DNA of 64,000 nt from Thermoplasmatota archaeon (GTDB taxonomy: Archaea > Thermoplasmatota > Thermoplasmata > UBA10834), in the NCBI GenBank assembly GCA_040751795.1, contig JBFMHR010000005.1, positions 74,282-138,281 on the forward strand, given 5' to 3'. Below are positions 1 to 64,000 of the stretch, one piece after another. The position numbers and the translations under genes are program-made. Positions within the stretch are counted from its first letter, which is position 1. Each line of letters begins with the position of its first letter. Below the pieces are notes generated by a model. The model had not been told where the DNA came from. It was given only the letters and a program-made list of their open reading frames with translations, and made no database searches.

Positions 1-919
1 ACCTGGTCGGGGGCGCCTCGACTATGGGCTCCTCGTCCTCCTTCTGCGTGAACCTGAGGACGAACACCGCCGCGATGACCAGCACTATACCCACGCTCTG
101 CAGGAGGTCGACCGTCTCCGAGATCAGCAGGACCGCCAGTATCACGCCCGACACCGGCTCTATCCCCGCGATCATGCTCGCCCTGCTCGCCTCGATGTGC
201 CTCAGGGCGAACATCGCGACCACGAACCCGAGCGTGCCGGGCAGGAGCCCCACGAGGAACATGTAGAGCCACGCGTCGGCCGAGAGGGGCGAGTCCAGGA
301 CGTCGAACGGGTTGACCGCAATCAGGAGCCCCGGGATCATGAGGAGCGTCATGTAGAGCGCCAGGGTGCTCGACGAGTACACCACAAGGAGCTTCTTGGC
401 CCAGACGTAGTAGACCGTCGCCGCGACGGCGGTGAACATCCCGAGGCCGACGCCGACGATGTTGAGCCTCACCGCCTCCAGGTCGTAGGCCTCCGCGACG
501 AGGACGCACCCCACGAAGGTCAGCGGGAGCGCGACCGCCTTCGAGGCGGTCATCCTCTCGCCGAGGAGGAAGATGGAGGCGATGGTGACCATGCTGGGGT
601 ACGAGTAGAGGAGTATGAGGGCGGTGGAGACGGAGGTCATGTCCACGGCGTTGTACCACGCCAGCGAGAAGAGTGTGCCGGTGATGACTGCGAATACCGT
701 CAGAGCGGGGAGGTCCTTCACCTTTATCCTGAACGCCTTCCTGTCGAACACCGCGAGGAGCCCGACGAGTATCACGGCCGACATCAGCGTCCCGAAGAGG
801 GCGACCTGGTTCGCGGTTGCCCCCGCCTCTATCGCGAGGACGGTGAATGTCCCGGACGTGCCCCACATGACGGCCGCGAAGGCCATCATGCCGTACGCCA
901 GGTTCTTCGAGATGTGCAT
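1..919 (-). CDS. EamA/DMT-family transporter, partial (C-terminal part lies beyond window start)
   Basis: Manual reverse-strand translation from an ATG near 919 (MHISKNLAYGMMAFAAVMWGTSG...) stays open to position 1. It reads as about 10 hydrophobic helices with the two-repeat EamA-like architecture. It is absent from the ORF track because it runs off the window. Start is approximate. Confidence 0.5.
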   Translation of the reverse strand, partial: MHISKNLAYGMMAFAAVMWGTSGTFTVLAIEAGATANQVALFGTLMSAVILVGLLAVFDRKAFRIKVKDLPALTVFAVITGTLFSLAWYNAVDMTSVSTALILLYSYPSMVTIASIFLLGERMTASKAVALPLTFVGCVLVAEAYDLEAVRLNIVGVGLGMFTAVAATVYYVWAKKLLVVYSSSTLALYMTLLMIPGLLIAVNPFDVLDSPLSADAWLYMFLVGLLPGTLGFVVAMFALRHIEASRASMIAGIEPVSGVILAVLLISETVDLLQSVGIVLVIAAVFVLRFTQKEDEEPIVEAPPTR

Positions 920-964
920 GGGTGCGCCCTCCCGGCCCGGTGTATGCGGATGTCCCTGATGAAC

Positions 965-2164
965 CTATGCCGGGCGGCGCCTTCCCGTGGCGACCAGCAG
1001 CACCGACGCCGCCACGGCCGTGCACGCCCCGAAGGCGAAGGTGGCCCACGGCCCCACCGAGTCCCAGAGGAGCCCTGCCACTATCCCGCCGGGGAGCATG
1101 ACGAGCCCGACCGACGTGTGGAAGGCCCCCAGGGCCGTCCCCCTCAGGTCCTTGGGTATCACGTCGACCACGTACGCCTTGAGCACCCCCTCGGAGGTGC
1201 CCTTGTACAGGCCGAACAGGGCGAAGCCGGCCATGAGGAGCACAAGCCCGTCGGCCACGGCCATGGTCGCGCACGTGACGACGAACATGGAGAACGAGAA
1301 CAGCACCACGGGCACCCGCCCGAGCCTGTCCGAGAGGCTCCCGGAGGGGATCGCCACCAGGACGAAGACGACGTTGTACAGTAGGTACAGGGCTATGATG
1401 GTCGTATCGGAGAGGCCGGCGTCCTGCCCCTTCAGCAGGAAGAAGGCGTAGCTGATCTCGCCCACGTAGAAGGTGACCACGACCGCCATGAGCGCCCAGA
1501 ACTCCCTCCCCAGCTTCGACATGTCCCGCAGGAAGGCCCCCCTCGCGGTCCGGGGCGCCCCCCTCCTCTCCCTCACGAACAGGGATATCACGGCCACTGC
1601 CGCGAAAGCCGGGACGACCGCGACCATGAACACGAGCCTGTACCTCTCGAGCTCCTCCATCGACGCCGCGAGGGCGAGCACGGCCAGCGCCGCGACGACG
1701 CCCGCGACCGCTCCCGCGGAGTCCATGGCCTTGTGGAACCCGAACGCCTTGCCCATCGACTCCGGGGCGGTCGAGTCGGCCACCAGGGCGTCCCTCGGGG
1801 CGCTCCTGACCCCCTTGCCGACCCTCTCGGTCACGCGTATGCCCAGGACGTGCCACGGGGACGTGGCGAGGATCAGGAGGGGCTTGACGGCCGCGCTGGA
1901 GCCGTAGCCGCCCAGCAGGAACGGCTTGCGCCTGTTGTACCTGTCCGAGAGCCATCCCGAGGCGACCTTGAGGAGCGACGCGGTCGTCTCGGCCGCCCCC
2001 TCGATCATCCCTATGAGCAGGCCGCCGGCGCCGATGCTCACCAGGAAGAGCGGGAGCACCGCGTAGATCATGTCGCTGCTCAGGTCCGTGAGGAAGCTGA
2101 CCACTCCGAGGACGAGGACGTTCGCGCTCACCCCCCGGAGCAGCCTCCTGCGGGTCTCCGACAT
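965..2164 (-). CDS. MFS-family transporter
   Basis: Track ORF 965..2203 (412 aa) has 12 predicted TM helices and MFS-like loop motifs (e.g. LSDRYNRRKP, LSDRLGR). An internal ATG (MSETRRR...) at 2164 was chosen. The alternative is an alt-start at 2203. Confidence 0.75.
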   Translation of the reverse strand: MSETRRRLLRGVSANVLVLGVVSFLTDLSSDMIYAVLPLFLVSIGAGGLLIGMIEGAAETTASLLKVASGWLSDRYNRRKPFLLGGYGSSAAVKPLLILATSPWHVLGIRVTERVGKGVRSAPRDALVADSTAPESMGKAFGFHKAMDSAGAVAGVVAALAVLALAASMEELERYRLVFMVAVVPAFAAVAVISLFVRERRGAPRTARGAFLRDMSKLGREFWALMAVVVTFYVGEISYAFFLLKGQDAGLSDTTIIALYLLYNVVFVLVAIPSGSLSDRLGRVPVVLFSFSMFVVTCATMAVADGLVLLMAGFALFGLYKGTSEGVLKAYVVDVIPKDLRGTALGAFHTSVGLVMLPGGIVAGLLWDSVGPWATFAFGACTAVAASVLLVATGRRRPA

Positions 2165-2262
2165 CGGCCGTCCCCAGCCTTTGTCGGGATTTAACCTTTG
2201 CACCTCCGACCCGCCGCGCCGCCGGTGAAGCTTATCGAGTACCTAGTGGATTACGTGGCCGC

Positions 2263-3027
2263 ATGAAAGCGAAGGAAGTGCCCGTGGACCTGCGCTCCAG
2301 GCTGAAGGACGCCGCGACCAGGAGGGGGGCGGTCGTGTTCGGCGTGGCGTCGGTCGAGGCCGCCGACTCCCTCCCCAGGGTCAAGGTCGGCTACACGATC
2401 AACAGGTGGACCGAGCCGATCAGGAAGGGCATGCCCCAGGCGAGGAGCGCCGTGGTGTACGGCATACAGTCGGCCGACGACTCCGACGAGCTCGAGGTGA
2501 GGAGGCCGGACGGGCGGCTCGCCTACCCGGGGTACATGCCCATCAGCGTGATAGCCCGCGACCTGATCGCGATACTGAAGAACGAGGGCTGGAGGGCGTC
2601 CTTCGGGCACGAGCTCATACACCACAAGAGCCTCGCGATGCTGGCCGGCGTCGGCTCGTACGGGAAGAACTCGCTCATCATCTCCCCGAAGCACGGGCCG
2701 TGGCTCAGGTTCGGCGTGGTCATCACCGACGCCCCCCTGGAGGCGGACGAGCCCCTCGGCAAGGACCTCTGCGGCAAGTGCACGAGGTGCATGAGGGCGT
2801 GCCCGGCCGGCGCGCTGGAGAAGGCCTTCACGGTGGACGCGGACAGGTGCCTCGTGGGCGCGGGGGAGCTCGAGGACCCCCCGAAGGCGCTCAGGCCCCT
2901 CCTCGCGAAGCACGAGCCGAAGCTCACCCCGCGGACGAGGGTGATGTGCACGGTGTGTCAGATGGCCTGCCCCTACACCCCAGCCGAGAGGAGGCGGAAC
3001 ACCTTCTCCCTCGGCAGGTCCCGGTAG
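2263..3027 (+). CDS. DUF1730/QueG-like 4Fe-4S ferredoxin-domain protein
   Basis: 254 aa. A GKNSLIISPKHGPWLRFGVV block is followed by CGKCTRCMRACP and C..CQMACPY, two CxxCxxCxxxCP-type cluster motifs. This resembles the C-terminal half of epoxyqueuosine-reductase-like proteins. Confidence 0.45.
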   Translation: MKAKEVPVDLRSRLKDAATRRGAVVFGVASVEAADSLPRVKVGYTINRWTEPIRKGMPQARSAVVYGIQSADDSDELEVRRPDGRLAYPGYMPISVIARDLIAILKNEGWRASFGHELIHHKSLAMLAGVGSYGKNSLIISPKHGPWLRFGVVITDAPLEADEPLGKDLCGKCTRCMRACPAGALEKAFTVDADRCLVGAGELEDPPKALRPLLAKHEPKLTPRTRVMCTVCQMACPYTPAERRRNTFSLGRSR

Positions 3028-3087
3028 TCGCCGCAGCCGCCCCCGACGGCGGTACTGGCGCCCTTGGATTGGCCGGCTCGTGACACA

Positions 3088-3102
3088 AGAAGTTTTAAAT
3101 GG
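3088..3102 (+). promoter_or_regulatory. TATA-like box (TTTTAAAT) about 27 nt upstream of the purP ATG
   Basis: An AT-rich hexa/octamer sits in otherwise GC-rich DNA at the canonical archaeal distance from a leaderless start. Coordinates are approximate. Confidence 0.4.
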
Positions 3103-3123
3103 GGTAACCGGATATTGCCGGCA

Positions 3124-4194
3124 ATGGTTCCAAGGGAACGCATAGCCAAGATGGTCGAGGGCTACGACCGCGACAAGCTCACCATAGCGACCGTGTGCTC
3201 CCACACCTCGCTGCAGATCTTCGACGGCGCCCGCAAGGAGGGGCTGAGGACCCTCGGCATCACGGTCGGGCAGCACATCAAGTTCTACGACGCCTTCCCG
3301 AGGGGCAAGCCCGACGAGTTCCTCAAGGTCGGCTCCTACATGGACCTGCTCGACATGTCGGACGAGCTCGCCGCTCGGAACGTCATACTCGTCCCGCACG
3401 GCTCCTTCGTCGAGTACATGACCCCGAAGATGTTCGAGGAGATCGAGGCCCCGACATTCGGCAACAGGCGCGTCCTCGAGTGGGAGAGCAACAGGACGAT
3501 GGAGAGGGAGTGGCTCGTCTCGGCGGGCGCGGAGATGCCCAACATCATCGAGGACCCGAAGATGATCGACCGGCCGGTGCTGGTCAAGTACGACGGCGCC
3601 AAGGGCGGCCGCGGGTTCTTCATCGCCAAGGACTACCCCGACTTCAAGCTCGGGATAGACAGCTCCCAGAGATTCACGATCCAGGAGTACGTCCTCGGCA
3701 CGAGGTACTACGTCCACTTCTTCTACTCGCCCATCAGGACCGAGGGGTACAGGCTGAAGAAGGGCGTGCTCGAGCTCCTGAGCATGGACAGGAGGGACGA
3801 GTCCAACGTCGACGAGATGTACAAGCTCGGCGCGCAGGAGGAGCTGAAGAAGCTCGGCTTCTTCCCGTCGTTCGTGGTCACGGGCAACATCCCCGTGGTC
3901 GCGAGGGAGTCGCTCCTCCCCAAGATGCTGGACCTGGGGGAGAAGGTCGTCGAGCGCTCCATAGAGCTCTTCGGCGGCATGATTGGCCCCTTCTGCCTCG
4001 AGAGCATAGTCACGGACGACCTCAGGATCAAGGTCTTCGAGATCTCCTCGAGGATCGTCGCGGGCACCAACCCGTTCATATCCGGCTCGCCCTACTCTGA
4101 CCTCCTGGAGCCCAACGTGTCCACGGGCCGCAGGATAGCGCAGGAGGTAAGGTACGCGGCCGAGAAGGGCCTCCTCCCGGAGGTGGTCTCGTGA
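3124..4194 (+). CDS. purP: 5-formaminoimidazole-4-carboxamide ribonucleotide (FAICAR) synthetase PurP
   Basis: Strong resemblance to archaeal PurP along the whole length (KLTIATVCSHTSLQI, VPHGSFVEY, FGNRRVLEWES, VKYDGAKGGRGFFIA, VVTGNIPVVARESLLP, GPFCLES). Start set at MVPRER by alignment logic to known PurP N-termini. Confidence 0.85.
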   Translation: MVPRERIAKMVEGYDRDKLTIATVCSHTSLQIFDGARKEGLRTLGITVGQHIKFYDAFPRGKPDEFLKVGSYMDLLDMSDELAARNVILVPHGSFVEYMTPKMFEEIEAPTFGNRRVLEWESNRTMEREWLVSAGAEMPNIIEDPKMIDRPVLVKYDGAKGGRGFFIAKDYPDFKLGIDSSQRFTIQEYVLGTRYYVHFFYSPIRTEGYRLKKGVLELLSMDRRDESNVDEMYKLGAQEELKKLGFFPSFVVTGNIPVVARESLLPKMLDLGEKVVERSIELFGGMIGPFCLESIVTDDLRIKVFEISSRIVAGTNPFISGSPYSDLLEPNVSTGRRIAQEVRYAAEKGLLPEVVS

Positions 4195-4979
4195 GGCAGT
4201 TCTTCTTCATACTCGCCGACGCGGAGCTGGAGCTCATCCCCCCGGAGATACTGGGGGAGAGGTGCATCCAGAACAACGCCCGCGCCAGGGGCAAGGCCCC
4301 GGAGAAGATCCTCCTCGACGCGTCGCACCACCACCCGGCGTTCGGGAAGCTCAGGGACTCCGACAGGCGCGGCAGGCCGGACATAACCCACTTCTTCCTC
4401 ATGCTCTGCCTCGACTCCGACCTCTCCTTCGAGAAGAGGCTCAGGGCCTTCGTGCACACCCGCAACGACGACGTCATCGCCGTGAACCCGGAGACGCGGC
4501 TCCCGCCGAACTACCCGCGCTTCGTCGGCCTCATCGAGACGCTCTACGAGAAGCAGGTCGTCCCGTCCGCCGAGAACGCCCTCCTCGAGCTGAGGCACGG
4601 CGTCCCGCTGGAGACGCTGGTCGCGGCCCTAAAGCCCGACGAGATAGTCGTCCTGGACTCGACGGGCGAGAAGACCGACGTCCTCCCCCGGAGGATGGCC
4701 GAGCTCGAGGGCGAGAGGGTCGTCGTGATCATAGGCGGGTTCTCGAAGGGGTGCTTCCGCACCGACCTCAAGAAGCTGAAGCCGGCGCCAAGGTGCTACT
4801 CGCTCGGCGAGCGCATGATGAAGGTCTGGACGGTGACGGCGAAGGTCCTCTGCTCGATAGACATGTCGGAGAGGATGGCCGTGCCGGCCGAGGCCCCCGG
4901 GCCGGCCGACGCGCCCAAGCCGAAGAAGGTCAGAGCACCTTCAAAACCTCGTCCCGCTCGGAAGAAGAAAGCGGAGTAG
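4191..4979 (+). CDS. nep1: Ribosome biogenesis SPOUT methyltransferase Nep1 (EMG1) with C-terminal Lys-rich extension
   Basis: ILADAELELIPPEI, RGRPDITHFFLMLCLDSDL, HTRNDDVIAVNPETRLPPNYPRFVGL and IIGGFSKG match Nep1 hallmarks. A GTG start overlaps the purP stop (GTGA). About 55 extra C-terminal residues end in a KPKKVRAPSKPRPARKKKAE tail. Confidence 0.8.
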   Translation: MRQFFFILADAELELIPPEILGERCIQNNARARGKAPEKILLDASHHHPAFGKLRDSDRRGRPDITHFFLMLCLDSDLSFEKRLRAFVHTRNDDVIAVNPETRLPPNYPRFVGLIETLYEKQVVPSAENALLELRHGVPLETLVAALKPDEIVVLDSTGEKTDVLPRRMAELEGERVVVIIGGFSKGCFRTDLKKLKPAPRCYSLGERMMKVWTVTAKVLCSIDMSERMAVPAEAPGPADAPKPKKVRAPSKPRPARKKKAE

Positions 4980-5928
4980 ACCTTCCCCCGCTCACCAGCG
5001 TGGACGCGCCCTTCCTGCCGCCGACCTTGCCGATTATCCTGGCGGGGACGCCCCTGGCCTGGAGGGCGGAGACGTACTTCTCCGCGTCGTGCTGCTTGAA
5101 CGTGGCCAGCAGGGCCCCGGAGCCGAGGAGGCCCAGCGGGTCGATGCCGTAGTGGCCGCATATCGCGCGCGTCTCAGGCCCGACGATGACCTCGTCGGCC
5201 CAGAGCTCGATGGACTTCCCTGACGCCTCGGCCAGCTCGCGGACGCCCATGGCGACGCCGCCCTCCGTGGGGTCGTGCATCGAGTGGACGCCGAACTCCA
5301 GCGCCGCCCTCGCCTCGGGCAGCACCGAGAGGCCAGGCCTCAGCAGGTACCTCGCGGCGCGGTCGACCGTGCGCTTCCCGAGCGCCCTGACCAGCTCGCC
5401 CCGTTTCTCCCTGGCGATGAGCGCGGTCCCCTCTATGCCCGCTCCCTTCGTCAGGACGACCGCGTCCCTCGCCTCCGCCGCGCAGGTCATGACCGGGCTG
5501 CCGCCGACGAGGACGCCGTGCATGTCGCCGACCACGATGGGCCTGTCTATCCCGGGGGTGACCTCGGTGTGGCCGCCCGTGACGGCGATGCCGAGCGACT
5601 TGGCCGCCTTGGAGATCTGCCTGAATATGTCCTCGACGAGCGCCTCGCCCGAGCCCTCGGGGAGGAGCACCGTCGCCTGGAACCAGGCGGGCTCAGCGCC
5701 CCTCGTCGCCACGTCGTTGGCGTTGACGTGGACCGCGTACCAGCCGATCATGTCGGCCGCGTACGTGACCGGGTCGGTCTTGAGGACGATGGTGTAGGGC
5801 CCGAGCTTGACCAGGGCCGCGTCCTCGCCCAGTTTCGGCCCCAGCAGCACCCTCCTATCGGGGGCGCCGCCGTGCCTGAGCATCCTCCTCAGGAGCTCCG
5901 GGGGCAGCTTCCCCGTCCTCAGCGCCAT
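4930..5928 (-). CDS. AIR-synthase-related (PurM-like fold) protein
   Basis: A 332-aa reading frame from MALRTGKLPPELL to the stop. It is embedded in a spurious 953-aa track ORF. It has the PurM-like N- and C-domain pattern (GEDAALV..., VTGGHTEV, DPTEGG). The HypE/ThiL/selenophosphate-synthetase-related subfamily was not resolved. Confidence 0.6.
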   Translation of the reverse strand: MALRTGKLPPELLRRMLRHGGAPDRRVLLGPKLGEDAALVKLGPYTIVLKTDPVTYAADMIGWYAVHVNANDVATRGAEPAWFQATVLLPEGSGEALVEDIFRQISKAAKSLGIAVTGGHTEVTPGIDRPIVVGDMHGVLVGGSPVMTCAAEARDAVVLTKGAGIEGTALIAREKRGELVRALGKRTVDRAARYLLRPGLSVLPEARAALEFGVHSMHDPTEGGVAMGVRELAEASGKSIELWADEVIVGPETRAICGHYGIDPLGLLGSGALLATFKQHDAEKYVSALQARGVPARIIGKVGGRKGASTLVSGGRSTPLSSSERDEVLKVL

Positions 5929-6013
5929 CGGCGGTTCGAAGGCCTTCGACGGATAATAGCCTATGCGTCCCGGGTGGCACGCTCCCGCCGCGATGACCAA
6001 AGCCGGACAACAA

Positions 6014-6026
6014 TGCTTTATATTGC
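6014..6026 (+). promoter_or_regulatory. TATA-like box (CTTTATATT) about 28 nt upstream of the aminotransferase ATG
   Basis: AT-rich element in the intergenic region between the divergent PurM-like and aminotransferase genes. Confidence 0.4.
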
Positions 6027-6051
6027 GGCTCCTCCTGACCCCTTCCGGGCG

Positions 6052-7209
6052 ATGCACATGATCGCAGACCGCATCAAGAACGTGAAAGAGTCGGGCACGA
6101 TGAAGATGAAGGAGCTGGCCGGCCAGAAGAAGGCCGAGGGCAAGAAGATCATCTCCTTCACCGTCGGGGAGCCGGACTTCGACACGCCGAAGCACATAGT
6201 GGAGGCCGCGAAGAAGGCGCTGGACGAGGGCAAGACCAGGTACCTGGACGGGCCCGGGCTGCCGGCGCTCAGGGAGGCCATAGCCAAGAGGTCCAAGGCG
6301 GACAACGGCGTCCCGTGCGAGGCGTCCAACGTCATGGTCACGCCCACCAAGCAGGCCATATTCATGACCATCATGGCGACCGTGAACCCGGGCGAGGAGG
6401 TCATCATGCCCGACCCCGCGTGGGTCACCTACGAGCCCTGCGTCGCCCTCGCCGGGGGGAGGGCGGTCCCGGCCATCACGAAGGAGGAGTCCCAGTTCAG
6501 GGTCCTCCCGGAGACGGTCGCGGAGCTCATCACCCCCAAGACGAAGATGATACTCCTCAACTCGCCCTCGAACCCGTGCGGGTCCGTGGCGACGAAGGGG
6601 GACGTCAAGGGCATCGCCGACCTCGCCAAGGACCACGGCCTGGTCGTGCTCTCGGACGAGGTCTACGAGAAGATCATATTCGACGGCCTGAAGCACTACT
6701 CCATCGCCGCCGAGCCGGGGATGTTCGACAGGACCGTGACGATAAGCGGGTTCTCGAAGACCTACGCCATGACCGGCTGGAGGATGGGGTGGCTGGTCGC
6801 GCCGAAGCCCCTGTTCAAGGCCATCAGCAAGATCCAGCAGCACTCGATAACCCACGCCACGACCTTCGCCCAGTACGGCGGCCTCGCGGCGCTGACGGAG
6901 CCGCAGGACTGCGTCGAGGAGATGGTCAAGGAGTTCAACGAGCGCAGGGACCTCATCATGAGGCTGATGAAGGAGATACCCCAGTTCCACTGCGACACCC
7001 CGAAGGGCGCGTTCTACGTCTTCCCCAGGTACGAGGGCAGGATGGGCTCCGAGGAGATGGCCCTCCACCTGATGGACAAGGCGGAGGTCGCGCTCACGGG
7101 AGGCTCGTCGTTCGGCGGCGCGGGCGAGAAGCACCTGCGCATTTCCTACGCGACGGGCAAGAAGAACATCGAGGAGGGCATGGCCAGGCTGAAGAAGGCG
7201 ATGGCCTAG
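6052..7209 (+). CDS. Class-I (AspB-like) aspartate/aromatic aminotransferase, PLP-dependent
   Basis: 385 aa with GEPDFDTP, LNSPSNPCGSV and SGFSKTYAMTGWRMGW (Schiff-base Lys region). Start derived by residue counting from the stop. Confidence 0.8.
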   Translation: MHMIADRIKNVKESGTMKMKELAGQKKAEGKKIISFTVGEPDFDTPKHIVEAAKKALDEGKTRYLDGPGLPALREAIAKRSKADNGVPCEASNVMVTPTKQAIFMTIMATVNPGEEVIMPDPAWVTYEPCVALAGGRAVPAITKEESQFRVLPETVAELITPKTKMILLNSPSNPCGSVATKGDVKGIADLAKDHGLVVLSDEVYEKIIFDGLKHYSIAAEPGMFDRTVTISGFSKTYAMTGWRMGWLVAPKPLFKAISKIQQHSITHATTFAQYGGLAALTEPQDCVEEMVKEFNERRDLIMRLMKEIPQFHCDTPKGAFYVFPRYEGRMGSEEMALHLMDKAEVALTGGSSFGGAGEKHLRISYATGKKNIEEGMARLKKAMA

Positions 7210-7778
7210 GCCGCCTTCCTCCTCAAACCGCTCAACCTCTTCTTCTTCACTACCTTCTTCCTGACGACCTTCGGCTCCTCGGAGAGCATCTTCGTCGCGG
7301 GGAACTTGTCCAGCTCGAGGCGCTTCATCATCATGTGCGGCTTGAAGCCGAGCTGCCCCCACGCCGCCCTCGCCTCGAGGTTGGCCGCCGCCACGTTGAG
7401 CTGGACGGTCGCCACCCTGTTCTTCTTGAACCACCTGAGGGCGACCTTCAGCATCTCCCTGGCGACGCCCCTCTTGCGGAGCTCGGGGGCGACGTAGACG
7501 TCCGAGACGACGCCCAGGGTCCTCTCCTTGAACACGGGGGCGTTGGGGCTCAGGAGGCAGAGCATGAAGCCGACGAGCCGGCCGTCCTGGGTGGCGACCA
7601 ACAGCTTGGTGCTCCTCTCCGAGTACTTGCTGGCCAGGTACTTCGAGAACCTGCGCACGCCGTCCCTGGAGAGGGTGAAGTGGTGGGAGAGCCTGGTGTG
7701 GTGCTCGATCATCTGCTCCCAGAGCCCGACGACGCCGGGGAGGTCCTCCGGGCGCGCCTCGCGCACCTCTATCCTCAC
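7206..7778 (-). CDS. GNAT-family N-acetyltransferase with Lys-rich C-terminal tail
   Basis: 190 aa. An acetyl-CoA binding region (VAPELRKRGVAREML) sits in a GNAT fold pattern. The C-terminus reads VVRKKVVKKKRLSGLRRKAA. Confidence 0.7.
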   Translation of the reverse strand: MRIEVREARPEDLPGVVGLWEQMIEHHTRLSHHFTLSRDGVRRFSKYLASKYSERSTKLLVATQDGRLVGFMLCLLSPNAPVFKERTLGVVSDVYVAPELRKRGVAREMLKVALRWFKKNRVATVQLNVAAANLEARAAWGQLGFKPHMMMKRLELDKFPATKMLSEEPKVVRKKVVKKKRLSGLRRKAA

Positions 7779-7835
7779 GGTGTCGATCCAATCACCCTGC
7801 CCACATGGACGGGGGAATGATTGCCCGGACAGGCC

Positions 7836-9413
7836 TTAAAGCCTGACGTAGGTCGCGGACCTCAGGTCGGGTATGGCCCGGACCTTCTCCATGACCTCGG
7901 GGGGTATCCGGTCGTCGATCTCGAGTATCATCACCGCGGGGCCGCGGGTCTGCCTCCTCGCGACCTCCATGCTGGCGATGTTGACGTCGTTGTCGCCGAG
8001 AACGGTGCCGACCTTCCCTATCATGCCGGGCTTGTCCATGTGCGATATGAGCAGGAGGTCGCCCTCAGGGACGATGTCGACCATGTTGCCGTCTATCTCC
8101 ACCAGCCTCGCGCCCTTGTCGGGCATGAGCGAGCCGGCGACGGAAGCGGCTATGCCGTCCGTGTGCATCGTCACCCTGATGAGGTTCTTGTACGGTCCGG
8201 CGTCCTCGGAGGTGGACGACACTATCTCTATCCCCCTGGCCTTCGCGAAGGCGAGGGCGTTGATGTAGTTCACGGTCGTCTCGTCGGATATGGGCTTCAG
8301 GAGGCCCGTGACGACCGACGCCGATATGATCCGCACGTCCTTCTGGGCCAGCTCGCCCCTGCACGACACCTCGACCCTTCCGGTCCCGGGCTTGCCCACC
8401 TGGCATATGAAGGTTCCGAGCTTCTCCGCGAGGGGCATGTACGGGATGATCTCCGGGTCGAGCTTGGCCGGGAGGTTCAGGGCGTTCCTGATGATGTTGT
8501 CCTTGATGTAGGCGATGACCTGCTCCGCGATCTCCGAGCCGACGTCCTCCTGCGCCTCCTTCGTCGTGGCGCCCAGGTGGGGCGTGAGGACGACGCTGTC
8601 GAGGGTCAGCAGCCTCGAACCCTTCGGCGGCTCCTCCGTGAACACGTCCAGGGCGGCGCCGGCGAGCCTCCCCTCGGCCAGCGCGTCGTAGAGGGCGTCC
8701 TCGTTGACGACCCCTCCCCTGGCGCAGTTGACTATCATGGCGCTCTTCTTCATCCTCGCCAGTTCGGGCCTGCCGAGCATGTCCTTCGTCTGCGGCGTCA
8801 GGGGCGTGTGCACCGTGACGAAGTCCGCCTCCTCCAGGAGCCTGTCGAGCGTGACGAGCCTGACGTGGAGCCTCACGCCCACCTCCGGCGACACGAGCGG
8901 GTCGAAGGCTATGACCTTCATGCCGAGGGCGGCCGCGCGCTTCGAGACCTCCGCGCCGACCCTGCCCAGGCCGACTATGCCCAGGGTCTTCCCGGCTATC
9001 TGGAGCCCCTTGAGCTCCTTCCTCTTCCACTCGCCCCTCTTGGTGGAGGCGTCCGCCTGCGGGATCCTCCGGGCGAGGGCGAACAGCAGCCCTATGGTTA
9101 GCTCCGCCGTGGAGACGACGTTGCCGGACGGGGCGTTCATGACGAGTATGCCCCTCTCGGTGGCCGCGGCCAGGTCGATGTTGTCCACCCCTATCCCGGC
9201 CCTGCCTATGACCTTCAGCCTCGAGGCCTGTATGACCTTCCTCGTGGCCTTGGTGGCGCTCCTCACTATCAGGACGTCGTAGTCGCCGATGGCCTTGACC
9301 AGCTCGTCCTCCTTGAGCCCGAGCTTCACGTCGACCTTGTAGCCCTGGGCCTTCAGCATCTCGACGCCGCCCTTCGATATCTCGTCCGCGACGAGGACCT
9401 TCATCCGTCTCAC
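7836..9413 (-). CDS. serA: D-3-phosphoglycerate dehydrogenase with C-terminal ACT domain
   Basis: 525 aa. NAD-binding GIVGLGRVG, catalytic His region (HLGATT), and ASB plus ACT-like C-terminal domains. Alternative start at MKVLVADE (9401). Confidence 0.85.
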   Translation of the reverse strand: MRRMKVLVADEISKGGVEMLKAQGYKVDVKLGLKEDELVKAIGDYDVLIVRSATKATRKVIQASRLKVIGRAGIGVDNIDLAAATERGILVMNAPSGNVVSTAELTIGLLFALARRIPQADASTKRGEWKRKELKGLQIAGKTLGIVGLGRVGAEVSKRAAALGMKVIAFDPLVSPEVGVRLHVRLVTLDRLLEEADFVTVHTPLTPQTKDMLGRPELARMKKSAMIVNCARGGVVNEDALYDALAEGRLAGAALDVFTEEPPKGSRLLTLDSVVLTPHLGATTKEAQEDVGSEIAEQVIAYIKDNIIRNALNLPAKLDPEIIPYMPLAEKLGTFICQVGKPGTGRVEVSCRGELAQKDVRIISASVVTGLLKPISDETTVNYINALAFAKARGIEIVSSTSEDAGPYKNLIRVTMHTDGIAASVAGSLMPDKGARLVEIDGNMVDIVPEGDLLLISHMDKPGMIGKVGTVLGDNDVNIASMEVARRQTRGPAVMILEIDDRIPPEVMEKVRAIPDLRSATYVRL

Positions 9414-9573
9414 CAGCCCGCGCAGGCCGCGCGGCCCATCTGGAACAGGGGCACCCCGATATCAATCTGTTGCACGGGGCCAGGCAGGGAACGTTGCTTT
9501 GTGTACCTCGCCGGGGCCCGCGCCGGGGAGGCAATACCCCTATATACCTTCCCCGCGCCTCCATTGGGAGACG

Positions 9574-10032
9574 ATGGTCGCGATCAAGCGGACGGCCACG
9601 ATCGCCTCCCCCCAGGAGGACGCCTTCGAGTACGTGGCGGACTGGAGGAACTTCCCGAACTACGTGCCCATGTTCACCGACATGAGCGTGTCGAGCCTGG
9701 TCCAGTACGGGCCGGGGACATCCGTCGACCTGACCATGCTCTTCGGGGACAAGGTGGAGATGAGGGTCGCCCTGGACATAGTCGACTTCCTGAAGAACCA
9801 GAGGGTGGTGTTCAAGTCCAGCAGGGGGCTCAGGACGAGGATCGCCTGGACCTTCAAGGAGTCGGGCGACAAGACCCTGGTGACCCTGGACTTCGACTTC
9901 GAGATGCCCCCGACCATGAACCTCCGCGAGGCCGAGAAGCTGGCGCTCGCGCAGACGATGGAGGAGGCCTGGGGCAAGAGCCTCGACATGCTCAAGTGGA
10001 TACTCGAGTCGATGCCGAAGCGGGCGGAGTGA
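9574..10032 (+). CDS. SRPBCC (START/polyketide-cyclase-like) family protein
   Basis: About 150 aa from MVAIKRT, with typical SRPBCC beta-grip length and composition. A TATA-like CCCTATATACC lies about 28 nt upstream. Confidence 0.5.
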   Translation: MVAIKRTATIASPQEDAFEYVADWRNFPNYVPMFTDMSVSSLVQYGPGTSVDLTMLFGDKVEMRVALDIVDFLKNQRVVFKSSRGLRTRIAWTFKESGDKTLVTLDFDFEMPPTMNLREAEKLALAQTMEEAWGKSLDMLKWILESMPKRAE

Positions 10033-10212
10033 TCACTTCTCGGGCGGGAGCATGTTCGGTATGCCGTCCTCTATGGGGTAGTCGACGGCGCACTTCGGGC
10101 ACCTTATCGTCCCGGACAGGACCTCCCTGTCGTCCTCCTTCGCGACTTTGAGCTCGAGGGGGTGGTGCTTGCACACCGGGCACGCCAGTATGTCCATGAG
10201 CTTCTTCTTCAT
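10033..10212 (-). CDS. Trm112-like zinc-ribbon protein (DUF343), 59 aa
   Basis: Manual translation gives MKKKLMDILACPVCKHHPLELKVAKEDDREVLSGTIRCPKCAVDYPIEDGIPNMLPPEK. The CPxC...CPxC arrangement and IEDGIP.ML ending are hallmarks of Trm112. It is below the ORF-track length cutoff. Coordinates are approximate. Confidence 0.6.
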   Translation of the reverse strand: MKKKLMDILACPVCKHHPLELKVAKEDDREVLSGTIRCPKCAVDYPIEDGIPNMLPPEK

Positions 10213-10337
10213 GCCAAACGACCTAGGCAGGTATCGCCAGGGGGTGATAAGGCTTTGACGGATGTCCCCCGGTTCGCCGGCGCCTGATGGCCACGTTGCA
10301 GCGGAGGTGGGTCCGTCAACGGGTGGATGGGCAGGCC

Positions 10338-10622
10338 TCAGGACAGCCGTATCACAGGGTCCCTGAACACGAACTCGACGGCGATGAACGAGATGTCGGT
10401 GATCCCCGCCTTTCTCAGGTTCGCGAAGACCTCGTCGGACGTGTCCCCCTCGGCCAGGACCTTCCCCCTGTCGATCGCCACGTACTTGTCCGCGTGCCTG
10501 AGGCGCAGCGTGTCCATGTTCTCCAGGGCATAGAGCTTGTTCTTCGCCGACCGCACCATCCTGCGCATGTCGTCCTTTGAGATCGCGGCCGAAGCTGCCT
10601 CGCCGGCGGTCATTCCTGCCAT
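10338..10622 (-). CDS. Small hypothetical protein (about 95 aa)
   Basis: ORF with an internal ATG start (MAGMTAGEAASAAISKDDMRR...). The C-terminal half (KYVAIDRGKVLAEGDTSDEVFANLRKAG) resembles small archaeal DUF-type proteins. No function assigned. Confidence 0.3.
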   Translation of the reverse strand: MAGMTAGEAASAAISKDDMRRMVRSAKNKLYALENMDTLRLRHADKYVAIDRGKVLAEGDTSDEVFANLRKAGITDISFIAVEFVFRDPVIRLS

Positions 10623-10750
10623 CCTGGCCCCTCCATTCGGCCCGGGACTACTTGATCCCGCGTCACAGGTGTAGCAGTAGGAGGTGTAGCGGGTAGGGGG
10701 GCCCATCACCCCCCGAAGGGTTATTTAGCAGCAAGGGGGATTCCGCACCC

Positions 10751-11728
10751 ATGCGCGTGGGCGTGATAGGCGTGGGGTCGATGGGCCAGAACCACGCGAG
10801 GATATTGTCCGACATGGGCATCCTCGCCGGCGTCTCCGACATCTCCGCGGAGGCGGCGAAGAAGGTCGCGGGCAGGTACCATGTGGGCTCGTGGACCGAC
10901 CACCGGGACCTCCTCAAGCAGGACCTCGACGCCGTCGTCATAGTCACGCCGACGACCACTCACAAGAAGGTCGCCGCCGACGCCCTGAACTCCGGGAGGC
11001 ACGTGCTCCTCGAGAAGCCCATGACGGGCAGCTCGGCCGACCTATCGGAGCTGGTCTCGCTCGCATCCAAGAAACGCCTCGTCCTCGCCGGCGGCTTCGT
11101 CGAGAGGCACAACCCGGTCGTCGCGTTCGCCAAGAACGGCCTGATGAGCGGGGAGTACGGCGACCTCATAACCGCGGCCAGCAGGCGCGTCTCCTCCCTC
11201 CCTTCCAGGATCAAGGACGTCGGCGTCGTCATGGACCTCGGCATCCACGACATCGACGTGATACAGCACGTCGTCGGCCACGACGCCAAGTCCGTGTACG
11301 CGCTCGGCGGACGCGGCAAGGGCATGGCCTTCGAGGACCACGCCAACATCCTCATCGACTTCGAGAAGGGCGCCACGGGCTTCATCGAGGTGAACTGGCT
11401 CACGCCCATGAAGGTCCGGAAGATCGCCCTCACCTGCAGCAAGAACTTCGTGGAGCTGGACTACATGGAGCAGAGGGCCCAGGTCTGCTCGTCCACGTTC
11501 AAGCCCTTCGAGGCGGGGAACCTCTTCAACGTCCCGCTCGAGTTCGACCTCAGGCGCATCGCGCTGAGGAAGGAGGAGCCCCTCAGGAGGGAGCTCCTCG
11601 ACTTCGTCGCCGCGGTCGAGAAGGGCTCGAAGCCCCTGGTCCCGGGGGAGAGCGCCGTGAAGACGCTCAAGATCGCCGAGGCGGCGCTGAGGTCCGTGAA
11701 GTCCGGCGGCAAGGAGCCGGTCAAGTGA
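10751..11728 (+). CDS. Gfo/Idh/MocA-family NAD(P)-dependent oxidoreductase (WbpB-like sugar-nucleotide oxidoreductase candidate)
   Basis: An N-terminal Rossmann motif (MRVGVIGVGSMGQNHA) is followed by an EKP motif (LLEKPMT). A TATA-like GGTTATTTAGC lies about 30 nt upstream. Confidence 0.8.
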   Translation: MRVGVIGVGSMGQNHARILSDMGILAGVSDISAEAAKKVAGRYHVGSWTDHRDLLKQDLDAVVIVTPTTTHKKVAADALNSGRHVLLEKPMTGSSADLSELVSLASKKRLVLAGGFVERHNPVVAFAKNGLMSGEYGDLITAASRRVSSLPSRIKDVGVVMDLGIHDIDVIQHVVGHDAKSVYALGGRGKGMAFEDHANILIDFEKGATGFIEVNWLTPMKVRKIALTCSKNFVELDYMEQRAQVCSSTFKPFEAGNLFNVPLEFDLRRIALRKEEPLRRELLDFVAAVEKGSKPLVPGESAVKTLKIAEAALRSVKSGGKEPVK

Positions 11729-11747
11729 GCCTCGAGGAGGTGTCGCC

Positions 11748-12641
11748 TTGAAGGTGCTTGTCACGGGCTCTTCCGGGCAGCTGGGTTCGTACGTATGCGA
11801 GGCGATGGCCGGCGCGCACGAGGTCTCGGGCATGGACATCGTCCCCTCCGGGCACCCGTCCACGCGCGAGCTGACGGTCCGTGGGGACATAAGGTCGCCC
11901 GCGGACGCCGACAGGGCCGTGAAGGGGGCCGAGGCCGTGGTGCACTGCGCCGCCCAGGTCAGCGTCGAGCGGTCCACGGAGGACCCCCTGTCGGACGCGG
12001 AGACCAACGTGCTCGGCACGGTCAACATGCTCAGGGCCGCGTCACGCTCTGGCGTCCGCAGGTTCGTGTACGTCAGCAGCGCGGCGGTGTACGGCGACCC
12101 GGTCAGGGTCCCGATCGCGGAGGACCACCCGACGGAGCCCCTGAGCAACTACGGGGCCAGCAAGCTCTCGGGGGAGAGGTTCGCCCTCTCCTTCGGGCGC
12201 ACCGCGGGGATGGAGGTCGCCGTCGTGAGGCCCTTCAACTTCTACTCGCCCAGGGCGGACCCGAAGAGCCCCTACTCGGGCGTGATCACCAAGTTCGTCG
12301 CGAGGGTCAGGGACGGGAGGCCGCCCGTCATAGAGGGGGACGGCCTCCAGACCAGGGACTTCATACACGCGAGGGACGTGGCCGCGATGGTCGTCCTCCT
12401 GCTCGGAGCGGACGGGGTCCGGGGGAAGGTCTACAACTGCGGCTCCGGCGTCCCGACGAGCATACTGGACCTGGCGAGGGCGACGGTGTCCGCCTCCGGG
12501 CGGAGGTTGGAGCCGGAGTTCACCGCGCCGAGGAAGGGCGACATAAGGCACAGCCTCGCCGACATGGCGAGGGCGAGGGAGGAGCTCGGCTTCTCCGCGA
12601 AGGTGTCGCTCGCTGACGGCCTTGCGGAACTCGTCAGATGA
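11748..12641 (+). CDS. NAD-dependent nucleotide-sugar epimerase/dehydratase (SDR family)
   Basis: VLVTGSSGQLGS glycine motif and a YGASK catalytic YxxxK. TTG start with a GGAGGTG Shine-Dalgarno-like element 8 nt upstream. Immediately downstream of the oxidoreductase, operon-like. Confidence 0.8.
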   Translation: MKVLVTGSSGQLGSYVCEAMAGAHEVSGMDIVPSGHPSTRELTVRGDIRSPADADRAVKGAEAVVHCAAQVSVERSTEDPLSDAETNVLGTVNMLRAASRSGVRRFVYVSSAAVYGDPVRVPIAEDHPTEPLSNYGASKLSGERFALSFGRTAGMEVAVVRPFNFYSPRADPKSPYSGVITKFVARVRDGRPPVIEGDGLQTRDFIHARDVAAMVVLLLGADGVRGKVYNCGSGVPTSILDLARATVSASGRRLEPEFTAPRKGDIRHSLADMARAREELGFSAKVSLADGLAELVR

Positions 12642-13935
12642 GCCGCTTGCCCACGCCGGCGTACTGGACTCCCGCCTTGCGCATCTTGTCGGCGGAGAAG
12701 AGGTCCCGCCCGTCTACGACCATGGGCGTGCGCATCAGCGCCTTGAGCTTGTTCGCCGACAGGCGCGAGTACTGCCTGTGGGCGACCATGAATATGGCCA
12801 TGTCCGCGTCCTCGAGCGCGGCCGCGGCGTCCCTGGTGACGTCGACCCCGTCCAGCTGCGTCACGTAGGGGTCGTGGACCGTGAGCCTCGCGCTCCTCGC
12901 GAAGGCGTGTATCACCGGCAGCGAGGGGGAGTTGCGTATGTCGCCGCTCTCCTCGAGGAAGGACGCGCCCATCACCGCGACGTTGGCCTTCCTGCGCTCT
13001 ATGCCCGCCCTCTCCAGCATCGCGCAGGCGAGCTCCACCATGTGCAGGGGCATCGAGTCGTTGACGGCCCTGGCGGTCGGGATGAGCCTGGGCTTGGCCC
13101 CCTTCCCGCCGTGGACGAGCAGCCACGGGTCCTTCGGGAGGCAGTGCCCGCCCACGCCCGCCCCGGGTATGTGCATGTCCCTGAAGGGGCAGGTGTTCAC
13201 GAGCCTCCTGACCTCGAAGGCGTCCGCCCCCAGCTCCTCGCTGATGAGCGCCACCTCGTTGGCGAAGGCGATCTGCACGTCCCTGTAGGCGTTCTCGGCG
13301 GTCTTGACTATCTCCGCCGTGGTGAGGTCTGTCGGGTGCAGCCGCCCCTTCATGAACCTGGAGTAGATGGCCTTGGCGCGGGAGGCGCTCTGCCGGTCGT
13401 AGCCGCCCAGGACCCGGTCGTATGTCCTGAGGTTCTGCAGGAGCCTCCCCGGCATAACCCTCTCGGGGCAGAAGGCGACCTTGAAGTCCTTGCCCGCGGA
13501 CATCCTGGAGGCGCGCTCCAGGGCGGGCACGAAGGCGCTCAGCATCGTCCCCGGGGCCACGGTCGACTCCACGACCACCAGGGCGCCCTTGCGCATGTGC
13601 TCGCCTATGCCGGCCGCCGCTGCGAGCAGCCGGGAGTTGTTGGGCCGGTGCTCCTCGTCTATGGGGGTGTCGACGCACACGAACACCGCGTCCCTGTCCG
13701 AGCACGCGGAGAAGTCGGTCGAGGCCCTCAGCCTCCCCTTCCCGACCACGTCCCTGAGCAGGTCCGCGAGGCCGGGCTCGTCGCCCTTGAGCGGCAGGAC
13801 GCCCTCGTTGATCTTGAGGGCCCTCTCCGCCACCACGTCCACGCCGACGACGTCGCACCCGCTGTCCGCCAGGAGCACCGACAGCGGTATCCCGACGTAG
13901 CCTAGGCCGACGACCGCCACCTTGGACGAGGGCAT
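12634..13935 (-). CDS. UDP-sugar (UDP-GlcNAc/ManNAc-type) 6-dehydrogenase family protein
   Basis: 433 aa. VAVVGLGYVGIP NAD-binding motif, a catalytic Cys region (GGHCLPKDP), and a C-terminal UDP-binding domain. Confidence 0.85.
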   Translation of the reverse strand: MPSSKVAVVGLGYVGIPLSVLLADSGCDVVGVDVVAERALKINEGVLPLKGDEPGLADLLRDVVGKGRLRASTDFSACSDRDAVFVCVDTPIDEEHRPNNSRLLAAAAGIGEHMRKGALVVVESTVAPGTMLSAFVPALERASRMSAGKDFKVAFCPERVMPGRLLQNLRTYDRVLGGYDRQSASRAKAIYSRFMKGRLHPTDLTTAEIVKTAENAYRDVQIAFANEVALISEELGADAFEVRRLVNTCPFRDMHIPGAGVGGHCLPKDPWLLVHGGKGAKPRLIPTARAVNDSMPLHMVELACAMLERAGIERRKANVAVMGASFLEESGDIRNSPSLPVIHAFARSARLTVHDPYVTQLDGVDVTRDAAAALEDADMAIFMVAHRQYSRLSANKLKALMRTPMVVDGRDLFSADKMRKAGVQYAGVGKRLI

Positions 13936-14055
13936 AGCGTGCGCATACGGCGGCCGGTGTATAATCCTTTCCTCGGGGCGGGCGGCCAGCGCACGCCCTG
14001 GGAGCGGAGAAATGGAAAATCGGGTTTGGAAAGGGTTTGACGCTGTGCGTCCCCC

Positions 14056-16455
14056 TCACTGGGTCGGCGGCGCCGGCGGCTCGGCCGGCGGGGCCGGCTC
14101 GGACTTCGTCAGGCCCGGTCCCCTCGTCTTCAGGAAGGGCACGACGATGAGCAGGAGGATCATCACTATGATGAGCACGAGCATCACGAAGTCTATCGCG
14201 CTCATCCCTATGACCTCCTTGTCCCAGCCGCTCTGGTCCGCCATGACCACGAAGTCGACGCCGTCGCTCGAGAGCCACGTGTTCTCGACGCCGTCGTACA
14301 GGGTCACCCATATGCCGTAGTAGCCGTCAGGGGTGTCCTCGGGCACCGTCACCGTGAGGGTGCCGGACGTGTCGTTGGTCAGGACGTACATGTCGATGTA
14401 GTCGGCGTACGAGTAGTACCTGATCTTGTAGACCGACATGTGCGGCGCGCCGTTGGTCGTGATCTCGTAGCCGAACTCTATCTCCGCGCCGGGCTCGAAC
14501 GCCCTGGACACGTACCCGGAGTCGCTGACGAGCCAGACGGAGATGGTGTACTCCTCCTCGAGCCAGACGCTCGACTCGGCCTCGACGTTGTTGCCCAGGC
14601 CGTCCTTGAGGGTCAGGGTCACAGTGTACTCGGTCGACGGGTCGCTGCCCGGCACCGTGAAGCTGATCATGCCGGAGGTCGCGAAGTCCATCGAAGAGGA
14701 CGCGACCGGCTCGCCGCCGGCGTCCACGACCTCGTAGGAGAGCATGCCCGACGTCATCTCCGTCAGGATCTCGAACTCCCACTGGACCGTGTCGCCGCCG
14801 GAGTAGATCTCCGCTACCGGCGCTATGGCGATGTAGGCCTTCTGGACCCACGCGTCGTCCCAGGCGTCGAGGTAGTAGCCGTTCACTATGGTCACGGCCT
14901 CGATGTCGATCCAGCCGACGTAGTCGTCGGGGACCGCGAAGCTGGCCTCGCCGGAGCTCGTGTTGCCGACCGCGACGTTGCCCAGGGAGCTGTACACGAT
15001 GTAGAAGACCGAGTTGTTCTCGACCTCCTCCACGCCCCATACGGTCGTGAAGGTCACCGTGGCCGTCTCGCCGCTGTAGTACTGGTCCTTGTCCAGCTCA
15101 GCGTCGAGGTCGTACTCCAGGTCGATGTCGAACGTGGTCATCCTCACCACGGTGTAGCCGACCTTCGACATCGTCGCAGTGACGACGTAGGTCCCCGGGT
15201 CCGCGTCGGAGGCGAGCTGGAACTCGTGCTCCACGACGCCGTTGACGCCGGTCGTCAGGTCGGACGCGCCGTACGCGGCTATCGCGGCGCCGTCCTTCTC
15301 GACGACTATGTCCACGTCCGCCTCGGGCAGCGAGTACCAGTTGACCGTCGCCTGGGCGCTGACCACGACGACCTCGCCCGCGAGGTATGTGTCGTCCTCG
15401 GTCCAGACGTCGCCCATCATGTCACCGGTGTAGAACGTTATCCAGGTCTCCATGCTCCTGTCGGCGGTGTCGTTCGCCCAGAAGTAGACGTCGTAGTCCG
15501 AGGTCAGGTTGATCTCGGCCGGGATCGTGAAGATCTCGGTGCCGAAGTAGCCTGGGACCAGCTCGCCTGTGTCGACCTGCAGGACGTTGGTCTCGTTGTA
15601 CCACTCCGCGTTCCACTCGACTGTCACATCGGAGTAGAGCGAGAGGGTGGCCATGTCGACCACCATGTACTCGACCTCGACGTTCTCGCCGGGCAGGACG
15701 TAGTACCTGTCCGTGTCGAGCATCAGGGCGTACTTGGCGACCCAGAACAGCTCGTCGAACCAGAGGGCGTCGGAGGTCTCGGCCCTCACCTCGATGAGGT
15801 ACTCGCCGTCCTTGGCGTCCTCGGGTATGGTGAAGGTCTCGCTCCAGACGCCGTCCTCATCGACGGTCTGGTAGGTCCACGGCGGGACCATGTCGTCGTC
15901 CGTCTCGTTCAGGATCTGGACGTAGAAGGCGTCGGTGTCCCCGGTCGTGACCGTTATGGTCACGTCCTGGCCGGGGTAGTAGTACCAGTCGTTCGGCGGG
16001 TCGAGGCTGAGCCCGGTCTCCTTCAGCACGATCTGCTCCCTGTCGACCTCGGTCCACCACCAGTAGTCCTCGACATAGAGGACTATGTCGCAGACGGTCA
16101 TGTCCCCGCTTATGGGGACCCCGTTGGTGTTCAGGGAGTCTATGGGGATCGCGGCCGAGCTGTTGTAGTACCCATCAACCGGGTCGTCAGTGGTAGTGTA
16201 GATGCTGTCCCTGACGTTCCCGTTCTCATCCACGAGCTCCACCAGTATGTCCGCGTCCACGAGCACGTTCTCGTAGTACAGCGTGACGTTCACATAGACG
16301 TGGTCTCCTCTGAAGAACACGTCCATGGGCAGGCCCGCATCGTCTGTCGTCTGCACAGTGCCCGTGTAGTACACAGCACCCTTCGTCGGAAGGGCGGTGA
16401 ACACGACGGCAATCATGCACAGAGCCAGCGCTAAGCTCAAAATCTTGCCTTTCAT
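14056..16455 (-). CDS. Large acidic secreted/surface protein (S-layer-like glycoprotein candidate) with C-terminal TM anchor
   Basis: 799 aa. N-terminal signal peptide (MKGKILSLALALCMIAVVFTALP). Extremely D/E/T/Y/W-rich with at least 9 N-x-S/T sequons. A C-terminal hydrophobic helix is followed by KTRGPGLTKSEPAPPAEPPAPPTQ. A strong AT-rich promoter lies upstream. Confidence 0.7.
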   Translation of the reverse strand: MKGKILSLALALCMIAVVFTALPTKGAVYYTGTVQTTDDAGLPMDVFFRGDHVYVNVTLYYENVLVDADILVELVDENGNVRDSIYTTTDDPVDGYYNSSAAIPIDSLNTNGVPISGDMTVCDIVLYVEDYWWWTEVDREQIVLKETGLSLDPPNDWYYYPGQDVTITVTTGDTDAFYVQILNETDDDMVPPWTYQTVDEDGVWSETFTIPEDAKDGEYLIEVRAETSDALWFDELFWVAKYALMLDTDRYYVLPGENVEVEYMVVDMATLSLYSDVTVEWNAEWYNETNVLQVDTGELVPGYFGTEIFTIPAEINLTSDYDVYFWANDTADRSMETWITFYTGDMMGDVWTEDDTYLAGEVVVVSAQATVNWYSLPEADVDIVVEKDGAAIAAYGASDLTTGVNGVVEHEFQLASDADPGTYVVTATMSKVGYTVVRMTTFDIDLEYDLDAELDKDQYYSGETATVTFTTVWGVEEVENNSVFYIVYSSLGNVAVGNTSSGEASFAVPDDYVGWIDIEAVTIVNGYYLDAWDDAWVQKAYIAIAPVAEIYSGGDTVQWEFEILTEMTSGMLSYEVVDAGGEPVASSSMDFATSGMISFTVPGSDPSTEYTVTLTLKDGLGNNVEAESSVWLEEEYTISVWLVSDSGYVSRAFEPGAEIEFGYEITTNGAPHMSVYKIRYYSYADYIDMYVLTNDTSGTLTVTVPEDTPDGYYGIWVTLYDGVENTWLSSDGVDFVVMADQSGWDKEVIGMSAIDFVMLVLIIVMILLLIVVPFLKTRGPGLTKSEPAPPAEPPAPPTQ

Positions 16456-16469
16456 GGGCTATCCCATCC

Positions 16470-16540
16470 TCGGTCATTATTTGTTGGTCTATATATATAA
16501 GTTTGCCGTATTTTGTACTGACTATATATAGCGGCCCTCA
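16470..16540 (-). promoter_or_regulatory. Tandem TATA-like elements (TATATATATA, CTATATATAG) upstream of the surface-protein gene
   Basis: Two alternating-AT boxes lie about 38 and 72 nt upstream of the ATG at 16455, in a locally AT-rich intergenic region. This fits a highly expressed gene. Confidence 0.45.
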
Positions 16541-16615
16541 TCGCCGTATAGGGGGTAAGGCGATTGCTGTAGTCGCGGACGCGGGCCGCGCCACCCCCGC
16601 GCGCGCGCCCGGGGC

Positions 16616-17857
16616 TCAGCGCTCGCAGTGGTCGTGGTCGTCCCTGTGCCCCGCTGTCGAGCGCATCTCCTCGATGTTCCCCCTGCTGAACGGGGACATC
16701 GCCCTGAGCTTGGAGATCACCCCGGGCATGACCTCGAGGACGCGGTCCACCTCCGCCTCCGTGTTCCACCTGCCGAGGGTGAACTGCACCGCGCTCTGCG
16801 CCTCCTCGGTCGGTATGCCGCACGCTAGGAGAACGTGCGACGGGAGGAGGCTCTTGGAGGTGCACGGCGAGCTGGACGACACCGACACGCCCATCATGTC
16901 GAGGTTGAGGAGCATCGCCTCCCCCTCGACGAACTTGAACCGGAAGTTGGCGTTGTTGGGCAGGCGCCTCGTCGGGTGCCCGTTGAGGGCGGAGTCCTCG
17001 ACGCGCTCGAGCATCCCCTTGACCAAGCGGTCCCTGAGGGCCGCGATCCTGTCGGCCTCGGAGGCCATCTCGCTCCTCGCTATCTCCGCGGCCGCGCCGA
17101 ACCCGACGATGCCCGGTACGTTCTCGGAGCCGGACCTGAGCCCGCGCTCCTGCCCCCCGCCCTGCTCGACGGCCTCGATCCTCGTGCCGTCCCGGACGTA
17201 GAGGGCGCCGACGCCCTTCGGCCCGTACATGTCGTTGGAGGAGAGGGACATGAGGTCTATGCCGAGCGCCTGCACGTCGACGGGGACCTTGCCCGCCGCG
17301 GGTGCGGCGTCGACGTGGAAGTAGACGTCCTTCTCCTGGAGGAGCTTCCCCACCTCTGCTATCGGCTGCAGGGTGCCGATCTCGTTGTTCGCGAACATGA
17401 GCGACACGAGCACCGTGTCCTTCCGGACCGCCCTCTCCAGCTCGGCGACGTCCACGGACCCGTCCCCCGTCGGGGGGACGAAGGTGACCTCGAAGCCCTG
17501 CTTCTGCAGGTACTTCATGATGTTGAGGACGGAGATGTGCTCGATGGCGGAGGTGACTACGTGGTTCCCCTCCCCCTTCATGCGCATCGCGACCCCCTTG
17601 ATGCCGAGGTTGCTCGACTCGGTCGCCCCGGCGGTGAACACGACCTCCTCCCTGCGCTTCGCGTTGACGAGCCTCGCGACGCTCGTCCTCGCGTCCTCGA
17701 GGGCCCTCTTCGGCTCCCTGCCCGCGCCGTGCAGGGAGGCGGGGTTCCCGTACCTCTCGGTGAAGTAGGGCATCATCCTCTCGAGCACCCTCGGGTCCAC
17801 GGGCGCGGCGGCCGCGTGGTCCATGTAGATCCTCTTGGCTCCGGCAGCCTCGGTCAT
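16616..17857 (-). CDS. Cysteine desulfurase (IscS/NifS class V aminotransferase)
   Basis: PLP-Lys region (SLSSNDMYGPKGVG) and an active-site loop (SSSSPCTSKSL). Start chosen at MTEAAGAKRIYMDHAAAAP. The track ORF is 27 nt longer. Confidence 0.8.
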   Translation of the reverse strand: MTEAAGAKRIYMDHAAAAPVDPRVLERMMPYFTERYGNPASLHGAGREPKRALEDARTSVARLVNAKRREEVVFTAGATESSNLGIKGVAMRMKGEGNHVVTSAIEHISVLNIMKYLQKQGFEVTFVPPTGDGSVDVAELERAVRKDTVLVSLMFANNEIGTLQPIAEVGKLLQEKDVYFHVDAAPAAGKVPVDVQALGIDLMSLSSNDMYGPKGVGALYVRDGTRIEAVEQGGGQERGLRSGSENVPGIVGFGAAAEIARSEMASEADRIAALRDRLVKGMLERVEDSALNGHPTRRLPNNANFRFKFVEGEAMLLNLDMMGVSVSSSSPCTSKSLLPSHVLLACGIPTEEAQSAVQFTLGRWNTEAEVDRVLEVMPGVISKLRAMSPFSRGNIEEMRSTAGHRDDHDHCER

Positions 17858-17896
17858 GTCTCCTCCCTCCCTATTCCGCTTCACGGATGTAATGTC

Positions 17897-18271
17897 TCAG
17901 AAGGTCAAAACGGCATCGTACTCGAGCACGAGGTCGTTCAGGGTCGCGGCGCCCACGACCTTCACGGGCGGCTCGAACTCCTCGGGCGAGGCCTTGGTCC
18001 CCCAGAGCTGCGCGCTCTGGGCGCAGGCGAACATCTCGACGCCCGCGGCCGCGGCCTGGTCCATGACCTCCTTGAGGCTGGGGAAGTCGCCCATCCTGAC
18101 CTTCGCGGGCTCGCCCCTCCTCACGCCGAGGATCCCCTTCGCGAGGAAGTAGACCGCGGCGTCGACGCCCATGGCCTTCGCCGTGGACGCCAGTATGAAC
18201 GGGGAGTAGAGCCTCTCGGGCGTGTCCGGTCCTGATGTCTGCACATAGAGTATCTTCTTCGCCAATTCCAT
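17897..18271 (-). CDS. DsrE/DsrF/TusD-like sulfur-relay family protein
   Basis: 124 aa with DsrE-fold size and pattern (ILYVQTSGPD..., FACAQSAQL). It lies between the IscS and TusA genes. Confidence 0.6.
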   Translation of the reverse strand: MELAKKILYVQTSGPDTPERLYSPFILASTAKAMGVDAAVYFLAKGILGVRRGEPAKVRMGDFPSLKEVMDQAAAAGVEMFACAQSAQLWGTKASPEEFEPPVKVVGAATLNDLVLEYDAVLTF

Positions 18272-18293
18272 CTCCTCCCTGAATGGTGCGGGC

Positions 18294-18548
18294 TCAGGTC
18301 GTCCGTCTGATCAGAAACCGGAACCCGCCGTCCCTCCTCTCGACGGAGAGGAGCTCGTGGCCCGCGTGCTTGGCCCAGCTCCTTATGTCGGAGTCGGAGG
18401 CTGGGTCGTCTGCCAGGACTTCCAGGACCTGTCCAACCTGGACCATCGAGATTTCCTCTCTGGTCCTGAACACCGGTTCCGGACAGTAGAGACCGATGCA
18501 GTCGAGGGTCTTGGTGGGTCGGGGGAATCCTTCGCCTCTATCAGGCAT
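18294..18548 (-). CDS. TusA-like sulfurtransferase
   Basis: 84 aa carrying the diagnostic LDCIGLYCPEP (CPxP) motif. Confidence 0.75.
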   Translation of the reverse strand: MPDRGEGFPRPTKTLDCIGLYCPEPVFRTREEISMVQVGQVLEVLADDPASDSDIRSWAKHAGHELLSVERRDGGFRFLIRRTT

Positions 18549-18666
18549 GACTTCTCCTGGCCGATCTGACAGACGACCTTACTACTAATAACAGCGTTAC
18601 TAATAATCCTTTCCGTTGATATCAGTTACGCCTTGCCGTCGCGGGGGCATATCACAGCGTATAGCG

Positions 18667-19392
18667 TCAAGAAATGGTCATCGCGACCCTTCCCAACCTG
18701 CCCGCGAACCTCTTCGTGCCGAAGCCGACGCTCCTCTTCCTGAACGGGGCGGGGAGGTCGTCCGAGTGCCCCGTGGCGATCACCCTCAGCGCGGCGAGCC
18801 CGGTCGGCGTCGCCCTCTCCCCGGGGTGGTCCCCGGGCGTGTGCGCGAGCCCCCTCAGCAGGAAGGCGGCGGCGGGCGCGGGCACCCTGAAGGTGCCGTG
18901 GGACGTGGCCGTGACGCCGCGCCCGGTGGTGACGGTCGTGCACAGGACCTGCTCCCCCGGAGGGGCGACCATCGGCGCGACGAGCCCTATCCCCGCGATG
19001 TTCAGAAGCGCCTGAGGCCTCCCTATCTCGTGCAGGTGGACCTGCTCCGGCGGGAGGCCGTGCGCGTCCGACTCGGCCTCGAAGATCCGGTCGAGTATCC
19101 TCACGGCCACCTTGCCGTCCGAGCCCAGGAGCCGCGACATCGAAGAGACGGCCGAGTAGGCGTCGGCGTGGGACAGCGTCGGCGCGTGGTCCCCCCCCGC
19201 GACGTAGGAGACCGCGAGGCCTCTCTCTCCTTCCTCCTCGATCTCCGAGCAGTGGAACCCGACCCCGTGGGCGTCGGCGGCGCGTGACATCCTGCGGACG
19301 ACGTCCTCCGACCGCTCGGGCTCAAGCAGCCCTATCGATGCGGCTAGGAGCATGTCGGCGGAGAGCCCCTCGCGGGCGTCGATGTGCAGCAC
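18667..19392 (-). CDS. LarC N-terminal-domain (DUF111) protein, nickel-pincer cofactor Ni-insertion family, lacking the C-terminal half
   Basis: 241 aa. MLHIDAREGLSADMLLAAS matches the DUF111 start. HLHEIG, VPAPAAAFLL and ATPTGLAAL align with LarC1 blocks. The LarC2 portion is not present in the window. Confidence 0.6.
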   Translation of the reverse strand: MLHIDAREGLSADMLLAASIGLLEPERSEDVVRRMSRAADAHGVGFHCSEIEEEGERGLAVSYVAGGDHAPTLSHADAYSAVSSMSRLLGSDGKVAVRILDRIFEAESDAHGLPPEQVHLHEIGRPQALLNIAGIGLVAPMVAPPGEQVLCTTVTTGRGVTATSHGTFRVPAPAAAFLLRGLAHTPGDHPGERATPTGLAALRVIATGHSDDLPAPFRKRSVGFGTKRFAGRLGRVAMTIS

Positions 19393-19444
19393 GGCTCCGA
19401 GAACATGGGCGCGGGAGATAACCGTTGCGGGAGGCGCCCGCCCC

Positions 19445-20287
19445 TCACTGCTTGGCCTTGACCTTCCTGGTCTTGAGCTTCTTCTGCCTCAGCGCCGGTG
19501 CCGGCGACGGCACAGGTGAGGCCGCGGGCGGCGGGGCCGGCTCCCTCGCCTCGGCCGGCTCCTCCGCCGCCTCCTGCGGGACGGCCTCCTCGGGGGCGGG
19601 GGTGGGCTGCGGCTCGGGGACGGGCTCGGGCTGGGGCGCAGGCTCCTGGACGGGCGCCTCGACGACGGGCTCGGGCACCGGCTCCGGCCTCGGCTCCTCG
19701 GCGGGCTGCACCGGCTCGGGCTGCGGCTGCGCCACGGGCTCCGGCTCCGCCTCGGGGACCCAGGGCTCCTGCCGCGGGGCCTCGGCCCGGGGCTCCTCCT
19801 TCGCCGGGGCGGCGGGCTGCTCCTCGGTCACGATGAACAGGGTGCCGCACTCCTCGCACCTGGCGGCGTCGGGCCTGACCAGGGCGGCGCACACGGGGCA
19901 CTGGTAGCTGACGTCGTCGAGGAACCCGGCCCCGCACTTGGGGCACGTCTCCTCGGTCCCGTCGAGCATCCACGAGCACCGCGGGCAGCTCAGGCGCTTG
20001 TCCTCCTGCTTGACCTGGGCCGCCTCGAAGCTGATGATCTCCGTCAGGAGCATGTCTATGCTCTCCTCGGAGTGGGCGCGCTCCGTCCTCCGGCTGAACT
20101 CGGCGTATGAGACCCTGCACGCCGGGCACCTCGGCGAAGTGGCGGGCACGAGCTCCCCGCAGAACGGGCACTCGAACCTGGTGTCGGGCCCGAACTTGGA
20201 GCCGCACCTCGGGCACGCCTCCTCCGAGCCGGAGACCCTGAACCCGCAGACCGGGCAGCCGAACAGTTGCTTCCTCTGGGTGGTCAT
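19445..20287 (-). CDS. Multi-zinc-ribbon protein with Pro/Glu-rich repeat region and Lys-rich tail
   Basis: 280 aa with at least four CPxC...CPxC pairs, then a PEP(V/A)-rich low-complexity stretch, ending in RQKKLKTRKVKAKQ. Confidence 0.55.
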   Translation of the reverse strand: MTTQRKQLFGCPVCGFRVSGSEEACPRCGSKFGPDTRFECPFCGELVPATSPRCPACRVSYAEFSRRTERAHSEESIDMLLTEIISFEAAQVKQEDKRLSCPRCSWMLDGTEETCPKCGAGFLDDVSYQCPVCAALVRPDAARCEECGTLFIVTEEQPAAPAKEEPRAEAPRQEPWVPEAEPEPVAQPQPEPVQPAEEPRPEPVPEPVVEAPVQEPAPQPEPVPEPQPTPAPEEAVPQEAAEEPAEAREPAPPPAASPVPSPAPALRQKKLKTRKVKAKQ

Positions 20288-20499
20288 CGCAGACTGCCAA
20301 TCCTTCCGATACGCTTCCCGACTTAAACACTTTCGGTATATGATGCTACCCCCTCACCCAGCGGCCCTGGCGGGGCCAGAGTTCGAAAGGGATATATCGG
20401 CGCTAAGGCATCACACACCCTGGCACGGGCATGCGCGGACCGCCCACAGCGGCGGCGCACGTCCCGGCCGGGCGTCATCGAGGTGAACGATTGGGTCCA

Positions 20500-21204
20500 G
20501 TGTCGAAGGTGATCAGTGCAGCGCTCGTCATCGCCTCGCTCTCCTCGGTCCTGCTCGCATCAGGATGCGGCGATGGGGGGGGCCCTGCGCCTGCCAAGTC
20601 GATGGACGCGACCACGGACCCGGTCGCGGTCATATCGCCGCTCCCTGAGACGATCTCCAACGGGACCCGCTACGAGCTGAACGCGACGGACTCATACGAC
20701 TACAACGGGACGCTCGTGGGGTACGTCTGGGAGATAGTGCACGGGGACGACACCTGGTACCTGTACGGCAGCATCGACTACTTCTGGTTCCGAGACGAGG
20801 GCCTGTACAGGATCACCCTGACGGTCGAGGACCTCTGGGGCAACACGGACGACGCCTTCACGGCCGTCATCTCCGTGGACGACTCCGACTTCGACGGGAT
20901 GCCGGACTGGTGGGAGATGGCCTACTTCGACACGCTCGGGGAGGAGCCCGCGGACGACTACGAGGGGGACGGCTACTCCAACCTCCGCGAGTACGCCGAC
21001 GGGACCGACCCGACGGTAGTGGACCCGCCGGAGACGGGATTCGAGCTCATCCAGGACAACTGGGTTTACATAGCGGCCATCGTGGCCGCGGCCGTCGCAG
21101 CCGCGGCGGCCCTCTACGTGCGCTCCAAGAGGAGGCAGAAGGAGCGCGAGGAGAAGAAGATCGAGATCGCCATCGAGCTGGAGAAGAGCCTCGACGAGGA
21201 GTGA
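20500..21204 (+). CDS. PKD-like domain lipoprotein/membrane-anchored acidic protein
   Basis: A GTG start gives signal plus lipobox-like LLASGCGDGG. The extracellular domain (YELNATDSYDYNGTLVGYVWEI...) is PKD/Ig-like. A C-terminal TM helix (YIAAIVAAAVAAAAALYV) is followed by a charged tail. Confidence 0.5.
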   Translation: MSKVISAALVIASLSSVLLASGCGDGGGPAPAKSMDATTDPVAVISPLPETISNGTRYELNATDSYDYNGTLVGYVWEIVHGDDTWYLYGSIDYFWFRDEGLYRITLTVEDLWGNTDDAFTAVISVDDSDFDGMPDWWEMAYFDTLGEEPADDYEGDGYSNLREYADGTDPTVVDPPETGFELIQDNWVYIAAIVAAAVAAAAALYVRSKRRQKEREEKKIEIAIELEKSLDEE

Positions 21205-21206
21205 GC

Positions 21207-21998
21207 TCAGAGGGTCAGGAGAAGCACGGCCGCCCCGACCGCAGCGCAGTACACGCCGAACACCCATAGCTTCCTGGCCCGCACCGCCTTGAGCAGGTAT
21301 CCTATCGCAGCGAAGCCGGTGACGAACGCCGCGGCGGCGCCGAGGACGAGGGAGAGCGCGTCGACGTCGTACCTTTCGAGGGTCGTGAGTCCGTAGGCGG
21401 ACGCCCCGACCAGGGCCGGGACGGACAGGAGGAAGGCGAACGTCGCCGCGGCCTCCTTCTCGAGGCCCGAGAGCATCCCCCCCGACAATGTGGAGCCGCT
21501 CCTGGATATGCCAGGCACTATGGACGCCGCCTGGAGCAGCCCCGCGGCGAGGGCGTCCCTCCCCTGCGCGGTCCCCCTCTTGGCGCCCCTCCCGAGCCTC
21601 TCCGAGACGAGGAGCACGGCAGCGTTGACGATGAGGGCGGCCCCGACCAGCGGCAGGGTGAATATCTCCTCAGCGCGGTCCGACAGTAGGAGGCCCACGA
21701 CGGCGACAGGTATGGTGCCCAGGACCAGGAGGAGGCCGAGCCTCCTGAGCCCCTTCGCCTCGTCCCCCCTGTCCCCGGGCCTGGCGAGGGCGAGGAGTAT
21801 CCTCCAGAGCTGCCTCCTGAAGTAGACGCAGACCGCAAGGAGCGTGCCCATGTGGACGGCGAGGTCGAAGACGAGGTTCTCCGACGCCTCCAGCCCGAGG
21901 AGCTCCTGGGCTATGACGAGGTGCCCGGAGCTGGATATCGGGAGCCACTCGGTGATGCCCTGGACTATCCCCAGGATGAGCGCTTGGAGCGCGTCCAT
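21207..21998 (-). CDS. uppP: Undecaprenyl/dolichyl-diphosphate phosphatase UppP (BacA family)
   Basis: 263 aa polytopic protein with GITEWLPISSSGHL, PGISRSGSTL and other BacA signature regions. Confidence 0.8.
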   Translation of the reverse strand: MDALQALILGIVQGITEWLPISSSGHLVIAQELLGLEASENLVFDLAVHMGTLLAVCVYFRRQLWRILLALARPGDRGDEAKGLRRLGLLLVLGTIPVAVVGLLLSDRAEEIFTLPLVGAALIVNAAVLLVSERLGRGAKRGTAQGRDALAAGLLQAASIVPGISRSGSTLSGGMLSGLEKEAAATFAFLLSVPALVGASAYGLTTLERYDVDALSLVLGAAAAFVTGFAAIGYLLKAVRARKLWVFGVYCAAVGAAVLLLTL

Positions 21999-22181
21999 GC
22001 CAGTGGCTGAGGCGCGTGTCCCCTATTCAACCTTGCGAGCGCCTGCCTCGTTATCCAAACTGAGATTGCAGGGATAACGTATTTATCTCCACGAATAGGT
22101 AAGTCGGCCTAGCGCGGAGCCAGCGGAGGCGTGGCTAACACGCTGGCCCACGTGACGACCTGCGCGACCAAAGGTGCACCG

Positions 22182-24341
22182 ATGCGGCTAGCGTTGTTCA
22201 TGAGCGTCATATTCTCGTTGGCCATAGTGCTGGCGGGACCAGTGCAGCCCACGCCGCCGGAGTCGCACGTCCAGAACGTCGTCGCCGAAGTCGCCGCCGA
22301 CATAGACCAATCCGTCTCAGAGGTGGTGGTCGAGGTCGCAGGACCCGACGCCTACGACGCGGTCGAGTCGCTCGTGCTGTCGGGCGGCGCTTCGATCAGC
22401 TACTCGTCCAGGGCGACCGGGATCATGTCCGTCTCCATGGACGGCGCCCGTGAGGGCCTGGTCGACGAGATCTCCGCGGTCCAGGGCGTCGTCAGCGTCT
22501 CCCCCGAGAGGAAGGCGCGGCTGCTCTTCGACCCGGACGACCCGTGGACCTCCTACCAGTGGGCGCTGGACGAGGTCGAGGCATATGACGCGTGGGACAT
22601 CGACCTGGGCAGCCACGACGTCATCGTCGCGGTGCTCGACACGGGCATAGACTGGAACCACGCGGACATCTCCCCCAACATCTGGTCCAACGGCGACGGC
22701 TACCACGGGTACAACTTCATCGACGACAACTGGTTCCCCATGGACGACAACGTCAACGGCTACGACGAGAACGGGGACTGGGTCGCCAACATGTACACCT
22801 ACCACGGGACGCACGTCGCGGGCGTGGTCGGGGCCGCCACCGACAACGGCATAGGCATGGCGGGCCTGGCCCAGGTCCGCCTGATGGCCGTGAAGGTGAT
22901 GAACGACTCCGGCGAGGGGACCGACTCCACCGTCGCGAGCGGGATAAGGTGGGCGACGGACAACGGCGCCCACGTCATAGTCATGAGCCTCGGCGTCGAG
23001 GGAATCTCCCTGCCCCTGCAGAACGCCGTCAACTACGCCGCCAGCAGGGGGGTCGTCCTGGTCGCCGCCGCGGGCAACGACGGGACCAGCGTCCTCAGCT
23101 ACCCGGCCGCGTTCCTGAACGTCATCGCCGTGGGCGCGATAGACGACACCGAGCGCAGGGCGAGCTTCAGCAACTTCGGCACCGAGCTGGACGTCGTGGC
23201 CCCCGGCGTGAACATCTACTCCACCCAGGGCGGCGGGAGCTACCAGTACCTGTCGGGCACATCCGCGGCCGCGCCGCACGTGGCGGCCGTGGCCGCCCTC
23301 ATGCTCACCGTGAACCCGGCCCTCACCCCCGAGGACGTCGGGCAGATCATCAACGAGACCGCGAACGACCTGAGCATCCCCGGCTGGGACACGGGCACGG
23401 GGTGGGGCGTCGTGAGCGCCTTCGGGGCGATAGAGGCGGTCGCGGACCCGACCGTGACCATCACGGACTTCCCGGAGTACGTCGAGCCGAACGGCACCTA
23501 TTCGATCACATGGCTCGTGAGCGGGGGCGACCCCGGCACGATCACCGACACGTACCTCCAGTGGGGCTTCGCCTCCGGCGACGTCGACGGGACGTCGGGC
23601 TCCTTCTCCGGCACGACCTGGGCCGAGTTCACCGTCGAGGGGCTGCCCTCCCTCCCGGGCAACGGGACGATCTACCTCACCGCCTTCGCGGTCGTCGACG
23701 GGACCACCTACTCCTCGGAGGAGCTGGAGATACCCGTCATGGAGGCCCCGGACGACAACCTCTTCATGCAGTTCATCCGGGACGTCCAGGACTTCATATT
23801 CGACGAGCTGGGGGTGTTGAACTTCCTCCTCATCATGTGCGTCCTCGTCGCCGTCCCGGTCATAGCGGTCGTGGCCAGGTCGAGGAGCCGCAGGCTCGCC
23901 GCCGCGAGGGCGAGGGCCGAGGCCGTCAGGCTGGCCCAGGCCCGCTCGACCCTCGAGGGGTACCAGCAGGTCCAGGGGGGCCCGCGCCTCCCGCCGCCAC
24001 CGCCCCCGCCGCCGAGGTTCGAGGCGTACGTGGACATCGTCGGCTCGAACGTCGTGCCGCAGGTCGTGAAGGTGGTCGAGGGGACCAAGGTCGTGTGGGT
24101 GAACAGGACCTGGGCCCCGCCGCCCGGCTCGAGCGTGAAGAGCGGGACGGTCGACGCCTCGGGGGAGCACCACGACGGCCTGTTCTCGAGCGGCCTCCTC
24201 ATAGCGCCGGGGGACTACTGGAGCTGCACCTTCCACAGGGCGGGCGAGTACCCCTACTACCTCACGAACGTGTGGAGGTCGGGAACTGTGATTGTGGAAC
24301 GATATAGAGACTCCCCGCAATCGAGTAGTCCTGACGCCTGA
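22182..24341 (+). CDS. Subtilisin-like S8 serine protease with C-terminal TM helix, poly-Pro linker and cupredoxin-like terminal domain
   Basis: Signal peptide (MRLALFMSVIFSLAIVLAG). Catalytic triad blocks DTGIDWNHADI, HGTHVAGVVGA and GTSAAAPHVAAVAALM. Then a TM helix plus RSRSRR, an 8-Pro run, and a roughly 110-aa beta-rich domain with an H..C.FH-type pattern (SGEHHDGLF...YWSCTFHRAGEYPYY). Confidence 0.75.
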   Translation: MRLALFMSVIFSLAIVLAGPVQPTPPESHVQNVVAEVAADIDQSVSEVVVEVAGPDAYDAVESLVLSGGASISYSSRATGIMSVSMDGAREGLVDEISAVQGVVSVSPERKARLLFDPDDPWTSYQWALDEVEAYDAWDIDLGSHDVIVAVLDTGIDWNHADISPNIWSNGDGYHGYNFIDDNWFPMDDNVNGYDENGDWVANMYTYHGTHVAGVVGAATDNGIGMAGLAQVRLMAVKVMNDSGEGTDSTVASGIRWATDNGAHVIVMSLGVEGISLPLQNAVNYAASRGVVLVAAAGNDGTSVLSYPAAFLNVIAVGAIDDTERRASFSNFGTELDVVAPGVNIYSTQGGGSYQYLSGTSAAAPHVAAVAALMLTVNPALTPEDVGQIINETANDLSIPGWDTGTGWGVVSAFGAIEAVADPTVTITDFPEYVEPNGTYSITWLVSGGDPGTITDTYLQWGFASGDVDGTSGSFSGTTWAEFTVEGLPSLPGNGTIYLTAFAVVDGTTYSSEELEIPVMEAPDDNLFMQFIRDVQDFIFDELGVLNFLLIMCVLVAVPVIAVVARSRSRRLAAARARAEAVRLAQARSTLEGYQQVQGGPRLPPPPPPPPRFEAYVDIVGSNVVPQVVKVVEGTKVVWVNRTWAPPPGSSVKSGTVDASGEHHDGLFSSGLLIAPGDYWSCTFHRAGEYPYYLTNVWRSGTVIVERYRDSPQSSSPDA

Positions 24342-24427
24342 TATCGAGTTCTATCTTGAGTACTGTCCAGATTCGAGAGTCACACATCTGGAGCAACTAT
24401 GCGGCTTCTTCTATCACCTCAATCCAC

Positions 24428-25363
24428 TTACTGACCCGGCTCCCAAGTGAATCTGGAAGTGATGGTATCGCACCTTGAACAAGGAGAGAGGTTTCTTCTG
24501 CCATTCGTATTCAATTCGTTTCTGATCCTCGCTAGCTGTTTCCCTCTCCAGATATCGATCATTGTCTCTTTGTTCATATCGCCAACGATGTTCTCATAAT
24601 AGACATCATTGCAGCAAATATGGACGAGTCCAGAGGAATTGACATTGAATTGTCTGAATGGCCAACTGCACCATCTCTTCTGCGTTATCCAATCATCAAC
24701 TCTCCATGTACTCTCTCCCAACCTGTTGGGTGCATTTCCTCCGCGCCTCGTCAGTCTTGCATTCTTGTCCCTGAGCTGAAAGACAATCGTCAAATCCTTT
24801 TCAATCTGAGTTCCGCGGATATCTGAGAGCAATTGCTGCATTCTCGCGCTCATCTTCATGTCATCGGTATAGTCATTTATTCGCAGCAATGCCTTGCCAT
24901 TCAGTCCATTGGAGTAAAGCTCAGTGAGCTTGTCAAAGTCGAGTAGTATGCCATTGGTCCATACCCCAATGCCTGCATGTGGTAAGTTCATCCTGATCTC
25001 GGATATGAACGACGCCATCCTTGAATCTAGCAGGGGTTCATTGTTATGGAACGGGTATATCCATCCCGTGTATCTGAGTTGCTTAAGTTGCCTCACTATC
25101 TCTGAGAATATCTCCTCCTTTAGATGGATGGGTTTCCGCTTATCAACATGCATATTTGCCGGGCAAAATGCGCAATCATTGTTGCATCGATTGAAGGTCT
25201 CAATCTCCACATGGTTGAACAGAGGTGGATCATAGGGATTCCAGTTGCATGAATTCCTCTTAATCTCGCCGTGAACTGTGACTGCCAGTTCGGATATGAG
25301 GGGGATGTGATATCTCTTGAAGTAATGGAATGGTTGTTGCGTCTCGATTACCGTCACCGGCAA
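24428..25363 (-). CDS. Radical SAM enzyme with SPASM/twitch-like C-terminal Cys-rich domain
   Basis: 311 aa. CNNDCAFCP is a CxxxCxxC motif. GEPLL-like and TNG motifs are present. C-terminal CSWPF...HICCND...CSRCD cysteines. It lies in a short low-GC patch flanked by GC-rich DNA. Confidence 0.7.
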   Translation of the reverse strand: MPVTVIETQQPFHYFKRYHIPLISELAVTVHGEIKRNSCNWNPYDPPLFNHVEIETFNRCNNDCAFCPANMHVDKRKPIHLKEEIFSEIVRQLKQLRYTGWIYPFHNNEPLLDSRMASFISEIRMNLPHAGIGVWTNGILLDFDKLTELYSNGLNGKALLRINDYTDDMKMSARMQQLLSDIRGTQIEKDLTIVFQLRDKNARLTRRGGNAPNRLGESTWRVDDWITQKRWCSWPFRQFNVNSSGLVHICCNDVYYENIVGDMNKETMIDIWRGKQLARIRNELNTNGRRNLSPCSRCDTITSRFTWEPGQ

Positions 25364-25509
25364 GGCTATCAGATCCGTTCTCCCTTGCCAATGCCGTCCA
25401 GGTCTATGGATTTTGTGATTGCCTGATACACGGGCACAGTTCGATTCCAGTGGCAGACGCCATCAAATGCATAAGATGGGTGGCTTCTGAAAACCATGTA
25501 AGAAGATTT

Positions 25510-25676
25510 GGGAAGTGAGCCCGCGCCCCGGGTCTGGACGCCTCCGAGCGCCTCGACGGCCGCGCAGACGAACGCTCGCGGTCGCCTGTGACGGGCCTCT
25601 GTCAGGGCCGCCTCGGCGCCTTTCAGCCTCCTTCGCTGGGATGCGGGCTCACCTCATTTTGTTTCGGTCACTTCCC
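25510..25676. repeat. Imperfect long-range inverted repeat (GGGAAGTGAGCCCGC ... GCGGGCTCAC[18 nt]TCACTTCCC) enclosing about 118 bp of GC-rich non-coding DNA
   Basis: Read directly from the sequence. The right arm is the reverse complement of the left arm, interrupted by an 18-nt AT-rich insert, and it overlaps the stop codon of the downstream acidic-protein gene. Confidence 0.45.
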
Positions 25677-26339
25677 GGACTGGACCTTGCCGTCCTGGCC
25701 GCCGTTGCACTCGCCGTTCTGCTCGCCTCCGGACTCGCCCTCCTCGGCAGTGTCGTCATCCTCGGGCTCGTCCTCGTAGTCGCAGTCAGCCGGCTCGTCC
25801 TCGGCGTCCTCGGTGGATGACTGGTGGTCCTCGGAGTGCATCTCGCAGTTCTGCTGCTCAGAGCCTGCGTTGCGCTCGCGGTGCCTCCAGCAGTTCCCGT
25901 TCTGTTCCCCGTTGCCCTCCTGCTCGTCGTCGTCCTCGTCCTGGTCGTCGTCGCCCTCATCGTCATCGGCGTCGTCGTCATCGTCGGACTGGTCGTCGTC
26001 ATCGTCGTCGGGGACCTCGTCGTCCTGCTCATCGTCATCCGGCAGCTCGTCGTCGTCCGATCCCTCGTCATCGTCTCCGTCAGGAACCTCGTCGTCGGAT
26101 GTGTCGTCCTGGTCTCCGTCCGTCGTGTCGTCAGAATCGGACGTGTCGTCGGAGGAGCCGTCAGTATCGTCAGAAGAGGAATCGTCGTCGGCGGTGTCGT
26201 CCTGGCTGTCGTCGGGCAGTTGGTCATCCGCAGGGGGCGGGTCGATGTTGATGTCGGGCTTGTCATCGCCACCTATCAACGATACGACTAGCACCGCGGT
26301 AATGATGAGCGCGGCGCTGGCCACCACTGTGGTGCGCAA
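25668..26339 (-). CDS. Signal-anchored poly-acidic (Asp/Glu about 50%) low-complexity protein with four Cys in the C-terminal part
   Basis: The minus frame gives a TTG start, an N-terminal hydrophobic anchor (AALIITAVLVVSLIGG), then DDxxDD-rich sequence. GGAGGTGA lies about 25 nt upstream and AAGAGG immediately upstream. A TATA-like ATATAAATA lies about 80 nt upstream. A plus-strand Ser-rich frame is also open, so strand and coding status are uncertain. Confidence 0.35.
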   Translation of the reverse strand: MRTTVVASAALIITAVLVVSLIGGDDKPDINIDPPPADDQLPDDSQDDTADDDSSSDDTDGSSDDTSDSDDTTDGDQDDTSDDEVPDGDDDEGSDDDELPDDDEQDDEVPDDDDDDQSDDDDDADDDEGDDDQDEDDDEQEGNGEQNGNCWRHRERNAGSEQQNCEMHSEDHQSSTEDAEDEPADCDYEDEPEDDDTAEEGESGGEQNGECNGGQDGKVQSGK

Positions 26340-26537
26340 CCTCTTGCTTAATCTAATCTAGTCACCTCCTCTGCCCCGCATCCCAAGGGGCTTGACAAGT
26401 GTTATGGCCGAAATGCTATTTATATCCTCTGCGTCAGACAGCGTTTCCTGGCTGTCGAAAATGCTGTCAGACAGACCTCCGGGACGGCGCATCCTCTCTT
26501 ATCCGGACCGGCGCGCCGACGTGCGTGCGCGAGCCGC

Positions 26538-27992
26538 TCACGGCAGCGGCGGGAGGGGCTCCCCGCCGAGGCATTCGACGATCTCCGCGTACCCGTCGTA
26601 GAGTGCGGCCGCCCCCTCGTCGGAGAGGTGGCTCCCCTGGCTGGCCGCGCGCACCTGGTGGTAGAAGGCGTCCAGGAGGTTGAGGCATAGGTCGGTCTGG
26701 CCGAGGTCGAACGCGGCCTGAGCGACGATGATCTCCGCTATGAGCCCGTTCTCGGAATAGCCGGGGAACTCGTCTGAGTAGGCCTGCACTATCGGCAGCA
26801 GGTCCATGGGCTCGCACAGGTCCACGGGCGGCTCCTCGTCCCGCACCTCTACGAGCATCTCCACGGACGACATGGGCGCCTTCCCGTCCCACCCGCCGAT
26901 CGCCAGGACGGTCCCGTTGGCGGTGACGGCGCTGCCGTGCATGCCCCGCGCCTTGGCCATCGCGTCCTCCACTCTCCACGAGAAATCGCACGGGCAGAGG
27001 CTCTCTGTCGAGTTGGACGTGCCCAGGGTGCTCCACGAGCCCGTGGACACGATCCATCCGGCCGGCAGCACCTCGAGTCCGAAATTGGCCCTGGGCGAGG
27101 CCATCCCGTCCACCGGGACCCACATCCCCAGGCTCGGGCCGTACACCTCCGCCGACGACAGGACCGTCCCGTCGGAGACACCCCCGGAGACGAGGACGTC
27201 CCCGTCCCCGAGGACTGCCGACGACGCGCTGTAGCGCTTGTACGCCATGTCGGCGACGGAGCCCCAGGAGTTGCCGTCCGGGTCGTACTCCTCGCTCGTG
27301 CCCTCGGAGTCCCCTCCTATGGCGAGGGCGCCCCCGTCGGGCAGCGGCTGGATCGTGAAGAAGGCCCTTGCATAGGCCATCGTGCCGGCGGGGACGAACG
27401 AGTGCGTGCCGGGGTCGTAGGCCTCGGCGTACTTCCACACGCCGGTCACCCAGTCGGTGCCTCCCGCTACGAGGACATCCCCGTCCCCCAGGCGCAGGGC
27501 GGCGTGCCCGGACCTCGCGAAGGCCATGTCGCCGACATAGAGGCATGCGCCGAGCCCGAGGTCCAGGACCTCCGCGGACGAGGTGGCGCCGGAGCCGGTG
27601 TCCCCTCCAGCGATGAGGACGGTGCCGTCCGAGAGCAGGGTAGCCGTGTGGCCCACGCGGGCGACGTTCATGCTCGGTCCCGGCCTCCAGGAGTCGCCCT
27701 CGGGGTCGTACACCTCGGTCGTCTTGGTGGGCCCGGCGGTCGACATCCCGCCTATGACCAGAATGTCACCATCTGGCAGTTCTACAACCTGGGGCGATGA
27801 GCGCGGGAAGATCATGGGGGCGGCGTCGAACCAGAGGAGCGAAGTGCTCCCCGTGTCGAGGTCGGGGACCCTGTCGATCGGGAAGGTGGAGTAAGCGTAC
27901 GGGGCTGCGCCTCCGAGGCCCATCACGAGGATGAGGGAGAGGACGGCCGCCGCTGAGCCCCTGAAGTCTCCCTTGGAATAGAGTGCATCCAC
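26538..27992 (-). CDS. Secreted Kelch-repeat beta-propeller protein
   Basis: 484 aa with a signal-like N-terminus and at least six repeats of the GG...VYDP..(D/N)SW Kelch pattern. GTG start. Confidence 0.65.
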   Translation of the reverse strand: MDALYSKGDFRGSAAAVLSLILVMGLGGAAPYAYSTFPIDRVPDLDTGSTSLLWFDAAPMIFPRSSPQVVELPDGDILVIGGMSTAGPTKTTEVYDPEGDSWRPGPSMNVARVGHTATLLSDGTVLIAGGDTGSGATSSAEVLDLGLGACLYVGDMAFARSGHAALRLGDGDVLVAGGTDWVTGVWKYAEAYDPGTHSFVPAGTMAYARAFFTIQPLPDGGALAIGGDSEGTSEEYDPDGNSWGSVADMAYKRYSASSAVLGDGDVLVSGGVSDGTVLSSAEVYGPSLGMWVPVDGMASPRANFGLEVLPAGWIVSTGSWSTLGTSNSTESLCPCDFSWRVEDAMAKARGMHGSAVTANGTVLAIGGWDGKAPMSSVEMLVEVRDEEPPVDLCEPMDLLPIVQAYSDEFPGYSENGLIAEIIVAQAAFDLGQTDLCLNLLDAFYHQVRAASQGSHLSDEGAAALYDGYAEIVECLGGEPLPPLP

Positions 27993-28112
27993 TCCTGTCC
28001 CTCCCCCGGAACGGCTGTGCCCGCGCGGTCTCCCCGACGCTGCTAAGACAGGCCTTCGCTACGTACCCGAACGCGCAGCCCGATTATGCACTTTTCGATG
28101 CACTGACTCGGC

Positions 28113-29330
28113 TCACGCCTCGGCGGTCTCGTTCGCCTCGGGCTGCGGCTCGGGGGGCACCTCGACGATGGGCTCCACGACCTTCGCGGAGCGCTCGAGG
28201 AGGGCCAACTCCTTGGTGCTCAGGACCCGCGGGTCTATTACGACGACAATGGCGCAGTCGTGGGCGAGGACGAAGTCGTGAAGGTGGTTCACGAACCTCA
28301 GGACCGTCTCGAAGTCGTTCTGGGTGATGAGGTACTCCGCCCCCTCGATCAGCACGACGGTCTTGGCGCGGTCCTCGACGAACCTGGAGATCTTGAGGCT
28401 CACGAGGCTGAGCTCGGTGGGATCCACGTGGCTCGCGCCGGCCCTGCGGGTGAGCCAGAGGATGCTCTTCGCCTCGAACTCGTGCACCTCCTTGAGCCTG
28501 TTGGGGTGCTCCCTGGATATGAGCATCCCCTCGGCGCCGTGGGCCACGGCCTCGTTGTACATGGAGAACGCGACGTTCGGCCTCTTCTCCTTGACCAGGT
28601 AGATGAACCCCCTCTCGATGGGGAACTGCTCGCCCGGGAGGGGCCTCAGGACGGGGAACCCCTCGCCGTTCACGGCCGTCACCGCGGCTGCCCTTGCGGA
28701 GGCCCCGCCAGCGCCGGAGCCGCGCCTGTAGTAGAGCACCGCGCCTATGGCGCCGAGCGAGATGACCAGGGCCGCGGCGGCGATGTACGGGATGTAGTCG
28801 GTGGAGACGGTAGCGCCATTGGTGGGCAGCTCCTGCTCCTCCGCCTCGACCACGAAGTCCCTGTAGGTTATGCCCGTGCCCCAGACATAGGAGATGTTCC
28901 CCCAGGCCGTGTGCACCAGGTAGTCGAGCCTGAAGTAGTAGCTGTATGTCTGGGCGCAGGCGTCGTCCGGCACGGTGAGGTTGACGGCGTAGGTCTCGAT
29001 GCCGACCCCGTCGGGCGCGAGCCAGGAGGAGTTGCCCGAGACGTTGTTCCAGGCCCACTCGTTCGGGGCCATCCAGTAGAAGTGGACGCTGACGTTGGTC
29101 ACCTTGACCATGTACGCCAACGAGTCGTAGACGTAGTCCCCTGAGGCCATCTGGTTGACCACGGTGACCTCGATCGAGAAGTCGTCCCCGGCGCAGTAGG
29201 AGCTCTGGGCGGGGACGAAGCCGAAGTCGACGGATATGGCGTCCTCGAGGGCGGACGAGCCGGAGGACGCGGCTAGGAGCGCTAGCGGTATGAGCATCAC
29301 TGCGAGAACGGGCCTCGGTGCCGCGGCCAT
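28113..29330 (-). CDS. Membrane protein with extracellular sequon-rich domain and cytoplasmic DUF835 domain
   Basis: Signal peptide, an extracytoplasmic domain (several N-x-S/T), and one TM helix (YIPYIAAAALVISLGAIGAVLYY). The C-terminal region (GAEGMLISREHP...VVLIEGAEYLITQNDFETVLRFVNHLHDFVLAHDCAIVVVIDP) matches the DUF835 pattern seen in archaeal sensor-like proteins. Confidence 0.55.
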   Translation of the reverse strand: MAAAPRPVLAVMLIPLALLAASSGSSALEDAISVDFGFVPAQSSYCAGDDFSIEVTVVNQMASGDYVYDSLAYMVKVTNVSVHFYWMAPNEWAWNNVSGNSSWLAPDGVGIETYAVNLTVPDDACAQTYSYYFRLDYLVHTAWGNISYVWGTGITYRDFVVEAEEQELPTNGATVSTDYIPYIAAAALVISLGAIGAVLYYRRGSGAGGASARAAAVTAVNGEGFPVLRPLPGEQFPIERGFIYLVKEKRPNVAFSMYNEAVAHGAEGMLISREHPNRLKEVHEFEAKSILWLTRRAGASHVDPTELSLVSLKISRFVEDRAKTVVLIEGAEYLITQNDFETVLRFVNHLHDFVLAHDCAIVVVIDPRVLSTKELALLERSAKVVEPIVEVPPEPQPEANETAEA

Positions 29331-29404
29331 CTCCCTTCCCCGACGCGGTCAGTGCGCGTCGTCACCCCAATCACCGAATCGCTACATAAACAGTTGGCCA
29401 ACGG

Positions 29405-29881
29405 TCAGACCAGTACGCGCTTCTCCTCCTTGGTGATGTTGAGGACGACCTGCGTGTAGGTGCGGTCGACGTTCGGGTGGTCCAGGACCTTCTTGACGAA
29501 GGTGTTCAGCTCCGCCCTGGACTTGAACCTCGCCTCGACTATGGCGTCCCATTCTCCCGTGGAATCATAGACGGCGAACACCCCGGCCTCCTTGGCGAGG
29601 TCCTTCTCCGTGTCGATGATCTTCCCGTGCATGACCTTGATGCCTATGACGGCCATGATGTCGTACCCGAGCTTGGTCGCGTCGACGACGGGGATGTAGC
29701 CCTGGATGATGCCGGTGCGCTCGAGGATCTTGACCCTGTTGGAGACGGTCGTGAGGGAGACCTGGAGCTCCTTGGCGATGTCCCTGAAGCTCTTGCGGGC
29801 GTTCTCGTTCAGGCTCCTGATGATGTCCATGTCGAGCTCGTCCAGGTCCACGACGTCCGCGACCCTCTTTTCAGCCGCCAT
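29405..29881 (-). CDS. Lrp/AsnC-family transcriptional regulator
   Basis: A 158-aa frame from MAAEKRV with an HTH region (SFRDIAKELQVSLTTVSNRVKILE) and a C-terminal RAM domain. A TATA-like AGATATTTATC lies about 28 nt upstream in an AT-rich intergenic region. Confidence 0.8.
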   Translation of the reverse strand: MAAEKRVADVVDLDELDMDIIRSLNENARKSFRDIAKELQVSLTTVSNRVKILERTGIIQGYIPVVDATKLGYDIMAVIGIKVMHGKIIDTEKDLAKEAGVFAVYDSTGEWDAIVEARFKSRAELNTFVKKVLDHPNVDRTYTQVVLNITKEEKRVLV

Positions 29882-30202
29882 CGGGACGCCCAAGCACTTC
29901 TGCTGATAAATATCTTGCACCTGTACGCCCATTGTGTGGTCGAAATAGCGGGATTGCGCTAATATTATGGTCATTCGACCTGTTTTTCCCGAACAATGTT
30001 GATATATGGCCGAATACATACAGTACGTGCCGGAGGTCGTCAAGTATGCCAGGGGATGCTATTTGTTCTGAGGCGCGCCTGAAGTACTGGGAGGAGGAGT
30101 GGCTGTCCCAGCTGATCTCGGAGGCGCTCCGGCTGAAGAAGCACGCCCCGGAGGAGGACAAGTCCGCGTCCTCCGTGAAGGGCCAGGACCTCTCGTGAAC
30201 GG

Positions 30203-31483
30203 TCAGGCCTTCGTCGGTTTCTCGTCCCTGGGCTCCGCTATCTTCCTGAAGAATAGGTAGAAGATCAGCGTGCCGGCGATGTACATGATCGATGTGTAGT
30301 AGAAAGGCTCCGCGCTCGAGTAGTCGTTCGCCCAGATGTAGCCGCTGACGGCGTACGCGGCGGAGAACGCCAGGGTCCATGCGAGCTGGCTGATGGCCCA
30401 GAACGAGGCCCTCACCTCCTCGCTCACGATGTTCATGAGGTACGCGTTCAGGACCGGGATGGGCACGAGCATGAGCAGGCTCCTGAGGGTGAAGAGCACC
30501 GCCACGAGCAGGAGCGAGAACGCGGAGTAGGGTATGGCGAAGAGGAACCCGACGGAGGCGAGCTGGCACACGGTTATGAGCAGGACGGACCCCCGTGCCT
30601 CCGCGTACTTGGGGACGACGAACCAGCCCACGGCGACGGCTATGTTGGAGGCGGTGACCATCGCCGTCAGCTGGAGGGAGTCGGCGCCCATGCCCTCCTG
30701 GAAGACCAGGGGGAGCCAGGGGATGACGAGGCCTGCGCCGACGCCTATGAGGGCGTTCTGGAAGGAGTAGACGAAGAGCCTCTTGAGGAAGACCCGGTCG
30801 AAGCTCACCCTCAACTTCTCGCCCTTGGCCTTGACCTCCGACACCCTGAGGATGTAGAACACGGGCACGACGCTCGCCAGGGCGGCGGCGAGGACCACGA
30901 GCCAGTAGCCGTCGGTGAGCTCGAAGCCGTAGTTGGTCAGGAGGAACCCGGGGAAGAAGATGCCCGTGGCGCTGGCGATGGTGATGGCTATCTGGTTGGA
31001 GAAGCCCTGGAGTCCGTAGAAGAACTTGAGCCTGGTCGGGGCGGCCTTGCTCGCCATGAGGGCGACGATCGATGGCTGGACCAGGGACGAGCCGAGGCTG
31101 ATGAGCCCCTCGGCGACGATGAACACGGCGAGGTTCGGCTCGTACAGGAAGAGCGCCGCGCCGGCCGTGTTGAAGACGAGCCCCATCAGGAGGAGCTTCT
31201 TGCGGCCCAGGATGTCGGCGAGGAAGCCGCTGAAGAGGAGGCTGACGACGCCGACAGCGGAGCCGATGCCGCCGATGAGGCCGATCTCCTCCGAGGTGAA
31301 GCCGAGGGCGTCCCAGTAGAGGGAGATGACGTACCAGGTGACGCCGCCCAGGATTCCCATGAAGAAGGAGGCGTTGATGATCCGGTGCTCGTCCTTGCTG
31401 CTGGATGAGTAATACCGGAAGGTCTCCCCGGCGCTTGCCTGCCCCGCCTGCGCAAGCCCCTTGACGGTCCCTCGCATCCCCAT
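30203..31483 (-). CDS. MFS-family transporter
   Basis: 426 aa with 12 TM helices and an ADILGRKK-type MFS loop motif. Confidence 0.7.
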   Translation of the reverse strand: MGMRGTVKGLAQAGQASAGETFRYYSSSSKDEHRIINASFFMGILGGVTWYVISLYWDALGFTSEEIGLIGGIGSAVGVVSLLFSGFLADILGRKKLLLMGLVFNTAGAALFLYEPNLAVFIVAEGLISLGSSLVQPSIVALMASKAAPTRLKFFYGLQGFSNQIAITIASATGIFFPGFLLTNYGFELTDGYWLVVLAAALASVVPVFYILRVSEVKAKGEKLRVSFDRVFLKRLFVYSFQNALIGVGAGLVIPWLPLVFQEGMGADSLQLTAMVTASNIAVAVGWFVVPKYAEARGSVLLITVCQLASVGFLFAIPYSAFSLLLVAVLFTLRSLLMLVPIPVLNAYLMNIVSEEVRASFWAISQLAWTLAFSAAYAVSGYIWANDYSSAEPFYYTSIMYIAGTLIFYLFFRKIAEPRDEKPTKA

Positions 31484-31561
31484 TATATTGCGACCTTGGT
31501 CGAGAGAATGCGCTCGTTCGTATTAATGTGACGATGGCACCGTCTGTATGTGGTTAATCTT

Positions 31562-32623
31562 ATGACTGAGCACTGTCCTCTGCATGGTGTGGCCAATGTC
31601 TGGGGACGCCTGACCGAGGTCGTCGATCGATTCTTCCCACTTGATAGCCCACGAAGGAAGGTAGTCCAGCTAGTATCCGTAGTCCTGTTAGTCGAGGGCA
31701 TTTCGGTTCTTCTCCTCTTTTCCTACGTCGGCCCTCTGCTCGGGCTCATCTCCATTCTACTCGGCGCGGGTCTCATGGCTCTGTTCTTCAGAGCTGAGGA
31801 GGAGCAGCGAGCGCAATCATATGAGCCGCTTGGCATGCGAATCGTATCGACACTCACTAGGAGTATTGGCGGCGAGTATGCGTTGATGGTTCTCGGCGCG
31901 GTTCTGATCATTCTTGTGGTCCTATACAACGCATTTGTCTCGGAGACCCCGGACTACGGAGACGTCGACGTCATAATAATGGTGTTCAGCGGACTGTTGA
32001 TAGTCTTCCCATTCGTGCCAGATCAATGGCGGATTGAGGCGACGTTCGCAGTAGTGTTCATCGGATTCGTCACTCTGCTGTTGGCTGTTCCTCAAGCAAT
32101 CACATCTCTGGGTGGCGAGGGAGACGCTAGCTCCATAGGCAATTGGTATGTCCACTACATGCTCGCGGCCCCATTCGCATCAATCTTGGATCTACTAGGG
32201 ATTCCATCGAGTTCAATCGGGAATCTGGTGACTCTGCAATTCCAGGACGGATCCATTCACACACTGGAGATATCTGCATATTGTGCTGGCCTCTATTCAT
32301 TCTCGATTTTCTTGTCCGCGTTCTTCTCGTACGTATTAGTTCTTGAGAAGCTCAGGGCCAGTGTCTTGGCGGCAGTTCTTGGACTGGGCGTCTTGGTTGC
32401 CTATCTGGGGAACCTCTTCAGGATGGTAGTCGTGGGCGTCGTGGGATACTACTGGGGAATAGAAGCGCTGCATTGGGCTCACCAGAATGCTGGATGGATC
32501 ATCTTCATATCATGGTCGGCGTTGTTCTGGTGGATTATCCTCAGCCGCTTCAGCAGCGATGTGCCCGCGAGAGAAGGTCAGCTGAGTCCAGAGGCGACCC
32601 GAGAGCATGAGGAGACTGACTGA
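31562..32623 (+). CDS. Exosortase/archaeosortase-family polytopic membrane protein (archaeosortase candidate)
   Basis: About 8 TM helices, a conserved-looking Cys in ISAYCAGLYSFS, and an N..R pair in GNLFRMV consistent with the Cys/Arg/Asn catalytic signature of this family. ATG at 31562 with a TATA-like GTATTAATG about 30 nt upstream. First gene after the GC drop. Confidence 0.5.
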   Translation: MTEHCPLHGVANVWGRLTEVVDRFFPLDSPRRKVVQLVSVVLLVEGISVLLLFSYVGPLLGLISILLGAGLMALFFRAEEEQRAQSYEPLGMRIVSTLTRSIGGEYALMVLGAVLIILVVLYNAFVSETPDYGDVDVIIMVFSGLLIVFPFVPDQWRIEATFAVVFIGFVTLLLAVPQAITSLGGEGDASSIGNWYVHYMLAAPFASILDLLGIPSSSIGNLVTLQFQDGSIHTLEISAYCAGLYSFSIFLSAFFSYVLVLEKLRASVLAAVLGLGVLVAYLGNLFRMVVVGVVGYYWGIEALHWAHQNAGWIIFISWSALFWWIILSRFSSDVPAREGQLSPEATREHEETD

Positions 32624-32769
32624 CGCGCCCCCTCCAACAGACTCGTCGTCTTGACGAATGCTGGCGTTGATATCTTAGTCGATGTGGCTGATGCACACCG
32701 CTTCATGCTTCACGTTAGTCTATGAGTACGAAGCGTGGCCCCATCAATCGTCTTCGAAGCCGCACTTTC

Positions 32770-33768
32770 CTATAGCGGCTTGGACTCGGAGGGCGGGAAG
32801 AATCTGCGCTTGAGAATCCACGAGCCTACGCGGAATGGATGGGCCTTGATCAGGCTTCTCGTGTTGCAGACCATCCAGCAATCCATGTTGCAGTTCGTCA
32901 CGGCCTTTCTGAGATCGTATTCGTCGATGTTCGCCGCAAATTCGTCCCAACTGCGGTGTTGGGTGATGTTGCCGAGCTTCTTGTTCATCACATTGCACGG
33001 ATAGACATCCCCATTTGGCGCTATGAAGACGTACTCTTTTCCGGCCTCACATGAAGATGTATATCGGTGTCTCTCGCCGACGTCGATTATCCCGTTTGTG
33101 TGATATGCTCTCAGCCAGTCCTTCGCGTGTTTCGAATGGAGCTGGGCTTCAACGACTGAGGCTATGCTATTCGAGTCACTGATCCCACTGCTCGTTTCAG
33201 TAGGGTTGTCATCTTTGCAGAAGTAAACATCAGAGTTGTGGACATGGACGCACGTGAATTCGACGTCAAGGCCGCGAGCCAGGGCAAAGACGTCTCGTAC
33301 TTCCTTTGAATTCTCACGCATGATGGTCATTGCGATTCTTAGGTCGCGTATCCCGAGATTCTTGAGGGCAGTCACTGTGGTCAGGGCCTTATCATAGGCT
33401 CCTTCAATTCCTCTGATGGTATCGTGTGTCTTTCCTATGCCATCGATGGACACACCAACGCCCACGCGAGGGTGGAAGTGCATTATCTCCTTGATCGTCG
33501 ACGTGATTCGCGCAGTCAGAAACCCGTTCGTCGAGAACACTATCCGAGAAGATGGGACAATGCTGTGAATCTCTCTTATGACTTCTACTAAGTCATGGCG
33601 AAGAAATGGCTCTCCGCCGGTTATGTTGATTGTTTTGAGGGATGGCGGTATCTTGTGATAATCCGCAGGTGTCATCTCTGCGCCAGGATCCAGCTTCCAG
33701 ATGTTACACATGCTGCACTTGGAATTGCACCTGTAAGTGACAGCGATAAAAGCCTCTCGGATCCTCAC
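32770..33768 (-). CDS. Radical SAM enzyme with SPASM-like C-terminal domain
   Basis: YRCNSKCSMCN is a CxxxCxxC motif near the N-terminus. GGEPFL and STNG motifs are present. C-terminal cysteines (CEAG...YPCNVM...CNMDCWMVC). Confidence 0.7.
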   Translation of the reverse strand: MRIREAFIAVTYRCNSKCSMCNIWKLDPGAEMTPADYHKIPPSLKTINITGGEPFLRHDLVEVIREIHSIVPSSRIVFSTNGFLTARITSTIKEIMHFHPRVGVGVSIDGIGKTHDTIRGIEGAYDKALTTVTALKNLGIRDLRIAMTIMRENSKEVRDVFALARGLDVEFTCVHVHNSDVYFCKDDNPTETSSGISDSNSIASVVEAQLHSKHAKDWLRAYHTNGIIDVGERHRYTSSCEAGKEYVFIAPNGDVYPCNVMNKKLGNITQHRSWDEFAANIDEYDLRKAVTNCNMDCWMVCNTRSLIKAHPFRVGSWILKRRFFPPSESKPL

Positions 33769-33891
33769 ATCAGTTTATGAGCGAACAAGGTCTATATATC
33801 TATTGTTGGCCTATAGCCAGGTCTGCGAGATCCGGATTTCTGATGGATCTTGCTGGTCTGCGCGGCTCGTGAACCGAGAGGTCTGTGGCGA

Positions 33892-35112
33892 ATGCGGAAC
33901 ATGAGAGTTCTGATGCTTGCACCGGAGTTCCTTCCCGTCAGAGGAGGTGTCGGCAACTACATTGCAGAGATATCAAAGCGGGTCCCGCACGATGTGGAAA
34001 TGTACGTTGTGACTCCCAGGCAGGGCACAAATGAGTCGGAACATGCACAGATCAACGGCAATGAGGATTTCGTGTCTTCAGACAATGTTCACGTGGTGTA
34101 TCTTGGAGAAGCACAGGACTACTTCTTCGGCAATTTCCCATTTCAGGTCAACTGCGGATTTGAATTGAGAAGAATGATTCGCGATTTGAGGATAGATATC
34201 GTCCATTCTCACAGCGCGATGCCCGACTACTTCGTTTCCCCGGACTCCACCGGGGTTCCGTTCTTGACCACCATTCACACTACCCTTGAGGGACACAAGA
34301 ACGCCCTGAAGGCGTCTGGAAGCAGATTCACGGAGCTTTCGATGCACGAGAGGTTCGCTCTTCTCCTCGCACCCGCTCTGAAACGCTTCGAGGACGCATA
34401 TTACAGTAAGAATCGACACTATTCAACAGTCTCAGAATGGGGCAGGGAGAGAATCGTTGAAGAGAAGAAGATACCCCGCGACAGAGTCCGAGTGATTCGA
34501 CCAGGGGTTGACACATCCATATTCAGCCCTTCAAAGAGAGAAGTGCCATTAGAGGCGATTGACGACATAGAGTCTCCAAGAGTCCTGTATCTCTCTAGGA
34601 TGGCAACCAGGAAGGGCATATACCTCCTTCTCAAGGCTATTCCTAGGATCCTCAAGAGACTGGACGCTCACTTCCTCATCGCTGGATCTGGGACACTCCA
34701 GGCAGAGTTGGTCCCGCGGAGCAACACAACGTTTCTAGGACAAGTTCCAATGTCACATCCCCCACTTCTCTATGCCAAATCCGATGTCTTCGTGTTGCCA
34801 TCGCTCTATGAGAATTTGCCGGTCTGTCTATTGGAATCGATGGCGTCAGGTTGCGCTGTTGTATGCTCGGACGTAGGCGGTGTGAGGGAGGTGGTCGATC
34901 ATGAGAGGACCGGATTGGTCATTAGGCCGAATGACATCACATCCATTGAGACTGCCATCATTCGTATGATTGAGGACGACAATCTCAGAAGAGAGATGAC
35001 AAGGAATGCGATGCAATCAATCACTAGGGAGTTCAAGTGGGAGTCGACAGCATCACAGACAATGGCTCACTATCAAGACATCCTTGATGGAGTGGAAAGG
35101 ACCAGTGAGTGA
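33892..35112 (+). CDS. Glycosyltransferase family 4 (GT-B, retaining)
   Basis: N-terminal MRVLMLAPEFLPVRGGVGNY. C-terminal E-x7-E region (ENLPVCLLESMASGCAVV). A TATA-like box lies in the divergent intergenic region. Confidence 0.75.
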   Translation: MRNMRVLMLAPEFLPVRGGVGNYIAEISKRVPHDVEMYVVTPRQGTNESEHAQINGNEDFVSSDNVHVVYLGEAQDYFFGNFPFQVNCGFELRRMIRDLRIDIVHSHSAMPDYFVSPDSTGVPFLTTIHTTLEGHKNALKASGSRFTELSMHERFALLLAPALKRFEDAYYSKNRHYSTVSEWGRERIVEEKKIPRDRVRVIRPGVDTSIFSPSKREVPLEAIDDIESPRVLYLSRMATRKGIYLLLKAIPRILKRLDAHFLIAGSGTLQAELVPRSNTTFLGQVPMSHPPLLYAKSDVFVLPSLYENLPVCLLESMASGCAVVCSDVGGVREVVDHERTGLVIRPNDITSIETAIIRMIEDDNLRREMTRNAMQSITREFKWESTASQTMAHYQDILDGVERTSE

Positions 35113-35139
35113 ACGGAGGTCGATGGTATCAGGTTCCTG

Positions 35140-36333
35140 ATGGTGAGCACGTATTTCCCGCCCTATCATGCGGGCGGGGATGCAATGATGGTGAAATACC
35201 TCTCTGACGAACTCATGCGTAGAGGACACGAAGTCGCTGTCTTCTCAAACCCCTCCATCTATCGTCTGCTGAAGTCCGCGGAACCGAAGAAGGATGATAG
35301 AACGGACGCGCCGTCGATTCATGCTTGCGAATACTCACCTTTGTCGGGCCGGCTCGAACTATTCGCCGACTATTTCCTGGGATTGTCTGACAGAGCATCC
35401 AAGCACCTGCGTACCCTGGTCAGGGACTATCGGCCGGATGTCGTGCACTGGCACAATACCAAGGGATTCATGAGCACACCGGTTCGTGTAGATGGTCCGA
35501 TATCGTTGTATACCGCTCACGATTACTATGCATTCTGCCCTAGGACGAATCTAATCACGCCTAACAGCATCTCGTGCCTAAGTCCAGCTTACTGTCAGCT
35601 ATGTCTGTTAAGGTGGCACAAGTTGCCGCAGCCATGGAGATGCGGAGGTCGAAGGGTCCTTAGATTACCCTCCGATACAAGAGTCATAGCTCCATCTCAA
35701 TACATGGCAACGAGACTGGAGGCGGAAGGCATCAAGAGCCCCAGAGTAATCAGGAACTTCGTTCTGGACCGGGGCATCGTTTCTGGACCAACACATAGGG
35801 ATTCTATGACCTATTTGGGGGTTCTTGAACCCCATAAGGGTTTGGGGACCTTGATGGACGCATTCATGAAGAGTGCATCGAGCCATGATTTCAACCTGAA
35901 CATCATCGGGCAGGGTTCAATGAAAGGGTCTTTGGAGAGCAGGGCTTCGAAGAGCGGCTTGTCAGACCGAATTCGCATCCACGGGTTCATCCCCTACAGC
36001 CAACTCGATGAGATTCTCAGAGGGACAGCAGCTCTCCTGGTGCCATCCGAATGGCCTGAGAACTCTCCCCTCGTGGTACTGGAGGCCTTGTCCAAGGGAA
36101 TCCCCGTGATAGGTTCGCGTGTGGGTGGGCTGCCAGAGATCATCAATGAGGCGTCTGGTTCTCTTCTGTTTGAACCTGGAGATGTTACGCAACTCTCAGA
36201 GGCAATGCAAACAGTCTGGAGTGACGGTGACTTCTCCAGCACTCGCCAGCGGAAGGCCAGAGTCTCATACGAGTCCATGTTCACCCCTGATGCGCATATT
36301 AATGCGTATCTCAGATTGATACATAGCATCTGA
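35140..36333 (+). CDS. Glycosyltransferase family 4
   Basis: FPPYHAGGDAMMVKYL N-terminus and EWPENSPLVVLEALSKGIPVIGSRVGGLPE C-terminal GT4 signature. 27-nt spacer after the previous GT4 with a GGAGGT element. Confidence 0.75.
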   Translation: MVSTYFPPYHAGGDAMMVKYLSDELMRRGHEVAVFSNPSIYRLLKSAEPKKDDRTDAPSIHACEYSPLSGRLELFADYFLGLSDRASKHLRTLVRDYRPDVVHWHNTKGFMSTPVRVDGPISLYTAHDYYAFCPRTNLITPNSISCLSPAYCQLCLLRWHKLPQPWRCGGRRVLRLPSDTRVIAPSQYMATRLEAEGIKSPRVIRNFVLDRGIVSGPTHRDSMTYLGVLEPHKGLGTLMDAFMKSASSHDFNLNIIGQGSMKGSLESRASKSGLSDRIRIHGFIPYSQLDEILRGTAALLVPSEWPENSPLVVLEALSKGIPVIGSRVGGLPEIINEASGSLLFEPGDVTQLSEAMQTVWSDGDFSSTRQRKARVSYESMFTPDAHINAYLRLIHSI

Positions 36334-36464
36334 GTCTTTGAATCACGTGACGCATGGAGGATTTCGGCGCGGTCCCCGCCCTCGACGAAGGTCGCGGTCA
36401 CGTTTTAGATGAAGTCCTAAGGCTTGAGGTGTGACGACTCCATCACTCTTGCTACGAGTGCTAT

Positions 36465-36818
36465 TTAGATTTCCATCTGGACTTCGTTCTTGAGACAGTC
36501 CAAACAATGCATCAATGTCTGATAGGCGCTGTCTGGAGAGAGGCCGATGCCGATGATCTCAGGCATGTACGTCCCCTCATACCGCTCGGCGATGGTGTAC
36601 TTGGGACTTGGATTCGGTAAGCGATTGGCGGCCATGATGAACGCCCGCTCGCCTACCAGCTGCCCGTTCCTCTTCGGGGCTGCCTGGCTGACGGTGTCTA
36701 TCGACCCAAACCGCTCCGCGATGGCGTGGAGCTCCTTCGCCGTGTCGTACTCAATCGTTACTCCCACCTGCGTCCTCCTTCTTTGGAGAGGTCCCCACAA
36801 TGCATCCCGGGAAGGCAT
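36465..36818 (-). CDS. Hypothetical protein (117 aa)
   Basis: Open frame with no recognisable motif. Could be spurious. Confidence 0.2.
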   Translation of the reverse strand: MPSRDALWGPLQRRRTQVGVTIEYDTAKELHAIAERFGSIDTVSQAAPKRNGQLVGERAFIMAANRLPNPSPKYTIAERYEGTYMPEIIGIGLSPDSAYQTLMHCLDCLKNEVQMEI

Positions 36819-36948
36819 CGAGTCAGGATGTCTTCAGCCTATTGGCAGGGATGCTAGCTCAAAGAATTGCATAAGATGGGCTCGGTCGTCGAGAACATCG
36901 TATCCACCTTCGCCCGCTGATGGCAAGCGCATTCGACGAACTCCCTCT

Positions 36949-38073
36949 TCAGCCTCCGCTCGCACCTGTCAAAGGTGGACTGAGAGCATCGAGCAATGCC
37001 TCTACCACTGTCGACACCTCATCACGGGTCATTTGAGGAAACATTGGCAGAGATAGCACAGACTCAGATACAGCCTCCGTTATTGGCAGTTTGAAATCAT
37101 GGCTACTTTTCTTGTACGACTCCTGCAGATGGACGGGTACGGGATAATGTATGCTTGTCCCTATTCCTCTCGAATTCAGTTCCTTCTGAAGGCGCTGTCT
37201 GTTCTCCGTTCTGATGACGAATTGATGATAGACATGTGTGGCATGTGGTGCTTCGATGGGCAGGACTATGCTCGCATTCCCTAATCCGTTCCGGTACATT
37301 CGGGCTATGTCTCTGCGTTTCGCATTCCAGTCATCAAGATGTCCCAACTTCACTCTCAACACTGCCGCTTGAATCTCGTCGAGTCTGCTATTAATGCCTA
37401 CTGTTTCGTAGTAATATTTCTGGGATTGTCCATAGTTGCTCATCTTGCTCACTTTCTCTGCAATTTCCTCGTTGCTTGTCACCACGATTCCTGCATCTCC
37501 GTAAGCGCCCATGTTTTTCGTCGGGTAAAAGCTGAAACATGCAGCGTCTGCTAGTGACCCGACCCTCCTGCCTTGGTACGTGGCGCCATGTGCCTGGCAC
37601 GCGTCTTCGATGACAAAGATGTCCTTGTCTTCAGCAATCTCCATGATTTCATCCATTCTTGATGGATGTCCGTAGATGTGGACCGGGAGAATCGCCTTCG
37701 TCCTGTCCCCGATTTTTTCTCGTATTTTTGAGGCATCGATGCAGTATGTATGGGGGTCAATATCAACTAGAATTGGTCTTGCTCCATTCCTCGTTATGGC
37801 ATCGACAGTTGAAATGAACGTGTGAGCAGTTGTGATCACTTCATCACCCGGGCCAATTCCAAGCGCCCTAATTGTCGTCAGAAGGGCATCTGAGCCTGAA
37901 TTGACTCCAATGCCAAACCTCGTTCCCACATATGCGGAAAACTCCGATTCAAAGGCTCTACATTCCGCGCCATTGACAAACTGGCCAACGGTGAGCACCC
38001 TCTCAATTGAGTCGAGAACAGCCTCTCCAATCTCTTCAAGTTCTCTCGAAAGGTCGATCGATTTCACAGACAT
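36949..38073 (-). CDS. DegT/DnrJ/EryC1/StrS-family PLP-dependent sugar aminotransferase (FdtB/QdtB/WbpE-like)
   Basis: 374 aa with the characteristic family layout. Candidate PLP-Lys at SFYPTKNMGAYGDAG. Confidence 0.85.
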   Translation of the reverse strand: MSVKSIDLSRELEEIGEAVLDSIERVLTVGQFVNGAECRAFESEFSAYVGTRFGIGVNSGSDALLTTIRALGIGPGDEVITTAHTFISTVDAITRNGARPILVDIDPHTYCIDASKIREKIGDRTKAILPVHIYGHPSRMDEIMEIAEDKDIFVIEDACQAHGATYQGRRVGSLADAACFSFYPTKNMGAYGDAGIVVTSNEEIAEKVSKMSNYGQSQKYYYETVGINSRLDEIQAAVLRVKLGHLDDWNAKRRDIARMYRNGLGNASIVLPIEAPHATHVYHQFVIRTENRQRLQKELNSRGIGTSIHYPVPVHLQESYKKSSHDFKLPITEAVSESVLSLPMFPQMTRDEVSTVVEALLDALSPPLTGASGG

Positions 38074-38147
38074 GGTGGTTTCGCCGCATCATTCAAGTAG
38101 TCATATTCATGAAGAAAGGACATGCATGGGTCTGCAAACACACACGT

Positions 38148-39095
38148 TTACTCCCAATTGACCTCATAAGTATCATACACCGTCGCTCTCGCGCCAAAGG
38201 TGCTCTTGTAGTCTGATAGACTGGAATTTAGATATTGGCCTGCATTTTCTGTAGAAATCCCGAAATCAAAGTACCTCTTGTCGATATAGTATTCGTTTAT
38301 CAAATAGTCTAGCACGCAGTCCACAACGTGCGATTTCCTTCCCGCTTCGGTTGAGGCGATGTACTGAGTGTGCGCGACGTTCCTGCTTTCATACATGATC
38401 ACACCTCCTTCCATGCGCCCGTCAATCACACCGGCGAACAGTCTTATGTTCTCCGGGAATCTCTGAGCTAGAAGAATCATCTCTTCCTTTGTGTGCGTAG
38501 GTCTGACGCCGTGTCTAGATTCCAAACACTTCTTCTCGATTTCCATATAGTTTCCGAAATCGGAGCTTTCCTCGACCTCTGTGCCACGAGACTGAGCCTT
38601 CCTAACACACCACCGACGTTCCTTGGCGAAAGGTGTCCTTTCTGGCATGAAAATAGTGGAGGAGACATCTCGCCTAACTAGCTTCGCATCCGTGAGAAAG
38701 AGGGCGTACAAATCCTCTTCTGCTGGAATGGAATGATAGATGTGTGGTATAGCTTTGTACACGAGCTTCTTGATGCCCATCTCCTTCAGGTGTTTCCCTA
38801 AATCATGAAAGAGATCTACCATGTCCGTGGCCCTCAGTCTGCTATCCGTTATAATTCCCCCGAACGTTAATCCTGCATGACTTGTCATCACGTCTCCTTC
38901 AATAGTGGCTGGCATGACTGCCGTTAAGTCCATGACATCGAAGAAGAATAGCAGAGAACTGTCCCTGAATCTATCCGAATGGTAGTCCATGTACTTCCTA
39001 TCGAAGAGGAATAGTCCATTTCTCGAAGCCTTAACGAATTGATTCCAGCTATCTTCAAGTTCGGGACTATATGCGGTGATTCTGAACATATCCAA
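38148..39095 (-). CDS. FemAB/BioF2-like GNAT-fold acyl(aminoacyl)transferase candidate
   Basis: 315 aa. Two-lobed layout and local similarity pattern recall the Acetyltransf_6/FemAB clan. Weak call from sequence alone. Confidence 0.35.
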   Translation of the reverse strand: MDMFRITAYSPELEDSWNQFVKASRNGLFLFDRKYMDYHSDRFRDSSLLFFFDVMDLTAVMPATIEGDVMTSHAGLTFGGIITDSRLRATDMVDLFHDLGKHLKEMGIKKLVYKAIPHIYHSIPAEEDLYALFLTDAKLVRRDVSSTIFMPERTPFAKERRWCVRKAQSRGTEVEESSDFGNYMEIEKKCLESRHGVRPTHTKEEMILLAQRFPENIRLFAGVIDGRMEGGVIMYESRNVAHTQYIASTEAGRKSHVVDCVLDYLINEYYIDKRYFDFGISTENAGQYLNSSLSDYKSTFGARATVYDTYEVNWE

Positions 39096-39106
39096 CCCTT
39101 AGTGCC

Positions 39107-40018
39107 TCAGATTTCCAACTCTGCGTAACCGAATCCGGTTCTGCCCATATCGTTCCCGTTGTAGAACATAATCGTCCTTTCCCGGACTCGTATTGTGGCA
39201 GGGTAGCACAAATGTTTCGAATCCCACCCCTCCTTTGACAGTGAGATTCCTGCTTCAGAATCCTTCCTTATCCATGAGATTCCATCTTTGGATTCAGCAT
39301 ATCCTGGGATGTAGTCCCCGGTGAGAGTCCCCTTCGTATAGAACATGCAATAGGTATCTCCATCTTTGACTACTCTTGGTCTTCCGATTCGGTACTCGTT
39401 TTCAGTATTATCGATGCAAACCGTCCCTCGGTCTGGGAAATGGATTCCGTCCCTCGACTCGTAGAGCCTGATGTTGTACCTCGGATACGGTTTACCCCCG
39501 ATAGTCTCCCAGCCACTTCCGACGCCGCACCAGGCTCTCCAGATGCCGTTCTCTCTGAGAACGGAGTGTATCGCCCTTATGTACAATCCGTCGTCCGATC
39601 GGTCAAGGATGGGAGTGTTGCTGCATCGCTGGAATCTCTCCCCGCCATCCACACTGACTGCTAGGCCACTGAATGCCAAGAACTTCACTTTCTCCACCAA
39701 TTGGAAGCCAACATAATACATCAGCAACTTCCTGCCGAGTTGCGCAATATCGCCAAGAATCACTCCATTGTCATCGAAACAACCAGGCAGGCCGACGTCG
39801 AGGACTGGGCTATCTGACACCGCTACAATCCTTGATGGTTTGTCGGCGTCAACATCCACATAGCCGATTCTACTTGCTCCCGTATTGTCGCGCATTCCTG
39901 CATAGACGCGAATCTTGTCATCTTCCAGTTGAATCGGAGTCGGCGTTAAAGCGGAGTGTTGTGACCAGTTGGATCGCCCATTTGGGCAATAGACTAACCC
40001 CATCTTTTTCCACTTCAA
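39107..40018 (-). CDS. Five-bladed beta-propeller glycosidase/phosphorylase-like protein (GH43/GH130-superfamily-like)
   Basis: Repeated S/T-x-DG-x-x-(W/F) blade motifs (SVDGGERF, SRDGIHF, SKDGISW) and a C-terminal FYNGND. Family assignment tentative. Confidence 0.35.
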   Translation of the reverse strand: MKWKKMGLVYCPNGRSNWSQHSALTPTPIQLEDDKIRVYAGMRDNTGASRIGYVDVDADKPSRIVAVSDSPVLDVGLPGCFDDNGVILGDIAQLGRKLLMYYVGFQLVEKVKFLAFSGLAVSVDGGERFQRCSNTPILDRSDDGLYIRAIHSVLRENGIWRAWCGVGSGWETIGGKPYPRYNIRLYESRDGIHFPDRGTVCIDNTENEYRIGRPRVVKDGDTYCMFYTKGTLTGDYIPGYAESKDGISWIRKDSEAGISLSKEGWDSKHLCYPATIRVRERTIMFYNGNDMGRTGFGYAELEI

Positions 40019-40021
40019 GAG

Positions 40022-40705
40022 TTATTCCTCACTTACTCCAAAGCTCTCGTAACTGCTCTTGTCGAGAGGGCGCGCAGGATTTCCAACGCACACCTTTCCA
40101 GGCTCGGTATCTCTGATTACTACAGCACCCGAGCCAACAATACAGTCTTTCGCGATTTTGATGCGATCATTATACGTGCTATTCACACCGAGGAAGCAGT
40201 TTTCGCCGATGTCACAGTAACCTGATATGACGCAGTGTGAGGACACGTAACAGTTATCGCGGATGTAAGTTCGATGGCCCACGTGGTTGCCACTCCAGAG
40301 TACCACATTGTTGCCAATCTTGACCTTGTGTTGAAGGACGTTGTTTTCGAATATGAATGAATTCTCGCCAATCTCTACATTGTGCCAAACGAAAGCCTTT
40401 GAACTGACGTAGGATACGAGTCGAAACCCCTTTTTCTTCACTTCGTTATACAGCCTCGTCCTCACTCGGTTGAGCTGGGTATAGGTCACCGCGACATAGA
40501 CGCTGTATTTGGATGGGCTAAAGATCTTATCCAGTTCCTCGAATGGTACCACCGGCAGGCCGAGCAGATCCTTCTCTTTCAGGAAATCTCTCTCGACTGA
40601 GAACGCCACAACTTCGTATTGGGAGTCATGCGTGAAGTACTCGTATGCAATTTGAGCGAACTCACCCGCTCCGACGATGATGATCTGGCCTTTCTTGTCC
40701 CTCAT
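40022..40705 (-). CDS. NeuD/PglD/WbpD-like sugar N-acetyltransferase (hexapeptide LbH with N-terminal Rossmann-like domain)
   Basis: IIIVGAGEFAQ N-terminal motif followed by isoleucine-rich hexapeptide repeats (IGENSFI..., IGNNVVL..., IGENCFLG...). Confidence 0.7.
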   Translation of the reverse strand: MRDKKGQIIIVGAGEFAQIAYEYFTHDSQYEVVAFSVERDFLKEKDLLGLPVVPFEELDKIFSPSKYSVYVAVTYTQLNRVRTRLYNEVKKKGFRLVSYVSSKAFVWHNVEIGENSFIFENNVLQHKVKIGNNVVLWSGNHVGHRTYIRDNCYVSSHCVISGYCDIGENCFLGVNSTYNDRIKIAKDCIVGSGAVVIRDTEPGKVCVGNPARPLDKSSYESFGVSEE

Positions 40706-41160
40706 ATCCGCTTATCCTCCCTCGGGGTTCCGCTCTTGCCCCCGCTCGCTTTCCTTCGACCTACCATCTTGAGGAATACTTGTTTGTCCCTAATGTAGTC
40801 CTCGACCTTGTAGAAATCTGATGCAAGAACCAAGCAGACGGCTCCTGATGAGAAGTTGTCAAGTTTCCTCCATGTCATTGGTGGAATGTACAAACCGTAG
40901 TGAGCTCTGTTGAGGTGAAACCGCTTGCGGTTCTTCCCATCTTCAAGTACGACATCGAAGCTGCCACTCATGGCAATCATCAGCTGCTCGAGTCTCCTAT
41001 GCGCATGTTCTCCTCTTTCCTCTCCTCCTGGAACATCATAGAGATAGTATATTCGTTTGATGTCGAATGGGATATGACGCGTTGATTCTACAAATGTGAG
41101 ATTGCCCTTTTCGTTTGCGATTTTTGGGAGGCTCACAATCCTGCAATCGGCTAGCGACAT
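40702..41160 (-). CDS. WxcM/FdtA-like cupin sugar 3,4-ketoisomerase
   Basis: MSLADCRIVSLPKIANEKGNLTFVE...IPFDIKRIYYLYDVP matches the FdtA/QdtA N-terminal signature. 4-nt overlap with the downstream acetyltransferase. Confidence 0.65.
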   Translation of the reverse strand: MSLADCRIVSLPKIANEKGNLTFVESTRHIPFDIKRIYYLYDVPGGEERGEHAHRRLEQLMIAMSGSFDVVLEDGKNRKRFHLNRAHYGLYIPPMTWRKLDNFSSGAVCLVLASDFYKVEDYIRDKQVFLKMVGRRKASGGKSGTPREDKRI

Positions 41161-41238
41161 AATCTCACCTTCTGCGCGCCAAATGCGGCTCAAACGACAT
41201 TTGCATATCACCATACACTACGTTTGCTGTTCCGCTAA

Positions 41239-42723
41239 CTATTGTCGAGGTATTCTGGGCGATATGGATCGTATGAAGCACCACAGCCTTGCTCTTTCCG
41301 TCTCATCTAGAATGGCTATCACGAATATAAAGGATGCAGCGACCGATATCACACACTTCGGCCAGAATACAATCTCATCATTCCAGCAGAATACCGAGGC
41401 AATTGCGATGATACTCAGTCCTCCGAGCCAAGAACTCTTCAGGCGAGAATCAGAACGGAAGCCATGTCTTCTAATCAGATAAATGAATGCGAACGCGACG
41501 TACACGGAATTGACTACAACGTACGAAATGCCCACGCCCTCAAGGGAACTCAAGACGTCCATTGCTCCCAAGGAAATGGTCAAGAACCCCATCGACGAAC
41601 AGCACTCGAGGGCGAGGAAAGTTCGCACGTCTGCATACGCAAACATAGGCATTGCAAGAACCCATCCCGTCACCCTCATGTAGTCTCCCACGAGCATCCA
41701 CCTAGTCATGCTCGTCGCCTCCAGGAACTCCCCTGAAAACAGGAGTGAGATCACGAATTGCTTTGCGGTAACGATGAATACGGCGATGGGCACAATAATC
41801 ATGATAGAGATTCTGAGGTAATCTCTGATTAGCGAGAGTTTCTCGCCTTGAGCATTAGTCTTGCTGAGAGTCGGAAGGTAGTAAGTGCCGCACGATACAA
41901 GAATAGCACCAACATATGTCATACTTAGAGACCAAGCAGCATTGAAAACACCTGCCTTGTCCATCCCTCCATTTTGGATGATTGACAGCCGGACTATGAG
42001 CAGGACGAAGGATGAGAGGAGTGCCGTTGCCAGCGTTGTTCCAGCGAGCGAGACGAAGTGCCGGACCGACTCTTTGTCGAAAGACTCGCGGAGCCTGAGC
42101 ACTAGCGGCTTGATCCATCCATTTCGCAAGGCCACGTAAAGATTCAAGACCAGACTCATCGAGGAAGTGGCAGTCATCAGCCAGACAAGCGCAAGAAGGT
42201 AGCCACTATCTGCAGCTAAGCACACCGGGTAGGCAATCGCTGCGTTAGTGCCTGCGACTACAATTTGGATTACGGCCATACGACCTATAGCACGGTATCC
42301 ATTGAGGATACCTGCAAAGTACGTGGCAAATGCGTTCAGGGCCACCGGCAGTGAAAGGAAACGAACCAACCACACATTCACTGAATCGCCAGATCCCAGC
42401 ACTGCAGGTGCAATCACTGGCGCCGTAATGACAAGCGCGAGAGCAGTCACGAACCCGCCAATGAGGAATATCAGAAAGATGGCACGGACATATCTCTCTC
42501 TCGCTGCCTTTTCCCTGCGGGCGATTCCCTGCACTAGCGCTGGTCCGCCCGCCAGAGTTGCCAGCAGTCCTGATGTTTGGCTCATTTGAATTAGCATTGA
42601 GTATAGGCCCACGCCTGCTGGGCCAAGAATCACCGCCATGATCTTTGATGAGGCCACGCCAAGAAGCGAGGAGACTGCGAATCCCCCGCTCGTTTTGGAC
42701 ATTGCCTTGAGGATGTCACGCAT
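41239..42723 (-). CDS. Wzx-like polysaccharide/oligosaccharide flippase (MOP superfamily)
   Basis: About 495 aa with 12-14 TM helices. N-terminal MRDILKAMSKTSGGFAVSSLLGVASSKIMAVILGPAGVGLY is typical of polysaccharide biosynthesis export proteins. Confidence 0.75.
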   Translation of the reverse strand: MRDILKAMSKTSGGFAVSSLLGVASSKIMAVILGPAGVGLYSMLIQMSQTSGLLATLAGGPALVQGIARREKAARERYVRAIFLIFLIGGFVTALALVITAPVIAPAVLGSGDSVNVWLVRFLSLPVALNAFATYFAGILNGYRAIGRMAVIQIVVAGTNAAIAYPVCLAADSGYLLALVWLMTATSSMSLVLNLYVALRNGWIKPLVLRLRESFDKESVRHFVSLAGTTLATALLSSFVLLIVRLSIIQNGGMDKAGVFNAAWSLSMTYVGAILVSCGTYYLPTLSKTNAQGEKLSLIRDYLRISIMIIVPIAVFIVTAKQFVISLLFSGEFLEATSMTRWMLVGDYMRVTGWVLAMPMFAYADVRTFLALECCSSMGFLTISLGAMDVLSSLEGVGISYVVVNSVYVAFAFIYLIRRHGFRSDSRLKSSWLGGLSIIAIASVFCWNDEIVFWPKCVISVAASFIFVIAILDETERARLWCFIRSISPRIPRQ

Positions 42724-43091
42724 ATTCCAGGTCAGCTCCGAACGGACCTTCGAATGGCACTGGTCAGTCACGTCTCAGCGCTCATGCGCCACCTGGTAGA
42801 GAAAGCCCTCTAGGTTCATCTTGGTTTCGCACTCATTTGGCACATCAACCGCATTGAGGGGAATCGGTTTCATAGGATTCAATTGGCTATGCATCATCTC
42901 TCGTTCAGCGGTAGAGGGATGGCCACACCTTTCGAGTGGTCACATGGCATGCTTCGCGCGTTGAGCATGGGATTCCTCTTTTCAGTCAATTGCGAAGGTA
43001 TTTGCGTTTTCAAACGCAATTATGACGTCGGCCCTGGTACAGCACTCTATCCGACACTATGATGGGTAGCTGAACCATTTGCTATCAATTC

Positions 43092-44100
43092 TTGTGCAAG
43101 AATATTAATGTGCGGTCCAAGCCATTTGCCAATTGGCAGACAGGTCAGCAGGTCGGTTGCCACGGAAATCGTATTGCCTCGTGGGATAGTCAACTCTTCC
43201 GGATAGACGAGCACGGACACGTTTCCCTAGATTCCGACGAACTGTCCATCGACTTCGAACGCTATGACGATGTTGCGATCCAAGGTCTCCACCTGGCCAT
43301 GATCACCATCAGGAGGTATGCTGATGAGTTCCCATTCTGGCAGAGGCGGAAGAGGGTGGGCAGACCAGGGACGGACGAGCGCACTCTGCGGATAGTTCTC
43401 ATGCTCCAGCAGCTCATCGGCCTCTCCTTCCGGGAGGCTGATGGCACCCTGTCTTTGGCCTGAGAGTACTAATGGATCGGACACGTGCTCGTCCATTCGA
43501 CGATGTCCAGGACGCTCTCGCCCATGAGGTGGTCCACGATCCCGGACAGGTTCTTCGAGCATCTCATCACACCCCTGCCGGAACGCGATGCGGTCGTGGT
43601 CTCTGATGCTGCGGACTGCAGCGACAGGTGACGTGCCTGGCGCGTCATGGAGAGTTGGTGCAAAGCTGTGTGCTCATTGAAATGGACAGGTTCGCCATGC
43701 TGTCGTTCGGGTTCACCAACTCGAACATACACGAGAGCCAGGTGTTCGAGACAGTTTGGAGCGCTCTCCCAAGCAACGTCGTCCCGATGCAGAGCCTCGC
43801 CGACTCCAGCTACGTGGGGAATGACTGACTGGCTGTTGCCAGGCTGCGCGGGAAGACTTCGCTCCACAAAATCAAGAGGCACTCGAAGAGCTGCGAGGAT
43901 CCGGAGATGTCTTACGAGAAGCTGGTGAACTTCGCGCACCGCTAGCCGAACCGGAGCCATGTCGGAATCGTGTTTAGCATGGTCGACAGCCCGCTTGGTT
44001 ATCCATTGAGTTGTCGGACAAGGAGAGGGCGAAGAAACGACGTGAGGACGAAGTACTGCTTGCTAGACATGGTTCAGATGGCCATGATGCCTGGGTTCTG
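43092..44100 (+). mobile_element. Decayed IS4/IS5-superfamily transposase remnant (pseudogene, multiple frameshifts/stops)
   Basis: Frame 1 has an N-terminal-type motif (KRVGRPGTDERTLRIVLMLQQLIGLSFREADG). Downstream in other frames are DDE-region-like fragments (AVVVSDAADCS; LADSSYVGND). No intact ORF. Terminal inverted repeats not identified. Confidence 0.4.
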
Positions 44101-44101
44101 G

Positions 44102-45013
44102 TCAGCGTATTTTTCCAGCAAGACCCACAATGATCTTAGGGATGTGAATTGGCATTGCCATGGGGTCAAGCTTGAGCGCTTCGCATATTTCGTAGAATGC
44201 CTTCCTTCTGTTGCCAAGGCGTAGACACCCACCACCAATTTCAGCATGTATTCTCGCTATCTCTTCTCTGGATATCTCATTCTTGCACTCCTTCAACAGC
44301 CATTCTTTGAGCTTAACGCCGTCACTTAGCCAGCTGAGACCGTCTCGACTTACTGTATTTTGCCCATGCAGTCGATAGTATGCAAGTGGTTCCTCTAAGA
44401 AGTAGTACGAGTGCCTTCTTGCCAGACTAAGTTCGAACTTGTAGTCATTCAAGAACTTAAGTTCCTCATCATACATTACGCTCAATGCGCTTTCTCGCTT
44501 CAGTATTCGACTCGAGCCGAAGATGAAATTGCCTTTCAGAAGATCTTCGAAGATGCGCCCACTCTTCGGTTTGCCTTGCGAATTGTGAATGCGAGTGAAG
44601 GTTTGTCCAGTCAACTTGCCAGCTGCATCGATTATCTCGCCTTCTGACCACACAATCAACGTATCATCAGATTCGAGCACAGCGAGCTGCTTTTCGAGTT
44701 TGTCACTCTTCCAGACATCATCAGATGCAATGAACGCTAGAAATTCTCCGTCAGCGTTCTTCATGCCATCGTTGAGTGTTCTTGCTATGCCCAGGTTGTT
44801 GGTGTGAAACACAGCTCGAATCCTGTCGTCCCAGGCAACTGCCTGTTCAATCAACTCTCGGGATCCGTCCTGAGATCCATCGTCAACAATCAATAGCTCT
44901 AGACCACGAACACTTTGCGAGAGAACACTCTCTATTGCAGTTCGAATGTAGGGCAAGTGATTGTATGATGACATTATGACACTGACTCTAGGCAGGGTTC
45001 TCATCTCCATCAT
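44102..45013 (-). CDS. Glycosyltransferase family 2 (GT-A)
   Basis: VSVIMSSYNHLPYIRTAIESVLSQS and LLIVDDGSQDGS (DxD region). 303 aa. Confidence 0.8.
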   Translation of the reverse strand: MMEMRTLPRVSVIMSSYNHLPYIRTAIESVLSQSVRGLELLIVDDGSQDGSRELIEQAVAWDDRIRAVFHTNNLGIARTLNDGMKNADGEFLAFIASDDVWKSDKLEKQLAVLESDDTLIVWSEGEIIDAAGKLTGQTFTRIHNSQGKPKSGRIFEDLLKGNFIFGSSRILKRESALSVMYDEELKFLNDYKFELSLARRHSYYFLEEPLAYYRLHGQNTVSRDGLSWLSDGVKLKEWLLKECKNEISREEIARIHAEIGGGCLRLGNRRKAFYEICEALKLDPMAMPIHIPKIIVGLAGKIR

Positions 45014-45432
45014 GCATCATCTTTCGTGACCCGATCTTCTTTTAGTGAACGCTATTTGAGTATAGAAACCTCGCACAAGTGTCACAGACAACTGAGAATT
45101 GATATCTCTATTCAGGATTCAGTAGTTCGTGATCACCACCACTTTGAGCCAGCGGCACTTCTTTCAGAGGGACTTCGACATCCCTTATGAACTAGTACTC
45201 ACTCTCGAGGATGTACTGGCGCATGGCCAAGAACTTCGGGTGGGAGAGGAAATCATCGTGGGCCGTCCTCCCTCCTGGTCCCCTCCTCGCGGTGGGGAGG
45301 GTCGTCCACTTCCATTCCGCCCATGCATTCACGAGGGGTATCTTTCCTCTTCCCGTGCACTATCGCTAGCATTAAGAGCCGGATATCCTTCGCCTGGGGT
45401 ATCGGATGATGTCTGCTGTGAAGAACGCACGG

Positions 45433-45900
45433 TTAAGCTAGAGGCACTTGAACTCGATGCCCTAGCCGTCGACGAGACGGATGACATCCTTGATGACGGC
45501 CAGCTTCCCGTTCGAACTCTTGACGAACGCTAGCGCGGCCGTCCCCCCTCTTCCCCGAGAGGACCGTATAGGCGGTCGCATAGGCGTGGAACCAGGTGGT
45601 GCCCGGCTTCGGTCTACCTCTCACGACCTTGTCTTTCTTCCCCTTGGGTCTCCCGTGGTACGGGATGAGCATATTGTCGATGGCGATTTTTAGGAGGCGT
45701 TTCGGGAGGAAGCCGGCCGCCTGTTCCACCGAGAGACGGTTCGCGTGCTTGCGCAATAGTCTGAGCGTGGGGCTGCGAAGGCGGTATCGAATCACACCAT
45801 CGCGAGGAGAGGGTTCATGCTCCTGGCATTTCCTGCTCGTAGATATCTTACTGGACGCGGCGAGCGCGAGCTCGCTCGCCATGTCCATCGGGGAGTGCAT
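45433..45900 (-). pseudogene. GC-rich transposase-like fragment (GRPKG...GRPKPGTTW motif region), probably non-functional
   Basis: An isolated GC-rich patch inside low-GC DNA. The frame continues in another phase (…LAFVKSSNGKLAVIKDVIRLVDG). No intact domain. Identity uncertain. Confidence 0.25.
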
Positions 45901-46149
45901 TCATTGGAGCCGCCTGCCAAGAGACTCTGGGATTCAGAACACGGCTATCTTGATGATCTCCTCAGCGGAGACTCCCTGCCGGCGGTTCCGGAGGCAATAG
46001 TCATTTGCTACACAAGCTCATGCGCCTTCGGAGCCATCCAGGGGTCTGCCATCCCATCCTTGACTCTTGTTCACCAAACACTGGCACGGGAGAGATGGCT
46101 CCTCGTTGCTCCTGAGAGGACAATATTGTCAGCAGAAGCCATTTGCGTC

Positions 46150-46467
46150 CAGAACCGACTTTGCCAACTACTGAATCTAGGCAATGATATCTGGACGTTT
46201 CCACTGGCTCATCTCTATAATGATATGCACCCGCCATGCAATAGGTGTATGGAGGGATCCGTTGTTGAGGATGGGGCGGTGATCGGCTCAGGGGCAATCA
46301 TACTGCCGAAGGTTCACGCCGGTGAGGACGCCGTTGTGGCAGCGGATTCGATAGTGACCAAGGACGTCCATGGCAGCATGCTAGTAATGGGAGTTCCAGC
46401 AAGGGTTGTTGCGGAAGTGGGTGACGTCAGATGTGCTGTGGACAATGTTGCCAGACCGTACCCATAG
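46150..46467 (+). pseudogene. C-terminal fragment of a hexapeptide-repeat (LbH) O-acetyltransferase
   Basis: The C-terminal about 100 aa of track ORF 45817..46467 read GSVVEDGAVIGSGAIILPKVHAGEDAVVAADSIVTKDVHGSMLVMGVPARVV, typical of MAT/GAT-type acetyltransferase ends. The N-terminal part of the ORF has no LbH character. Confidence 0.4.
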
Positions 46468-46626
46468 AGGAATAGAGGAGTCTGGGTACGGTAGCTGCAG
46501 GATTCTTGCCTCTGGTTACAGGTAGCTAGCTATTGACATTGGAGAAACGCTGATGTAGCGGTGCTCATATACGCCGATTAGGTAACTGGTTTGCGAGAAG
46601 ATAGGAATCATTCGAGTTATGAAGAG

Positions 46627-47553
46627 ATGATTGAACAAGAAGCGGCGTTTTGGGCCGGCCAAGCCGAAGATGCTGCCATGAAAGGGTTCTCTCCTGATCT
46701 CGAGAAACCATTTGCGGCCACTACTGTCCAGGCTATTTGGGACGATTCTGAGCTCGATTTCATGATTAGGGGGAAATACATTGATAGGATTTTGGATTAT
46801 TGCTCAGGCAGACCACAACTTGATTGTCTGGAACTCTGTTGTGGGACAGGCATGCTTGCACTTGGCGTTTCAAGGCGAGGGGCAAGGGTAATCGGCATTG
46901 ACGTGTCACCACGAGTTATCGAAATCGCTGAGACGTATGCTCGAGACTCAGGCATCCCCCCTGAGAGATTGGAGTACCACGTCTGTGACCTTAACCGAGT
47001 GTCCTTGCCTGAAGAGAGGTTTGATGTCGTTTTCGCCTGGGATGGTCTTCATCATATAGCAGAGATCGAGCACCTCGTTAGTGAGGTCAGGAAGACTCTC
47101 AGAGATGGAGGGGTATTCGTCGTCCACGACCATGCGAAGGGTGATTCTAGGATAGGAGACATTGTGCTGCAGGGACTGGCGGCAATATTGGGTCTGATTG
47201 TTCCTACGGATTCTAGCTTCCTAGCTAAGCTAAAGATGGTCTTCAAACGCGCCTCTCCAATGACAGCCCCCACCTCTGTTGACAATCATAGGCTTCTTGA
47301 TTCCCCATTTGAGGATGTCTCAGGGGAGGGTATAGTAGAGAGTATTACCGAGAATTTCAGAATCCTGGAATTCGAGAGGTATCTCTCATTGCCCGGGACT
47401 CTATACGCTAGGGTCTGGCGGAACCCCAAGACCCGAACGCGGACTATCGGCGCACTTATGGCGTTTGATAGACTGCTATGTGGCTTACACATTCTTCATC
47501 CTGAGTACTTCTTCATCATGGCAAAGAAAGAGACTGTACATAGTGATGACTAG
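46627..47553 (+). CDS. Class I SAM-dependent methyltransferase
   Basis: Motif I LELCCGTGMLALG, then an acidic residue (IGIDVS) and motif-post-I/II patterns. ATG at 46627 (MIEQEAAFW). Confidence 0.75.
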   Translation: MIEQEAAFWAGQAEDAAMKGFSPDLEKPFAATTVQAIWDDSELDFMIRGKYIDRILDYCSGRPQLDCLELCCGTGMLALGVSRRGARVIGIDVSPRVIEIAETYARDSGIPPERLEYHVCDLNRVSLPEERFDVVFAWDGLHHIAEIEHLVSEVRKTLRDGGVFVVHDHAKGDSRIGDIVLQGLAAILGLIVPTDSSFLAKLKMVFKRASPMTAPTSVDNHRLLDSPFEDVSGEGIVESITENFRILEFERYLSLPGTLYARVWRNPKTRTRTIGALMAFDRLLCGLHILHPEYFFIMAKKETVHSDD

Positions 47554-47906
47554 ACACATCCCTCTCTCAAGGCAAAGCGGGGACACAGTTATCAGCGCGA
47601 AAGCGAACTCGCTAATGGCCAATTAGGCAAAAGTGAGAAGGTGATTCCCCGTTCGCATATCCGCGCGAAGGAATGGTCTGCGATTTGAGGAATGCCAGAG
47701 GCTGTGCATGAGAGTCACAGAGGAATTGGGCGAGATACATCGACCTGGGTATGTGCAGTCACTATCTGCCAAGGATCATGTTCCTCTGCCATTGATTCGA
47801 GATTAAGCACGAATGAGCTCATTTCCATCGATATCGCTGTGCTTCTCTCTGCAGCAGCGCGTTAGTATCATTGAAATATCGCCGATGGTAATATGCTGCT
47901 GCGACA

Positions 47907-49166
47907 ATGAAGATTGCCCAGATATCAATGATCAATGGCGCGATAACCGAAGGAAACGTGATGCGAGTTTCGGGACTCTCCCAGGGCCTTCATGACCTCG
48001 GACACTCAGTTCTAGTTGTCTGCAAGTTGAATTCGAAGAGACTGGTCGGTGGTTTTGAGAAGGCCGATGCTCCTCTTCTGAAGTCATTGGTTTGGCTATA
48101 TGGTCCGAGGTCTCCTGTTGAGACTGTGGCGAGCAGGAGTCCGTATGCGAGATTGGCGGCGTATAGACTTCTGTCGCCCTTACCCTATGCCAACATGAGG
48201 GTTACTGACACATGTTCCGTCTTGCACTGTCATCTTCTCGGAGTTGCCTCGCTAATGCTGAGAAAGAGGAGACAGGGGCAGAAGGTATTGCTCGACTTCC
48301 ATGGAATGCTGATGCTTACTGACACATCAGGTACCCCCATAGCTGATACGCGAGGTACCCCTGTGGACTCCCTTGATGATGAATCTCGGTTGAGAGCTCT
48401 CAAATGGCAATCTCAGGTATTCGAAGAAGTGGATGGAGTCTCTTTTGTAACCGCTGCTCTCCGTGATAAGATAACACCGTTGTATGACATCGATCCAGGA
48501 AAGACATATGTCATACCGGATGGAGTGAATTTCCGTCGAATATCTCGGGATTGGCAGAACAGCGATATCCTCAGATTGCGGCAATCATGGGGGAAACCAT
48601 CCGATGTCGTCGTCATGTATGTCGGAGCGCTGGATTCGCTCCATGGGGCATCATATCTCGAGAAGGTTATCCGCGAGTTGTTGGGGAATTCTAGGGTAAG
48701 CACTTCCGTGAGGGTTGTTTTGATTGGCGGAGGTGTTCTCTCGCATTTGTTTGCAGACCTCCAAAGAGGGTTTGGAGATCGATTCGTCCGCATTCGTCGC
48801 GTTTCCTATGAGATGTTGCCCACATATCTAGCAAGTGCTGATATACTCCTTGTGCCCCATGCGAGGAATATGCTAATGGAGAATATCGAATCTGGAAAAC
48901 TTCTCAACTATCTCGCCAGTGGAAAGCCCACGGTGGTGACGTCGCTCGCATCAGTCTCAGATTTCCTGGAGGACAATGTGTCATGCATCATGTGTCATCC
49001 GGATCATCCGTCTACTATGGTATCAGGAATCGAGCGCCTTGTAGATTCTCCTGAACTTAGACAGGCGATAGGCAAGCGGGGAGCTGAAGTCGTGGAGAGA
49101 GGACGTGATTGGTCATTTGTGGCCCAAGGAGCATTGCAGGTCTACCATGATTTGACCAGACCATAG
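47907..49166 (+). CDS. Glycosyltransferase family 4
   Basis: MKIAQIS...GLSQGLHDLGHSV N-terminus and a C-terminal nucleotide-sugar binding half with the GT4 pattern. Confidence 0.7.
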   Translation: MKIAQISMINGAITEGNVMRVSGLSQGLHDLGHSVLVVCKLNSKRLVGGFEKADAPLLKSLVWLYGPRSPVETVASRSPYARLAAYRLLSPLPYANMRVTDTCSVLHCHLLGVASLMLRKRRQGQKVLLDFHGMLMLTDTSGTPIADTRGTPVDSLDDESRLRALKWQSQVFEEVDGVSFVTAALRDKITPLYDIDPGKTYVIPDGVNFRRISRDWQNSDILRLRQSWGKPSDVVVMYVGALDSLHGASYLEKVIRELLGNSRVSTSVRVVLIGGGVLSHLFADLQRGFGDRFVRIRRVSYEMLPTYLASADILLVPHARNMLMENIESGKLLNYLASGKPTVVTSLASVSDFLEDNVSCIMCHPDHPSTMVSGIERLVDSPELRQAIGKRGAEVVERGRDWSFVAQGALQVYHDLTRP

Positions 49167-49337
49167 ATCTCATGCTTCCTGGTAGATTACGGTTCATATA
49201 CGGCGACGAATGGCTAGATGGGCGTCGGCTGCTCTGGAGTTGCCCAAATTCGATGAGTGAAGACGGGTCTCTAGTAATCAATTTCCTACCCATCTTCAAA
49301 TGAACAGATTCGTCTAAATACATGCATGTGATACTGA

Positions 49338-51098
49338 GTGCCTGCCTTTGCCGCAGTGCCATCAGTTTGGGTTACTATGGTGACTCTATCTAAGAAGACC
49401 GTGTTTCTTGCCCTTCTCGCACTTGTTGTTCTCTCATTAGCACTTCGTTATCCCCTTTTGGACCATGAGCGACAGCAATCAGACTCCTATTTCATACATG
49501 GTCTAGCGAACCTGATTGCCGTCAACGGCAGGGCAGAATGGACGATACACCCCCTCTCCTACTTCGGCTATTATCCGTTGTCATACCCTTCAGGAGCCCC
49601 GTTTCTGCTATCCGAATCCGCGATGATGGCTGGAATCCCTTTGGAGGCAGCGGTATTGATGATGGGCATGATTCTAGGCATTGTGCAATGCCTAGCATCG
49701 TTCTGCTTTCTGCGACTATTCATCGTGCGCCCTGAGTTTGTATTGCTCGGCACTTTCCTGTGCGTGGTCTCTTCTAGGTTAGTAGATGTGACCTATTGGA
49801 CGGCTACTGCACGAGGTCCATTCGCTGTCCTCATGCTGGTCACAATTGCCTTCTTAATTGAAGCAGGTAGGAGGGCAGATTTCAGATTGATGTCTGTGGG
49901 TTCATTGTTAGTGATATCCTGCGTGTCCTTGCACCACATGGCCATATTCCTCGTCTTATTCGCACTGGCACAGATAGTGGTTTCCCTAGGATATGAGCAC
50001 TTCAGCCATTATGGATACAAAGGCCGACTGTCTTTGCCCATGTACTATGGGATGATTGCTGGCGCAGTCATTCTCACCGGCTTCGGAATCTGGACCTATC
50101 TCGGGTCGAGAGCTATTAGCAGTCTCGGAAGCACGACGTGGTTCGACTTCACGCCTCGGTTTCTTTCGGTCATGGTCAACGCGCTGGCTGTCTACTCTAG
50201 CCAGATAGGGTTTATAGTCCCTCTTGCCTTCCTCGGGATCCCGTATTTGCTGCGTAAGCGCCAGGGGGATCTGAGGATGATGTTCCTACTCGCAGTTCTC
50301 ATCTTCTTCATTCCCTTCATCGGGTACCAGCTGTATGTAGCGATAATAATCGCTCCCTACCTCATTGCACTCGGCATCATCTGGCTCTATTCGTTCAGTC
50401 GTCAGAACAGATGGAGAAACCTGGCCGTTCCCCTGATTGTGATACTAGTCGCCTCCTCTCTTGTGCTCCCCCCATTGATGATTGACCGATGGAACGAGAA
50501 GGAATACGTAGAAGGGGACAAGGTCGTTGTGGACCCCGATGTGTTCAATATTGCGACCTACTGCGAGGTGAATTATGGATCTGATCCATCAATATCGAAC
50601 GCAGCAATCATGAAGGGATTGATAGGGACGATTGCCGGAGTCCCATTTTCAGGTCCAGGGCTATCGTCGCTGCTGAATGGCGACATCACACCGGAAGAGG
50701 TACGCTCTAGAATTGAACCCACGAGCGGATTTACCCCCGACTCTATGTATATATGGTTCAGGTATGAGGAGAGTCTCTTCGTTGGCTACTTCGAGGTGGG
50801 GTTGATGACGCAAGGGATTGAAGCCTTCTATAGCGCGAGTTATCTTCTGGATTTCGAGTCCCGCGAGTATCTCGTGAATCACTCTCGTCTGGTCGTGTAT
50901 GTTGACAACAACTGGCCTAGTAGCTACTCAACGATCTATGCGGATAGGCCCGCTGTCTTCCTGTCGGAACTCCAGAAGTCGCAGAGCGAGTCAGAATACT
51001 CCGTTGGATTCGGATCCATGGGCTTTGCGTCGTATATGACCTACGCAACCCATCGGTCATCAGTCTATATTGTGCAGTTGCCTCCTGCCTCCTGGTGA
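49338..51098 (+). CDS. Polytopic membrane protein (about 12 TM plus C-terminal soluble domain) with acidic first loop; candidate GT-C-like glycosyltransferase or glycan polymerase; paralog of 55521..57311
   Basis: The first extracytoplasmic loop carries LLDHERQQSDSYF and PLSYPSGAPF. These are shared with the second protein (FNNDGMTESRIAEDI; GLSYPSDAFY). No WWDYG (AglB/STT3) motif. Confidence 0.45.
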   Translation: MPAFAAVPSVWVTMVTLSKKTVFLALLALVVLSLALRYPLLDHERQQSDSYFIHGLANLIAVNGRAEWTIHPLSYFGYYPLSYPSGAPFLLSESAMMAGIPLEAAVLMMGMILGIVQCLASFCFLRLFIVRPEFVLLGTFLCVVSSRLVDVTYWTATARGPFAVLMLVTIAFLIEAGRRADFRLMSVGSLLVISCVSLHHMAIFLVLFALAQIVVSLGYEHFSHYGYKGRLSLPMYYGMIAGAVILTGFGIWTYLGSRAISSLGSTTWFDFTPRFLSVMVNALAVYSSQIGFIVPLAFLGIPYLLRKRQGDLRMMFLLAVLIFFIPFIGYQLYVAIIIAPYLIALGIIWLYSFSRQNRWRNLAVPLIVILVASSLVLPPLMIDRWNEKEYVEGDKVVVDPDVFNIATYCEVNYGSDPSISNAAIMKGLIGTIAGVPFSGPGLSSLLNGDITPEEVRSRIEPTSGFTPDSMYIWFRYEESLFVGYFEVGLMTQGIEAFYSASYLLDFESREYLVNHSRLVVYVDNNWPSSYSTIYADRPAVFLSELQKSQSESEYSVGFGSMGFASYMTYATHRSSVYIVQLPPASW

Positions 51099-51248
51099 CC
51101 GCACCCTCCTGAGCGGCGCAATTCTGTCCAACGACTCACAGGCCTATGCTATGACGGGAGAAGCATCTCTGATGTCCTTCTGTGAGAGGATATTCGCGAG
51201 CAGCAGGAACACTGCTACAGAGATTGCGCACCTCATCTTCGTTAGTCC

Positions 51249-52535
51249 TCATTGAATGCGTAATCGTTCGTAGAGCGTTATTGCGAACCAGAGTCTCCTT
51301 CTAGATGACACCCACATTCTAAAGCGGAGCATCCTAGCGGATAGACGATCGGCAGCACCGACGTCCGGAAGAGGGCGATGGTACTCTGGAACGGTCCTTC
51401 CCTTTCTTGCCAGGTAGCGAATCATGGCTGCTCTGCGCCTCTGCAAGTAGTCGATAGATTGTGATTCTTGGACATCCTCTTTGCTCGCTATTCTGATATC
51501 GACCATGCCAGATTGCGCCGCCCTCTCGATGAGCGATATTGCCGAGCCTGTCCTAGCTATGACCAGAGACGTCCCAGACCTATCACCAGAAAAACGGGGG
51601 AGCCATGCATCCATGAATGAAGCATCTGAGAGTTCTGCGGTCTTGTCAATGCATAATGTGCACCGTGGTGGAAAGAAGAACTTGTGAAAGATAAGTCCCC
51701 AGTATGATTTCGAGCCAAAAGGTATGGTCCTCCGGCTCCCATCGCGCAGTTGCAGGGAGAGGACCCCCGGCCACCCTCCTCCACGGTAGGAAATCTCGGC
51801 AACCATCTCCTTCGAAATCCCATTTCGTCTCAGAAGATATTCTGTGGCATGATGCGAGGGCGTGTGGTTGCATACGAGGCCGAAGATTAGGACAATCCGT
51901 TCCTTCAATTCTGGATAGACCTCCATAGCCTTGCATATTCCGTGAATGTGGCAAGGGAGACCAATTACTGCGTATCTGCCTGGATTGGCGAGCAGCTCTC
52001 GCAGTGCGGTGTTGGCTGACACCGGGCAGTATTTCGACCCCGCGGAAGAGAGTATATCCTCGCGAGTCCGAGCTAGAAATGTCGCAGGTTCAAGCGGAGA
52101 TGACTGATTCATCCCTGTGACTAGAGCTGCGTCGATGATTCCCGCATCTAATGCAAACACTAGAAGTGAAGTAGCAAGCCCACCAGATGATGATGATACT
52201 CGGATACCGATGTCTGCAGCATTGCCGGCGAACACCTCCTTGATACAGCCTGCATTGGAATCATCAGGTCGTTTCCCGAAGCGGGCAATATTCAGTCCAT
52301 CGAGATCGACAGAGTGCCCAGGACATGTTCTCAGGCACTTCCTGCAACTGACGCATATGCCATCTCTTACTGATGGGGTTTGTATGCCTAAGCGGTCATC
52401 AGTGCAAATTGCGATGGCACGAGTCTCACAGATTGATACGCATGTTCCACAGCCTGTGCAGAGTCCATGTTCGACCACGGACGAGATATTCCGCCATTGC
52501 GACACCGTTTCCACTTGAGTGTCACCGGCATACAA
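51249..52535 (-). CDS. Coenzyme F420 hydrogenase/dehydrogenase beta-subunit-like (FrhB/FdhB family) protein with N-terminal 2x[4Fe-4S] ferredoxin domain
   Basis: CTGCGTCVSICE and CVSCRKCLRTCP cluster motifs, then an FrhB-like flavin-binding body. Adjacent to a pyruvyl transferase, as in many bacterial polysaccharide loci. Confidence 0.65.
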   Translation of the reverse strand: MYAGDTQVETVSQWRNISSVVEHGLCTGCGTCVSICETRAIAICTDDRLGIQTPSVRDGICVSCRKCLRTCPGHSVDLDGLNIARFGKRPDDSNAGCIKEVFAGNAADIGIRVSSSSGGLATSLLVFALDAGIIDAALVTGMNQSSPLEPATFLARTREDILSSAGSKYCPVSANTALRELLANPGRYAVIGLPCHIHGICKAMEVYPELKERIVLIFGLVCNHTPSHHATEYLLRRNGISKEMVAEISYRGGGWPGVLSLQLRDGSRRTIPFGSKSYWGLIFHKFFFPPRCTLCIDKTAELSDASFMDAWLPRFSGDRSGTSLVIARTGSAISLIERAAQSGMVDIRIASKEDVQESQSIDYLQRRRAAMIRYLARKGRTVPEYHRPLPDVGAADRLSARMLRFRMWVSSRRRLWFAITLYERLRIQ

Positions 52536-52873
52536 TATCGCACTGGCTATTCAAACTCTCCGCCACTTGAGCCGCAGCGATAGGTCTGCTCATCGAGCTT
52601 GGATATGTTTGAAGACACAGATCACGAGCGGGAGAACTCAGGGAGTCTGCAATTGTCATTGGGTGTGCCCACCCCGCAACGTCAACCCCGCAGATTCGTT
52701 GTCTTCCCTGAGGCAGTTGTCGTAGGGCATTACGGTGAACCCCATCCCGCATGGTGGCTGCCGATTGACCATTGGCGCAATCTTGGCTGAGTGCCTATGG
52801 CAAGACCTGCATCAAACCATCAACAGAAGTCCGTTCGCAGTTGATGGAGCAGATACCTCAATCCTTCCTGTCC

Positions 52874-54145
52874 TCACATGTTCTTCTGCACGACGCGCTC
52901 TGAGATCAATTCTGCCGTTCTCCTTGCCAACGCCTGGATCTCCGGGATCCTATCCAGGAGTGTTCGTCTGATCTGCGTTCGTCTTTCCCATGCGTCTTCG
53001 ACTGTTTCCAGCAATCGCTCAGGGGGGTCATCCCAATTACGAACATACTGGTCCTGGCCTGCCATTGACATTATTCCCGGCGTCTTGTTGCTGTATGAGA
53101 TTGCCACCGTGGGGACATGCATCGTGAGTGCAGCAATGTTGGCGTGCATACGAGCACCGATGAAGAGGGTGCATAGTCCGATGATTCCTCGTATCACTTC
53201 TGGCTGATATGCACCTTCTATCACGAACACTCTTTCGCGATATTTGGATTTCTTTGCAGCGGCAACAGCGATGTCCCGATCATTCGGGTTCAGATTTGGG
53301 TCAGTGACATGAGGTATGAAGACAACATCAACATCGTGTTCCTCAATCATGTGATCTGCAAGCTCTGCGAGATTAAGCAGGTACTCCCCAGCTGCCACCC
53401 CTTCTCTTGAGCGAGAGAACCTGAAAAGGAGCTCGCTCGGTGCTATTCCGACAAGCGGGCGTCCGTTGTCCACCGGAATTCGCTCCATCTTCAGGGTTTC
53501 CCTGGCTTCGTTCTCCGAAATCGCCCCCAGGAGGAATGCGCCATCTGCAGTCATAAGCACTTCCTGTTTCACTCCAATCTGAATCAGATAGTTTCTGCTA
53601 ATCTCCTCTCGGACAATCAGCAAGTCCACTCTATCAAGAAAGAATCGTGCGATTCTCCTGGCGATTCCATTGCGGAAGGGACCGATTGACTGGGAGTGAA
53701 TGACTACCGGGACTCTTAGGATAATGCACCAGAAGAACGGGAGCCATGACCTGACGGAACGTACGACTCCAAAATCATCGGTTAGCCCGTCACCCGACAG
53801 ATTCACGACAACGTCTGATCTCTTGTATTCGCTCTTCCTCGTCTCTCCGCCAACTAGCTCAATCCTCAGACATCTCTCGAGGACTATCAGAATGGTTTCT
53901 GCGAATATCCTGATGTTGGATACATCATGAGGAATCCTGATGGCTAGTGCGGTCTCGAAGCGTCTGTCTCTTTCGGGACTATAGGAGATGAACGTGATCG
54001 CAGGGTTCTCGAATACTCTCCTAATCTCCATGATCGCGGACAGAACTATGGATGCCGTCCCTCGATTCCTCGAGAGTTCTGCCCCGACTAGCAAGAATCT
54101 CAGGCCAGTCATTGCTATTATCAGACTGGAGTGAATTGACTGCAC
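52874..54145 (-). CDS. Polysaccharide pyruvyl transferase (CsaB/WcaK family)
   Basis: 423 aa with the VVNLSGDGLTDDFG block and overall PS_pyruv_trans layout. Confidence 0.7.
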   Translation of the reverse strand: MQSIHSSLIIAMTGLRFLLVGAELSRNRGTASIVLSAIMEIRRVFENPAITFISYSPERDRRFETALAIRIPHDVSNIRIFAETILIVLERCLRIELVGGETRKSEYKRSDVVVNLSGDGLTDDFGVVRSVRSWLPFFWCIILRVPVVIHSQSIGPFRNGIARRIARFFLDRVDLLIVREEISRNYLIQIGVKQEVLMTADGAFLLGAISENEARETLKMERIPVDNGRPLVGIAPSELLFRFSRSREGVAAGEYLLNLAELADHMIEEHDVDVVFIPHVTDPNLNPNDRDIAVAAAKKSKYRERVFVIEGAYQPEVIRGIIGLCTLFIGARMHANIAALTMHVPTVAISYSNKTPGIMSMAGQDQYVRNWDDPPERLLETVEDAWERRTQIRRTLLDRIPEIQALARRTAELISERVVQKNM

Positions 54146-54534
54146 ATAAGCTTAACTGGACGCAATGCACCATCTCTGGATCTCATGCCGATTTGACTGG
54201 CCATAACCTTGTTAATCATGGGCGTGCTCGATTGGGATGGTCCCCGCTATGCATGTTTGATGCTCCTGCTCAAGTCACAGATACTAAACTCGCCGCTCAG
54301 AAGTGGATTGATGAGAACCCTGCCCAATCTGCACCTTCTTGTCTCTGCCCCGCGGTGAGCACATGGATTCAACGCCAGGTTTCATCCTTACCTGTCAATC
54401 CTGACACTCAGCGGTGCTTCATCCCCGATGTTACCGAGAACCCCAGGCAAATCCGATTCGGAGGCGCCTAGCACCATGGCGTGATCGCATCGCTTCATGA
54501 TAGGGGTCTGAAAACATAATTATACTTCAGCTTC

Positions 54535-55503
54535 ATGACGGAGAAGGTATCGATGGTCAACGTCCTAGCATTCATCGGGTCATTTGCGGTTGCCTTCTTG
54601 GTGACATTCATCATCATTCCTTGGTTGATACCCCAGTTGAAAGCTAGGGGAATTGTCGGGAAGGATCTGAACAAGCCTAGCCAACCAGAGATTGCTGAGA
54701 TGGGCGGAATTGCGGTCGTGATTGGCTTCTTTGCAGGAGTGAGCATACTCCTTGCCATGGATGATGTGACCAACAAGGAGGTCTTCAATGTCTCCCTCTC
54801 AGTCCTCATGGGGTCTGCATTCATCGGCATGATAGACGATCTATTTGAGTTGAGACAGAGGCAGAAAGCCCTTTTCCCTTTTCTGCTGGCTTTGCCATTT
54901 GGTGCATCTCTCAATCCCGTGGTAAGCCTCCCTTTCATTGGAGAGGTGCACTTCGGAATCGCTATGATTATCGCTGCACCATTTGCCATCACATGTGCAG
55001 CGAACGCAGGCAACATGCTCGAAGGGTTCAACGGTCTAGGCACAGGACTTGGAATCATCATGTCTTCCACGCTGATTCTGCTAGCCTTTGAACATGATAG
55101 ACTTGACGGGCTCTATCTACTCATCCCCTTGCTGGGAACCCTGCTCGCCTTTCTATGGTTCAATAAGTATCCGTCGCGAATATTCCCAGGCGACACCCTC
55201 ATGCTGTTCATCGGCACGACTCTAGCCGTCTCTGGAATGCTCTCTGGCTTACATTTCCAGACCGGTTTCATCTTCATGCCCATGATAATCGAGTTCTTTC
55301 TGAAATGGCGTGGGCGTTTCAAGGCTGAGAACTATGCATCTGGACTGAAGGGTGGTTATCTGGAATATCACGGCAGGATTGAATCCATCACACACTTATT
55401 CATGAAGCATGCTAGGGTTACCGAAAGATCTTTGACAATCGCCATCTGGGCTATCGAGGCGGTCTTCTGCGCCTTGGTGGTTGTCGGGGATTCGGTCATC
55501 TGA
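54535..55503 (+). CDS. Polyprenyl(dolichyl)-phosphate GlcNAc/HexNAc-1-phosphate transferase (MraY/WecA/AglH family, initiating phosphoglycosyltransferase)
   Basis: 10-11 TM helices. DDxxD (GMIDDLFEL), NAGNMLEGFNGLGTGLG (N..N..DG.DGL-type motif) and PGDTLMLFIG. Confidence 0.75.
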   Translation: MTEKVSMVNVLAFIGSFAVAFLVTFIIIPWLIPQLKARGIVGKDLNKPSQPEIAEMGGIAVVIGFFAGVSILLAMDDVTNKEVFNVSLSVLMGSAFIGMIDDLFELRQRQKALFPFLLALPFGASLNPVVSLPFIGEVHFGIAMIIAAPFAITCAANAGNMLEGFNGLGTGLGIIMSSTLILLAFEHDRLDGLYLLIPLLGTLLAFLWFNKYPSRIFPGDTLMLFIGTTLAVSGMLSGLHFQTGFIFMPMIIEFFLKWRGRFKAENYASGLKGGYLEYHGRIESITHLFMKHARVTERSLTIAIWAIEAVFCALVVVGDSVI

Positions 55504-55520
55504 GCAGATTGCAGGAATTC

Positions 55521-57311
55521 TCAAGATTGAAAGGCAATAATCCTATTGTCGGAGGGTCCTCCGATATACACAACATTCGAATCATCTAGAACGGTATCCA
55601 CCTCATTGCTGTCGAGAAATATCCGTCCTTGAGGGTAGTTGTTCACACCTAGAGCGCTCCATTCATCAAGCAGCAAGTTGATGCTTTCGGGGCTCAGCTG
55701 TTCAGATTCAGCGAGCCGACGCGGCAGACTGGGATCCTGCGCGTAATCATACAGAGCGCGCGCAATATAGGAGATACGCTCGTCAGACCGAATATTCATA
55801 TCAAGGCCGCAAGTATCATGTGCCCATGTGATGGCATCGAATTCGTACAATTCTGTATCATGCCTGACTCCCGTGAGCGTATCAGTTGCGTAACTGAATG
55901 GAAATGACACTATCAGCACCGCAGAGAGGATGATGACAAGTGCCTTTCTCATTCGTGGTCTTCGATATACAGCTGCACACGCAGCGCCAACACCTAATGC
56001 CAACGGTATCTCAGAGAAGTCATATGTGCGGTAGATGAGCGCATGCCCCATCTGCGCCGAATCCTCTAGAATTGCCAGAAGAAGGAACATGAAGATGGGC
56101 AGCAGGAATCCAAGCGGGACAGACCTGTATCTTGAGTGTGACTCAATTAGGTACTCCATTCCGTACCAGCCAACACCAACGACTATCGCCATACAGAATG
56201 CTAGGATCATCACGTAGTGCGGGGCAGCTTGTTCGTATTCGAACATGGGGTTAATGTAATCAATGATGAAGAGGGAGAACACAAGCGTCGCCGGGATGGG
56301 GGCGAAGGACACGCGGTATCTCGATTCCTTATTCAGGTAAAGGTAAGTTATTGCGACTATGACCGCAAGAGAGCCGCCAATCATTGCGATCTCCTGAACG
56401 CTATCGGCGTAGGCTAGACGGTTCAATGAGTTCATGGAGTAGTAGGCATAGGTGACAAGTGTCGTGGCAATCATTGCCACCAGATCACGCACATGACGGG
56501 TTCTCAGTACCTGCGCCTTGGCAGCAAAGGCAAGGGAGACCAGAGTCAGATACCATAGCGCCAAGTATACGATTGCCGCAATGAGGTGGTGGACAATTGG
56601 GAGGACGAGTAGAATAGTCATGCTGAGCAGGAACATCCTGATATCGCTACGGCTGATGTATAGATAGATTATGAATGCGATGAGGGCTACGCCGAGCGAC
56701 TCCTTCCAGGCTGACCCGGATAGAAACACGAACGAGCCAAACAAGCCGAGTACAAAGGATGATAACATTGCAGCAATGGCGTTCGAAGAGACTTTGAGTG
56801 CAACTGCATAGATTCCCACAACGGTAAGCACTGAAAATGCCGCAACCAGAAACTGGGCCACCCAGAATGGCGAAGTCCCTAACATTAGTGCTGCAAATGC
56901 CAGAATAAGGTTGAATGCAGGTGTTATCACGCTGTGAGAATCTGCGTAGAATGCATCAGAGGGATATGAGAGGCCGCCGCTCGAAATGATGTCCTCGGCA
57001 ATCCGACTCTCAGTCATGCCATCATTATTGAAGGGGAATGGAGAAATTGCGAGTGGCACCAATCGAGTAGATAGGGCCATGAACACCAGCGACAGTATAA
57101 TGGCACGCCGCATTCCTCCAAATCCTCTTATGGACTTCCCGATGCTAAGGATTCTCGCAATGAGTGGTTGTCTCGAGTTGTTCTGATGCACAGTTGGAGA
57201 TTCATGTTCCGCTTCATTAAAGGGCTGTCCTTCCTGCCTGATAGGATTTAAGGAAGTGCGGTTGGCCACCTTTGGGTCTGAGTCCAATCCGGGGGATTTC
57301 ATGATATGCAT
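55521..57311 (-). CDS. Polytopic membrane protein (about 13 TM plus C-terminal soluble domain), paralog of 49338..51098; candidate GT-C-like glycosyltransferase
   Basis: Shares first-loop motifs with its paralog (FNNDGMTESRIAEDI, GLSYPSDAFY). Possible alternative start at 57113 (MRRAIILSLVF). Confidence 0.45.
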   Translation of the reverse strand: MHIMKSPGLDSDPKVANRTSLNPIRQEGQPFNEAEHESPTVHQNNSRQPLIARILSIGKSIRGFGGMRRAIILSLVFMALSTRLVPLAISPFPFNNDGMTESRIAEDIISSGGLSYPSDAFYADSHSVITPAFNLILAFAALMLGTSPFWVAQFLVAAFSVLTVVGIYAVALKVSSNAIAAMLSSFVLGLFGSFVFLSGSAWKESLGVALIAFIIYLYISRSDIRMFLLSMTILLVLPIVHHLIAAIVYLALWYLTLVSLAFAAKAQVLRTRHVRDLVAMIATTLVTYAYYSMNSLNRLAYADSVQEIAMIGGSLAVIVAITYLYLNKESRYRVSFAPIPATLVFSLFIIDYINPMFEYEQAAPHYVMILAFCMAIVVGVGWYGMEYLIESHSRYRSVPLGFLLPIFMFLLLAILEDSAQMGHALIYRTYDFSEIPLALGVGAACAAVYRRPRMRKALVIILSAVLIVSFPFSYATDTLTGVRHDTELYEFDAITWAHDTCGLDMNIRSDERISYIARALYDYAQDPSLPRRLAESEQLSPESINLLLDEWSALGVNNYPQGRIFLDSNEVDTVLDDSNVVYIGGPSDNRIIAFQS

Positions 57312-57860
57312 GTCATTTCGACCTCGAAATGTCTATCTACGCGGGACTCAATAGTCAGATTTCCAATATCGAACTCCACACAATGCATCTCATCCGGCCT
57401 CATCCGATGTCGCATCTGGAAATCTCTACCTGGTCTTATCGCATCGTCTGGCTGCTGCAGCTCTTTGGTTCATGATATCCCATACAATGCTATGTCTCGG
57501 TTTGCACCGCATGCGGTTTGGATTACTCATGCATCACCGATGTTGAATCGCCAGATGAACGAAGCCGTTCTATATATTCGTTGGCTGCACATTGCGGTGG
57601 GGAGAGGCATGAAGACTACTGAGCCACTCGCCATGGATCCGGATGGCTGTCCAGCTGCGGCTCGAGTACTATGTGAGGTTTCAACGACTGCAAGTGCCAG
57701 AACCTGCCACGCGGTCTGCTGTGGTATGCTAGACAAGACAATGCCCCTCACCTGCCACCTAGAGATACCAAGATATATTGGGATACCCACTCATGCCAAT
57801 CAGATCGGCCATCATGTCATCTCAATTGGCGCAATGGCCGATACTCATGAGTGATGACCA

Positions 57861-59033
57861 ATGTCAGTGCGGCTAATAAGAGTGGTAATCTTCCACAATC
57901 TGCCAACATCATACAGACTCCAGTGGTTCCAGCACATTCTCCGAGACCCCGACCTCGACGTTAGGATATTCCTTACTGGACGACCCAGGTCGAATCGTCC
58001 GTATTGGGTCGATGCTCCGGAATTCCGAGATGGGCGGGTTACAGCCCTTCGCGGACTGGGCTTCCCGCTCAAAGGCCTAGACAATGACAGGTACAATATC
58101 AATCCCGGACTCTTGAGAGTCCTCGATGGGCGCCCAGATGTAGTCATGCTGTTCGGATACGCTGAGCCGACCAACCTCGCGGTCGCAATGCTTTGTCGAC
58201 TGAGAGGGATTCCTTACATACTGTCTGCCGAAGTGTCAGATGTCTGGGGCCAGTCTCTGACTGGAAGGATAAGCATGCCTCTTGTCAAGCGAGTAGTCAG
58301 GAACGCAGCTGGTCTAGCTCCGGCTAGCACGACGTGTGCTCGGTTCTTCGAGAGTCTTGGCGGAAATCGTGAGTCTATGTCGATTATTCCATGTGTTCCC
58401 GACGTTGAACCTCTCAGACGTGCGAGGGAATCGCTAGGATTAGATGCATCGATTATCAAGGATCGTTTGAATCTGAAGGGGATGTCCATCGTTCTGTTCG
58501 TTGGGCGATTGCACGACTACAAAGGGGTGCGCGAGGCAATCGAGGCGCTCGGAATAGTAAGGCGATCAAGACCTGACGTCGTGATGGTGATTGTGGGGAG
58601 CGGACCTTTGGGGAGTTATGTCGAGGAAATGAGCAGACAGCTGGCGCCTAACCTCATGTTCCTCGGAACTGTCGATGACGCTACTCTTCGGGACTTGTAC
58701 TTGGCATCGGATATACACATCATGCCTTCATGGCATGAGGCCTTTGGCGTCGTCTGTGCTGAAGCGCTCGGGTATGGAGTGCCATCAATAGTCACGCGAA
58801 CCTCAGGATGCAGCGATTTGGTGACCGATGGGGAGAATGGATACATCATCAATCCTGGAGATGCTCAGGAACTCGCCCATGCGATTATCGTGTCCCTCTC
58901 TGACCCGATTGCCCTCGACCGTATGAAGAAACTTGCTTTTTCGAAGTCAGAAGACTTTTCGATGAGCATCATTATGGCCAGGCTCAAGAGACTTATCCAT
59001 GAAGTGGCAGAGCGTTCACGAGTATCAAGATGA
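57861..59033 (+). CDS. Glycosyltransferase family 4
   Basis: C-terminal EAFGVVCAEALGYGVPSIVTRTSG (E-x7-E) signature. Confidence 0.75.
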   Translation: MSVRLIRVVIFHNLPTSYRLQWFQHILRDPDLDVRIFLTGRPRSNRPYWVDAPEFRDGRVTALRGLGFPLKGLDNDRYNINPGLLRVLDGRPDVVMLFGYAEPTNLAVAMLCRLRGIPYILSAEVSDVWGQSLTGRISMPLVKRVVRNAAGLAPASTTCARFFESLGGNRESMSIIPCVPDVEPLRRARESLGLDASIIKDRLNLKGMSIVLFVGRLHDYKGVREAIEALGIVRRSRPDVVMVIVGSGPLGSYVEEMSRQLAPNLMFLGTVDDATLRDLYLASDIHIMPSWHEAFGVVCAEALGYGVPSIVTRTSGCSDLVTDGENGYIINPGDAQELAHAIIVSLSDPIALDRMKKLAFSKSEDFSMSIIMARLKRLIHEVAERSRVSR

Positions 59034-59373
59034 CACTCAGCGAACGGTCAATTGAATTCTAGGGCGCGACTCATGATTCTCTCAAATGAGATATCGAGAC
59101 CTCCAATCGCAGGCGAGTTCTGAATCTCAACTCACCATCGCGCGTTAGTGGGGCGGCGCGTCTCGACTCAGCAGTCCCATTGGCTGCCTCTTTCCGCGAA
59201 CCACCGATTAGTGTGATGGAGACATGAAGTCCAAGCTTACGCCCTTCTGGAGGATTCTGCAGGGCAGGGCGAGGGAAAGACATATCTGTGCCGTTTGGCT
59301 ATTGCATCTTGCTGCCAATCAATAGGCACCGCTGAGGGATCGCTGGCTATTCATTAATCGAGGCTGTTGGAAG

Positions 59374-60654
59374 ATGTCGGATGCGGGAAATGGAACTGCG
59401 AATGTCATCAAAGATGCCTATGTCGAAGCCAGTAAGGAGACTCGCACGAGCGACTTGCCCACAGTCTACTTCCTGGGCGGCCACCATCCGTCAAACGAGC
59501 CATTCATACGATCTCCCCCTTCGAATGTGAGACTGTGTTCAAGGGTGACTGCGAAGGAATTCGAGGAATTCGGTAGGCTCAAACAGTATAGTGGCATGTG
59601 GCCGGTAATGAAGAAGACAAATGATGCTCTCTACAGATCCATTGGCATGCCGCGCCTTCTTCCTGTATTCGGCAGATACGACCTCGTGCACACGAATGGC
59701 TCAGTGATACCTTTGTGTCCCGGCCCATGGGTTGCCAGCATAGAGAACCCTTCAGCATTCTATGGATTCGATGAGAGGTGGCATGAGATTCCGCGTATGA
59801 GGAAACGGCTTGCATCATTCTTGATATCGGAGAGATGCAGGGCAATAATGCCATATTCAGAGGCATCAAAGAGGTACCTGATGATGGGGCTAGCTGACTG
59901 GAAAGAGACCCTCGAACTCAAGACCGAAGTCATTCCCCTAGCGATTGATAAACGCCTCATAAGGAAGAAACCTGAGGACTTGAAGGCTAGGGATGTATCT
60001 GAGAAGATGCGATTCCTCTTCGTTGGCAATCACTTCTTCGACAAAGGCGGACGGGAAGTCTTGAGAGCTTTCCGCAACATTCGTGATTATCACGACTCTG
60101 AACTCACAATCGTCACTTCCGCGCCACCGCACCACTCCAAGGAGTTCCAGGAGTACATACCTAAGATCAAGGCCGAGAAGGATGTAAGATTCTATCATAC
60201 TGGTATTCCAAGGTCTGAGCTAATGAAGCTCTATGACTCATCGCATGTGTTTGCGTTCCCATCATATATGGATCAAGTCCCGTTCGTATTCCTTGAAGCT
60301 ATGGCGGCAGGGTTGCCTCTGATAGGCTCCAACTCCTACGCGATGCCAGAGATGTCAATCGATGGCTCTAATGGCTTCGTTGTTGAGAGTCCTTGGGTTG
60401 CATTTCCTAAATCAGAGTTGAGAACTGTGCGCCATCTCGTCGCCTATCGCTCTGCAGTACTCGAGGAACGTAATTTCGACGGAGTTGTCGAGAACCTGAT
60501 TGATAAGATGAAGTTCCTGATTGACCACGAAGATACAAGGATGATGTTCGCCAGGGAGTCACTTGAGATGGTGATTAATGGCAGATACTCTTTGGGTTGC
60601 AGGAACAAGGCGTTGTCTGCCGTATACTCTAGGAGTCTGCCGAGAATTCGATGA
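59374..60654 (+). CDS. Glycosyltransferase family 4-like
   Basis: C-terminal PFVFLEAMAAGLPLIGSNSYAMPE signature. The N-terminal half is divergent. Confidence 0.6.
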   Translation: MSDAGNGTANVIKDAYVEASKETRTSDLPTVYFLGGHHPSNEPFIRSPPSNVRLCSRVTAKEFEEFGRLKQYSGMWPVMKKTNDALYRSIGMPRLLPVFGRYDLVHTNGSVIPLCPGPWVASIENPSAFYGFDERWHEIPRMRKRLASFLISERCRAIMPYSEASKRYLMMGLADWKETLELKTEVIPLAIDKRLIRKKPEDLKARDVSEKMRFLFVGNHFFDKGGREVLRAFRNIRDYHDSELTIVTSAPPHHSKEFQEYIPKIKAEKDVRFYHTGIPRSELMKLYDSSHVFAFPSYMDQVPFVFLEAMAAGLPLIGSNSYAMPEMSIDGSNGFVVESPWVAFPKSELRTVRHLVAYRSAVLEERNFDGVVENLIDKMKFLIDHEDTRMMFARESLEMVINGRYSLGCRNKALSAVYSRSLPRIR

Positions 60655-60981
60655 TAGTTTCATAGAGCGGGGCAGCCGATTGACGATTCTGGATTCATAA
60701 TCATCCACCAGAAGGGCCTGGTCATAGATATTGAACCCCAGTGTCCATCCCGAGCATATATCATTTGAACTCGACTTCGATTCGAACCACCCCGTTGCCC
60801 ATTCTCCGGTGTTGTACAGAAGTGGACGGACTTATGTGGCCAACGCTCGGCCGGGAGGAGGTTCCCACAGACTCTGTTGGGACTTGAACACAGAGGCCAT
60901 TTTTCCCACGCGATTCACCCAACCCGGTCTATTAATGGAGAGGATTATTATCTTCGATGCCTCTCCAAGCTTGGCTTCGAC

Positions 60982-61962
60982 ATGATTATCTCTAGGACTC
61001 CTTTGAGGGTCAGCCTCGCTGGCGGAGGCACGGATATGGCCGATTACTACCGCTCAGGTTTCGGGGCGGTCACTGCGTCCGCAATCAAGAAGTACATGTA
61101 TGTGACAGTGAACAAGAGGTTCGAGGACAACATCCGTGTCAGTTACTCCAAGACTGAGATCGTTGCTACCCTTGATGCGCTCGAGCACGGGATTGTCAGA
61201 GAGTGCCTCAGGAAAGTGGGTATAAGGAGCGGAATCGAGGTTACAACAATAGCAGACATCCCCTCGAAGGGCACAGGCCTGGGCTCGTCCTCCGCGCTTG
61301 CAGTGGGACTCCTGAATGCTCTATATGCCTTCAAAGGGTATCGAGCCTCTCCGAAGAAGCTCGCCGAGGAGGCGTGCGAGATCGAGATTGAGCAGCTGCA
61401 TGAGCCAATCGGCAAGCAGGATCAATATATGGCTGCCTATGGAGGGCTTCAGCACTTCAGGTTCAATGCGGATGAGACCGTACTTATAGACCCTGTCGTG
61501 TGTCCTGCGAAGACTAAGCGGGATATTGAGCAGCACCTGATGTTGTTCTTCACTGGCCGAAGCAGGAACGCTAGGGATATTCTGACAGCCCAGAAGAGCA
61601 ACGCAGGCAAGAAGAAGGAGACGCTCGACATCATGCGCGACCAGGCTGTCAGCCTCTTCCAGGACCTTGTCTCACTCCAGGTCGGCCGGATAGGGGAGGT
61701 CCTCAGGGAGGGGTGGAACCTGAAGAAGTCCCTGGCCGAAGGCATCTCGGACAAGGAGATAGATGCACTCATGGAGAAGGCGATGACTGCGGGAGCAGTC
61801 GGTGGCAAGATCACAGGGGCTGGGGGAGGAGGATTCATGGTGCTCTTCGTTCCTCCTGAGCGGCAATGGGGCGTGAGGAACGCACTCGTGGACCTCAAGG
61901 AGGTAGAATTCAAGATTGAACCTCAGGGTTCACGGATAATCTATGTCGGAGATGAGATGTGA
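60982..61962 (+). CDS. GHMP-family sugar kinase, D-glycero-D-manno-heptose-7-phosphate kinase (HddA)-like
   Basis: MIISRTPLRVSLAGGGTD N-terminus, GHMP motif PSKGTGLGSSSALAV, and C-terminal KITGAGGGGF. Confidence 0.75.
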   Translation: MIISRTPLRVSLAGGGTDMADYYRSGFGAVTASAIKKYMYVTVNKRFEDNIRVSYSKTEIVATLDALEHGIVRECLRKVGIRSGIEVTTIADIPSKGTGLGSSSALAVGLLNALYAFKGYRASPKKLAEEACEIEIEQLHEPIGKQDQYMAAYGGLQHFRFNADETVLIDPVVCPAKTKRDIEQHLMLFFTGRSRNARDILTAQKSNAGKKKETLDIMRDQAVSLFQDLVSLQVGRIGEVLREGWNLKKSLAEGISDKEIDALMEKAMTAGAVGGKITGAGGGGFMVLFVPPERQWGVRNALVDLKEVEFKIEPQGSRIIYVGDEM

Positions 61963-62555
61963 TGGGTGACGTGGATCATCGGACTGTCAAGTATCTTGAT
62001 GAGGTCATCCGTTCCCTTGAGGGCATGAAGAGAGACTTCCCCTCGAAGGCGACCGAGATCGTCTCAATACTGACTCGAGCCAGAACCTCCGGAAAGAAGG
62101 TGTACGTGATGGGGAACGGCGGCAGCGCATCGACCGCCTCGCACATGGCGTCCGACCTCAACAAGGGTGCCAACAGGGACGATGCCCCCAGGTTCAGAGC
62201 GATAGCGTTGACCGACAACATCCCATTGATGATGGCCTGGGCGAATGATTCCTCCTATGATGATGTGTTCGTGGAGCAGCTGAGAAATCACCTCGAGGAG
62301 GGCGACGTGGTCATAGGGATCAGCGGTTCTGGCAACTCCCCGAACGTGTTGAAGGCGGTCGAATATGCCAACACGAACGGGGCAGTCACGATAGGCATCA
62401 CCGGCTTTGACGGCGGGAAGCTGGCCAAGATGGCGAGAGTCGCCTACGTCGTCCCTTCGCACTGCATGCAACAGGTGGAGGACGCACACTTGATTATGGA
62501 ACACATGCTCTCCATGATACTGAGGGACTCCCCGGAATGCGCCTGCGGGCGATGA
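61962..62555 (+). CDS. gmhA: Phosphoheptose (sedoheptulose-7-P) isomerase, SIS domain
   Basis: VYVMGNGGSASTASHMASDL and VVIGISGSGNSPNV are GmhA signatures. The start overlaps the upstream stop by 1 nt. Confidence 0.8.
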   Translation: MGDVDHRTVKYLDEVIRSLEGMKRDFPSKATEIVSILTRARTSGKKVYVMGNGGSASTASHMASDLNKGANRDDAPRFRAIALTDNIPLMMAWANDSSYDDVFVEQLRNHLEEGDVVIGISGSGNSPNVLKAVEYANTNGAVTIGITGFDGGKLAKMARVAYVVPSHCMQQVEDAHLIMEHMLSMILRDSPECACGR

Positions 62556-62582
62556 GGACCTCCGAGATCGGAATGAGATACA

Positions 62583-63170
62583 ATGCCCACCCACTTCACG
62601 TCCCCGAAGGGAAGGATTGCAGTCTTCGTCGACAGGGACGGAACGATATGTTTCGACAGACACTATCTTGCGGATCCAGATGGCCTTGAGCTGATACCTA
62701 CGGTGATTGAAGGCATCAAGAAGCTCAATGACGTGGGTCTGCCCGTCATAGTGGTGACGAACCAGTCCGGAATAGCCAGGGGCAAGTTCGACGAGAAGCG
62801 ATTGGATGAGATCCATGCGAGGTTGCGCGGGCTTTTGTCTGCAGGCGGCGCTCACATAGACGACCTCTTCTTCTGTCCTCATATGCCGGATGCAGGGTGC
62901 AGATGCAGGAAACCCGCTGTGGGGATGCTCCTGGATGCAGCCGATAGACATGGAATCCACCTGAAAGGGTCGTTCATGATTGGGGATAGGATGATGGACA
63001 TCGAGATGGCACACAAGGTGGGTGCCAGGGCCGCGTTGGTTCCGGAGCCCGGCGACCAGTACGACGTCGCGTCTGAGATGAGACTGTCGAGGGAGAGACC
63101 AGACATCCAGTTGAATACGTTCGTCGAAGCAGTGGATTGGATTCTGGGCAATATCAGAGATGAACCGTAG
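62583..63170 (+). CDS. gmhB: D,D-heptose-1,7-bisphosphate phosphatase (HAD family, GmhB-like)
   Basis: VFVDRDGTI HAD motif I. VVTNQSGIARG. CPHMPDAGCRCRKP zinc-binding loop typical of GmhB. Confidence 0.75.
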   Translation: MPTHFTSPKGRIAVFVDRDGTICFDRHYLADPDGLELIPTVIEGIKKLNDVGLPVIVVTNQSGIARGKFDEKRLDEIHARLRGLLSAGGAHIDDLFFCPHMPDAGCRCRKPAVGMLLDAADRHGIHLKGSFMIGDRMMDIEMAHKVGARAALVPEPGDQYDVASEMRLSRERPDIQLNTFVEAVDWILGNIRDEP

Positions 63171-64000
63171 TGTTCTCGCCCACGACCAGTCTCTCTCCTT
63201 TGGGGAGCATGCCCGCCGAACTGAGTATCTTCGACCCTCTGCCGATGACGCTTCTGACGATCTTGCGTTCCACGTTGATGACGGCGTCCTCCATGACCAT
63301 GGAGTCGTCGACCTCGGCTGACGATATCTGGCACCTGTCCCCCACTGCGGTGTAGGGGCCGATGTACGCCCCTGGGCCTATCTTGCACCCTTCGCCGATT
63401 ATCGCCGGTCCCCTGACGACGGACCTTCCAGTGACTACCGTCCCCTTGCCAATCCTGACCCTCCCAACCACAGAGGAGCCAGATTCGATCTTTCCATCGT
63501 TCAATGATTCGATTCCATCGAGGATGAGGTGGTTCGCATCGAGAATGTCATCAGGCCTTCCTGTGTCCTTCCACCATCCCTCGACGCGGTGAGGCGTGAC
63601 CTTGTAACCCGCATCTATCAGCATGGAGATCGCGTCGGTTATCTCCATCTCATTCCTCCAGGAGGGCCTCAACCTGGGATACACCTCGAAGAAGGTGGAG
63701 TTGAAGGCGTAGATACCTATCACTGCCAGGTCCGACTTCGGTTCCTTCGGCTTCTCCACGGTCCTGAGCACGGTCTTCCCGTCCTCAGACAGCTCCGCGA
63801 TGCCATACCTCTGGGGCTCCTTCACGGGCATGAGGGATATCACACAGTCAGCCTTCTCTTCGGCCATCTTCTTCGGGATCTCCCGGATGCCCGATTTCAG
63901 CAGGTTGTCTCCGAGGTAGACTATGAACGGGTCGTCACCCATGAACTCCTTTGAGCAGTTCACCGCATGGGCGATACCCATGGGCTTCCCCTGCACGATG
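63154..64000 (-). CDS. Sugar-1-phosphate nucleotidyltransferase with C-terminal left-handed beta-helix, partial (N-terminus beyond window end)
   Basis: The C-terminal part of an NTP-transferase domain (LGDNLL, EKPK) is followed by LbH repeats (IGKGTVVTGRSVV, IGEGCKIGPGAYIGPYT). Convergent with gmhB, 17-nt overlap. Confidence 0.7.
   Translation of the reverse strand, partial: IVQGKPMGIAHAVNCSKEFMGDDPFIVYLGDNLLKSGIREIPKKMAEEKADCVISLMPVKEPQRYGIAELSEDGKTVLRTVEKPKEPKSDLAVIGIYAFNSTFFEVYPRLRPSWRNEMEITDAISMLIDAGYKVTPHRVEGWWKDTGRPDDILDANHLILDGIESLNDGKIESGSSVVGRVRIGKGTVVTGRSVVRGPAIIGEGCKIGPGAYIGPYTAVGDRCQISSAEVDDSMVMEDAVINVERKIVRSVIGRGSKILSSAGMLPKGERLVVGENTTVHL

Follow-up and report, generated by a model that had tools for sequence, protein, structure and literature searches.

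A low-GC island in a Thermoplasmatota genome as the probable allele of a position-fixed, content-variable locus for a cell-surface glycoconjugate

An island extending from 31.55 kb to ~63.15 kb in the 64,000-nucleotide stretch analysed here (the window) is probably one allele, carried by this Thermoplasmatota genome, of a clade-wide locus for a cell-surface glycoconjugate, fixed in position and variable in content. The right boundary is placed from synteny alone because the window ends inside the RmlA gene. A first-pass annotation had proposed a compositionally distinct island given over to surface-glycan biosynthesis; this proposal was borne out, and its gene list was upheld overall by comparisons with Pfam and NCBIfam profiles and PDB entries (Table 1).

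Table 1. Features of the island and its flanks (window positions)
Feature	Coordinates	Strand	Evidence
MFS transporter; last core gene, conserved left anchor of the locus	30203..31483	-	Pfam MFS_1, 91 bits; GC3 0.95
Composition boundary; 66-bp divergent intergenic spacer, MFS / archaeosortase-like gene	31484..31549	.	change point 31500
Exosortase/archaeosortase-family protein, ArtC-like; conserved first island gene	31550..32623	+	PF09721, 46 bits
Radical SAM/SPASM protein, repeatedly present in such islands	32770..33768	-	Radical_SAM + SPASM
GT4 glycosyltransferase	33850..35112	+	Glycos_transf_1, 121.8 bits; Glyco_transf_4
GT4 glycosyltransferase, semi-conserved backbone member	35140..36333	+	Pfam
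DegT-family sugar aminotransferase	36949..38073	-	PF01041, 422 bits
FemAB-like GNAT (Acetyltransf_6)	38148..39095	-	PF13480, 29.9 bits
GH130-like protein (beta-mannoside phosphorylase fold)	39107..40018	-	PF04041, 22.8 bits, below cutoff 26
PglD/NeuD/VioB-type sugar N-acetyltransferase	40022..40705	-	TIGR03570, 194 bits (cutoff 160.8)
FdtA/QdtA-type dTDP-4-keto-6-deoxyhexose 3,4-ketoisomerase	40702..41214	-	PF05523, 189.7 bits
Wzx-type lipid-linked oligosaccharide flippase	41239..42771	-	Polysacc_synt_3 + Polysacc_synt
Gene-poor stretch, unassignable ORFs, possible decayed genes	42772..44101	.	GC 0.56, above neighbouring DNA
GT2 glycosyltransferase	44102..45013	-	Glycos_transf_2, 109 bits
Truncated ISH3-family transposase remnant	45514..45894	-	tblastn matches to annotated ISH3 transposases
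Probable hexapeptide acyltransferase remnant, adjoins IS remnant	45817..46467	+	weak C-terminal Hexapep match only, 19.6 bits
SAM-dependent methyltransferase	46591..47553	+	Methyltransf_25 + Methyltransf_11, 70-71 bits
GT4 glycosyltransferase	47907..49166	+	Pfam
mem586, predicted GT-C-fold membrane glycosyltransferase, OST-like fold	49338..51098	+	predicted structure
FrhB-like Fe-S flavoprotein, paired with pyruvyl transferase	51249..52535	-	FrhB_FdhB_N/C + Fer4; PDB FrhB-type proteins
Polysaccharide pyruvyl transferase	52874..54145	-	PF04230, 115.7 bits; CsaB, WcaK sub-threshold
AglH/WecA/MraY-family polyprenyl-phosphate HexNAc-1-P transferase, putative initiating enzyme	54535..55503	+	PF00953, 101.8 bits
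mem596, second predicted GT-C-fold membrane glycosyltransferase	55521..57311	-	predicted structure
GT4 glycosyltransferase	57861..59033	+	Pfam
GT4 glycosyltransferase	59374..60654	+	Pfam
GHMP-type heptose-7-phosphate kinase, HddA/WcbL-like	60877..61962	+	GHMP_kinases_N/C; NF049969 HddA, 165 bits, sub-threshold
GmhA-like sedoheptulose-7-P isomerase	61959..62555	+	SIS_2; TIGR00441, 117 bits, sub-threshold
GmhB-like heptose bisphosphate phosphatase	62583..63170	+	HAD; NF006506, 163 vs cutoff 178
Long-form RmlA (glucose-1-P thymidylyltransferase), N-terminus past window end	63154..64000 (ORF within window 63154-63996)	-	TIGR01208, 321.8 vs cutoff 320.25

The left end of the island coincides with a sharp change in base composition. 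GC content was 0.653 over positions 1-31500 and 0.515 over 31501-64000, and the top single change point in 100-bp bins fell at exactly 31500, with a variance reduction of 3.04, where 500 permutations of the bins yielded at most 0.14. Mean GC3 was 0.92 in core genes (0.83-0.97, n=20) versus 0.58 in island genes (0.49-0.77, n=25), two disjoint ranges (Mann-Whitney p = 1e-8), and fell to 0.61 in the archaeosortase-like gene directly across the break from the MFS gene. Core and island values were 0.63 and 0.53 for GC1, and 0.45 and 0.42 for GC2. Moreover, GC-corrected tetranucleotide usage correlated between chunks at 0.78 within the core, 0.78 within the island and 0.43 between the two. The abrupt fall reported earlier near 31.5 kb was thus recovered from GC, GC3 and change-point analysis, as a sharp step in a non-uniform window. 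GC also stayed low to the window end, as had been described, with a slight rise to 0.55-0.58 over the final 3 kb and a GC3 of 0.66-0.77 in the genes at 60877-63996. A separate low-GC insertion of 1.2 kb was observed in the core part at 24.3-25.5 kb.

A step this sharp (14 points of GC and 34 points of GC3 inside the 66-bp spacer) in a MAG might reflect a chimeric assembly or mis-binning, with two organisms of unlike GC joined at ~31.5 kb, an alternative that the first-pass annotation had itself named. However, the same junction, an MFS flank followed by lower-GC DNA, was observed, with GC falling across it each time, in seven independent assemblies of related Thermoplasmatota (L001, L002/L012, L003, L004, L006-8, L009 and L014; core proteins 52-84% identical). 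These come from different samples and assemblers, the related contigs having been drawn from JGI, ENA, Logan and NCBI sources, and the junction-bearing contigs include one of 468 kb and one of 1.98 Mb. The MFS gene is syntenic and 52-84% identical in L001-L004, L006, L009 and L014, and the nucleotide alignment of the window with L001 ends at window position 31537. In L002+L012, core-GC DNA brackets the island on both sides on one contig. The right-hand RmlA, whose match covers positions 78-353 of the TIGR01208 profile, is likewise core-like: it is 75% identical to that of L012, a core-level value, and the L012 gene sits in core-GC DNA immediately outside the island. The RmlA gene is the probable start of the right flank. 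A chimera is refuted by the seven concordant assemblies, and we give it practically no credence.

At this fixed position the contents vary between species and genera, as would be expected from the content-variable class of envelope-glycosylation islands to which the locus had been assigned. The island measures ~12 kb in L006, ~20 kb in L002+L012 and ~31.6 kb in the window. Accessory sets comprise a PEP-mutase/TPP-decarboxylase phosphonate module in L012, a deacetylase and an ATP-grasp protein in L014, and epimerases in L006 and L009. Strain-specific acquisition was considered and rejected: the locus is old and position-fixed, and its backbone is conserved across an entire clade of Thermoplasmatota.

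This backbone consists of the ArtC-like archaeosortase-family protein, two OST-like GT-C proteins, the AglH-like transferase and one GT4, often accompanied among relatives by the rSAM/SPASM protein and Wzx. The archaeosortase-like gene opens the island in L002, L003, L004, L006, L009 and L014, where it is directly adjoined by mem586, which appears from gene order to be its conserved partner. The archaeosortase-like protein carries the TIGR04178 signature (52.5, cutoff 23) and scores 80 against ArtC TIGR03762, below the cutoff of 100; C245, R291 and H311 are invariant across six clade homologs, and Cys173/Arg214 of ArtA offer the comparison for its putative catalytic residues (PMC9263693). Neither mem586 nor mem596 had a Pfam or NCBIfam match. 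Their AF2 models (pLDDT 79 and pTM 0.76 for mem586, pLDDT 80 and pTM 0.80 for mem596) predict that both are GT-C proteins, since all significant PDB fold matches were GT-C, 21 of 21 for mem586 (STT3/PglB/AglB foremost, TMq 0.50-0.56) and 14 of 14 for mem596 (PglB, STT3, AglB, ALG12, DPY19 and Aft enzymes). D49 in the first loop is the sole invariant acidic residue of mem586, and N95, N96, D97, E101 and D107 are invariant in mem596, whose homologs in L006, L009, L010, L012 and L014 show 34-55% identity. The AglH-like gene is the most conserved of the backbone (55-74% identical among relatives). Homologs of the semi-conserved GT4 are 40-49% identical in L002/L012, L003, L004, L006, L010 and L014, and those of the rSAM/SPASM protein, for which the NCBIfam profile search found no equivalog, show 48-52% identity in L001, L004, L009 and L010.

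The atypical GC and tetranucleotide usage would also suit a mobile genomic island (an integrative element, plasmid or provirus) acquired recently from an out-of-clade, low-GC donor. Decayed genes are present, together with one truncated ISH3-family remnant covering only residues 40-175 of the 389-aa transposase, in agreement with the decayed transposase DNA noted before, and the insertion at 24.3-25.5 kb indicates that small insertions do happen. Yet no integrase was found among the genes scanned against Pfam, and no tRNA gene as a target, Rfam match or flanking repeat, direct repeats included, was found for the island. ORFs of the gene-poor stretch had no Pfam match even at E<=1 and no tblastn match in plasmids. 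Position and backbone are kept across relatives with core proteins just 52-84% identical. Furthermore, all named or located archaeosortase-like homologs, and all located homologs of both GT-C families, came from Thermoplasmatota records or contigs with the same locus, so that an out-of-clade donor is unlikely. Recent acquisition of this kind is, in our judgement, very improbable.

Low GC has long characterised this locus in all lineages sampled. Island GC was 0.52-0.57 in 8 of 8 genomes, each time below that genome's own core (0.57 to 0.68), and no island exceeded the lowest sampled core, 0.573. The low GC may even be an intrinsic equilibrium of the locus and not a foreign trace, a tentative explanation to which we assign rather less than an even chance. 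Deeply diverged alleles could suppress homologous recombination and so remove GC-biased gene conversion, or selection at synonymous sites could be relaxed or AT-favouring. The deficit is concentrated at GC3 and the backbone genes appear clade-confined, in line with such an equilibrium, but lower-GC donors within the clade may be unsampled, and the L009 island (GC 0.573, GC3 0.75) lies markedly above the others, indicating that island GC follows the host to some degree.

In relatives, the archaeosortase-like protein and mem586 are 48-53% and 34-36% identical, respectively, to their window counterparts, and this holds at a core MFS identity of 76% as well as at 52%. This flat backbone identity despite core distance indicates allele replacement, although the 35-50% identity of island homologs could in part reflect fast evolution and not replacement. 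Contig L010, which carries island sequence only, is distinctly nearer to the window (mem586 52%, mem596 55%, pyruvyl transferase 61%, AglH 74%). Diversity would arise when recombination in conserved flanks and in backbone genes exchanges single modules or the entire allele, and IS activity would occasionally add to it.

The accessory part of the island holds, as judged by family assignment, a 3-acetamido-3,6-dideoxyhexose module. The closest solved relatives of the DegT aminotransferase are 7b0d, QdtB (350 bits), DesV, WlaRG and WbpE, and the enzyme is probably C3-specific and FdtB/QdtB-like. The top PDB matches of the isomerase were 5tpu, FdtA (2pa7) and QdtA; those of the acetyltransferase were PglD, PerB and VioB, with QdtC weaker. 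Thus, of an earlier assignment to an FdtA/FdtB/FdtC-like trio, the first two members stood, whereas the third is a PglD/PerB/VioB-type enzyme. The earlier list did not contain the FemAB-like GNAT, the GH130-like protein or the truncated hexapeptide-transferase remnant. The FemAB-like protein weakly matches the PEP-CTERM-associated FemAB family TIGR03019 and is possibly an aminoacyl/acyl transferase working on the glycan, and the GH130-like protein has weak PDB matches to beta-1,2-mannan phosphorylases. Wzx has homologs in L002 and L009 and a sub-threshold match to WzxE (85 bits), and the pair of FrhB-like protein and pyruvyl transferase is also present in L012.

A heptose module had likewise been proposed, and three of four heptose-pathway enzymes are present, including a kinase with top PDB matches to 3k85, 4n3o and WcbL. 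The last window gene was rejected as the fourth, since its TIGR01208 match makes it a long-form RmlA; a heptose-1-P nucleotidyltransferase was not found in the window, the neighbouring nucleotidyltransferase being RmlA, and RmlB was not found in the window either. The sugar combination had been called undescribed among archaeal N-glycan pathways. For heptose this does not hold, as PMC11407970, citing Vinogradov 2012, reports it in the Thermoplasma acidophilum N-glycan; the novelty argument is to that extent weaker than claimed.

A pathway can be proposed at the level of protein families. The AglH-like enzyme would load HexNAc-1-P onto dolichyl phosphate at the cytoplasmic face, and the five GT4 and one GT2 would lengthen the chain with sugars partly supplied by the island, namely dTDP-3-acetamido-3,6-dideoxyhexose (through RmlA, RmlB from outside the window, the FdtA-like isomerase, the C3 aminotransferase and the PglD-type acetyltransferase) and an NDP-heptose (through GmhA, the HddA-like kinase, GmhB and a nucleotidyltransferase whose gene lies elsewhere). 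Decoration of the glycan would fall to the methyltransferase, to the pyruvyl transferase together with the FrhB-like protein and possibly to the FemAB-like transferase, and Wzx would turn the glycan to the outer face. Outside the membrane, the two GT-C enzymes would act on the lipid-linked glycan, in transfer or extension onto an acceptor that is either a protein or a lipid, and the archaeosortase-like enzyme would process and anchor surface proteins with a C-terminal sorting signal; no recognisable PEF/PGF-type signal was found among neighbouring secreted proteins.

An N-glycan, as the annotation had implied, is unsupported as the product, since the Pfam scan found no AglB/STT3 in the window and both GT-C proteins lack the WWDxG motif. 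The gene families identified include no Wzy polymerase, chain-length regulator or export channel. With AglB, Wzy and a chain-length regulator all absent, the product may be an N-glycan, an O-glycan, a lipoglycan or a polymer. We think it unlikely that the product is a polysaccharide (secreted or capsular) or a membrane lipoglycan and not a protein decoration, the archaeosortase-like gene then mirroring bacterial PEP-CTERM/EpsH exopolysaccharide loci. Wzx, the CsaB/WcaK-like pyruvyl transferase, the lack of AglB in the window, the ABC ATPase at the island edge in relatives and the weak match of the FemAB-like protein to a PEP-CTERM-associated family would fit such a product, as would the top sub-threshold NCBIfam matches of the GT4s, which include PEP-CTERM/XrtA-associated families and EPS glycosyltransferases. 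Against it, the polymerase, regulator and channel are missing from the genes identified, and two OST-like GT-C enzymes suit transfer to an acceptor better. Moreover, the heptose of the T. acidophilum N-glycan, as given in PMC11407970, provides a lineage precedent for a protein-linked heptose glycan.

The glycoconjugate locus described here belongs to a well-known class of cell-surface variation islands, for which there are precedents in archaea (PMC4535781, PMC11407970), and its conserved backbone is a modest novelty. Virus pressure may drive its diversity, by analogy with other systems. Its functional analogues are the O-antigen and capsule loci of bacteria and the cell-wall and agl islands of haloarchaea.

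The drop in GC content that the first-pass annotation had placed near 31.5 kb proved to be a sharp step by GC, GC3, change point and tetranucleotides. GC was 0.653 over positions 1-31500 and 0.515 over positions 31501-64000, and a one-change-point fit on 100-bp bins put the break at exactly 31500, with a variance reduction of 3.04 versus a maximum of 0.14 in permutations; none of 500 bin permutations (0/500) reached the observed step. The break falls in a 66-bp spacer that separates two divergent genes, the MFS gene that ends the GC-rich core and anchors the locus on its left, and the archaeosortase-like gene (here called Art) that opens the low-GC island. GC3 ranged from 0.83 to 0.97 in the core (mean, 0.92; n = 20 genes) and from 0.49 to 0.77 in the island (mean, 0.58; n = 25), with no overlap. 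Since GC1 and GC2 fell much less across the boundary than GC3, the difference lies mainly in synonymous codon usage. Moreover, GC-corrected tetranucleotide usage correlated at 0.78 within either half and at 0.43 between the halves, so that the GC, tetranucleotide and codon-usage comparison proposed as a check separated the halves on all three measures. In composition, the island is like a flexible surface-glycan genomic island. Not all glycan-precursor genes lie inside it, as a group of nucleotide-sugar genes in the core has normal core GC3. Over the last 3 kb of the window, GC increases slightly to 0.55-0.58, and GC3 of the heptose genes and RmlA there is between that of the island (about 0.55) and that of the core (0.92). 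The two GT4 genes and the heptose block may have been inserted at the right edge, or they may be an older section of the island that has partly ameliorated.

Features of the window and of the related locus L012 to which the text refers
Feature	Sequence	Positions	Strand	GC3	Remarks
Nucleotide-sugar genes of the core	window	10751-13935		0.94-0.96	GFO/IDH/MocA oxidoreductase; NAD epimerase/dehydratase; UDP-glucose/GDP-mannose-type dehydrogenase
Acidic 799-aa protein	window	14056-16455	-		pI 4.05; weak MG2/alpha-2-macroglobulin-like and Ig-like domain matches
Low-GC islet	window	24295-25505		0.56	between subtilase and very acidic protein
Islet rSAM/SPASM gene	window	24428-25363	-
Acidic 223-aa protein	window	25668-26339	-		pI 4.05; 43% Asp+Glu; N-terminal membrane anchor
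MFS gene	window	30203-31483	-	0.95	last core gene
Art	window	31550-32623	+	0.61	first island gene
ORFs without family match	window	36.4-37.0 kb
ORFs without family match	window	43.0-44.1 kb			include ORF 43092-43463
Transposase remnant	window	45514-45894	-		residues 40-175 of a 389-aa ISH3-family transposase
mem586	window	49338-51098	+		586 aa
FrhB-like/pyruvyl-transferase pair	window	51249-54145			adjoining
ORF without family match	window	54052-54471
mem596	window	55521-57311
182-aa ORF	window	57306-57854	+		Cys-rich
Heptose genes and RmlA	window	60877-63996		0.66-0.77
RmlA, long form	window	63154 to window end	-		cut by window end
Phosphonate module	L012	950-3396			Ga0209706_10000002; PEP mutase fused to cytidylyltransferase-like domain, TPP-dependent decarboxylase, Fe-ADH
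FrhB-like/pyruvyl-transferase pair	L012	7313-9719			adjoining, on opposite strands

We searched for the same locus in GTDB, JGI, ENA, Logan and NCBI assemblies by scans with the flanking MFS protein and by look-ups of homologs of the island backbone (Art, the membrane proteins mem586 and mem596, the AglH-like transferase and one GT4). In seven relatives (L001, L002, L003, L004, L006, L009 and L014), whose core identity to the window was 52% to 84%, the order MFS-Lrp-DUF835-Kelch-subtilase-UppP-PKD-Zn-ribbon is syntenic, and the DNA past the MFS gene has less GC than the core of the same genome. A chimeric assembly joined at 31.5 kb, named at first pass as the finding that would undo the observation, is thus refuted. 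The contig of the closest relative (L005; MFS 92% identical) stops short of the junction. Art comes first past the junction in six of the seven, with a mem586 homolog directly after it; a mem596 homolog and an AglH-like gene close the island, and between these lie GT4 genes, in many cases with an rSAM/SPASM gene and in some with a Wzx gene. The window differs in that its backbone genes are dispersed instead of standing at the island ends. In L001, an rSAM/SPASM gene, not Art, abuts the MFS gene, in inverted orientation compared to the window.

The 468-kb contig that carries L002 and L012 has the island bracketed by core DNA on both sides, with a GC3 of 0.62 in the island, 0.84 in the ABC-ATPase/RmlA/RmlD/RmlC/RmlB flank and 0.86 in the core beyond. 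This right flank of an ABC ATPase and rml genes was seen in L012 and L006; in the relatives, the ABC ATPase stands between the AglH-like gene and RmlA, unlike at the edge of the window. RmlA of L012 is 75% identical to that of the window, which is a core-level identity, so the window RmlA probably marks the right flank, with an island of about 31.6 kb.

The variability anticipated in the first-pass annotation was borne out at the level of comparison between species, as gene sets and sizes differ at the same site. The locus combines a fixed site with differing content, as flexible surface-glycan islands do. The phosphonate module of L012 suggests a phosphonate-decorated glycan in that lineage. 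The contigs of L001, L003, L010 and L011 either stop within the island or at its edge, or hold solely island DNA; that of L001 covers the first 1.5 kb of its island. This fits a hypervariable locus at which assemblies break up.

GC content, island size and accessory genes of the locus in the window and its relatives
Locus	Core GC	Island GC	Island size	Accessory genes
Window	0.653	0.515	about 31.6 kb	3-amino-sugar, heptose, methyl and pyruvyl functions
L001	0.676	0.543
L002	0.623	0.522	about 20 kb (with L012)
L012				PEP-mutase/TPP-decarboxylase/Fe-ADH phosphonate module; FrhB-like/pyruvyl-transferase pair
L003	0.573	0.516
L004	0.574	0.520
L006	0.577	0.534	about 12 kb	epimerases
L009	0.601	0.573		epimerases
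L014	0.573	0.519		polysaccharide deacetylase; ATP-grasp enzyme

In all eight genomes, the GC content of the island was below that of its own core and never above that of the lowest core sampled (0.573), and the deficit was concentrated at GC3. All backbone-family homologs that were named or could be located belonged to Thermoplasmatota or to contigs with the same locus. This confinement, together with the GC pattern, makes import from a distant low-GC phylum unlikely. Either unsampled clade members of lower GC feed a shared pool of alleles, or the island locus has a substitution equilibrium of its own. With island GC at 0.52-0.57 and core GC at 0.57-0.68, the locus provides a comparative test system for foreign origin versus a locus-specific substitution regime.

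The identity of the backbone proteins to those of the window was flat (Art, 48-53%; mem586, 34-36%; mem596, 34-43%), whether the MFS protein was 76% or 52% identical. As far as these alignments go, a backbone decoupled from its flanks is what replacement by deeply diverged alleles would predict, and not what vertical co-inheritance would. The rSAM protein of L001 was 52% identical compared to about 80% for the L001 core, and L010, a contig of island DNA only, was distinctly closer to the window, with 52% identity in mem586, 55% in mem596, 61% in the pyruvyl transferase, 62% in one GT4 and 74% in AglH. We also considered an integrative mobile island, which was rejected: no integrase was found among the genes scanned against Pfam, neither tRNA genes nor Rfam matches were found in the window, and no direct repeats flank the island. 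For these reasons, recombination in the conserved flanks and backbone genes is favored, with IS activity as a minor contributor.

A second, smaller stretch of low GC (the islet of the table) was also found inside the GC-rich core. It carries another rSAM/SPASM gene, whose product is 23% identical to the island rSAM protein. The corresponding site in L001 measures only 87 bp, and the islet gene has no counterpart in L002, L004, L006 and L014. The very acidic 223-aa protein encoded beside it matched no family, and relatives share only short patches of it.

Comparison with Pfam, NCBIfam and PDB upheld nearly all gene calls of the first-pass annotation. These include the exosortase/archaeosortase-family protein, the rSAM/SPASM protein, five GT4 and one GT2 enzymes, a flippase of the Wzx type (Polysacc_synt_3), a methyltransferase, a pyruvyl transferase beside an FrhB-like Fe-S flavoprotein, and a PF00953 initiating transferase of the AglH/WecA/MraY family (101.8 bits). 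A FemAB-like GNAT, a sub-threshold GH130-like protein and a truncated hexapeptide-transferase remnant had been missing from the list. AglB, Wzy and a chain-length regulator are all absent from the window. The FrhB-like and pyruvyl-transferase genes adjoin in both the window and L012 and are thus a conserved pair; in glycan pyruvylation, the FrhB-like partner may perhaps reduce an enolpyruvyl or pyruvyl group.

Two of the annotated sugar modules needed revision. In the proposed FdtA/FdtB/FdtC-like trio, the FdtA/QdtA-type 3,4-ketoisomerase and the C3-type aminotransferase stand, the latter being a DegT enzyme whose nearest solved relatives are the C3-aminotransferases QdtB, DesV, WlaRG and WbpE. 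TIGR03570 assigns the acetyltransferase to the PglD/NeuD/VioB type (194 bits, above cutoff), and it is no FdtC/QdtC ortholog. For dTDP-3-acetamido-3,6-dideoxyhexose, the window encodes RmlA, the ketoisomerase, the aminotransferase and a PglD-family acetyltransferase; the window has no RmlB, which L012 carries in its right flank. The heptose module retains a GHMP kinase (best solved relatives, the heptose-7-phosphate kinases HddA and WcbL), a GmhA-like isomerase and a GmhB-like phosphatase, all with NCBIfam equivalog scores below cutoff, which makes three of the four enzymes of the GDP-heptose pathway (GmhA/HddA/GmhB/HddC), with no HddC-type nucleotidyltransferase within the window. The final nucleotidyltransferase was ruled out as the missing enzyme since it meets the RmlA-long equivalog model, which leaves the heptose set without its nucleotidyltransferase; RmlA serves the dTDP-sugar branch instead.

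The decayed transposase pieces reported at first pass came down to one ISH3-family remnant; the stretch at 43.0-44.1 kb matches no family. The ORFs listed as unmatched in the table, and the 182-aa ORF that follows mem596, had no family match even at an E value of ≤1, and ORF 43092-43463 had no tblastn match in plasmids. The 182-aa ORF was rejected as a gene: none of the relatives has a counterpart of it, and it is most likely an artefact of reading the 550 intergenic bp that separate mem596 from the divergent next GT4 gene.

Art passed the family signature TIGR04178 (52.5 bits; cutoff, 23) and PF09721 (46.2; cutoff, 25.7). No subtype model was passed, neither that of ArtC (TIGR03762; 80.1 bits versus a cutoff of 100) nor that of ArtA. 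C245 (in YCAGLYS), R291 (in LGNLxRM) and H311 are invariant among the six clade homologs compared, in which no second invariant Arg was found. In Haloferax ArtA, Cys173 and Arg214 are essential, and the conserved set also includes Arg253 (PMC9263693). The Cys-Arg spacing of Art resembles that of Cys173/Arg214, and by alignment Art has the conserved catalytic Cys and Arg of the exosortase/archaeosortase family. At about 50% identity, its homologs fall into at least 233 clusters; those with names are called "archaeosortase C (PEF-CTERM variant)" in JGI and "exosortase/archaeosortase family protein" in NCBI, in Thermoplasmata or Thermoplasmatota MAGs. No PGF/PEF-type sorting signal was recognized in six adjacent proteins of the core flank, most of them secreted, nor by NCBIfam. 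The large acidic 799-aa protein encoded in the core may belong to the cell surface and be among the targets of glycosylation.

The membrane proteins mem586 and mem596, which had been labeled GT-C-like, matched no Pfam or NCBIfam model and had no detectable sequence similarity to each other. AlphaFold models built from the family alignments were of good confidence (pLDDT 79 and pTM 0.76 for mem586; pLDDT 80 and pTM 0.80 for mem596). In Foldseek searches of the PDB, all significant matches (21 for mem586 and 14 for mem596) were GT-C proteins, indicating that the label was right. The top matches were the oligosaccharyltransferase (OST) catalytic subunits STT3, PglB and AglB (TMq, 0.44-0.56), followed at lower rank by DPY19, ArnT, ALG9/12 and the mycobacterial Aft enzymes. 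Invariant acidic residues are found in the first loop (D49 in mem586; D97, E101 and D107 in mem596). By their multi-span fold and the acidic residue of the first external loop, the models place both proteins in the GT-C superfamily. Neither protein contains WWDxG, the motif that defines STT3-type OSTs, and neither matched STT3 in Pfam or TIGR04154; by predicted structure, they are relatives of OSTs at the fold level, outside the OST family. An exhaustive profile search with the mem586 family retrieved 445 cluster representatives at an E value of ≤1e-30 and 1045 at ≤0.001, and ten distant family members had only sub-threshold Pfam matches, to GT-C-clan DUF6541, GT-C_AftD, PTPS_related and the like. 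The window matches the NCBI proteins AB1793_08135 and AB1793_08160 of a Candidatus Thermoplasmatota archaeon MAG. AB1793_08135, the deposited mem586, has 386 aa; the alignments of homologs begin at about residue 1-14 of the 586-aa ORF (P0002 at 99% coverage; also those of L010 and L011), so that its start was probably placed about 200 codons downstream of the true one, and the deposited protein would lack the first transmembrane helices as well as the invariant D49. Two GT-C families with an OST-like fold, modelled by neither Pfam nor NCBIfam, are consistently linked to an archaeosortase-family gene and are concrete candidates for new lipid-linked-glycan transferases.

From these gene assignments, a surface-glycan pathway can be proposed. 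Assembly would begin on dolichyl phosphate with the AglH-like enzyme, and the GT4 and GT2 enzymes would extend the glycan at the cytoplasmic face with dTDP-3-acetamido-3,6-dideoxyhexose made by the island and with an NDP-heptose. The glycan would then be methylated and pyruvylated, and Wzx would flip it to the outer face, where mem586 and mem596 would transfer or extend it outside the membrane; the acceptor may be Asn, Ser/Thr or a lipid, or the glycan may be built up into a polymer. Art would process surface proteins. As in agl clusters, the locus has a predicted initiating polyprenyl-phosphate transferase and a predicted flippase. The AglB/STT3 with WWDxG that also characterizes such clusters was not found, none of the window proteins scanned having an STT3 match in Pfam or NCBIfam; a gene for AglB may lie in another part of the genome. 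We consider it unlikely that the clade has an undescribed archaeosortase-coupled surface glycosylation, in which the two orphan OST-like GT-C enzymes without WWDxG, instead of AglB, act on a hypervariable, dolichol-linked glycan flipped by Wzx and transfer it to surface proteins processed by the archaeosortase or to the lipid anchor of these proteins, and in which the locus keeps its own low-GC equilibrium independently of host GC. If this were true, the locus would be a natural experiment on the AT-richness of surface-polysaccharide loci.

Haft et al. (2012), cited in PMC9723798 and PMC9263693, reportedly described the archaeosortase A/PGF-CTERM and exosortase PEP-CTERM systems. Archaeosortase A is associated with an STT3-type OST, according to the NCBIfam description of TIGR04154. 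Like these systems and the bacterial EpsH/XrtA PEP-CTERM exopolysaccharide loci, the island couples an exosortase/archaeosortase-family protein with conserved Cys and Arg to glycan genes and OST-like GT-C enzymes. Unlike in the ArtA/PGF-CTERM system, Art passes only the family signature, its GT-C partners lie outside STT3 and do not have WWDxG, and no cognate sorting-signal protein was found in the window. In the open-access literature searched, we found no account of the conserved coupling that links an ArtC-like archaeosortase-family gene, an AglH-like gene and two OST-like GT-C families without a model throughout a Thermoplasmatota clade.

Of the sugar modules, as set against pathways of bacterial S-layer glycans and capsules, one resembles the dTDP-Fuc3NAc/Qui3NAc pathway (FdtA/B/C, QdtA/B/C) in its FdtA/QdtA-type isomerase, QdtB-like aminotransferase and adjacent RmlA, but differs in that a PglD-type acetyltransferase replaces FdtC/QdtC and the window has no RmlB. 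The other shares a GHMP-type heptose kinase, GmhA and GmhB with the GDP-D-glycero-alpha-D-manno-heptose pathway, and differs from it in the absence of HddC from the window and in its sub-cutoff equivalog scores. The first-pass annotation had considered the sugar combination undescribed as an archaeal N-glycan. Heptose is already reported in the N-glycan of Thermoplasma acidophilum (PMC11407970), so that the argument for novelty comes down to the particular combination and an assumed N-glycan product.

In bacterial O-antigen and capsule loci, such as Klebsiella cps, the ends are conserved and the middle varies, with rml genes at an edge (PMC4616057). The island resembles such Wzx-dependent loci in its polyprenyl-phosphate initiating transferase, GTs, Wzx, acetyl and pyruvyl transferases, sugar-nucleotide modules, rml at the edge, IS remnants, GC below that of the genome and allele replacement. 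It differs in that Wzy, Wzz, Wza and WaaL are absent from the window, the carrier is presumably dolichol, and the conserved parts are GT-C enzymes of OST-like fold and an archaeosortase-family protein.

Among archaea, Haloquadratum walsbyi has a variable cell-wall-associated island at a fixed site (PMC4535781), and Haloferax has a variable second N-glycosylation cluster, agl clusters being species specific (PMC11407970). The window shares with these flexible islands (PMC4535781, PMC11407970) the fixed site, the surface-glycan and envelope genes, the versions per lineage and the atypical composition, as well as diversity attributed to homologous recombination and mobile elements and a tendency of assemblies to break there. 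Unlike them, it comes from another phylum and from a non-halophile (cytoplasmic proteins have a pI of 8-9, which argues against a salt-in halophile), has no surface glycoprotein genes in the island, has an archaeosortase-family gene and two orphan GT-C genes as conserved backbone, and has its variation documented between species and genera. A haloarchaeal source, suggested by the high GC and the ISH3 remnant, was rejected on account of this pI and of the Thermoplasmata or Thermoplasmatota labels of the relatives. In archaea, N-glycosylation has an effect on virus-host interactions (PMC10384203). Variable surface-glycan loci decide recognition by viruses, predators and mates and are one of the main constituents of the flexible genome. 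The observation of a low-GC island devoted to surface glycans was thus confirmed and its interpretation largely right, for a phenomenon of a known kind: a variable surface-glycan island is expected, and current understanding is not overturned. What the window adds is an uncultured Thermoplasmatota clade with a precisely defined locus, in which the left anchor is fixed, the backbone conserved and the modules interchangeable.

Follow-up and report, generated by a model that had tools for sequence, protein, structure and literature searches.

An ArtC-like archaeosortase at the head of a glycan-assembly locus in uncultured Thermoplasmata

In the metagenome-assembled genome (MAG) of a Thermoplasmatota archaeon, a gene for a membrane protein resembling archaeosortases stands next to, and convergent with, a gene for a radical SAM protein. 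This arrangement raises two questions, namely whether the two genes form one protein-sorting system and which proteins such a system would process. To our knowledge, ArtA of Haloferax volcanii, which acts on PGF-CTERM proteins, is the sole experimentally characterised archaeosortase. We analysed the window, that is, the whole stretch of 64,000 nucleotides containing the two genes, together with a synteny set of 19 related loci from species-representative genomes, all of them Thermoplasmata-related MAGs. The features discussed below are listed in Table 1.

Table 1 Features of the window, with coordinates, strand and basis of assignment.
Feature	Position	Strand	Basis
Acidic 799-aa surface protein	14056..16455	-	sequence, hydropathy scan, Pfam
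PKD-domain type-I membrane protein, rejected substrate	20431..21204	+	orthologue alignment, CTERM scans
S8 (mycosin-like) protease	22131..24341	+	PF00082 209 bits, mycosin TIGR03921 174
MFS transporter, divergent conserved upstream neighbour, last high-GC backbone gene	30203..31483	-	PF07690 91 bits
Archaeosortase-family membrane protein, ArtC-like Thermoplasmata subfamily without a name	31550..32623	+	PF09721, TIGR04178
Putative catalytic codons	32282..32482	+	columns invariant in 20-sequence family alignment A1
Radical SAM enzyme with Cys-rich SPASM/twitch-type C-terminus, glycan-biosynthesis cargo	32770..33768	-	PF04055, PF13186
Two GT4-family glycosyltransferases	33850..36333 (33850..35112; 35140..36333)	+	Pfam Glycos_transf_1, Glyco_transf_4
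Remaining low-GC glycan-assembly locus	36949..64000	.	Pfam scans, GC profile
Wzx-like flippase	41239..42771		Pfam scan
GT-C-fold OST-like polytopic membrane protein (586 aa)	49338..51098	+	AF2 model, Foldseek
PF00953 initiating transferase	54535..55503		Pfam scan
Distant GT-C paralogue, about 11 TM segments (596 aa)	55521..57311	-	hhalign

Family assignment of the archaeosortase gene

The archaeosortase ORF encodes 357 amino acids when counted from the first GTG; other possible starts are the first ATG at 31562, which the first-pass annotation of this DNA had used, and a GTG at 31589, where the NCBI entry MEW5748714.1 (344 aa) begins. By profile score, the product belongs to the exosortase/archaeosortase superfamily, reaching 46.2 bits against the Pfam profile PF09721 (cutoff 25.7) and 52.5 bits against the family signature TIGR04178 (cutoff 23). 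A hydropathy scan, which is crude and leaves the topology unoriented, gave about eight hydrophobic segments, as in a polytopic membrane protein. In the 20-sequence alignment, Cys245 (codon 32282-32284, inside ISAYCAG), Asn288 and Arg291 (codons within 32411-32422, inside GNLFR) and His311 (codon 32480-32482, inside WAHxN) were all invariant. The exosortase-family call of the first-pass annotation, which hung on the family HMMs and on the Cys, Arg and Asn residues, is thus upheld; the two motifs that it quoted, AYCAG and GNLFR, are real and invariant, and both this ORF and the convergent one exist with profile scores that support the families it had assigned to them.

In ArtA, such Cys, Arg and His residues are conserved and required, and they have been proposed to form a sortase-like set (PMC6098224). 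The window protein, known from its sequence alone, shares with ArtA the superfamily and these conserved putative catalytic residues, but it falls into a separate subfamily: the ArtA model of NCBIfam gave no match at E<=0.1, and neither the window nor the related loci contained PGF tails. We therefore assign it as an intact archaeosortase-family enzyme and a putative polytopic membrane Cys protease/transpeptidase, whose activity we infer from these features.

The first-pass annotation had left the subfamily to a profile search, and this gave an answer in part: ArtC (TIGR03762) was the best subfamily, yet the score of 80.1 bits stayed under the ArtC cutoff of 100. ArtC was likewise the best subfamily for ten further clade members (61.6-75.2 bits each, cutoff 100), and XrtG came second in several of them. 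The match to ArtC extended over ~210 residues including the Cys/Arg/His core, whereas a clade-specific N-terminal region of ~100 aa with extra TM segments stands in for the first ~55-65 positions of the ArtC model; a sequence-profile search of the PDB with the clade returned nothing. Because the archaeosortase and all tested relatives scored 61-80 bits, under the ArtC cutoff of 100, they form a Thermoplasmata-specific subfamily without a name, a sister of ArtC, which is its nearest curated relative. Uncultured Thermoplasmata from soil and sediment carry this clade widely: 233 homologues were scored, one of which (P0001) was 100% identical to the window protein.

Position of the gene and its neighbours across the lineage

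The first-pass annotation placed the archaeosortase gene at the entry of an island, which the base composition bears out. The GC content falls from ~0.67 to ~0.50 near 31.5 kb of the window, and the GC3 of the archaeosortase gene is island-like (0.61) against 0.95 in the adjoining MFS gene. The island borders showed neither a tRNA nor a flanking repeat, and no transposase was detectable there; the ORF 43092..43463 looked transposase-like by eye, but had zero Pfam match. The gene order S8 protease, kelch, DUF835, AsnC, MFS, archaeosortase was kept across the 19 Thermoplasmata loci; in 17 of them an MFS homologue precedes the archaeosortase gene by ~1.0-1.5 kb, and downstream each locus continues into a low-GC, hypervariable glycan locus. 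Since the GC3 drop at the archaeosortase gene recurs lineage-wide, in nearly every related locus, a recent horizontal gain by this genome alone is ruled out. The archaeosortase is thus the fixed first gene of a lipid-linked glycan assembly locus across the lineage and not recent cargo. Besides the flippase and the initiating transferase, the locus in the window holds DegT, FdtA and PglD-like amino-sugar genes, GT2 and GT4 transferases, a methyltransferase, an FrhB-like gene, a pyruvyl-transferase gene, a GHMP kinase and a nucleotidyltransferase. As with bacterial exosortase A (EpsH/XrtA) and its PEP-CTERM proteins, an exosortase-family gene is found here within or bordering a polysaccharide locus with glycosyltransferases, and several GT4 proteins of the window best match NCBIfams for glycosyltransferases of PEP-CTERM/XrtA systems, all far under cutoff. 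In contrast to that system, the window is archaeal, the signal motif in the lineage is another one, and the partner is a GT-C protein resembling oligosaccharyltransferases (OSTs) rather than the bacterial EPS cohort.

The radical SAM ORF (332 aa) is separated from the archaeosortase ORF by a 146-bp gap. Its product scored 58.6 bits against PF04055 (cutoff 29.5), and the CX3CX2C motif (C14/C18/C21) was kept in 52-53 of 53 family members. At the C-terminus, PF13186 (SPASM) was matched with 28.7 bits (cutoff 21.5), though over model positions 1-38 of 67 only, and C240, C258, C293, C297 and C301 were kept in 42-53 of the 53 members, which indicates an auxiliary-cluster domain of SPASM or twitch type. 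Many SPASM enzymes are peptide maturases. For this protein, however, no equivalog cutoff of NCBIfam was reached, and the best RiPP-type maturase models gave 50-63 bits against cutoffs of 265-850. Carbohydrates are also substrates of such enzymes, as with BtrN, whose radical SAM core is joined to a twitch/SPASM auxiliary-cluster domain; the window protein resembles BtrN-type enzymes in its radical SAM core, short Cys-rich C-terminus and sugar context, which is an analogy only, no NCBIfam equivalog having been reached.

The genomic context of the radical SAM family points to the glycan pathway. Of the 19 related loci, 6 contained a homologue; it was always beside a GT4 gene and never adjoined the archaeosortase gene, from which it was 4.9-10.6 kb away. 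Together with the two GT4 genes, the radical SAM gene makes up a recurrent three-gene module, which is adjacent and in mirrored order in the loci L011 and L014. Proteins of the family carry fused GT4, GT2, GT28, LPG_synthase_TM, GHL15 and methyltransferase domains; among ten members with an extra region that were checked, six were glycosyltransferase fusions, two carried LPG_synthase TM, one GHL15 (glycosyl-hydrolase-like) and one a methyltransferase. These repeated fusions to glycosyltransferases mark the family as glycan-pathway cargo. As a glycan-pathway enzyme it would act together with the two neighbouring GT4 transferases, probably modifying a sugar or glycan, and it is no maturase for archaeosortase substrates; the pairing with the archaeosortase that the first-pass annotation implied does not survive these comparisons.

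A different gene accompanies the archaeosortase in the lineage. In 16 of 18 assessable loci, a homologue (560-620 aa) of the 49338..51098 gene directly adjoins it downstream, +1.1-1.2 kb away on the same strand; in the window the two stand 17 kb apart. The product and the 596-aa protein encoded at 55521..57311 had zero Pfam or NCBIfam match, and PDB sequence-profile searches with both families were empty, so that only structure prediction was informative. The AF2 model of the 49338..51098 product (pLDDT 78, pTM 0.72) was compared with the PDB by Foldseek: the top 17 matches were PglB/STT3/AglB structures (E about 1e-7, TM 0.47-0.57), followed by ArnT, ALG12 and AftD, and down to E = 0.1 there were 26 GT-C enzymes, with prob 1.00 in the top 24. 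According to this model, which is of moderate quality (TM about 0.5), the fold of the protein is of GT-C type, with PglB/STT3/AglB as its nearest structural matches. Besides the predicted fold, it has in common with these enzymes a soluble domain at the C-terminus and, in external loop 1, a conserved acidic residue (D49, E44); it differs from them in its ~12% identity and in its motifs, as no WWD of a WWDXG motif was present in the product or among the invariant columns of its family, and the STT3 Pfam model matched none of the family, which thus does not qualify as STT3/AglB/PglB. A few homologues match DUF6541 or PMT_2. The 596-aa protein is a distant paralogue (96.5% probability over the N-terminal ~200 residues when the two family alignments, A2 and A3, were compared by hhalign), whose homologues follow the archaeosortase gene downstream at 2.7-3.0 kb in six loci and at 4.3-6.1 kb in three more. 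The archaeosortase/GT-C tandem is broken in the window and in the locus L005, and neither gene shows decay. For ArtC, the literature available to us does not describe a tandem of this kind.

Candidate substrates inside and outside the window

A six-frame census of the window found no C-terminus with a motif, a TM helix and a basic cluster, in agreement with the first-pass annotation, which had noted no canonical substrate; a strict census of C-terminal TM-plus-basic ends in the window returned polytopic membrane proteins only. The same annotation had nevertheless put forward three window proteins as possible carriers of a non-canonical signal, and none of their tails matched a CTERM sorting model in NCBIfam scans. 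For the PKD protein, taken to be the closest match with a PETGFE-TM-basic end, the chain runs 20 residues beyond the RSKRRQKER at which it was said to stop. Across five orthologues PETGFE varies, while the TM helix, the basic patch and the cytoplasmic helix KIEAALEIEKALE are kept, and its best sorting-model match was LPXTG (14.0 bits, cutoff 15.9), which is meaningless in an archaeon; it was rejected on the unconserved motif, the conserved cytoplasmic tail and the unmatched CTERM models. The 799-aa protein has a signal peptide and Ig/MG2-like domains (Pfam MG2, Big_13), and it ends in a TM helix and a Pro-rich tail of 24 residues, without a motif. In the S8 protease, RSRSRR follows an internal TM helix that no motif precedes, and the C-terminal region is cupredoxin-like. 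Neither of these two is supported as a substrate, and all three proteins are ordinary membrane proteins.

Candidates were found elsewhere in the lineage. A relaxed census combined with a six-frame regular-expression search of the window and the 19 loci gave one true match, in the locus L004, where a beta-helix protein ending in PVP-IPEFG-TM-RARRRPPVA is encoded 7.5 kb upstream of an archaeosortase 71% identical to that of the window. The locus L022 carries the same IPEFG-TM-RARRR tail, and in both cases the gene is within 8 kb of the archaeosortase gene on the same contig. PEF-TM-basic ends were present in at least 75 of 120 homologues of the beta-helix protein, and in three further gene contexts of PEF-tailed beta-helix proteins the neighbourhoods were unrelated housekeeping genes with no archaeosortase nearby. 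The IPEFG-TM-basic tails align with PEFG-CTERM (TIGR04296) over 26/30 positions; unlike that signal, about half of the lineage tails read PEFS, and the best scores were 19.8-19.9 bits, under the cutoff of 25. Against PEF-CTERM (TIGR03024) they reached at most 18.9 bits (cutoff 23) and are thus at least as near PEFG-CTERM.

The ArtC/PEF-CTERM system has been described in Methanosarcinales and ANME-2, and the lineage resembles it in having surface proteins with a C-terminal PEF motif followed by a TM helix and a cluster of basic residues. The pairing of ArtC with PEF-CTERM is also given in two papers (PMC5244752 and PMC9723798, both citing Haft 2012). As the archaeosortase scores under the ArtC cutoff, its own pairing with PEF rests on this analogy plus the co-occurrence in two genomes. 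The tails in L004 and L022 and in at least 75 of the 120 homologues point to PEF-type proteins, encoded beyond the window, as its likely substrates. Because such tails (IPEF[G/S]-TM-RxRKK) occur in the lineage, near the archaeosortase in two genomes, the non-canonical sorting signal that had been considered is unneeded.

A model for the locus and its alternatives

Overall, we consider it fairly probable that a PEF-processing archaeosortase heads a glycan locus, with an ancestral GT-C tandem and with the radical SAM protein as a glycan enzyme. The archaeosortase would most likely remove a PEF-type tripartite signal (IPEF[G/S], TM helix, RxRKK) from secreted surface proteins, encoded by genes dispersed through the genome with none inside the window, and may re-anchor the processed proteins as ArtA does with PGF-CTERM proteins. 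The ancestral order would have been the archaeosortase followed by one or two OST-like GT-C genes on the same strand. A rearrangement in this genome would have moved the GT-C genes to a distance of 17-24 kb and placed an inverted radical SAM-GT4-GT4 module beside the archaeosortase gene. The fixed archaeosortase position and the ancestral GT-C tandem suggest that C-terminal processing and glycan transfer target the same surface proteins, although adjacency of the genes is no proof of functional coupling; both this coupling and the identity of the substrates we infer.

Three other readings of the locus were weighed against this model. Very improbable is a single system in which the radical SAM/SPASM enzyme modifies a substrate (the PKD, 799-aa or S8 protein) that the archaeosortase then sorts through a non-canonical signal. 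The two genes are indeed adjacent and convergent in the window, the weak NCBIfam similarities of the radical SAM protein point to peptide maturases, and PMC6098224, citing Abdul Halim 2017, offers a precedent in ArtA, which can process a tripartite signal away from the C-terminus. This adjacency is, however, unique to the window (0/19 related loci), GT4 genes are the regular companions of the radical SAM gene, whose family is fused to glycosyltransferases, the maturase equivalogs are nowhere near their cutoffs, the sorting models match no candidate, and the PKD protein conserves the very tail that should be discarded and not PETGFE. Synteny thus largely refutes this reading. We also find it unlikely, though by no means negligible, that the archaeosortase and the OST-like GT-C protein form one machine, either linking the protein, once cleaved, to a glycan (lipid-linked or polymeric) or making glycosylation a prerequisite for sorting. 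In favour of it are the same-strand tandem with short gaps in 16/18 loci, often followed by the second GT-C paralogue, the predicted GT-C fold nearest to protein-glycosylating OSTs, the clade-specific ~100-aa N-terminal region missing from the ArtC model, and a parallel to bacterial exosortases inside EPS loci, described in PMC6098224 (citing Haft 2006 and 2012). Its basis is genomic, however; the tandem is broken in the window and L005 with no gene decay, and the GT-C proteins lack WWDXG and may just as well polymerise or ligate a lipid-linked glycan that has nothing to do with the sorted proteins. The surface proteins on which ArtA acts, moreover, are glycosylated, and after cleavage they are anchored to lipid, not glycan (PMC6098224, PMC7157517). 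The narrower proposal that the tandem unit removes a PEF-type signal in a process coupled to glycan transfer, such as anchoring of surface proteins on a lipid-linked or polymeric glycan, is slightly less probable still.

It is similarly unlikely that the archaeosortase has no dedicated substrates with a C-terminal signal and serves polysaccharide assembly or export in another way, like bacterial XrtF and XrtG, for which we know of conserved gene neighbourhoods and of no sorting signal. Such a role would fit the absence of substrates from the window and from 17/19 neighbourhoods, the tight linkage of glycan genes to the archaeosortase, scores under the cutoff of every substrate-paired subfamily, and XrtG as the second-best subfamily for several clade members. 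Against it, the Cys/Arg/His signature is intact, which speaks for the chemistry of a protease/transpeptidase, the signal-paired ArtC is clearly the best subfamily, and PEF-type tails are abundant among the beta-helix homologues, tail and enzyme occurring together in two genomes.

For the reading from which this analysis set out, the main value of the results is corrective: the radical SAM protein belongs to the glycan cargo, and the substrates that had been put forward are membrane proteins of an ordinary kind. Curated models are missing for this Art subfamily, for the PEF[G/S] signal variant and for the GT-C family, which lacks Pfam and NCBIfam coverage. Sortases transfer a cleaved protein onto lipid II; if the coupling to glycan transfer were true, the archaeosortase/GT-C unit would be an archaeal analogue of this anchoring, in a lineage with an uncharacterised envelope. 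The clade bears on the mechanism of the non-ArtA subfamilies and on the frequent presence of exosortase-type genes in polysaccharide loci. With a fixed archaeosortase at a hypervariable glycan locus, a GT-C tandem and a PEF-type signal in the lineage, it makes a clean genomic case and provides a testable hypothesis that joins C-terminal sorting and glycosylation.

Archaeosortase and border of the glycan locus

The gene that the first-pass annotation had placed in the exosortase/archaeosortase family encodes a protein that scores above cutoff with both Pfam Exosortase_EpsH (46.2 bits against 25.7) and TIGR04178, the NCBIfam signature of the family (52.5 bits against 23). An alignment of 20 homologues shows no variation at C245 (ISAYCAG), N288 and R291 (GNLFR) or H311 (WAHxN); neither a failure of the exosortase models nor a loss of the conserved Cys, Arg or Asn was found, and the assignment therefore stands. 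Alternative starts are 31562, the first ATG, as originally taken, and 31589, the NCBI call. An identical protein is recorded as MEW5748714.1 ("exosortase/archaeosortase family protein") on a 276-kb contig of a Candidatus Thermoplasmatota MAG.

Features discussed, in window coordinates
Feature	Position	Strand	Remark
ORF from a simple gene map	4930..7791	-	953 aa
Acidic protein	14056..16455	-	799 aa
PKD membrane protein	20431..21204	+	
S8 protease	22131..24341	+	
Second radical SAM/SPASM gene	24428..25363	-	
Hyper-acidic protein	25668..26339	-	223 aa
DUF835 and AsnC/Lrp pair	28113..30043	-	
Archaeosortase-family membrane protein	31550..32623	+	357 aa counted from first GTG
Radical SAM enzyme	32770..33768	-	332 aa; convergent with archaeosortase gene, 146-bp gap
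Sugar gene set	36949..41214	-	
Putative GT-C glycosyltransferase	49338..51098	+	586 aa
Flavoprotein/pyruvyl-transferase pair	51249..52535, 52874..54145	-	
Distant paralogue of GT-C protein	55521..57311	-	596 aa

The top subfamily was ArtC (TIGR03762), at 80.1 bits, under its cutoff of 100. Ten other clade members, including several with the JGI label "archaeosortase C", scored 61.6-75.2 bits with this model; all ten miss its first ~55-65 positions and have a clade-specific N-terminal region of ~100 residues instead. The clade is therefore not a marginal ArtC but a coherent sister subfamily that has not been curated. No sequence-detectable relative of the clade was found in the PDB.

The backbone of the window (1-31.5 kb) has ~67% GC and a GC3 of about 0.94, and a ~50% GC region runs from ~31.5 kb to the window end. 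Both genes indeed lie at the entry of this "island", the archaeosortase gene at the junction itself and the radical SAM gene convergent with it. No tRNA, repeat or recognisable transposase was found at the border. In nearly every related locus it is at the archaeosortase gene that GC3 falls (0.94 to 0.62 in L004, the closest relative, whose archaeosortase is 71% identical). Therefore, the "island" belongs to the whole lineage and is a hypervariable glycan locus of atypical composition, in which the archaeosortase gene is the fixed first gene and not a recent import. Across 19 loci from species-representative Thermoplasmata MAGs, which were compared along with three further contexts, the upstream order is conserved (S8 protease, kelch protein, DUF835, AsnC regulator, MFS transporter, archaeosortase), while the downstream region differs in each genome yet invariably contains glycan-assembly genes.

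The membrane-anchored DUF835 protein and the AsnC/Lrp regulator form a conserved pair in the window and most related loci, just upstream of the MFS and archaeosortase genes; the AsnC gene, with 66-81% identity across loci, is the most conserved of the neighbourhood and could control the glycan locus. The 953-aa ORF has an abnormal codon-position GC (0.85/0.48/0.66; about 0.6/0.45/0.94 in its neighbours) and is probably a wrong-frame call that hides one or more true genes.

GT-C-like neighbour and radical SAM gene

In 16 of 18 assessable loci, the same-strand gene directly downstream of the archaeosortase gene (+1.1-1.2 kb) encodes a 560-620-aa polytopic membrane protein homologous to the putative GT-C protein of the window, and a homologue of the paralogue is often next in order (hhalign 96.5%, paralogue versus GT-C family). 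Neither window protein matches Pfam or NCBIfam, and PDB searches with profiles of both families gave no sequence relative. An AlphaFold2 model from 27 input sequences (pLDDT 78, pTM 0.72) retrieved PglB, STT3 and AglB at the top 17 Foldseek ranks (E about 1e-7, TM 0.47-0.57), followed by ArnT, ALG12 and AftD. Since its best matches are oligosaccharyltransferases and GT-C enzymes, the modelled protein is predicted to be a GT-C glycosyltransferase. It is nearest in fold to PglB, STT3 and AglB, but their WWDXG motif is absent from the protein and the family alignments; because of this, the name oligosaccharyltransferase is withheld.

The tandem is disrupted in the window, where 17 kb separate the GT-C gene from the archaeosortase gene and the paralogue is 24 kb away on the opposite strand. 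The NCBI record of the GT-C gene (MEW5748731.1) has only 386 aa. The 200 N-terminal residues that it omits hold many conserved positions, most of them invariant in a 14-sequence alignment and several still so across all 27 sequences of a larger one, as well as the likely catalytic first-loop Asp (predicted); the full ORF is conserved end to end in its 21 closest homologues (93-99% query coverage). The deposited start is therefore probably wrong. This protein is a conserved, previously unannotated GT-C partner of the archaeosortase subfamily.

The radical SAM assignment also proved right: the protein has a CX3CX2C motif and a Cys-rich C-terminal domain, and C14, C18, C21 and five C-terminal cysteines are conserved in 53 family members. 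The SPASM model passed over the first half only, and no NCBIfam equivalog came near its cutoff. The implied archaeosortase-radical SAM system was not supported. Only 6 of the 19 loci have a homologue (44-64% identity), which lies at a distance of 4.9-10.6 kb from the archaeosortase gene and in each case adjoins a GT4 homologue; L011 and L014 share the radical SAM, GT4, GT4 module of the window in mirrored orientation. An exhaustive search yielded about 209 cluster representatives at E<=1e-30, and ten members with an extra region were checked for fusions: six had glycosyltransferase domains (GT2 in three, GT4 in two and GT28 in one), two an LPG_synthase TM domain, one a glycosyl-hydrolase-like domain (GHL15) and one a methyltransferase. 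The GT4 adjacency and glycosyltransferase fusions lead us to conclude that the enzyme is part of glycan biosynthesis, and its convergence with the archaeosortase gene the result of a rearrangement specific to this genome.

Candidate sorting signals

As first noted, the window has no canonical sorting substrate; the C-terminal census found no ORF ending in motif-TM-basic. The non-canonical substrates proposed instead were rejected, and none approaches any CTERM model. The PKD protein, whose PETGFE-TM-basic arrangement had seemed the closest match, does not end at its basic patch but continues for 20 residues, and five orthologues have unrelated sequence in place of PETGFE. In the 799-aa protein a simple TM anchor is followed by a Pro-rich tail of 24 residues, and the TM helix of the S8 protease is internal, with no motif ahead of it. 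The C-terminal cytoplasmic helix of the PKD protein, KIEAALEIEKALE, is conserved in orthologues where PETGFE is not (orthologues in L008, L010, L018, L019 and L021), which is the opposite of expectation for a discarded sorting tail; this strong conservation implies a putative cytoplasmic binding partner. The hyper-acidic protein (95 Asp/Glu, 7 Lys/Arg, N-terminal hydrophobic segment) has no family match, and homologues in L003 and L005 only.

A non-canonical signal is also not needed, as PEF-type tails occur in the lineage. In L004, a signal-anchored beta-helix protein encoded 7.5 kb upstream of the archaeosortase gene ends PVP-IPEFG-AAPVVAMVLMAAIVLTV-RARRRPPVA. L022 has the identical tail at the corresponding position, in a gene (2335..3653) that a frameshift divides into parts of 264 aa and 100 aa; the gene is a pseudogene or else the assembly is in error. 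At least 75 of the 120 best homologues of the L004 protein carry the tail ...YYPLTT...P-IPEF[G/S]-TM-R(x)RKK. Both the PEFG-CTERM and PEF-CTERM models align to such tails, at up to 19.9 bits (cutoff 25) and 18.9 bits (cutoff 23), respectively, and neither cutoff is reached. Other PEF-tailed genes are dispersed in unrelated neighbourhoods (three, all of housekeeping genes), as expected for sortase-type substrates. Two papers give PEF-CTERM as the known partner signal of ArtC (PMC5244752, PMC9723798). From this partnership and the tails of the lineage we infer, as the simplest reading, that the archaeosortase subfamily acts on a PEF[G/S] variant signal, carried by proteins whose genes lie elsewhere in the genome.

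The second radical SAM/SPASM gene, whose product matches the whole SPASM model at 41.6 bits and Radical_SAM at 33.8, fills the slot of the PEF-tailed gene in L004 and L022. It lies where the high-GC backbone is interrupted by a short stretch of low GC (about 0.55, at about 23-26 kb) and has no homologue in the 19 related loci.

Sorting and glycosylation

By analogy with ArtA (PMC6098224, PMC7157517), the predicted enzyme would use Cys245, Arg291 and His311 to cut off the tripartite tail on the outer side of the membrane and then re-anchor the cleaved protein. The glycan locus contains a PF00953 initiating transferase, a Wzx-like flippase, amino-sugar genes and many glycosyltransferases. Its sugar gene set (DegT aminotransferase, GNAT-like, GH130-like, PglD-like hexapeptide acetyltransferase, FdtA 3,4-ketoisomerase) is of the kind usually seen for synthesis of a 3-acetamido-3,6-dideoxyhexose, and a sugar of this type is therefore probably present in the glycan. 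Also in this locus, a polysaccharide pyruvyl transferase adjoins an FrhB/FdhB-like flavoprotein that carries a 2x[4Fe-4S] domain at its N-terminus; the two look like a redox-enzyme and pyruvyl-transferase pair.

The archaeosortase gene heads a lipid-linked glycan locus in near-universal tandem with genes for oligosaccharyltransferase-like GT-C proteins, which suggests that the surface proteins that are sorted may also be those that are glycosylated. A stronger reading, in which the sorted protein is transferred onto the glycan, appears quite unlikely. The literature searched, coverage of which was incomplete, yielded neither a report on archaeosortases of Thermoplasmata nor one on an archaeosortase/GT-C pairing. 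The exosortase/archaeosortase family is known; the uncurated ArtC sister subfamily is new, and its conserved GT-C partner had no earlier annotation. Their main value lies in suggesting a connection, itself testable, between C-terminal sorting and glycosylation for uncultured Thermoplasmata.

Follow-up and report, generated by a model that had tools for sequence, protein, structure and literature searches.

Amino sugars that bear N-aminoacyl or other complex N-acyl groups often serve as antigenic determinants in O-antigens and capsules. The fdt, qdt and wlaR systems (FdtA/B/C of Aneurinibacillus, QdtA/B/C of Thermoanaerobacterium and WlaRA/RB/RG of Campylobacter jejuni) are pathways to dTDP-Fuc3NAc or dTDP-Qui3NAc; N-acetyltransferases of the FdtC/QdtC type are beta-helix enzymes that have neither an N-terminal domain nor a catalytic base. 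The E. coli O121 locus, in which the genes for a DegT enzyme, WbqC and a small GNAT lie side by side next to wzx, presumably yields N-acetylglycyl-Qui4N, or 4-(N-acetylglycyl)amino-4,6-dideoxyglucose, in the O-antigen. Fem-fold transferases operate in peptidoglycan, lipid or antibiotic synthesis and use housekeeping tRNAs; the substrate of Weissella FemX is nucleotide-linked, and Sba18/Sbb17 of streptothricin-type antibiotics aminoacylate an amino sugar. Our search of the open-access full-text literature found no described enzyme that attaches the amino acid to N-aminoacyl surface sugars. WbqC is also encoded in operons alongside a dedicated ProRS and tRNA (PMC10404621), and both Qui3N(N-acetyl-D-Ala) and Qui3N(N-acetyl-L-Ala) are present in O-antigens (PMC3210612).

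Here, we analyzed a 64,000-nt stretch of DNA from a Thermoplasmatota archaeon (hereafter the window), in which six co-directional genes on the minus strand (36949–42771) bring members of the FdtA and DegT families together with an acetyltransferase, a propeller and a tandem GNAT. The features discussed below, including one at the window edge, are as follows.

41239–42771, minus strand: Wzx-type flippase, lead gene of the co-directional run (PF13440, 46.9 bits; PF01943, 40 bits)
40702–41160 (ORF to 41214), minus strand: FdtA/QdtA-family dTDP-4-keto-6-deoxyglucose 3,4-ketoisomerase (PF05523)
40022–40705, minus strand: NeuD/PglD/PerB-type left-handed beta-helix (LbH) N-acyltransferase (TIGR03570, PglD_N)
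39107–40018, minus strand: five-bladed propeller, GH130-like, circularly permuted, predicted cytoplasmic (AF2, Foldseek, HMMER)
38148–39095, minus strand: tandem-GNAT protein with the fold of Fem/aminoacyl-tRNA-dependent transferases (AF2, Foldseek, PF13480)
36949–38073, minus strand: DegT-family PLP aminotransferase, C3-type by its nearest relatives (PF01041, PDB matches)
63154–63996, minus strand: long-form glucose-1-phosphate thymidylyltransferase (RmlA), its 5' end past the window edge (TIGR01208)

Read 5' to 3', the run is ordered Wzx, FdtA, LbH acetyltransferase, propeller, tandem GNAT and DegT. The five minus-strand ORFs reported in a preliminary description of this DNA are all present at their coordinates, as is the 4-nt overlap it noted between the ketoisomerase and acetyltransferase genes (...AAG CGG ATA TGA, with ATG AGG GAC nested inside). 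The remaining gaps in the five-gene run are 3, 11 and 74 nt, and co-translation is indicated by the overlap and the gaps of 3–11 nt. The flippase gene lies on the same strand directly upstream of the FdtA gene, and its product is similar to WzxE, the lipid III flippase (NF011679; 85 bits, under the cut-off); in many bacterial loci, a Wzx homolog lies downstream of the module. An island at approximately 32–62 kb of the window is low in GC and carries IS-like fragments and many mixed glycan genes.

How tightly these genes travel together emerged from a comparison of 82 homologous loci, 70 of them with full flanks, sampled from the Pseudomonadota, Planctomycetota, Bacillota, Bacteroidota, Chlamydiota, Cyanobacteriota, Bathyarchaeia and Methanobacterium. 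All five genes occur together in 69 of the 70 fully flanked loci, bacterial and archaeal, and in the exact order of the window in 50 of the 82; this grouping is far beyond chance. The mosaic character of the glycosylation island could be taken to mean that the five genes are chance neighbors without joint function, but the co-occurrence, the shared order and the co-translation signals leave that explanation next to no probability. The acetyltransferase gene lies directly upstream of the propeller gene in 80 of 82 loci, the tandem GNAT is found in all 82, and these three genes are nearly always adjacent, in that order; their products are 40–70% identical across phyla. FdtA and DegT are the parts whose position varies. 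The preliminary description had the propeller and GNAT as two extras bracketed by an isomerase-acetyltransferase-aminotransferase trio, an arrangement that the comparison inverts, with acetyltransferase, propeller and tandem GNAT forming the invariant core. As this core includes the propeller and the tandem GNAT, the end product is probably not plain Fuc3NAc or Qui3NAc.

Species-representative genomes contain relatives of the propeller in at least 254 loci, and at E ≤ 1e-30 it is matched by 544 protein clusters (50% identity). Culturable carriers of the module include Pseudomonas, Clostridium frigidicarnis and the named strains Ruegeria TM1040, Francisella philomiragia ATCC 25015 and Xanthomonas arboricola CFBP 2528. 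Some variant loci carry tailoring genes beside the core, for a KAS III or thiolase, a PhyH dioxygenase, or TylF or FkbM methyltransferases, consistent with an acyl or aminoacyl group that can be modified. We propose that the module is horizontally mobile; no earlier description of it was found in the open-access full-text literature.

Among the individual enzymes, the ketoisomerase is the most readily placed. It covers 129 of 131 positions of PF05523, the sole Pfam family reported, at 189.7 bits against a cut-off of 23, and its best PDB matches are 5tpu (1.8e-37), 7n67 (7e-36), FdtA 2pa7 (5e-33) and QdtA 4o9e (4e-27). The ORF is 170 aa long, extending to 41214, and homology begins at Met19, which corresponds to 41160, the end coordinate given previously. 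Where this protein reads RGEHAH (His70/His72 in 170-aa numbering), the solved 5tpu and 7n67 read RGAHAH; the histidine pair, catalytic in FdtA as His49/His51 of an R-G-x-H-A-H motif, is conserved. A Pfam search gave no signal for the RmlC signature (PF00908), and the PF05523 score and the retained RGEHAH confirm the cupin as an FdtA-family protein and not an RmlC epimerase. Solved relatives come in a mixed score order, 5tpu, 7n67, FdtA, a WxcM-like protein, QdtA and WlaRA (galacto being represented by FdtA and gluco by QdtA), and FdtA identities across the 82 loci are bimodal. The aminotransferase (PF01041, 422 bits) matches 7b0d (8.8e-142), QdtB (1e-103), DesV (2.8e-103), WlaRG (2.9e-90) and WbpE (3.7e-79) in the PDB. 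With C3 and C4 labels taken from the literature (PMC7725333), it scores higher against C3 enzymes (QdtB, 350 bits; DesV, 349; WlaRG, 306; WbpE, 270) than against C4 enzymes (PerA, ~200; ArnB, ~185–199; WecE-type, ~130), from which we infer C3 regiospecificity by nearest relatives, in line with the earlier assignment and not with a 4-aminotransferase.

The acetyltransferase matches 201 of 202 positions of TIGR03570 (NeuD/PglB/VioB) at 194.1 bits against a cut-off of 160.8, which upholds its description as NeuD/PglD-like; the accompanying FdtC-like label does not hold. An FdtC/QdtC-type enzyme is ruled out by the N-terminal PglD_N domain (26.1 bits against a cut-off of 23.4), by His144, which aligns with the catalytic His in the EH and DH motifs of PglD and PerB, and by a higher score for PglD than for QdtC (70.8 versus 49.5 bits).

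Supply of dTDP-glucose is partly present in the window, where RmlA lies at the edge. It scores 321.8 bits against the TIGR01208 cut-off of 320.25, although incomplete in the window, and a full-length NCBI RmlA protein of 358 aa (P0391) is 100% identical to the window portion. This gene had previously been overlooked. RmlB is absent from the window, as the preliminary description stated: a tblastn search with archaeal RmlB found only an SDR at 11748–12641, with 29% identity to archaeal RmlB and scores below every NCBIfam cut-off. A related Thermoplasmatota contig carries rmlD, rmlC and rmlB immediately upstream of rmlA, and RmlB is probably encoded just outside the window.

For the tandem GNAT, Foldseek with the AF2 model (pLDDT 95.6) placed Sba18/Sbb17, FemX and MprF/PGS at ranks 1–10 (TM 0.59–0.72), whereas acetyl-CoA tandem GNATs reached a TM of only 0.38–0.53. 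The CoA motif [QR]xxGx[GA] is missing in 39 of 42 family members, including the window protein. A family profile matches Sbb17 (E 2e-4) over the C-terminal domain alone, and the invariant K297 aligns with the lysine of FK(x)GFG in Sbb17 and Sba18; the conserved C-terminal lysine of Fem enzymes is presumably Lys305 of FemX. PDB entries of Sba18/Sbb17 carry as ligand streptothrisamine, an amino-sugar intermediate. Profile scores are weak, at 29.9 bits for PF13480 (Acetyltransf_6) and 33.7 bits for TIGR03019 (cut-off 260); Pfam FemAB (PF02388) gave no match to the window protein and is recorded for 2 of 120 homologs, and verified tRNA-dependent enzymes are remote in sequence (12–14% identity). 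No tRNA or aaRS genes were found alongside the module, an absence that is uninformative because Fem enzymes draw on housekeeping tRNAs. Fold and profile evidence favors the earlier suggestion of a FemAB-like aminoacylation enzyme over other readings.

The propeller (AF2 pLDDT 92.1) finds its best Foldseek matches in GH130 beta-1,2-mannoside phosphorylases (TM 0.72–0.75, 16–18% identity). HMMER aligns it to GH130 in two segments of swapped order, and artificial circular permutation of the sequence yields one colinear GH130 segment; PF04041 scores 22.8 bits for the native and 25.0 for the permuted sequence, neither reaching the cut-off of 26, and NF052550 scores 38.6 bits against 450. Of the GH43/GH130-like assignment made before, the GH130-like fold stands, in permuted form and short of family membership by score. 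The EDPR motif of GH130, whose Asp is catalytic, is an invariant GRPR (R213) in 42 of 42 aligned homologs, and the HRR stretch of GH130 reads YNG; the propeller is not a canonical phosphorylase. The 42 homologs average 68% column identity, and the protein is 55–70% identical across phyla, at least as conserved as FdtA and DegT. The residues D82, D83, N84, R148, H151, E208, R210 and R213 are invariant and are placed where the inner blade strands begin. There is no signal peptide or membrane segment, since the N-terminal strand belongs to the fold. Together with the identity across phyla, this makes the glycan-trimming role once proposed unlikely; conservation resembling that of a small-molecule pathway enzyme suggests that the propeller acts within the pathway as an enzyme.

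These features could still be accommodated by a plain Fuc3NAc or Qui3NAc pathway, with FdtA, DegT and the acetyltransferase making dTDP-3-acetamido-3,6-dideoxyhexose. The Fem-like protein would then O-aminoacylate a hydroxyl, either on the sugar or on the lipid-linked glycan, and the propeller would cleave a glycosidic bond by hydrolysis or phosphorolysis as the glycan is assembled. Indeed, the acetyltransferase has every feature of a nucleotide-sugar N-acetyltransferase, the O-aminoacyl transferases MprF and PGS, which aminoacylate phosphatidylglycerol, are among the structural matches of the GNAT, and the propeller keeps the acidic D82, D83 and E208 in a GH-type pocket. However, it would be atypical for three soluble, cytoplasmic core proteins to be 40–70% identical across phyla with necessarily different glycans; a triad so strictly adjacent, and linked to FdtA and DegT, suggests that its members share one small substrate, and the propeller reads GRPR where GH130 has EDPR. 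We consider this pathway rather unlikely. Alternatively, the propeller might be a GH130-fold transferase acting at the anomeric carbon of the dTDP-sugar, with a fixed acceptor or nucleotide release, the other four enzymes building the donor. GT108 enzymes, which share the GH130 fold, use GDP-mannose or mannose-1-phosphate, the nearest folds to the propeller are enzymes that make or break glycosyl-phosphate bonds, many invariant Arg, His and Lys residues line its pocket, and the propeller-acetyltransferase pair recurs in a second module type with a C4-aminotransferase and WbqC. Yet its conservation is far above that usual for glycosyltransferases, ordinary GT2 or GT4 glycosyltransferases are present in every locus, and the changes from EDPR to GRPR and from HRR to YNG weigh against such a transferase as well, so that we regard it as improbable.

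The reading we prefer, at a little short of even confidence and from sequence and structural models, is that the operon makes a decorated dTDP-3-amino-3,6-dideoxyhexose, aminoacylated and then N-acylated, for a lipid-linked surface glycan. By family-level assignment, RmlA would form dTDP-glucose and RmlB dTDP-4-keto-6-deoxyglucose, the FdtA/QdtA cupin would shift the keto group to C3, and the DegT enzyme would aminate C3. The Fem-like tandem GNAT may then move an amino acid from aminoacyl-tRNA to the new 3-amino group, and the PglD-type acetyltransferase may cap the new alpha-amine with an acetyl, or another short acyl in variant loci. The product would be a 3-(N-acyl-aminoacyl)amino-3,6-dideoxyhexose, of the kind found in Pseudoalteromonas and Aeromonas O-antigens. 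The propeller would work on the same intermediate, a small cytoplasmic molecule, and most likely bind or react with its sugar or sugar-phosphate end. Several points temper this scheme, among them the remote similarity of the tandem GNAT to verified tRNA-dependent enzymes. The aminoacylation step is weakened because the acetyltransferase could N-acetylate the 3-amine and so leave the Fem-like enzyme no amine; and the invariant propeller is left unexplained, because the O121 locus, with what we take to be an N-acetyl-aminoacyl sugar, has no propeller. It is possible, if doubtful, that the core carries out a new nucleotide-sugar chemistry, in which tRNA-dependent aminoacylation of a dTDP-amino sugar is joined to a non-phosphorylase reaction of the permuted GH130-fold propeller on the N-aminoacyl sugar; this might be processing or stereo-inversion of the aminoacyl group, or it might take place at the anomeric phosphate. 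In that case the acetyltransferase-propeller pair would be portable and common to C3-amino (FdtA/Fem-like) and C4-amino (VioA/WbqC) modules.

The module is a concrete candidate gene set for N-aminoacyl amino-sugar synthesis. If the tandem GNAT uses aminoacyl-tRNA, translation components would be tied to surface-glycan diversity in bacteria and archaea, and tRNA-dependent aminoacylation of dTDP-amino sugars would be widespread in the surface glycans of both. The propeller would represent a GH130 fold of permuted topology put to a new use. In this genome, the low-GC island points to acquisition by a Thermoplasmatota archaeon of a bacterial-style rare-sugar pathway.

Set beside the fdt, qdt and wlaR systems, the module shares an FdtA/QdtA-family ketoisomerase, a C3-type DegT enzyme and the presumed substrate, dTDP-4-keto-6-deoxyglucose from RmlA and RmlB. 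It differs in that its acyltransferase is of the PglD/PerB type, with an N-terminal domain and catalytic His, and in adding an invariant propeller and tandem GNAT without counterpart there. Like O121, it places an aminotransferase, a candidate aminoacyl transferase and an acetyltransferase next to each other; in O121, however, the aminotransferase is a C4 enzyme (29% identity), WbqC stands in place of a Fem-like tandem GNAT, a small GNAT in place of the beta-helix enzyme, and there is neither propeller nor FdtA. More distant relatives of the acetyltransferase and propeller do sit in WbqC-containing modules. With Sba18/Sbb17, FemX and MprF/aaPGS, the module GNAT has in common the tandem-GNAT fold and a C-terminal lysine in a K-x-x-F-G motif, without a CoA-binding motif; it departs from them in its low identity, its lack of a Pfam FemAB match and its setting in a surface-glycan locus. 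Finally, the GH130 beta-mannoside phosphorylases (Teth514_1788/1789, Lin0857) are the best structural and sequence matches of the propeller and are five-bladed propellers of the same size. The module protein nevertheless differs from them in its circularly permuted blade order, in GRPR for EDPR, in scores below the Pfam and NCBIfam cut-offs, and in genomic context, which is nucleotide-sugar synthesis for the propeller and mannan catabolism for the phosphorylases.

Five genes of the window form one conserved module, which very probably makes a derivative of a dTDP-3-amino-3,6-dideoxyhexose. Together with a Wzx gene directly upstream they lie head-to-tail in a minus-strand run of six.

41239-42771, minus strand: Wzx, first of the six genes
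40702-41160, minus strand: FdtA-like cupin
40022-40705, minus strand: hexapeptide (beta-helix) acyltransferase, here called the acetyltransferase
39107-40018, minus strand: beta-propeller protein
38148-39095, minus strand: tandem GNAT
36949-38073, minus strand: DegT aminotransferase

The run includes all five genes of the preliminary description, the domain assignments agree with those made there, and the 4-nt overlap it reported was recovered as an ATGA shared by the stop codon of FdtA and the start codon of the acyltransferase; downstream of this overlap, the successive gaps are 3, 11 and 74 nt.

Thousands of bacterial and archaeal proteins are 50–70% identical to the propeller, and thousands to the tandem GNAT, with homologues of the two often sharing a contig. 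Scanning a single genome for each species gave 254 loci encoding a propeller relative, and gene content was scored by tblastn with the window's proteins in 82 loci, comprising the best 80 of the 254 and two archaeal loci (Methanobacterium and Bathyarchaeia) retrieved by exact-protein look-up. The tandem GNAT is present in all 82 (in 72 of them no more than 200 bp downstream), the propeller is immediately preceded by the acetyltransferase in 80, and the order is identical to the window's in 50; among the 70 loci having full flanks, 69 carry all five genes. The acetyltransferase-propeller-tandem GNAT triad is fixed save for occasional inserted tailoring genes and one reordered locus (L067), whereas FdtA and DegT sometimes shift as a pair to either side of it. 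The earlier picture of a sugar-biosynthetic trio bracketing two additional genes is thus right in placing the five genes together, but the supposed extras belong to the invariant part and it is FdtA and DegT that move. In bacterial loci rmlA, rmlB and rmlD are often nearby, and on the megaplasmid of Ruegeria sp. TM1040 a compact island (a GT41-like glycosyltransferase, the triad, GT2, DegT and FdtA) sits between unrelated genes. The triad was not found in 5,426 E. coli genomes searched by blastn in distant mode with an enterobacterial copy as query. Open-access full text, to which the literature search was limited, contained no description of the module that we could find, which is weak evidence of absence.

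The assignments of the two sugar-forming enzymes are consistent with a 3-amino product. PF05523 (FdtA) is the sole Pfam family reported for the cupin, at 189.7 bits, the RGxHAH histidine pair is kept, and the best solved relatives are 3,4-ketoisomerases (5tpu, 7n67, FdtA 2pa7, QdtA 4o9e and WlaRA 5tpv). An RmlC-type epimerase, an alternative raised in the preliminary description, is ruled out by the absence of a PF00908 match. The other alternative raised there, a C4-aminotransferase, is set aside by sequence comparison, as the C4 group scores much lower than QdtB, DesV, WlaRG and WbpE, which with 7n63 and 7b0d (about 62% identity, with no function stated for it) are the best solved relatives of the DegT protein. 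Across loci, FdtA identity to the window copy is bimodal (35–45% versus 50–70%), and these two groups may represent gluco- and galacto-type isomerases supplying the same triad. Two tandem FdtA paralogues occur in four of the homologous loci (L003, L021, L038 and L062), an arrangement that recalls WlaRA/WlaRB of C. jejuni.

As the preliminary description had noted, RmlB is absent from the window, where the sole SDR match (11748-12641) is LegB/GalE-like and falls under every cut-off. A long-form glucose-1-phosphate thymidylyltransferase (RmlA) gene that had gone unmentioned lies at 63154-63996 on the minus strand, scoring above the TIGR01208 cut-off and cut by the window's right end. Because rmlD, rmlC and an rmlB-like gene are found just upstream of rmlA in a related Thermoplasmatota contig, RmlB is likely encoded just past position 64000.

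The native-looking rmlA lies near the right border of a low-GC island (48–55% at about 32–62 kb, against 65–69% for the genome) that holds most of the window's glycan genes (32000-62000), which suggests that the whole glycosylation region was acquired horizontally. The glycan genes of the island include those for GT4, GT2 and a WecA/MraY-family transferase, for a pyruvyl transferase and its FrhB-like partner, for radical SAM/SPASM proteins and methyltransferases, and for a GHMP sugar kinase and an archaeosortase-C-like protein. At 51249-54145 (minus strand), an FrhB/FdhB-like iron-sulfur flavoprotein gene adjoins that of the CsaB/WcaK-like polysaccharide pyruvyl transferase, and the glycan of the island is probably also pyruvylated. 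Between Wzx and the next GT2, short overlapping ORFs devoid of family matches (43092-43960) look like IS/transposase remnants and would fit a mosaic island. At the left edge, the archaeosortase-C-like gene (31550-32623, plus strand), whose product bears an exosortase/archaeosortase signature above cut-off, adjoins a radical SAM/SPASM enzyme gene (32770-33768, minus strand); the closest NCBIfam model to the tandem GNAT is a PEP-CTERM/exosortase-associated FemAB family, with a score far under cut-off, and this correspondence may be a coincidence. Outside the island and unrelated to the module, a local GC dip (0.548) at 22131-25363 contains an S8 subtilase gene (736 aa) with another radical SAM/SPASM gene, the second in the window, after it.

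Within the triad, the acetyltransferase clears the NeuD/PglB/VioB model (194 bits; cut-off 160.8), possesses a PglD N-terminal domain, and carries His144 in alignment with the histidine that PglD and PerB use for catalysis; its match to QdtC is weaker. The NeuD/PglD-like label given earlier therefore stands, but the same architecture rules out an FdtC-type enzyme and with it the third member of the proposed FdtA/B/C-like trio. For the tandem GNAT, a confident AlphaFold model (pLDDT 95.6) retrieved in Foldseek the aminoacyl-tRNA-dependent peptide synthases Sba18 and Sbb17, followed by Weissella FemX and MprF/aaPGS (TM 0.59–0.72), whereas acetyl-CoA-using tandem GNATs reached only 0.38–0.53. The Sba18/Sbb17 PDB entries contain the ligand streptothrisamine, an amino-sugar intermediate. 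At the sequence level, too, a 42-member family profile hits Sbb17 and Sba18 (E 2e-4); the lysine in the FK(x)GFG motif of these two enzymes aligns with the invariant K297, and the [QR]xxGx[GA] acetyl-CoA motif is missing in 39 of the 42 members. The earlier FemAB-like assignment thus holds for the predicted fold but not for the curated FemAB models, none of which the protein matches, so that membership of the Fem superfamily is supported, if remote; the PEP-CTERM FemAB equivalog is ruled out (33.7 bits; cut-off 260). We infer that the enzyme uses tRNA, a question on which the lack of tRNA genes near the module in the window and 60 loci has no bearing.

The propeller is confidently modelled (pLDDT 92.1) with five blades, and its N-terminal strand closes the last blade in the predicted structure, so that the protein has no signal peptide. 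Of the glycan trimming suggested for it earlier, the extracellular version is set aside on this ground. Its best structural matches, the GH130 beta-1,2-mannoside phosphorylases (TM 0.72–0.75, 16–18% identity), with GH43 and GH32 enzymes next, uphold the GH43/GH130-like description at the level of fold. In sequence, GH130 enzymes align in two segments of swapped order, the propeller's C-terminal half matching the phosphorylases' N-terminal half, and its N-terminal half their C-terminal half (against PDB 9fj8/7fip). Artificial permutation (residues 127-303, then 1-126) gave a colinear alignment over 205–220 residues and lengthened the Pfam GH130 match from 74 to 196 residues, its score still under cut-off; these alignments indicate that the propeller and GH130 are related by circular permutation. 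The EDPR motif, which we take to hold the catalytic aspartate of GH130, aligns with an invariant GRPR, and the HRR stretch with YNG. A canonical GH130 phosphorylase is ruled out by the score, the lost aspartate motif and the permuted topology. The predicted structure places the invariant D82, D83, N84, R148, H151, E208, R210 and R213 where the inner strands begin, the usual position of the active site in this fold. Cross-phylum identity is 55–70%, at least that of FdtA and DegT, which points to a fixed small molecule rather than a variable glycan as substrate. Clustering at 50% identity divides the family (E<=1e-30) into 544 clusters; almost all of them are proteins of a single domain, about 305 aa long. 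The representative search was topped by P0241, a metagenomic protein of 5844 aa built from propeller-blade-like repeats, dozens in all (47 stretches matched); it is similar at blade level only and probably unrelated to the module.

Certain O-antigens are known to contain 3-(N-acetyl-D-alanyl)amino- or 3-(N-acetyl-L-alanyl)amino-3,6-dideoxyglucose (PMC3210612). Producers of Qui3N(AlaAc) include Pseudoalteromonas haloplanktis ATCC 14393 and Aeromonas salmonicida 80204-1. In the module, the tandem GNAT would aminoacylate a dTDP-3-amino sugar in a tRNA-dependent manner and the acetyltransferase would then N-acylate the product; taken whole, this scheme is tentative, with slightly less than an even chance of being correct. 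In variant loci, TylF-type methyltransferases are inserted between propeller and GNAT, and an FkbM methyltransferase or PhyH dioxygenases stand beside the core; in some, the acetyltransferase is directly preceded by a KAS III or the GNAT followed by a thiolase, a hint that the cap in some variants is a C4 acyl group (e.g. 3-hydroxybutyryl) rather than acetyl. A thiolase (Methanobacterium) or KAS III (Planctomycetota bacterium, Peptococcaceae bacterium) gene abuts the core in loci L001 (10864-12042), L014 (5934-6965) and L068 (6054-7112).

More distant propellers (34–37% identity), usually with the same kind of acetyltransferase (45–48%), define a second module type, in which they accompany a DegT, a methyltransferase and a protein of the WbqC family, as in Bernardetia, Peteryoungia and Rhizobium leguminosarum; the acetyltransferase-propeller pair behaves as a portable unit. 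This type occurs in loci L084 (R. leguminosarum pRlvE, 7998-9934), L086 and L087, the Rhizobium locus having two tandem propellers. Its DegT is C4-type, 44–58% identical to that of the E. coli O121 locus and about 30% to the window's. The O121 O-antigen, which we take to carry N-acetylglycyl-Qui4N, is encoded by a locus of the order DegT-WbqC-small GNAT-wzx, with no propeller. The N-acyl groups known on Qui4N include N-acetylglycyl (review PMC3210612), and WbqC is also found in operons that encode an unusual tRNA together with a dedicated ProRS (PMC10404621). Common to O121 and the window's module are an aminotransferase, a putative aminoacyl-adding enzyme and an acetyltransferase, although the candidate for the second is WbqC in the former and the Fem-like protein in the latter, and the third is a small GNAT in one and a beta-helix enzyme in the other. 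The parallel supports aminoacylation followed by acetylation in the window's module, and, as the O121 locus is without a propeller, it shows by analogy that a simple N-acetylglycyl group would not need one.
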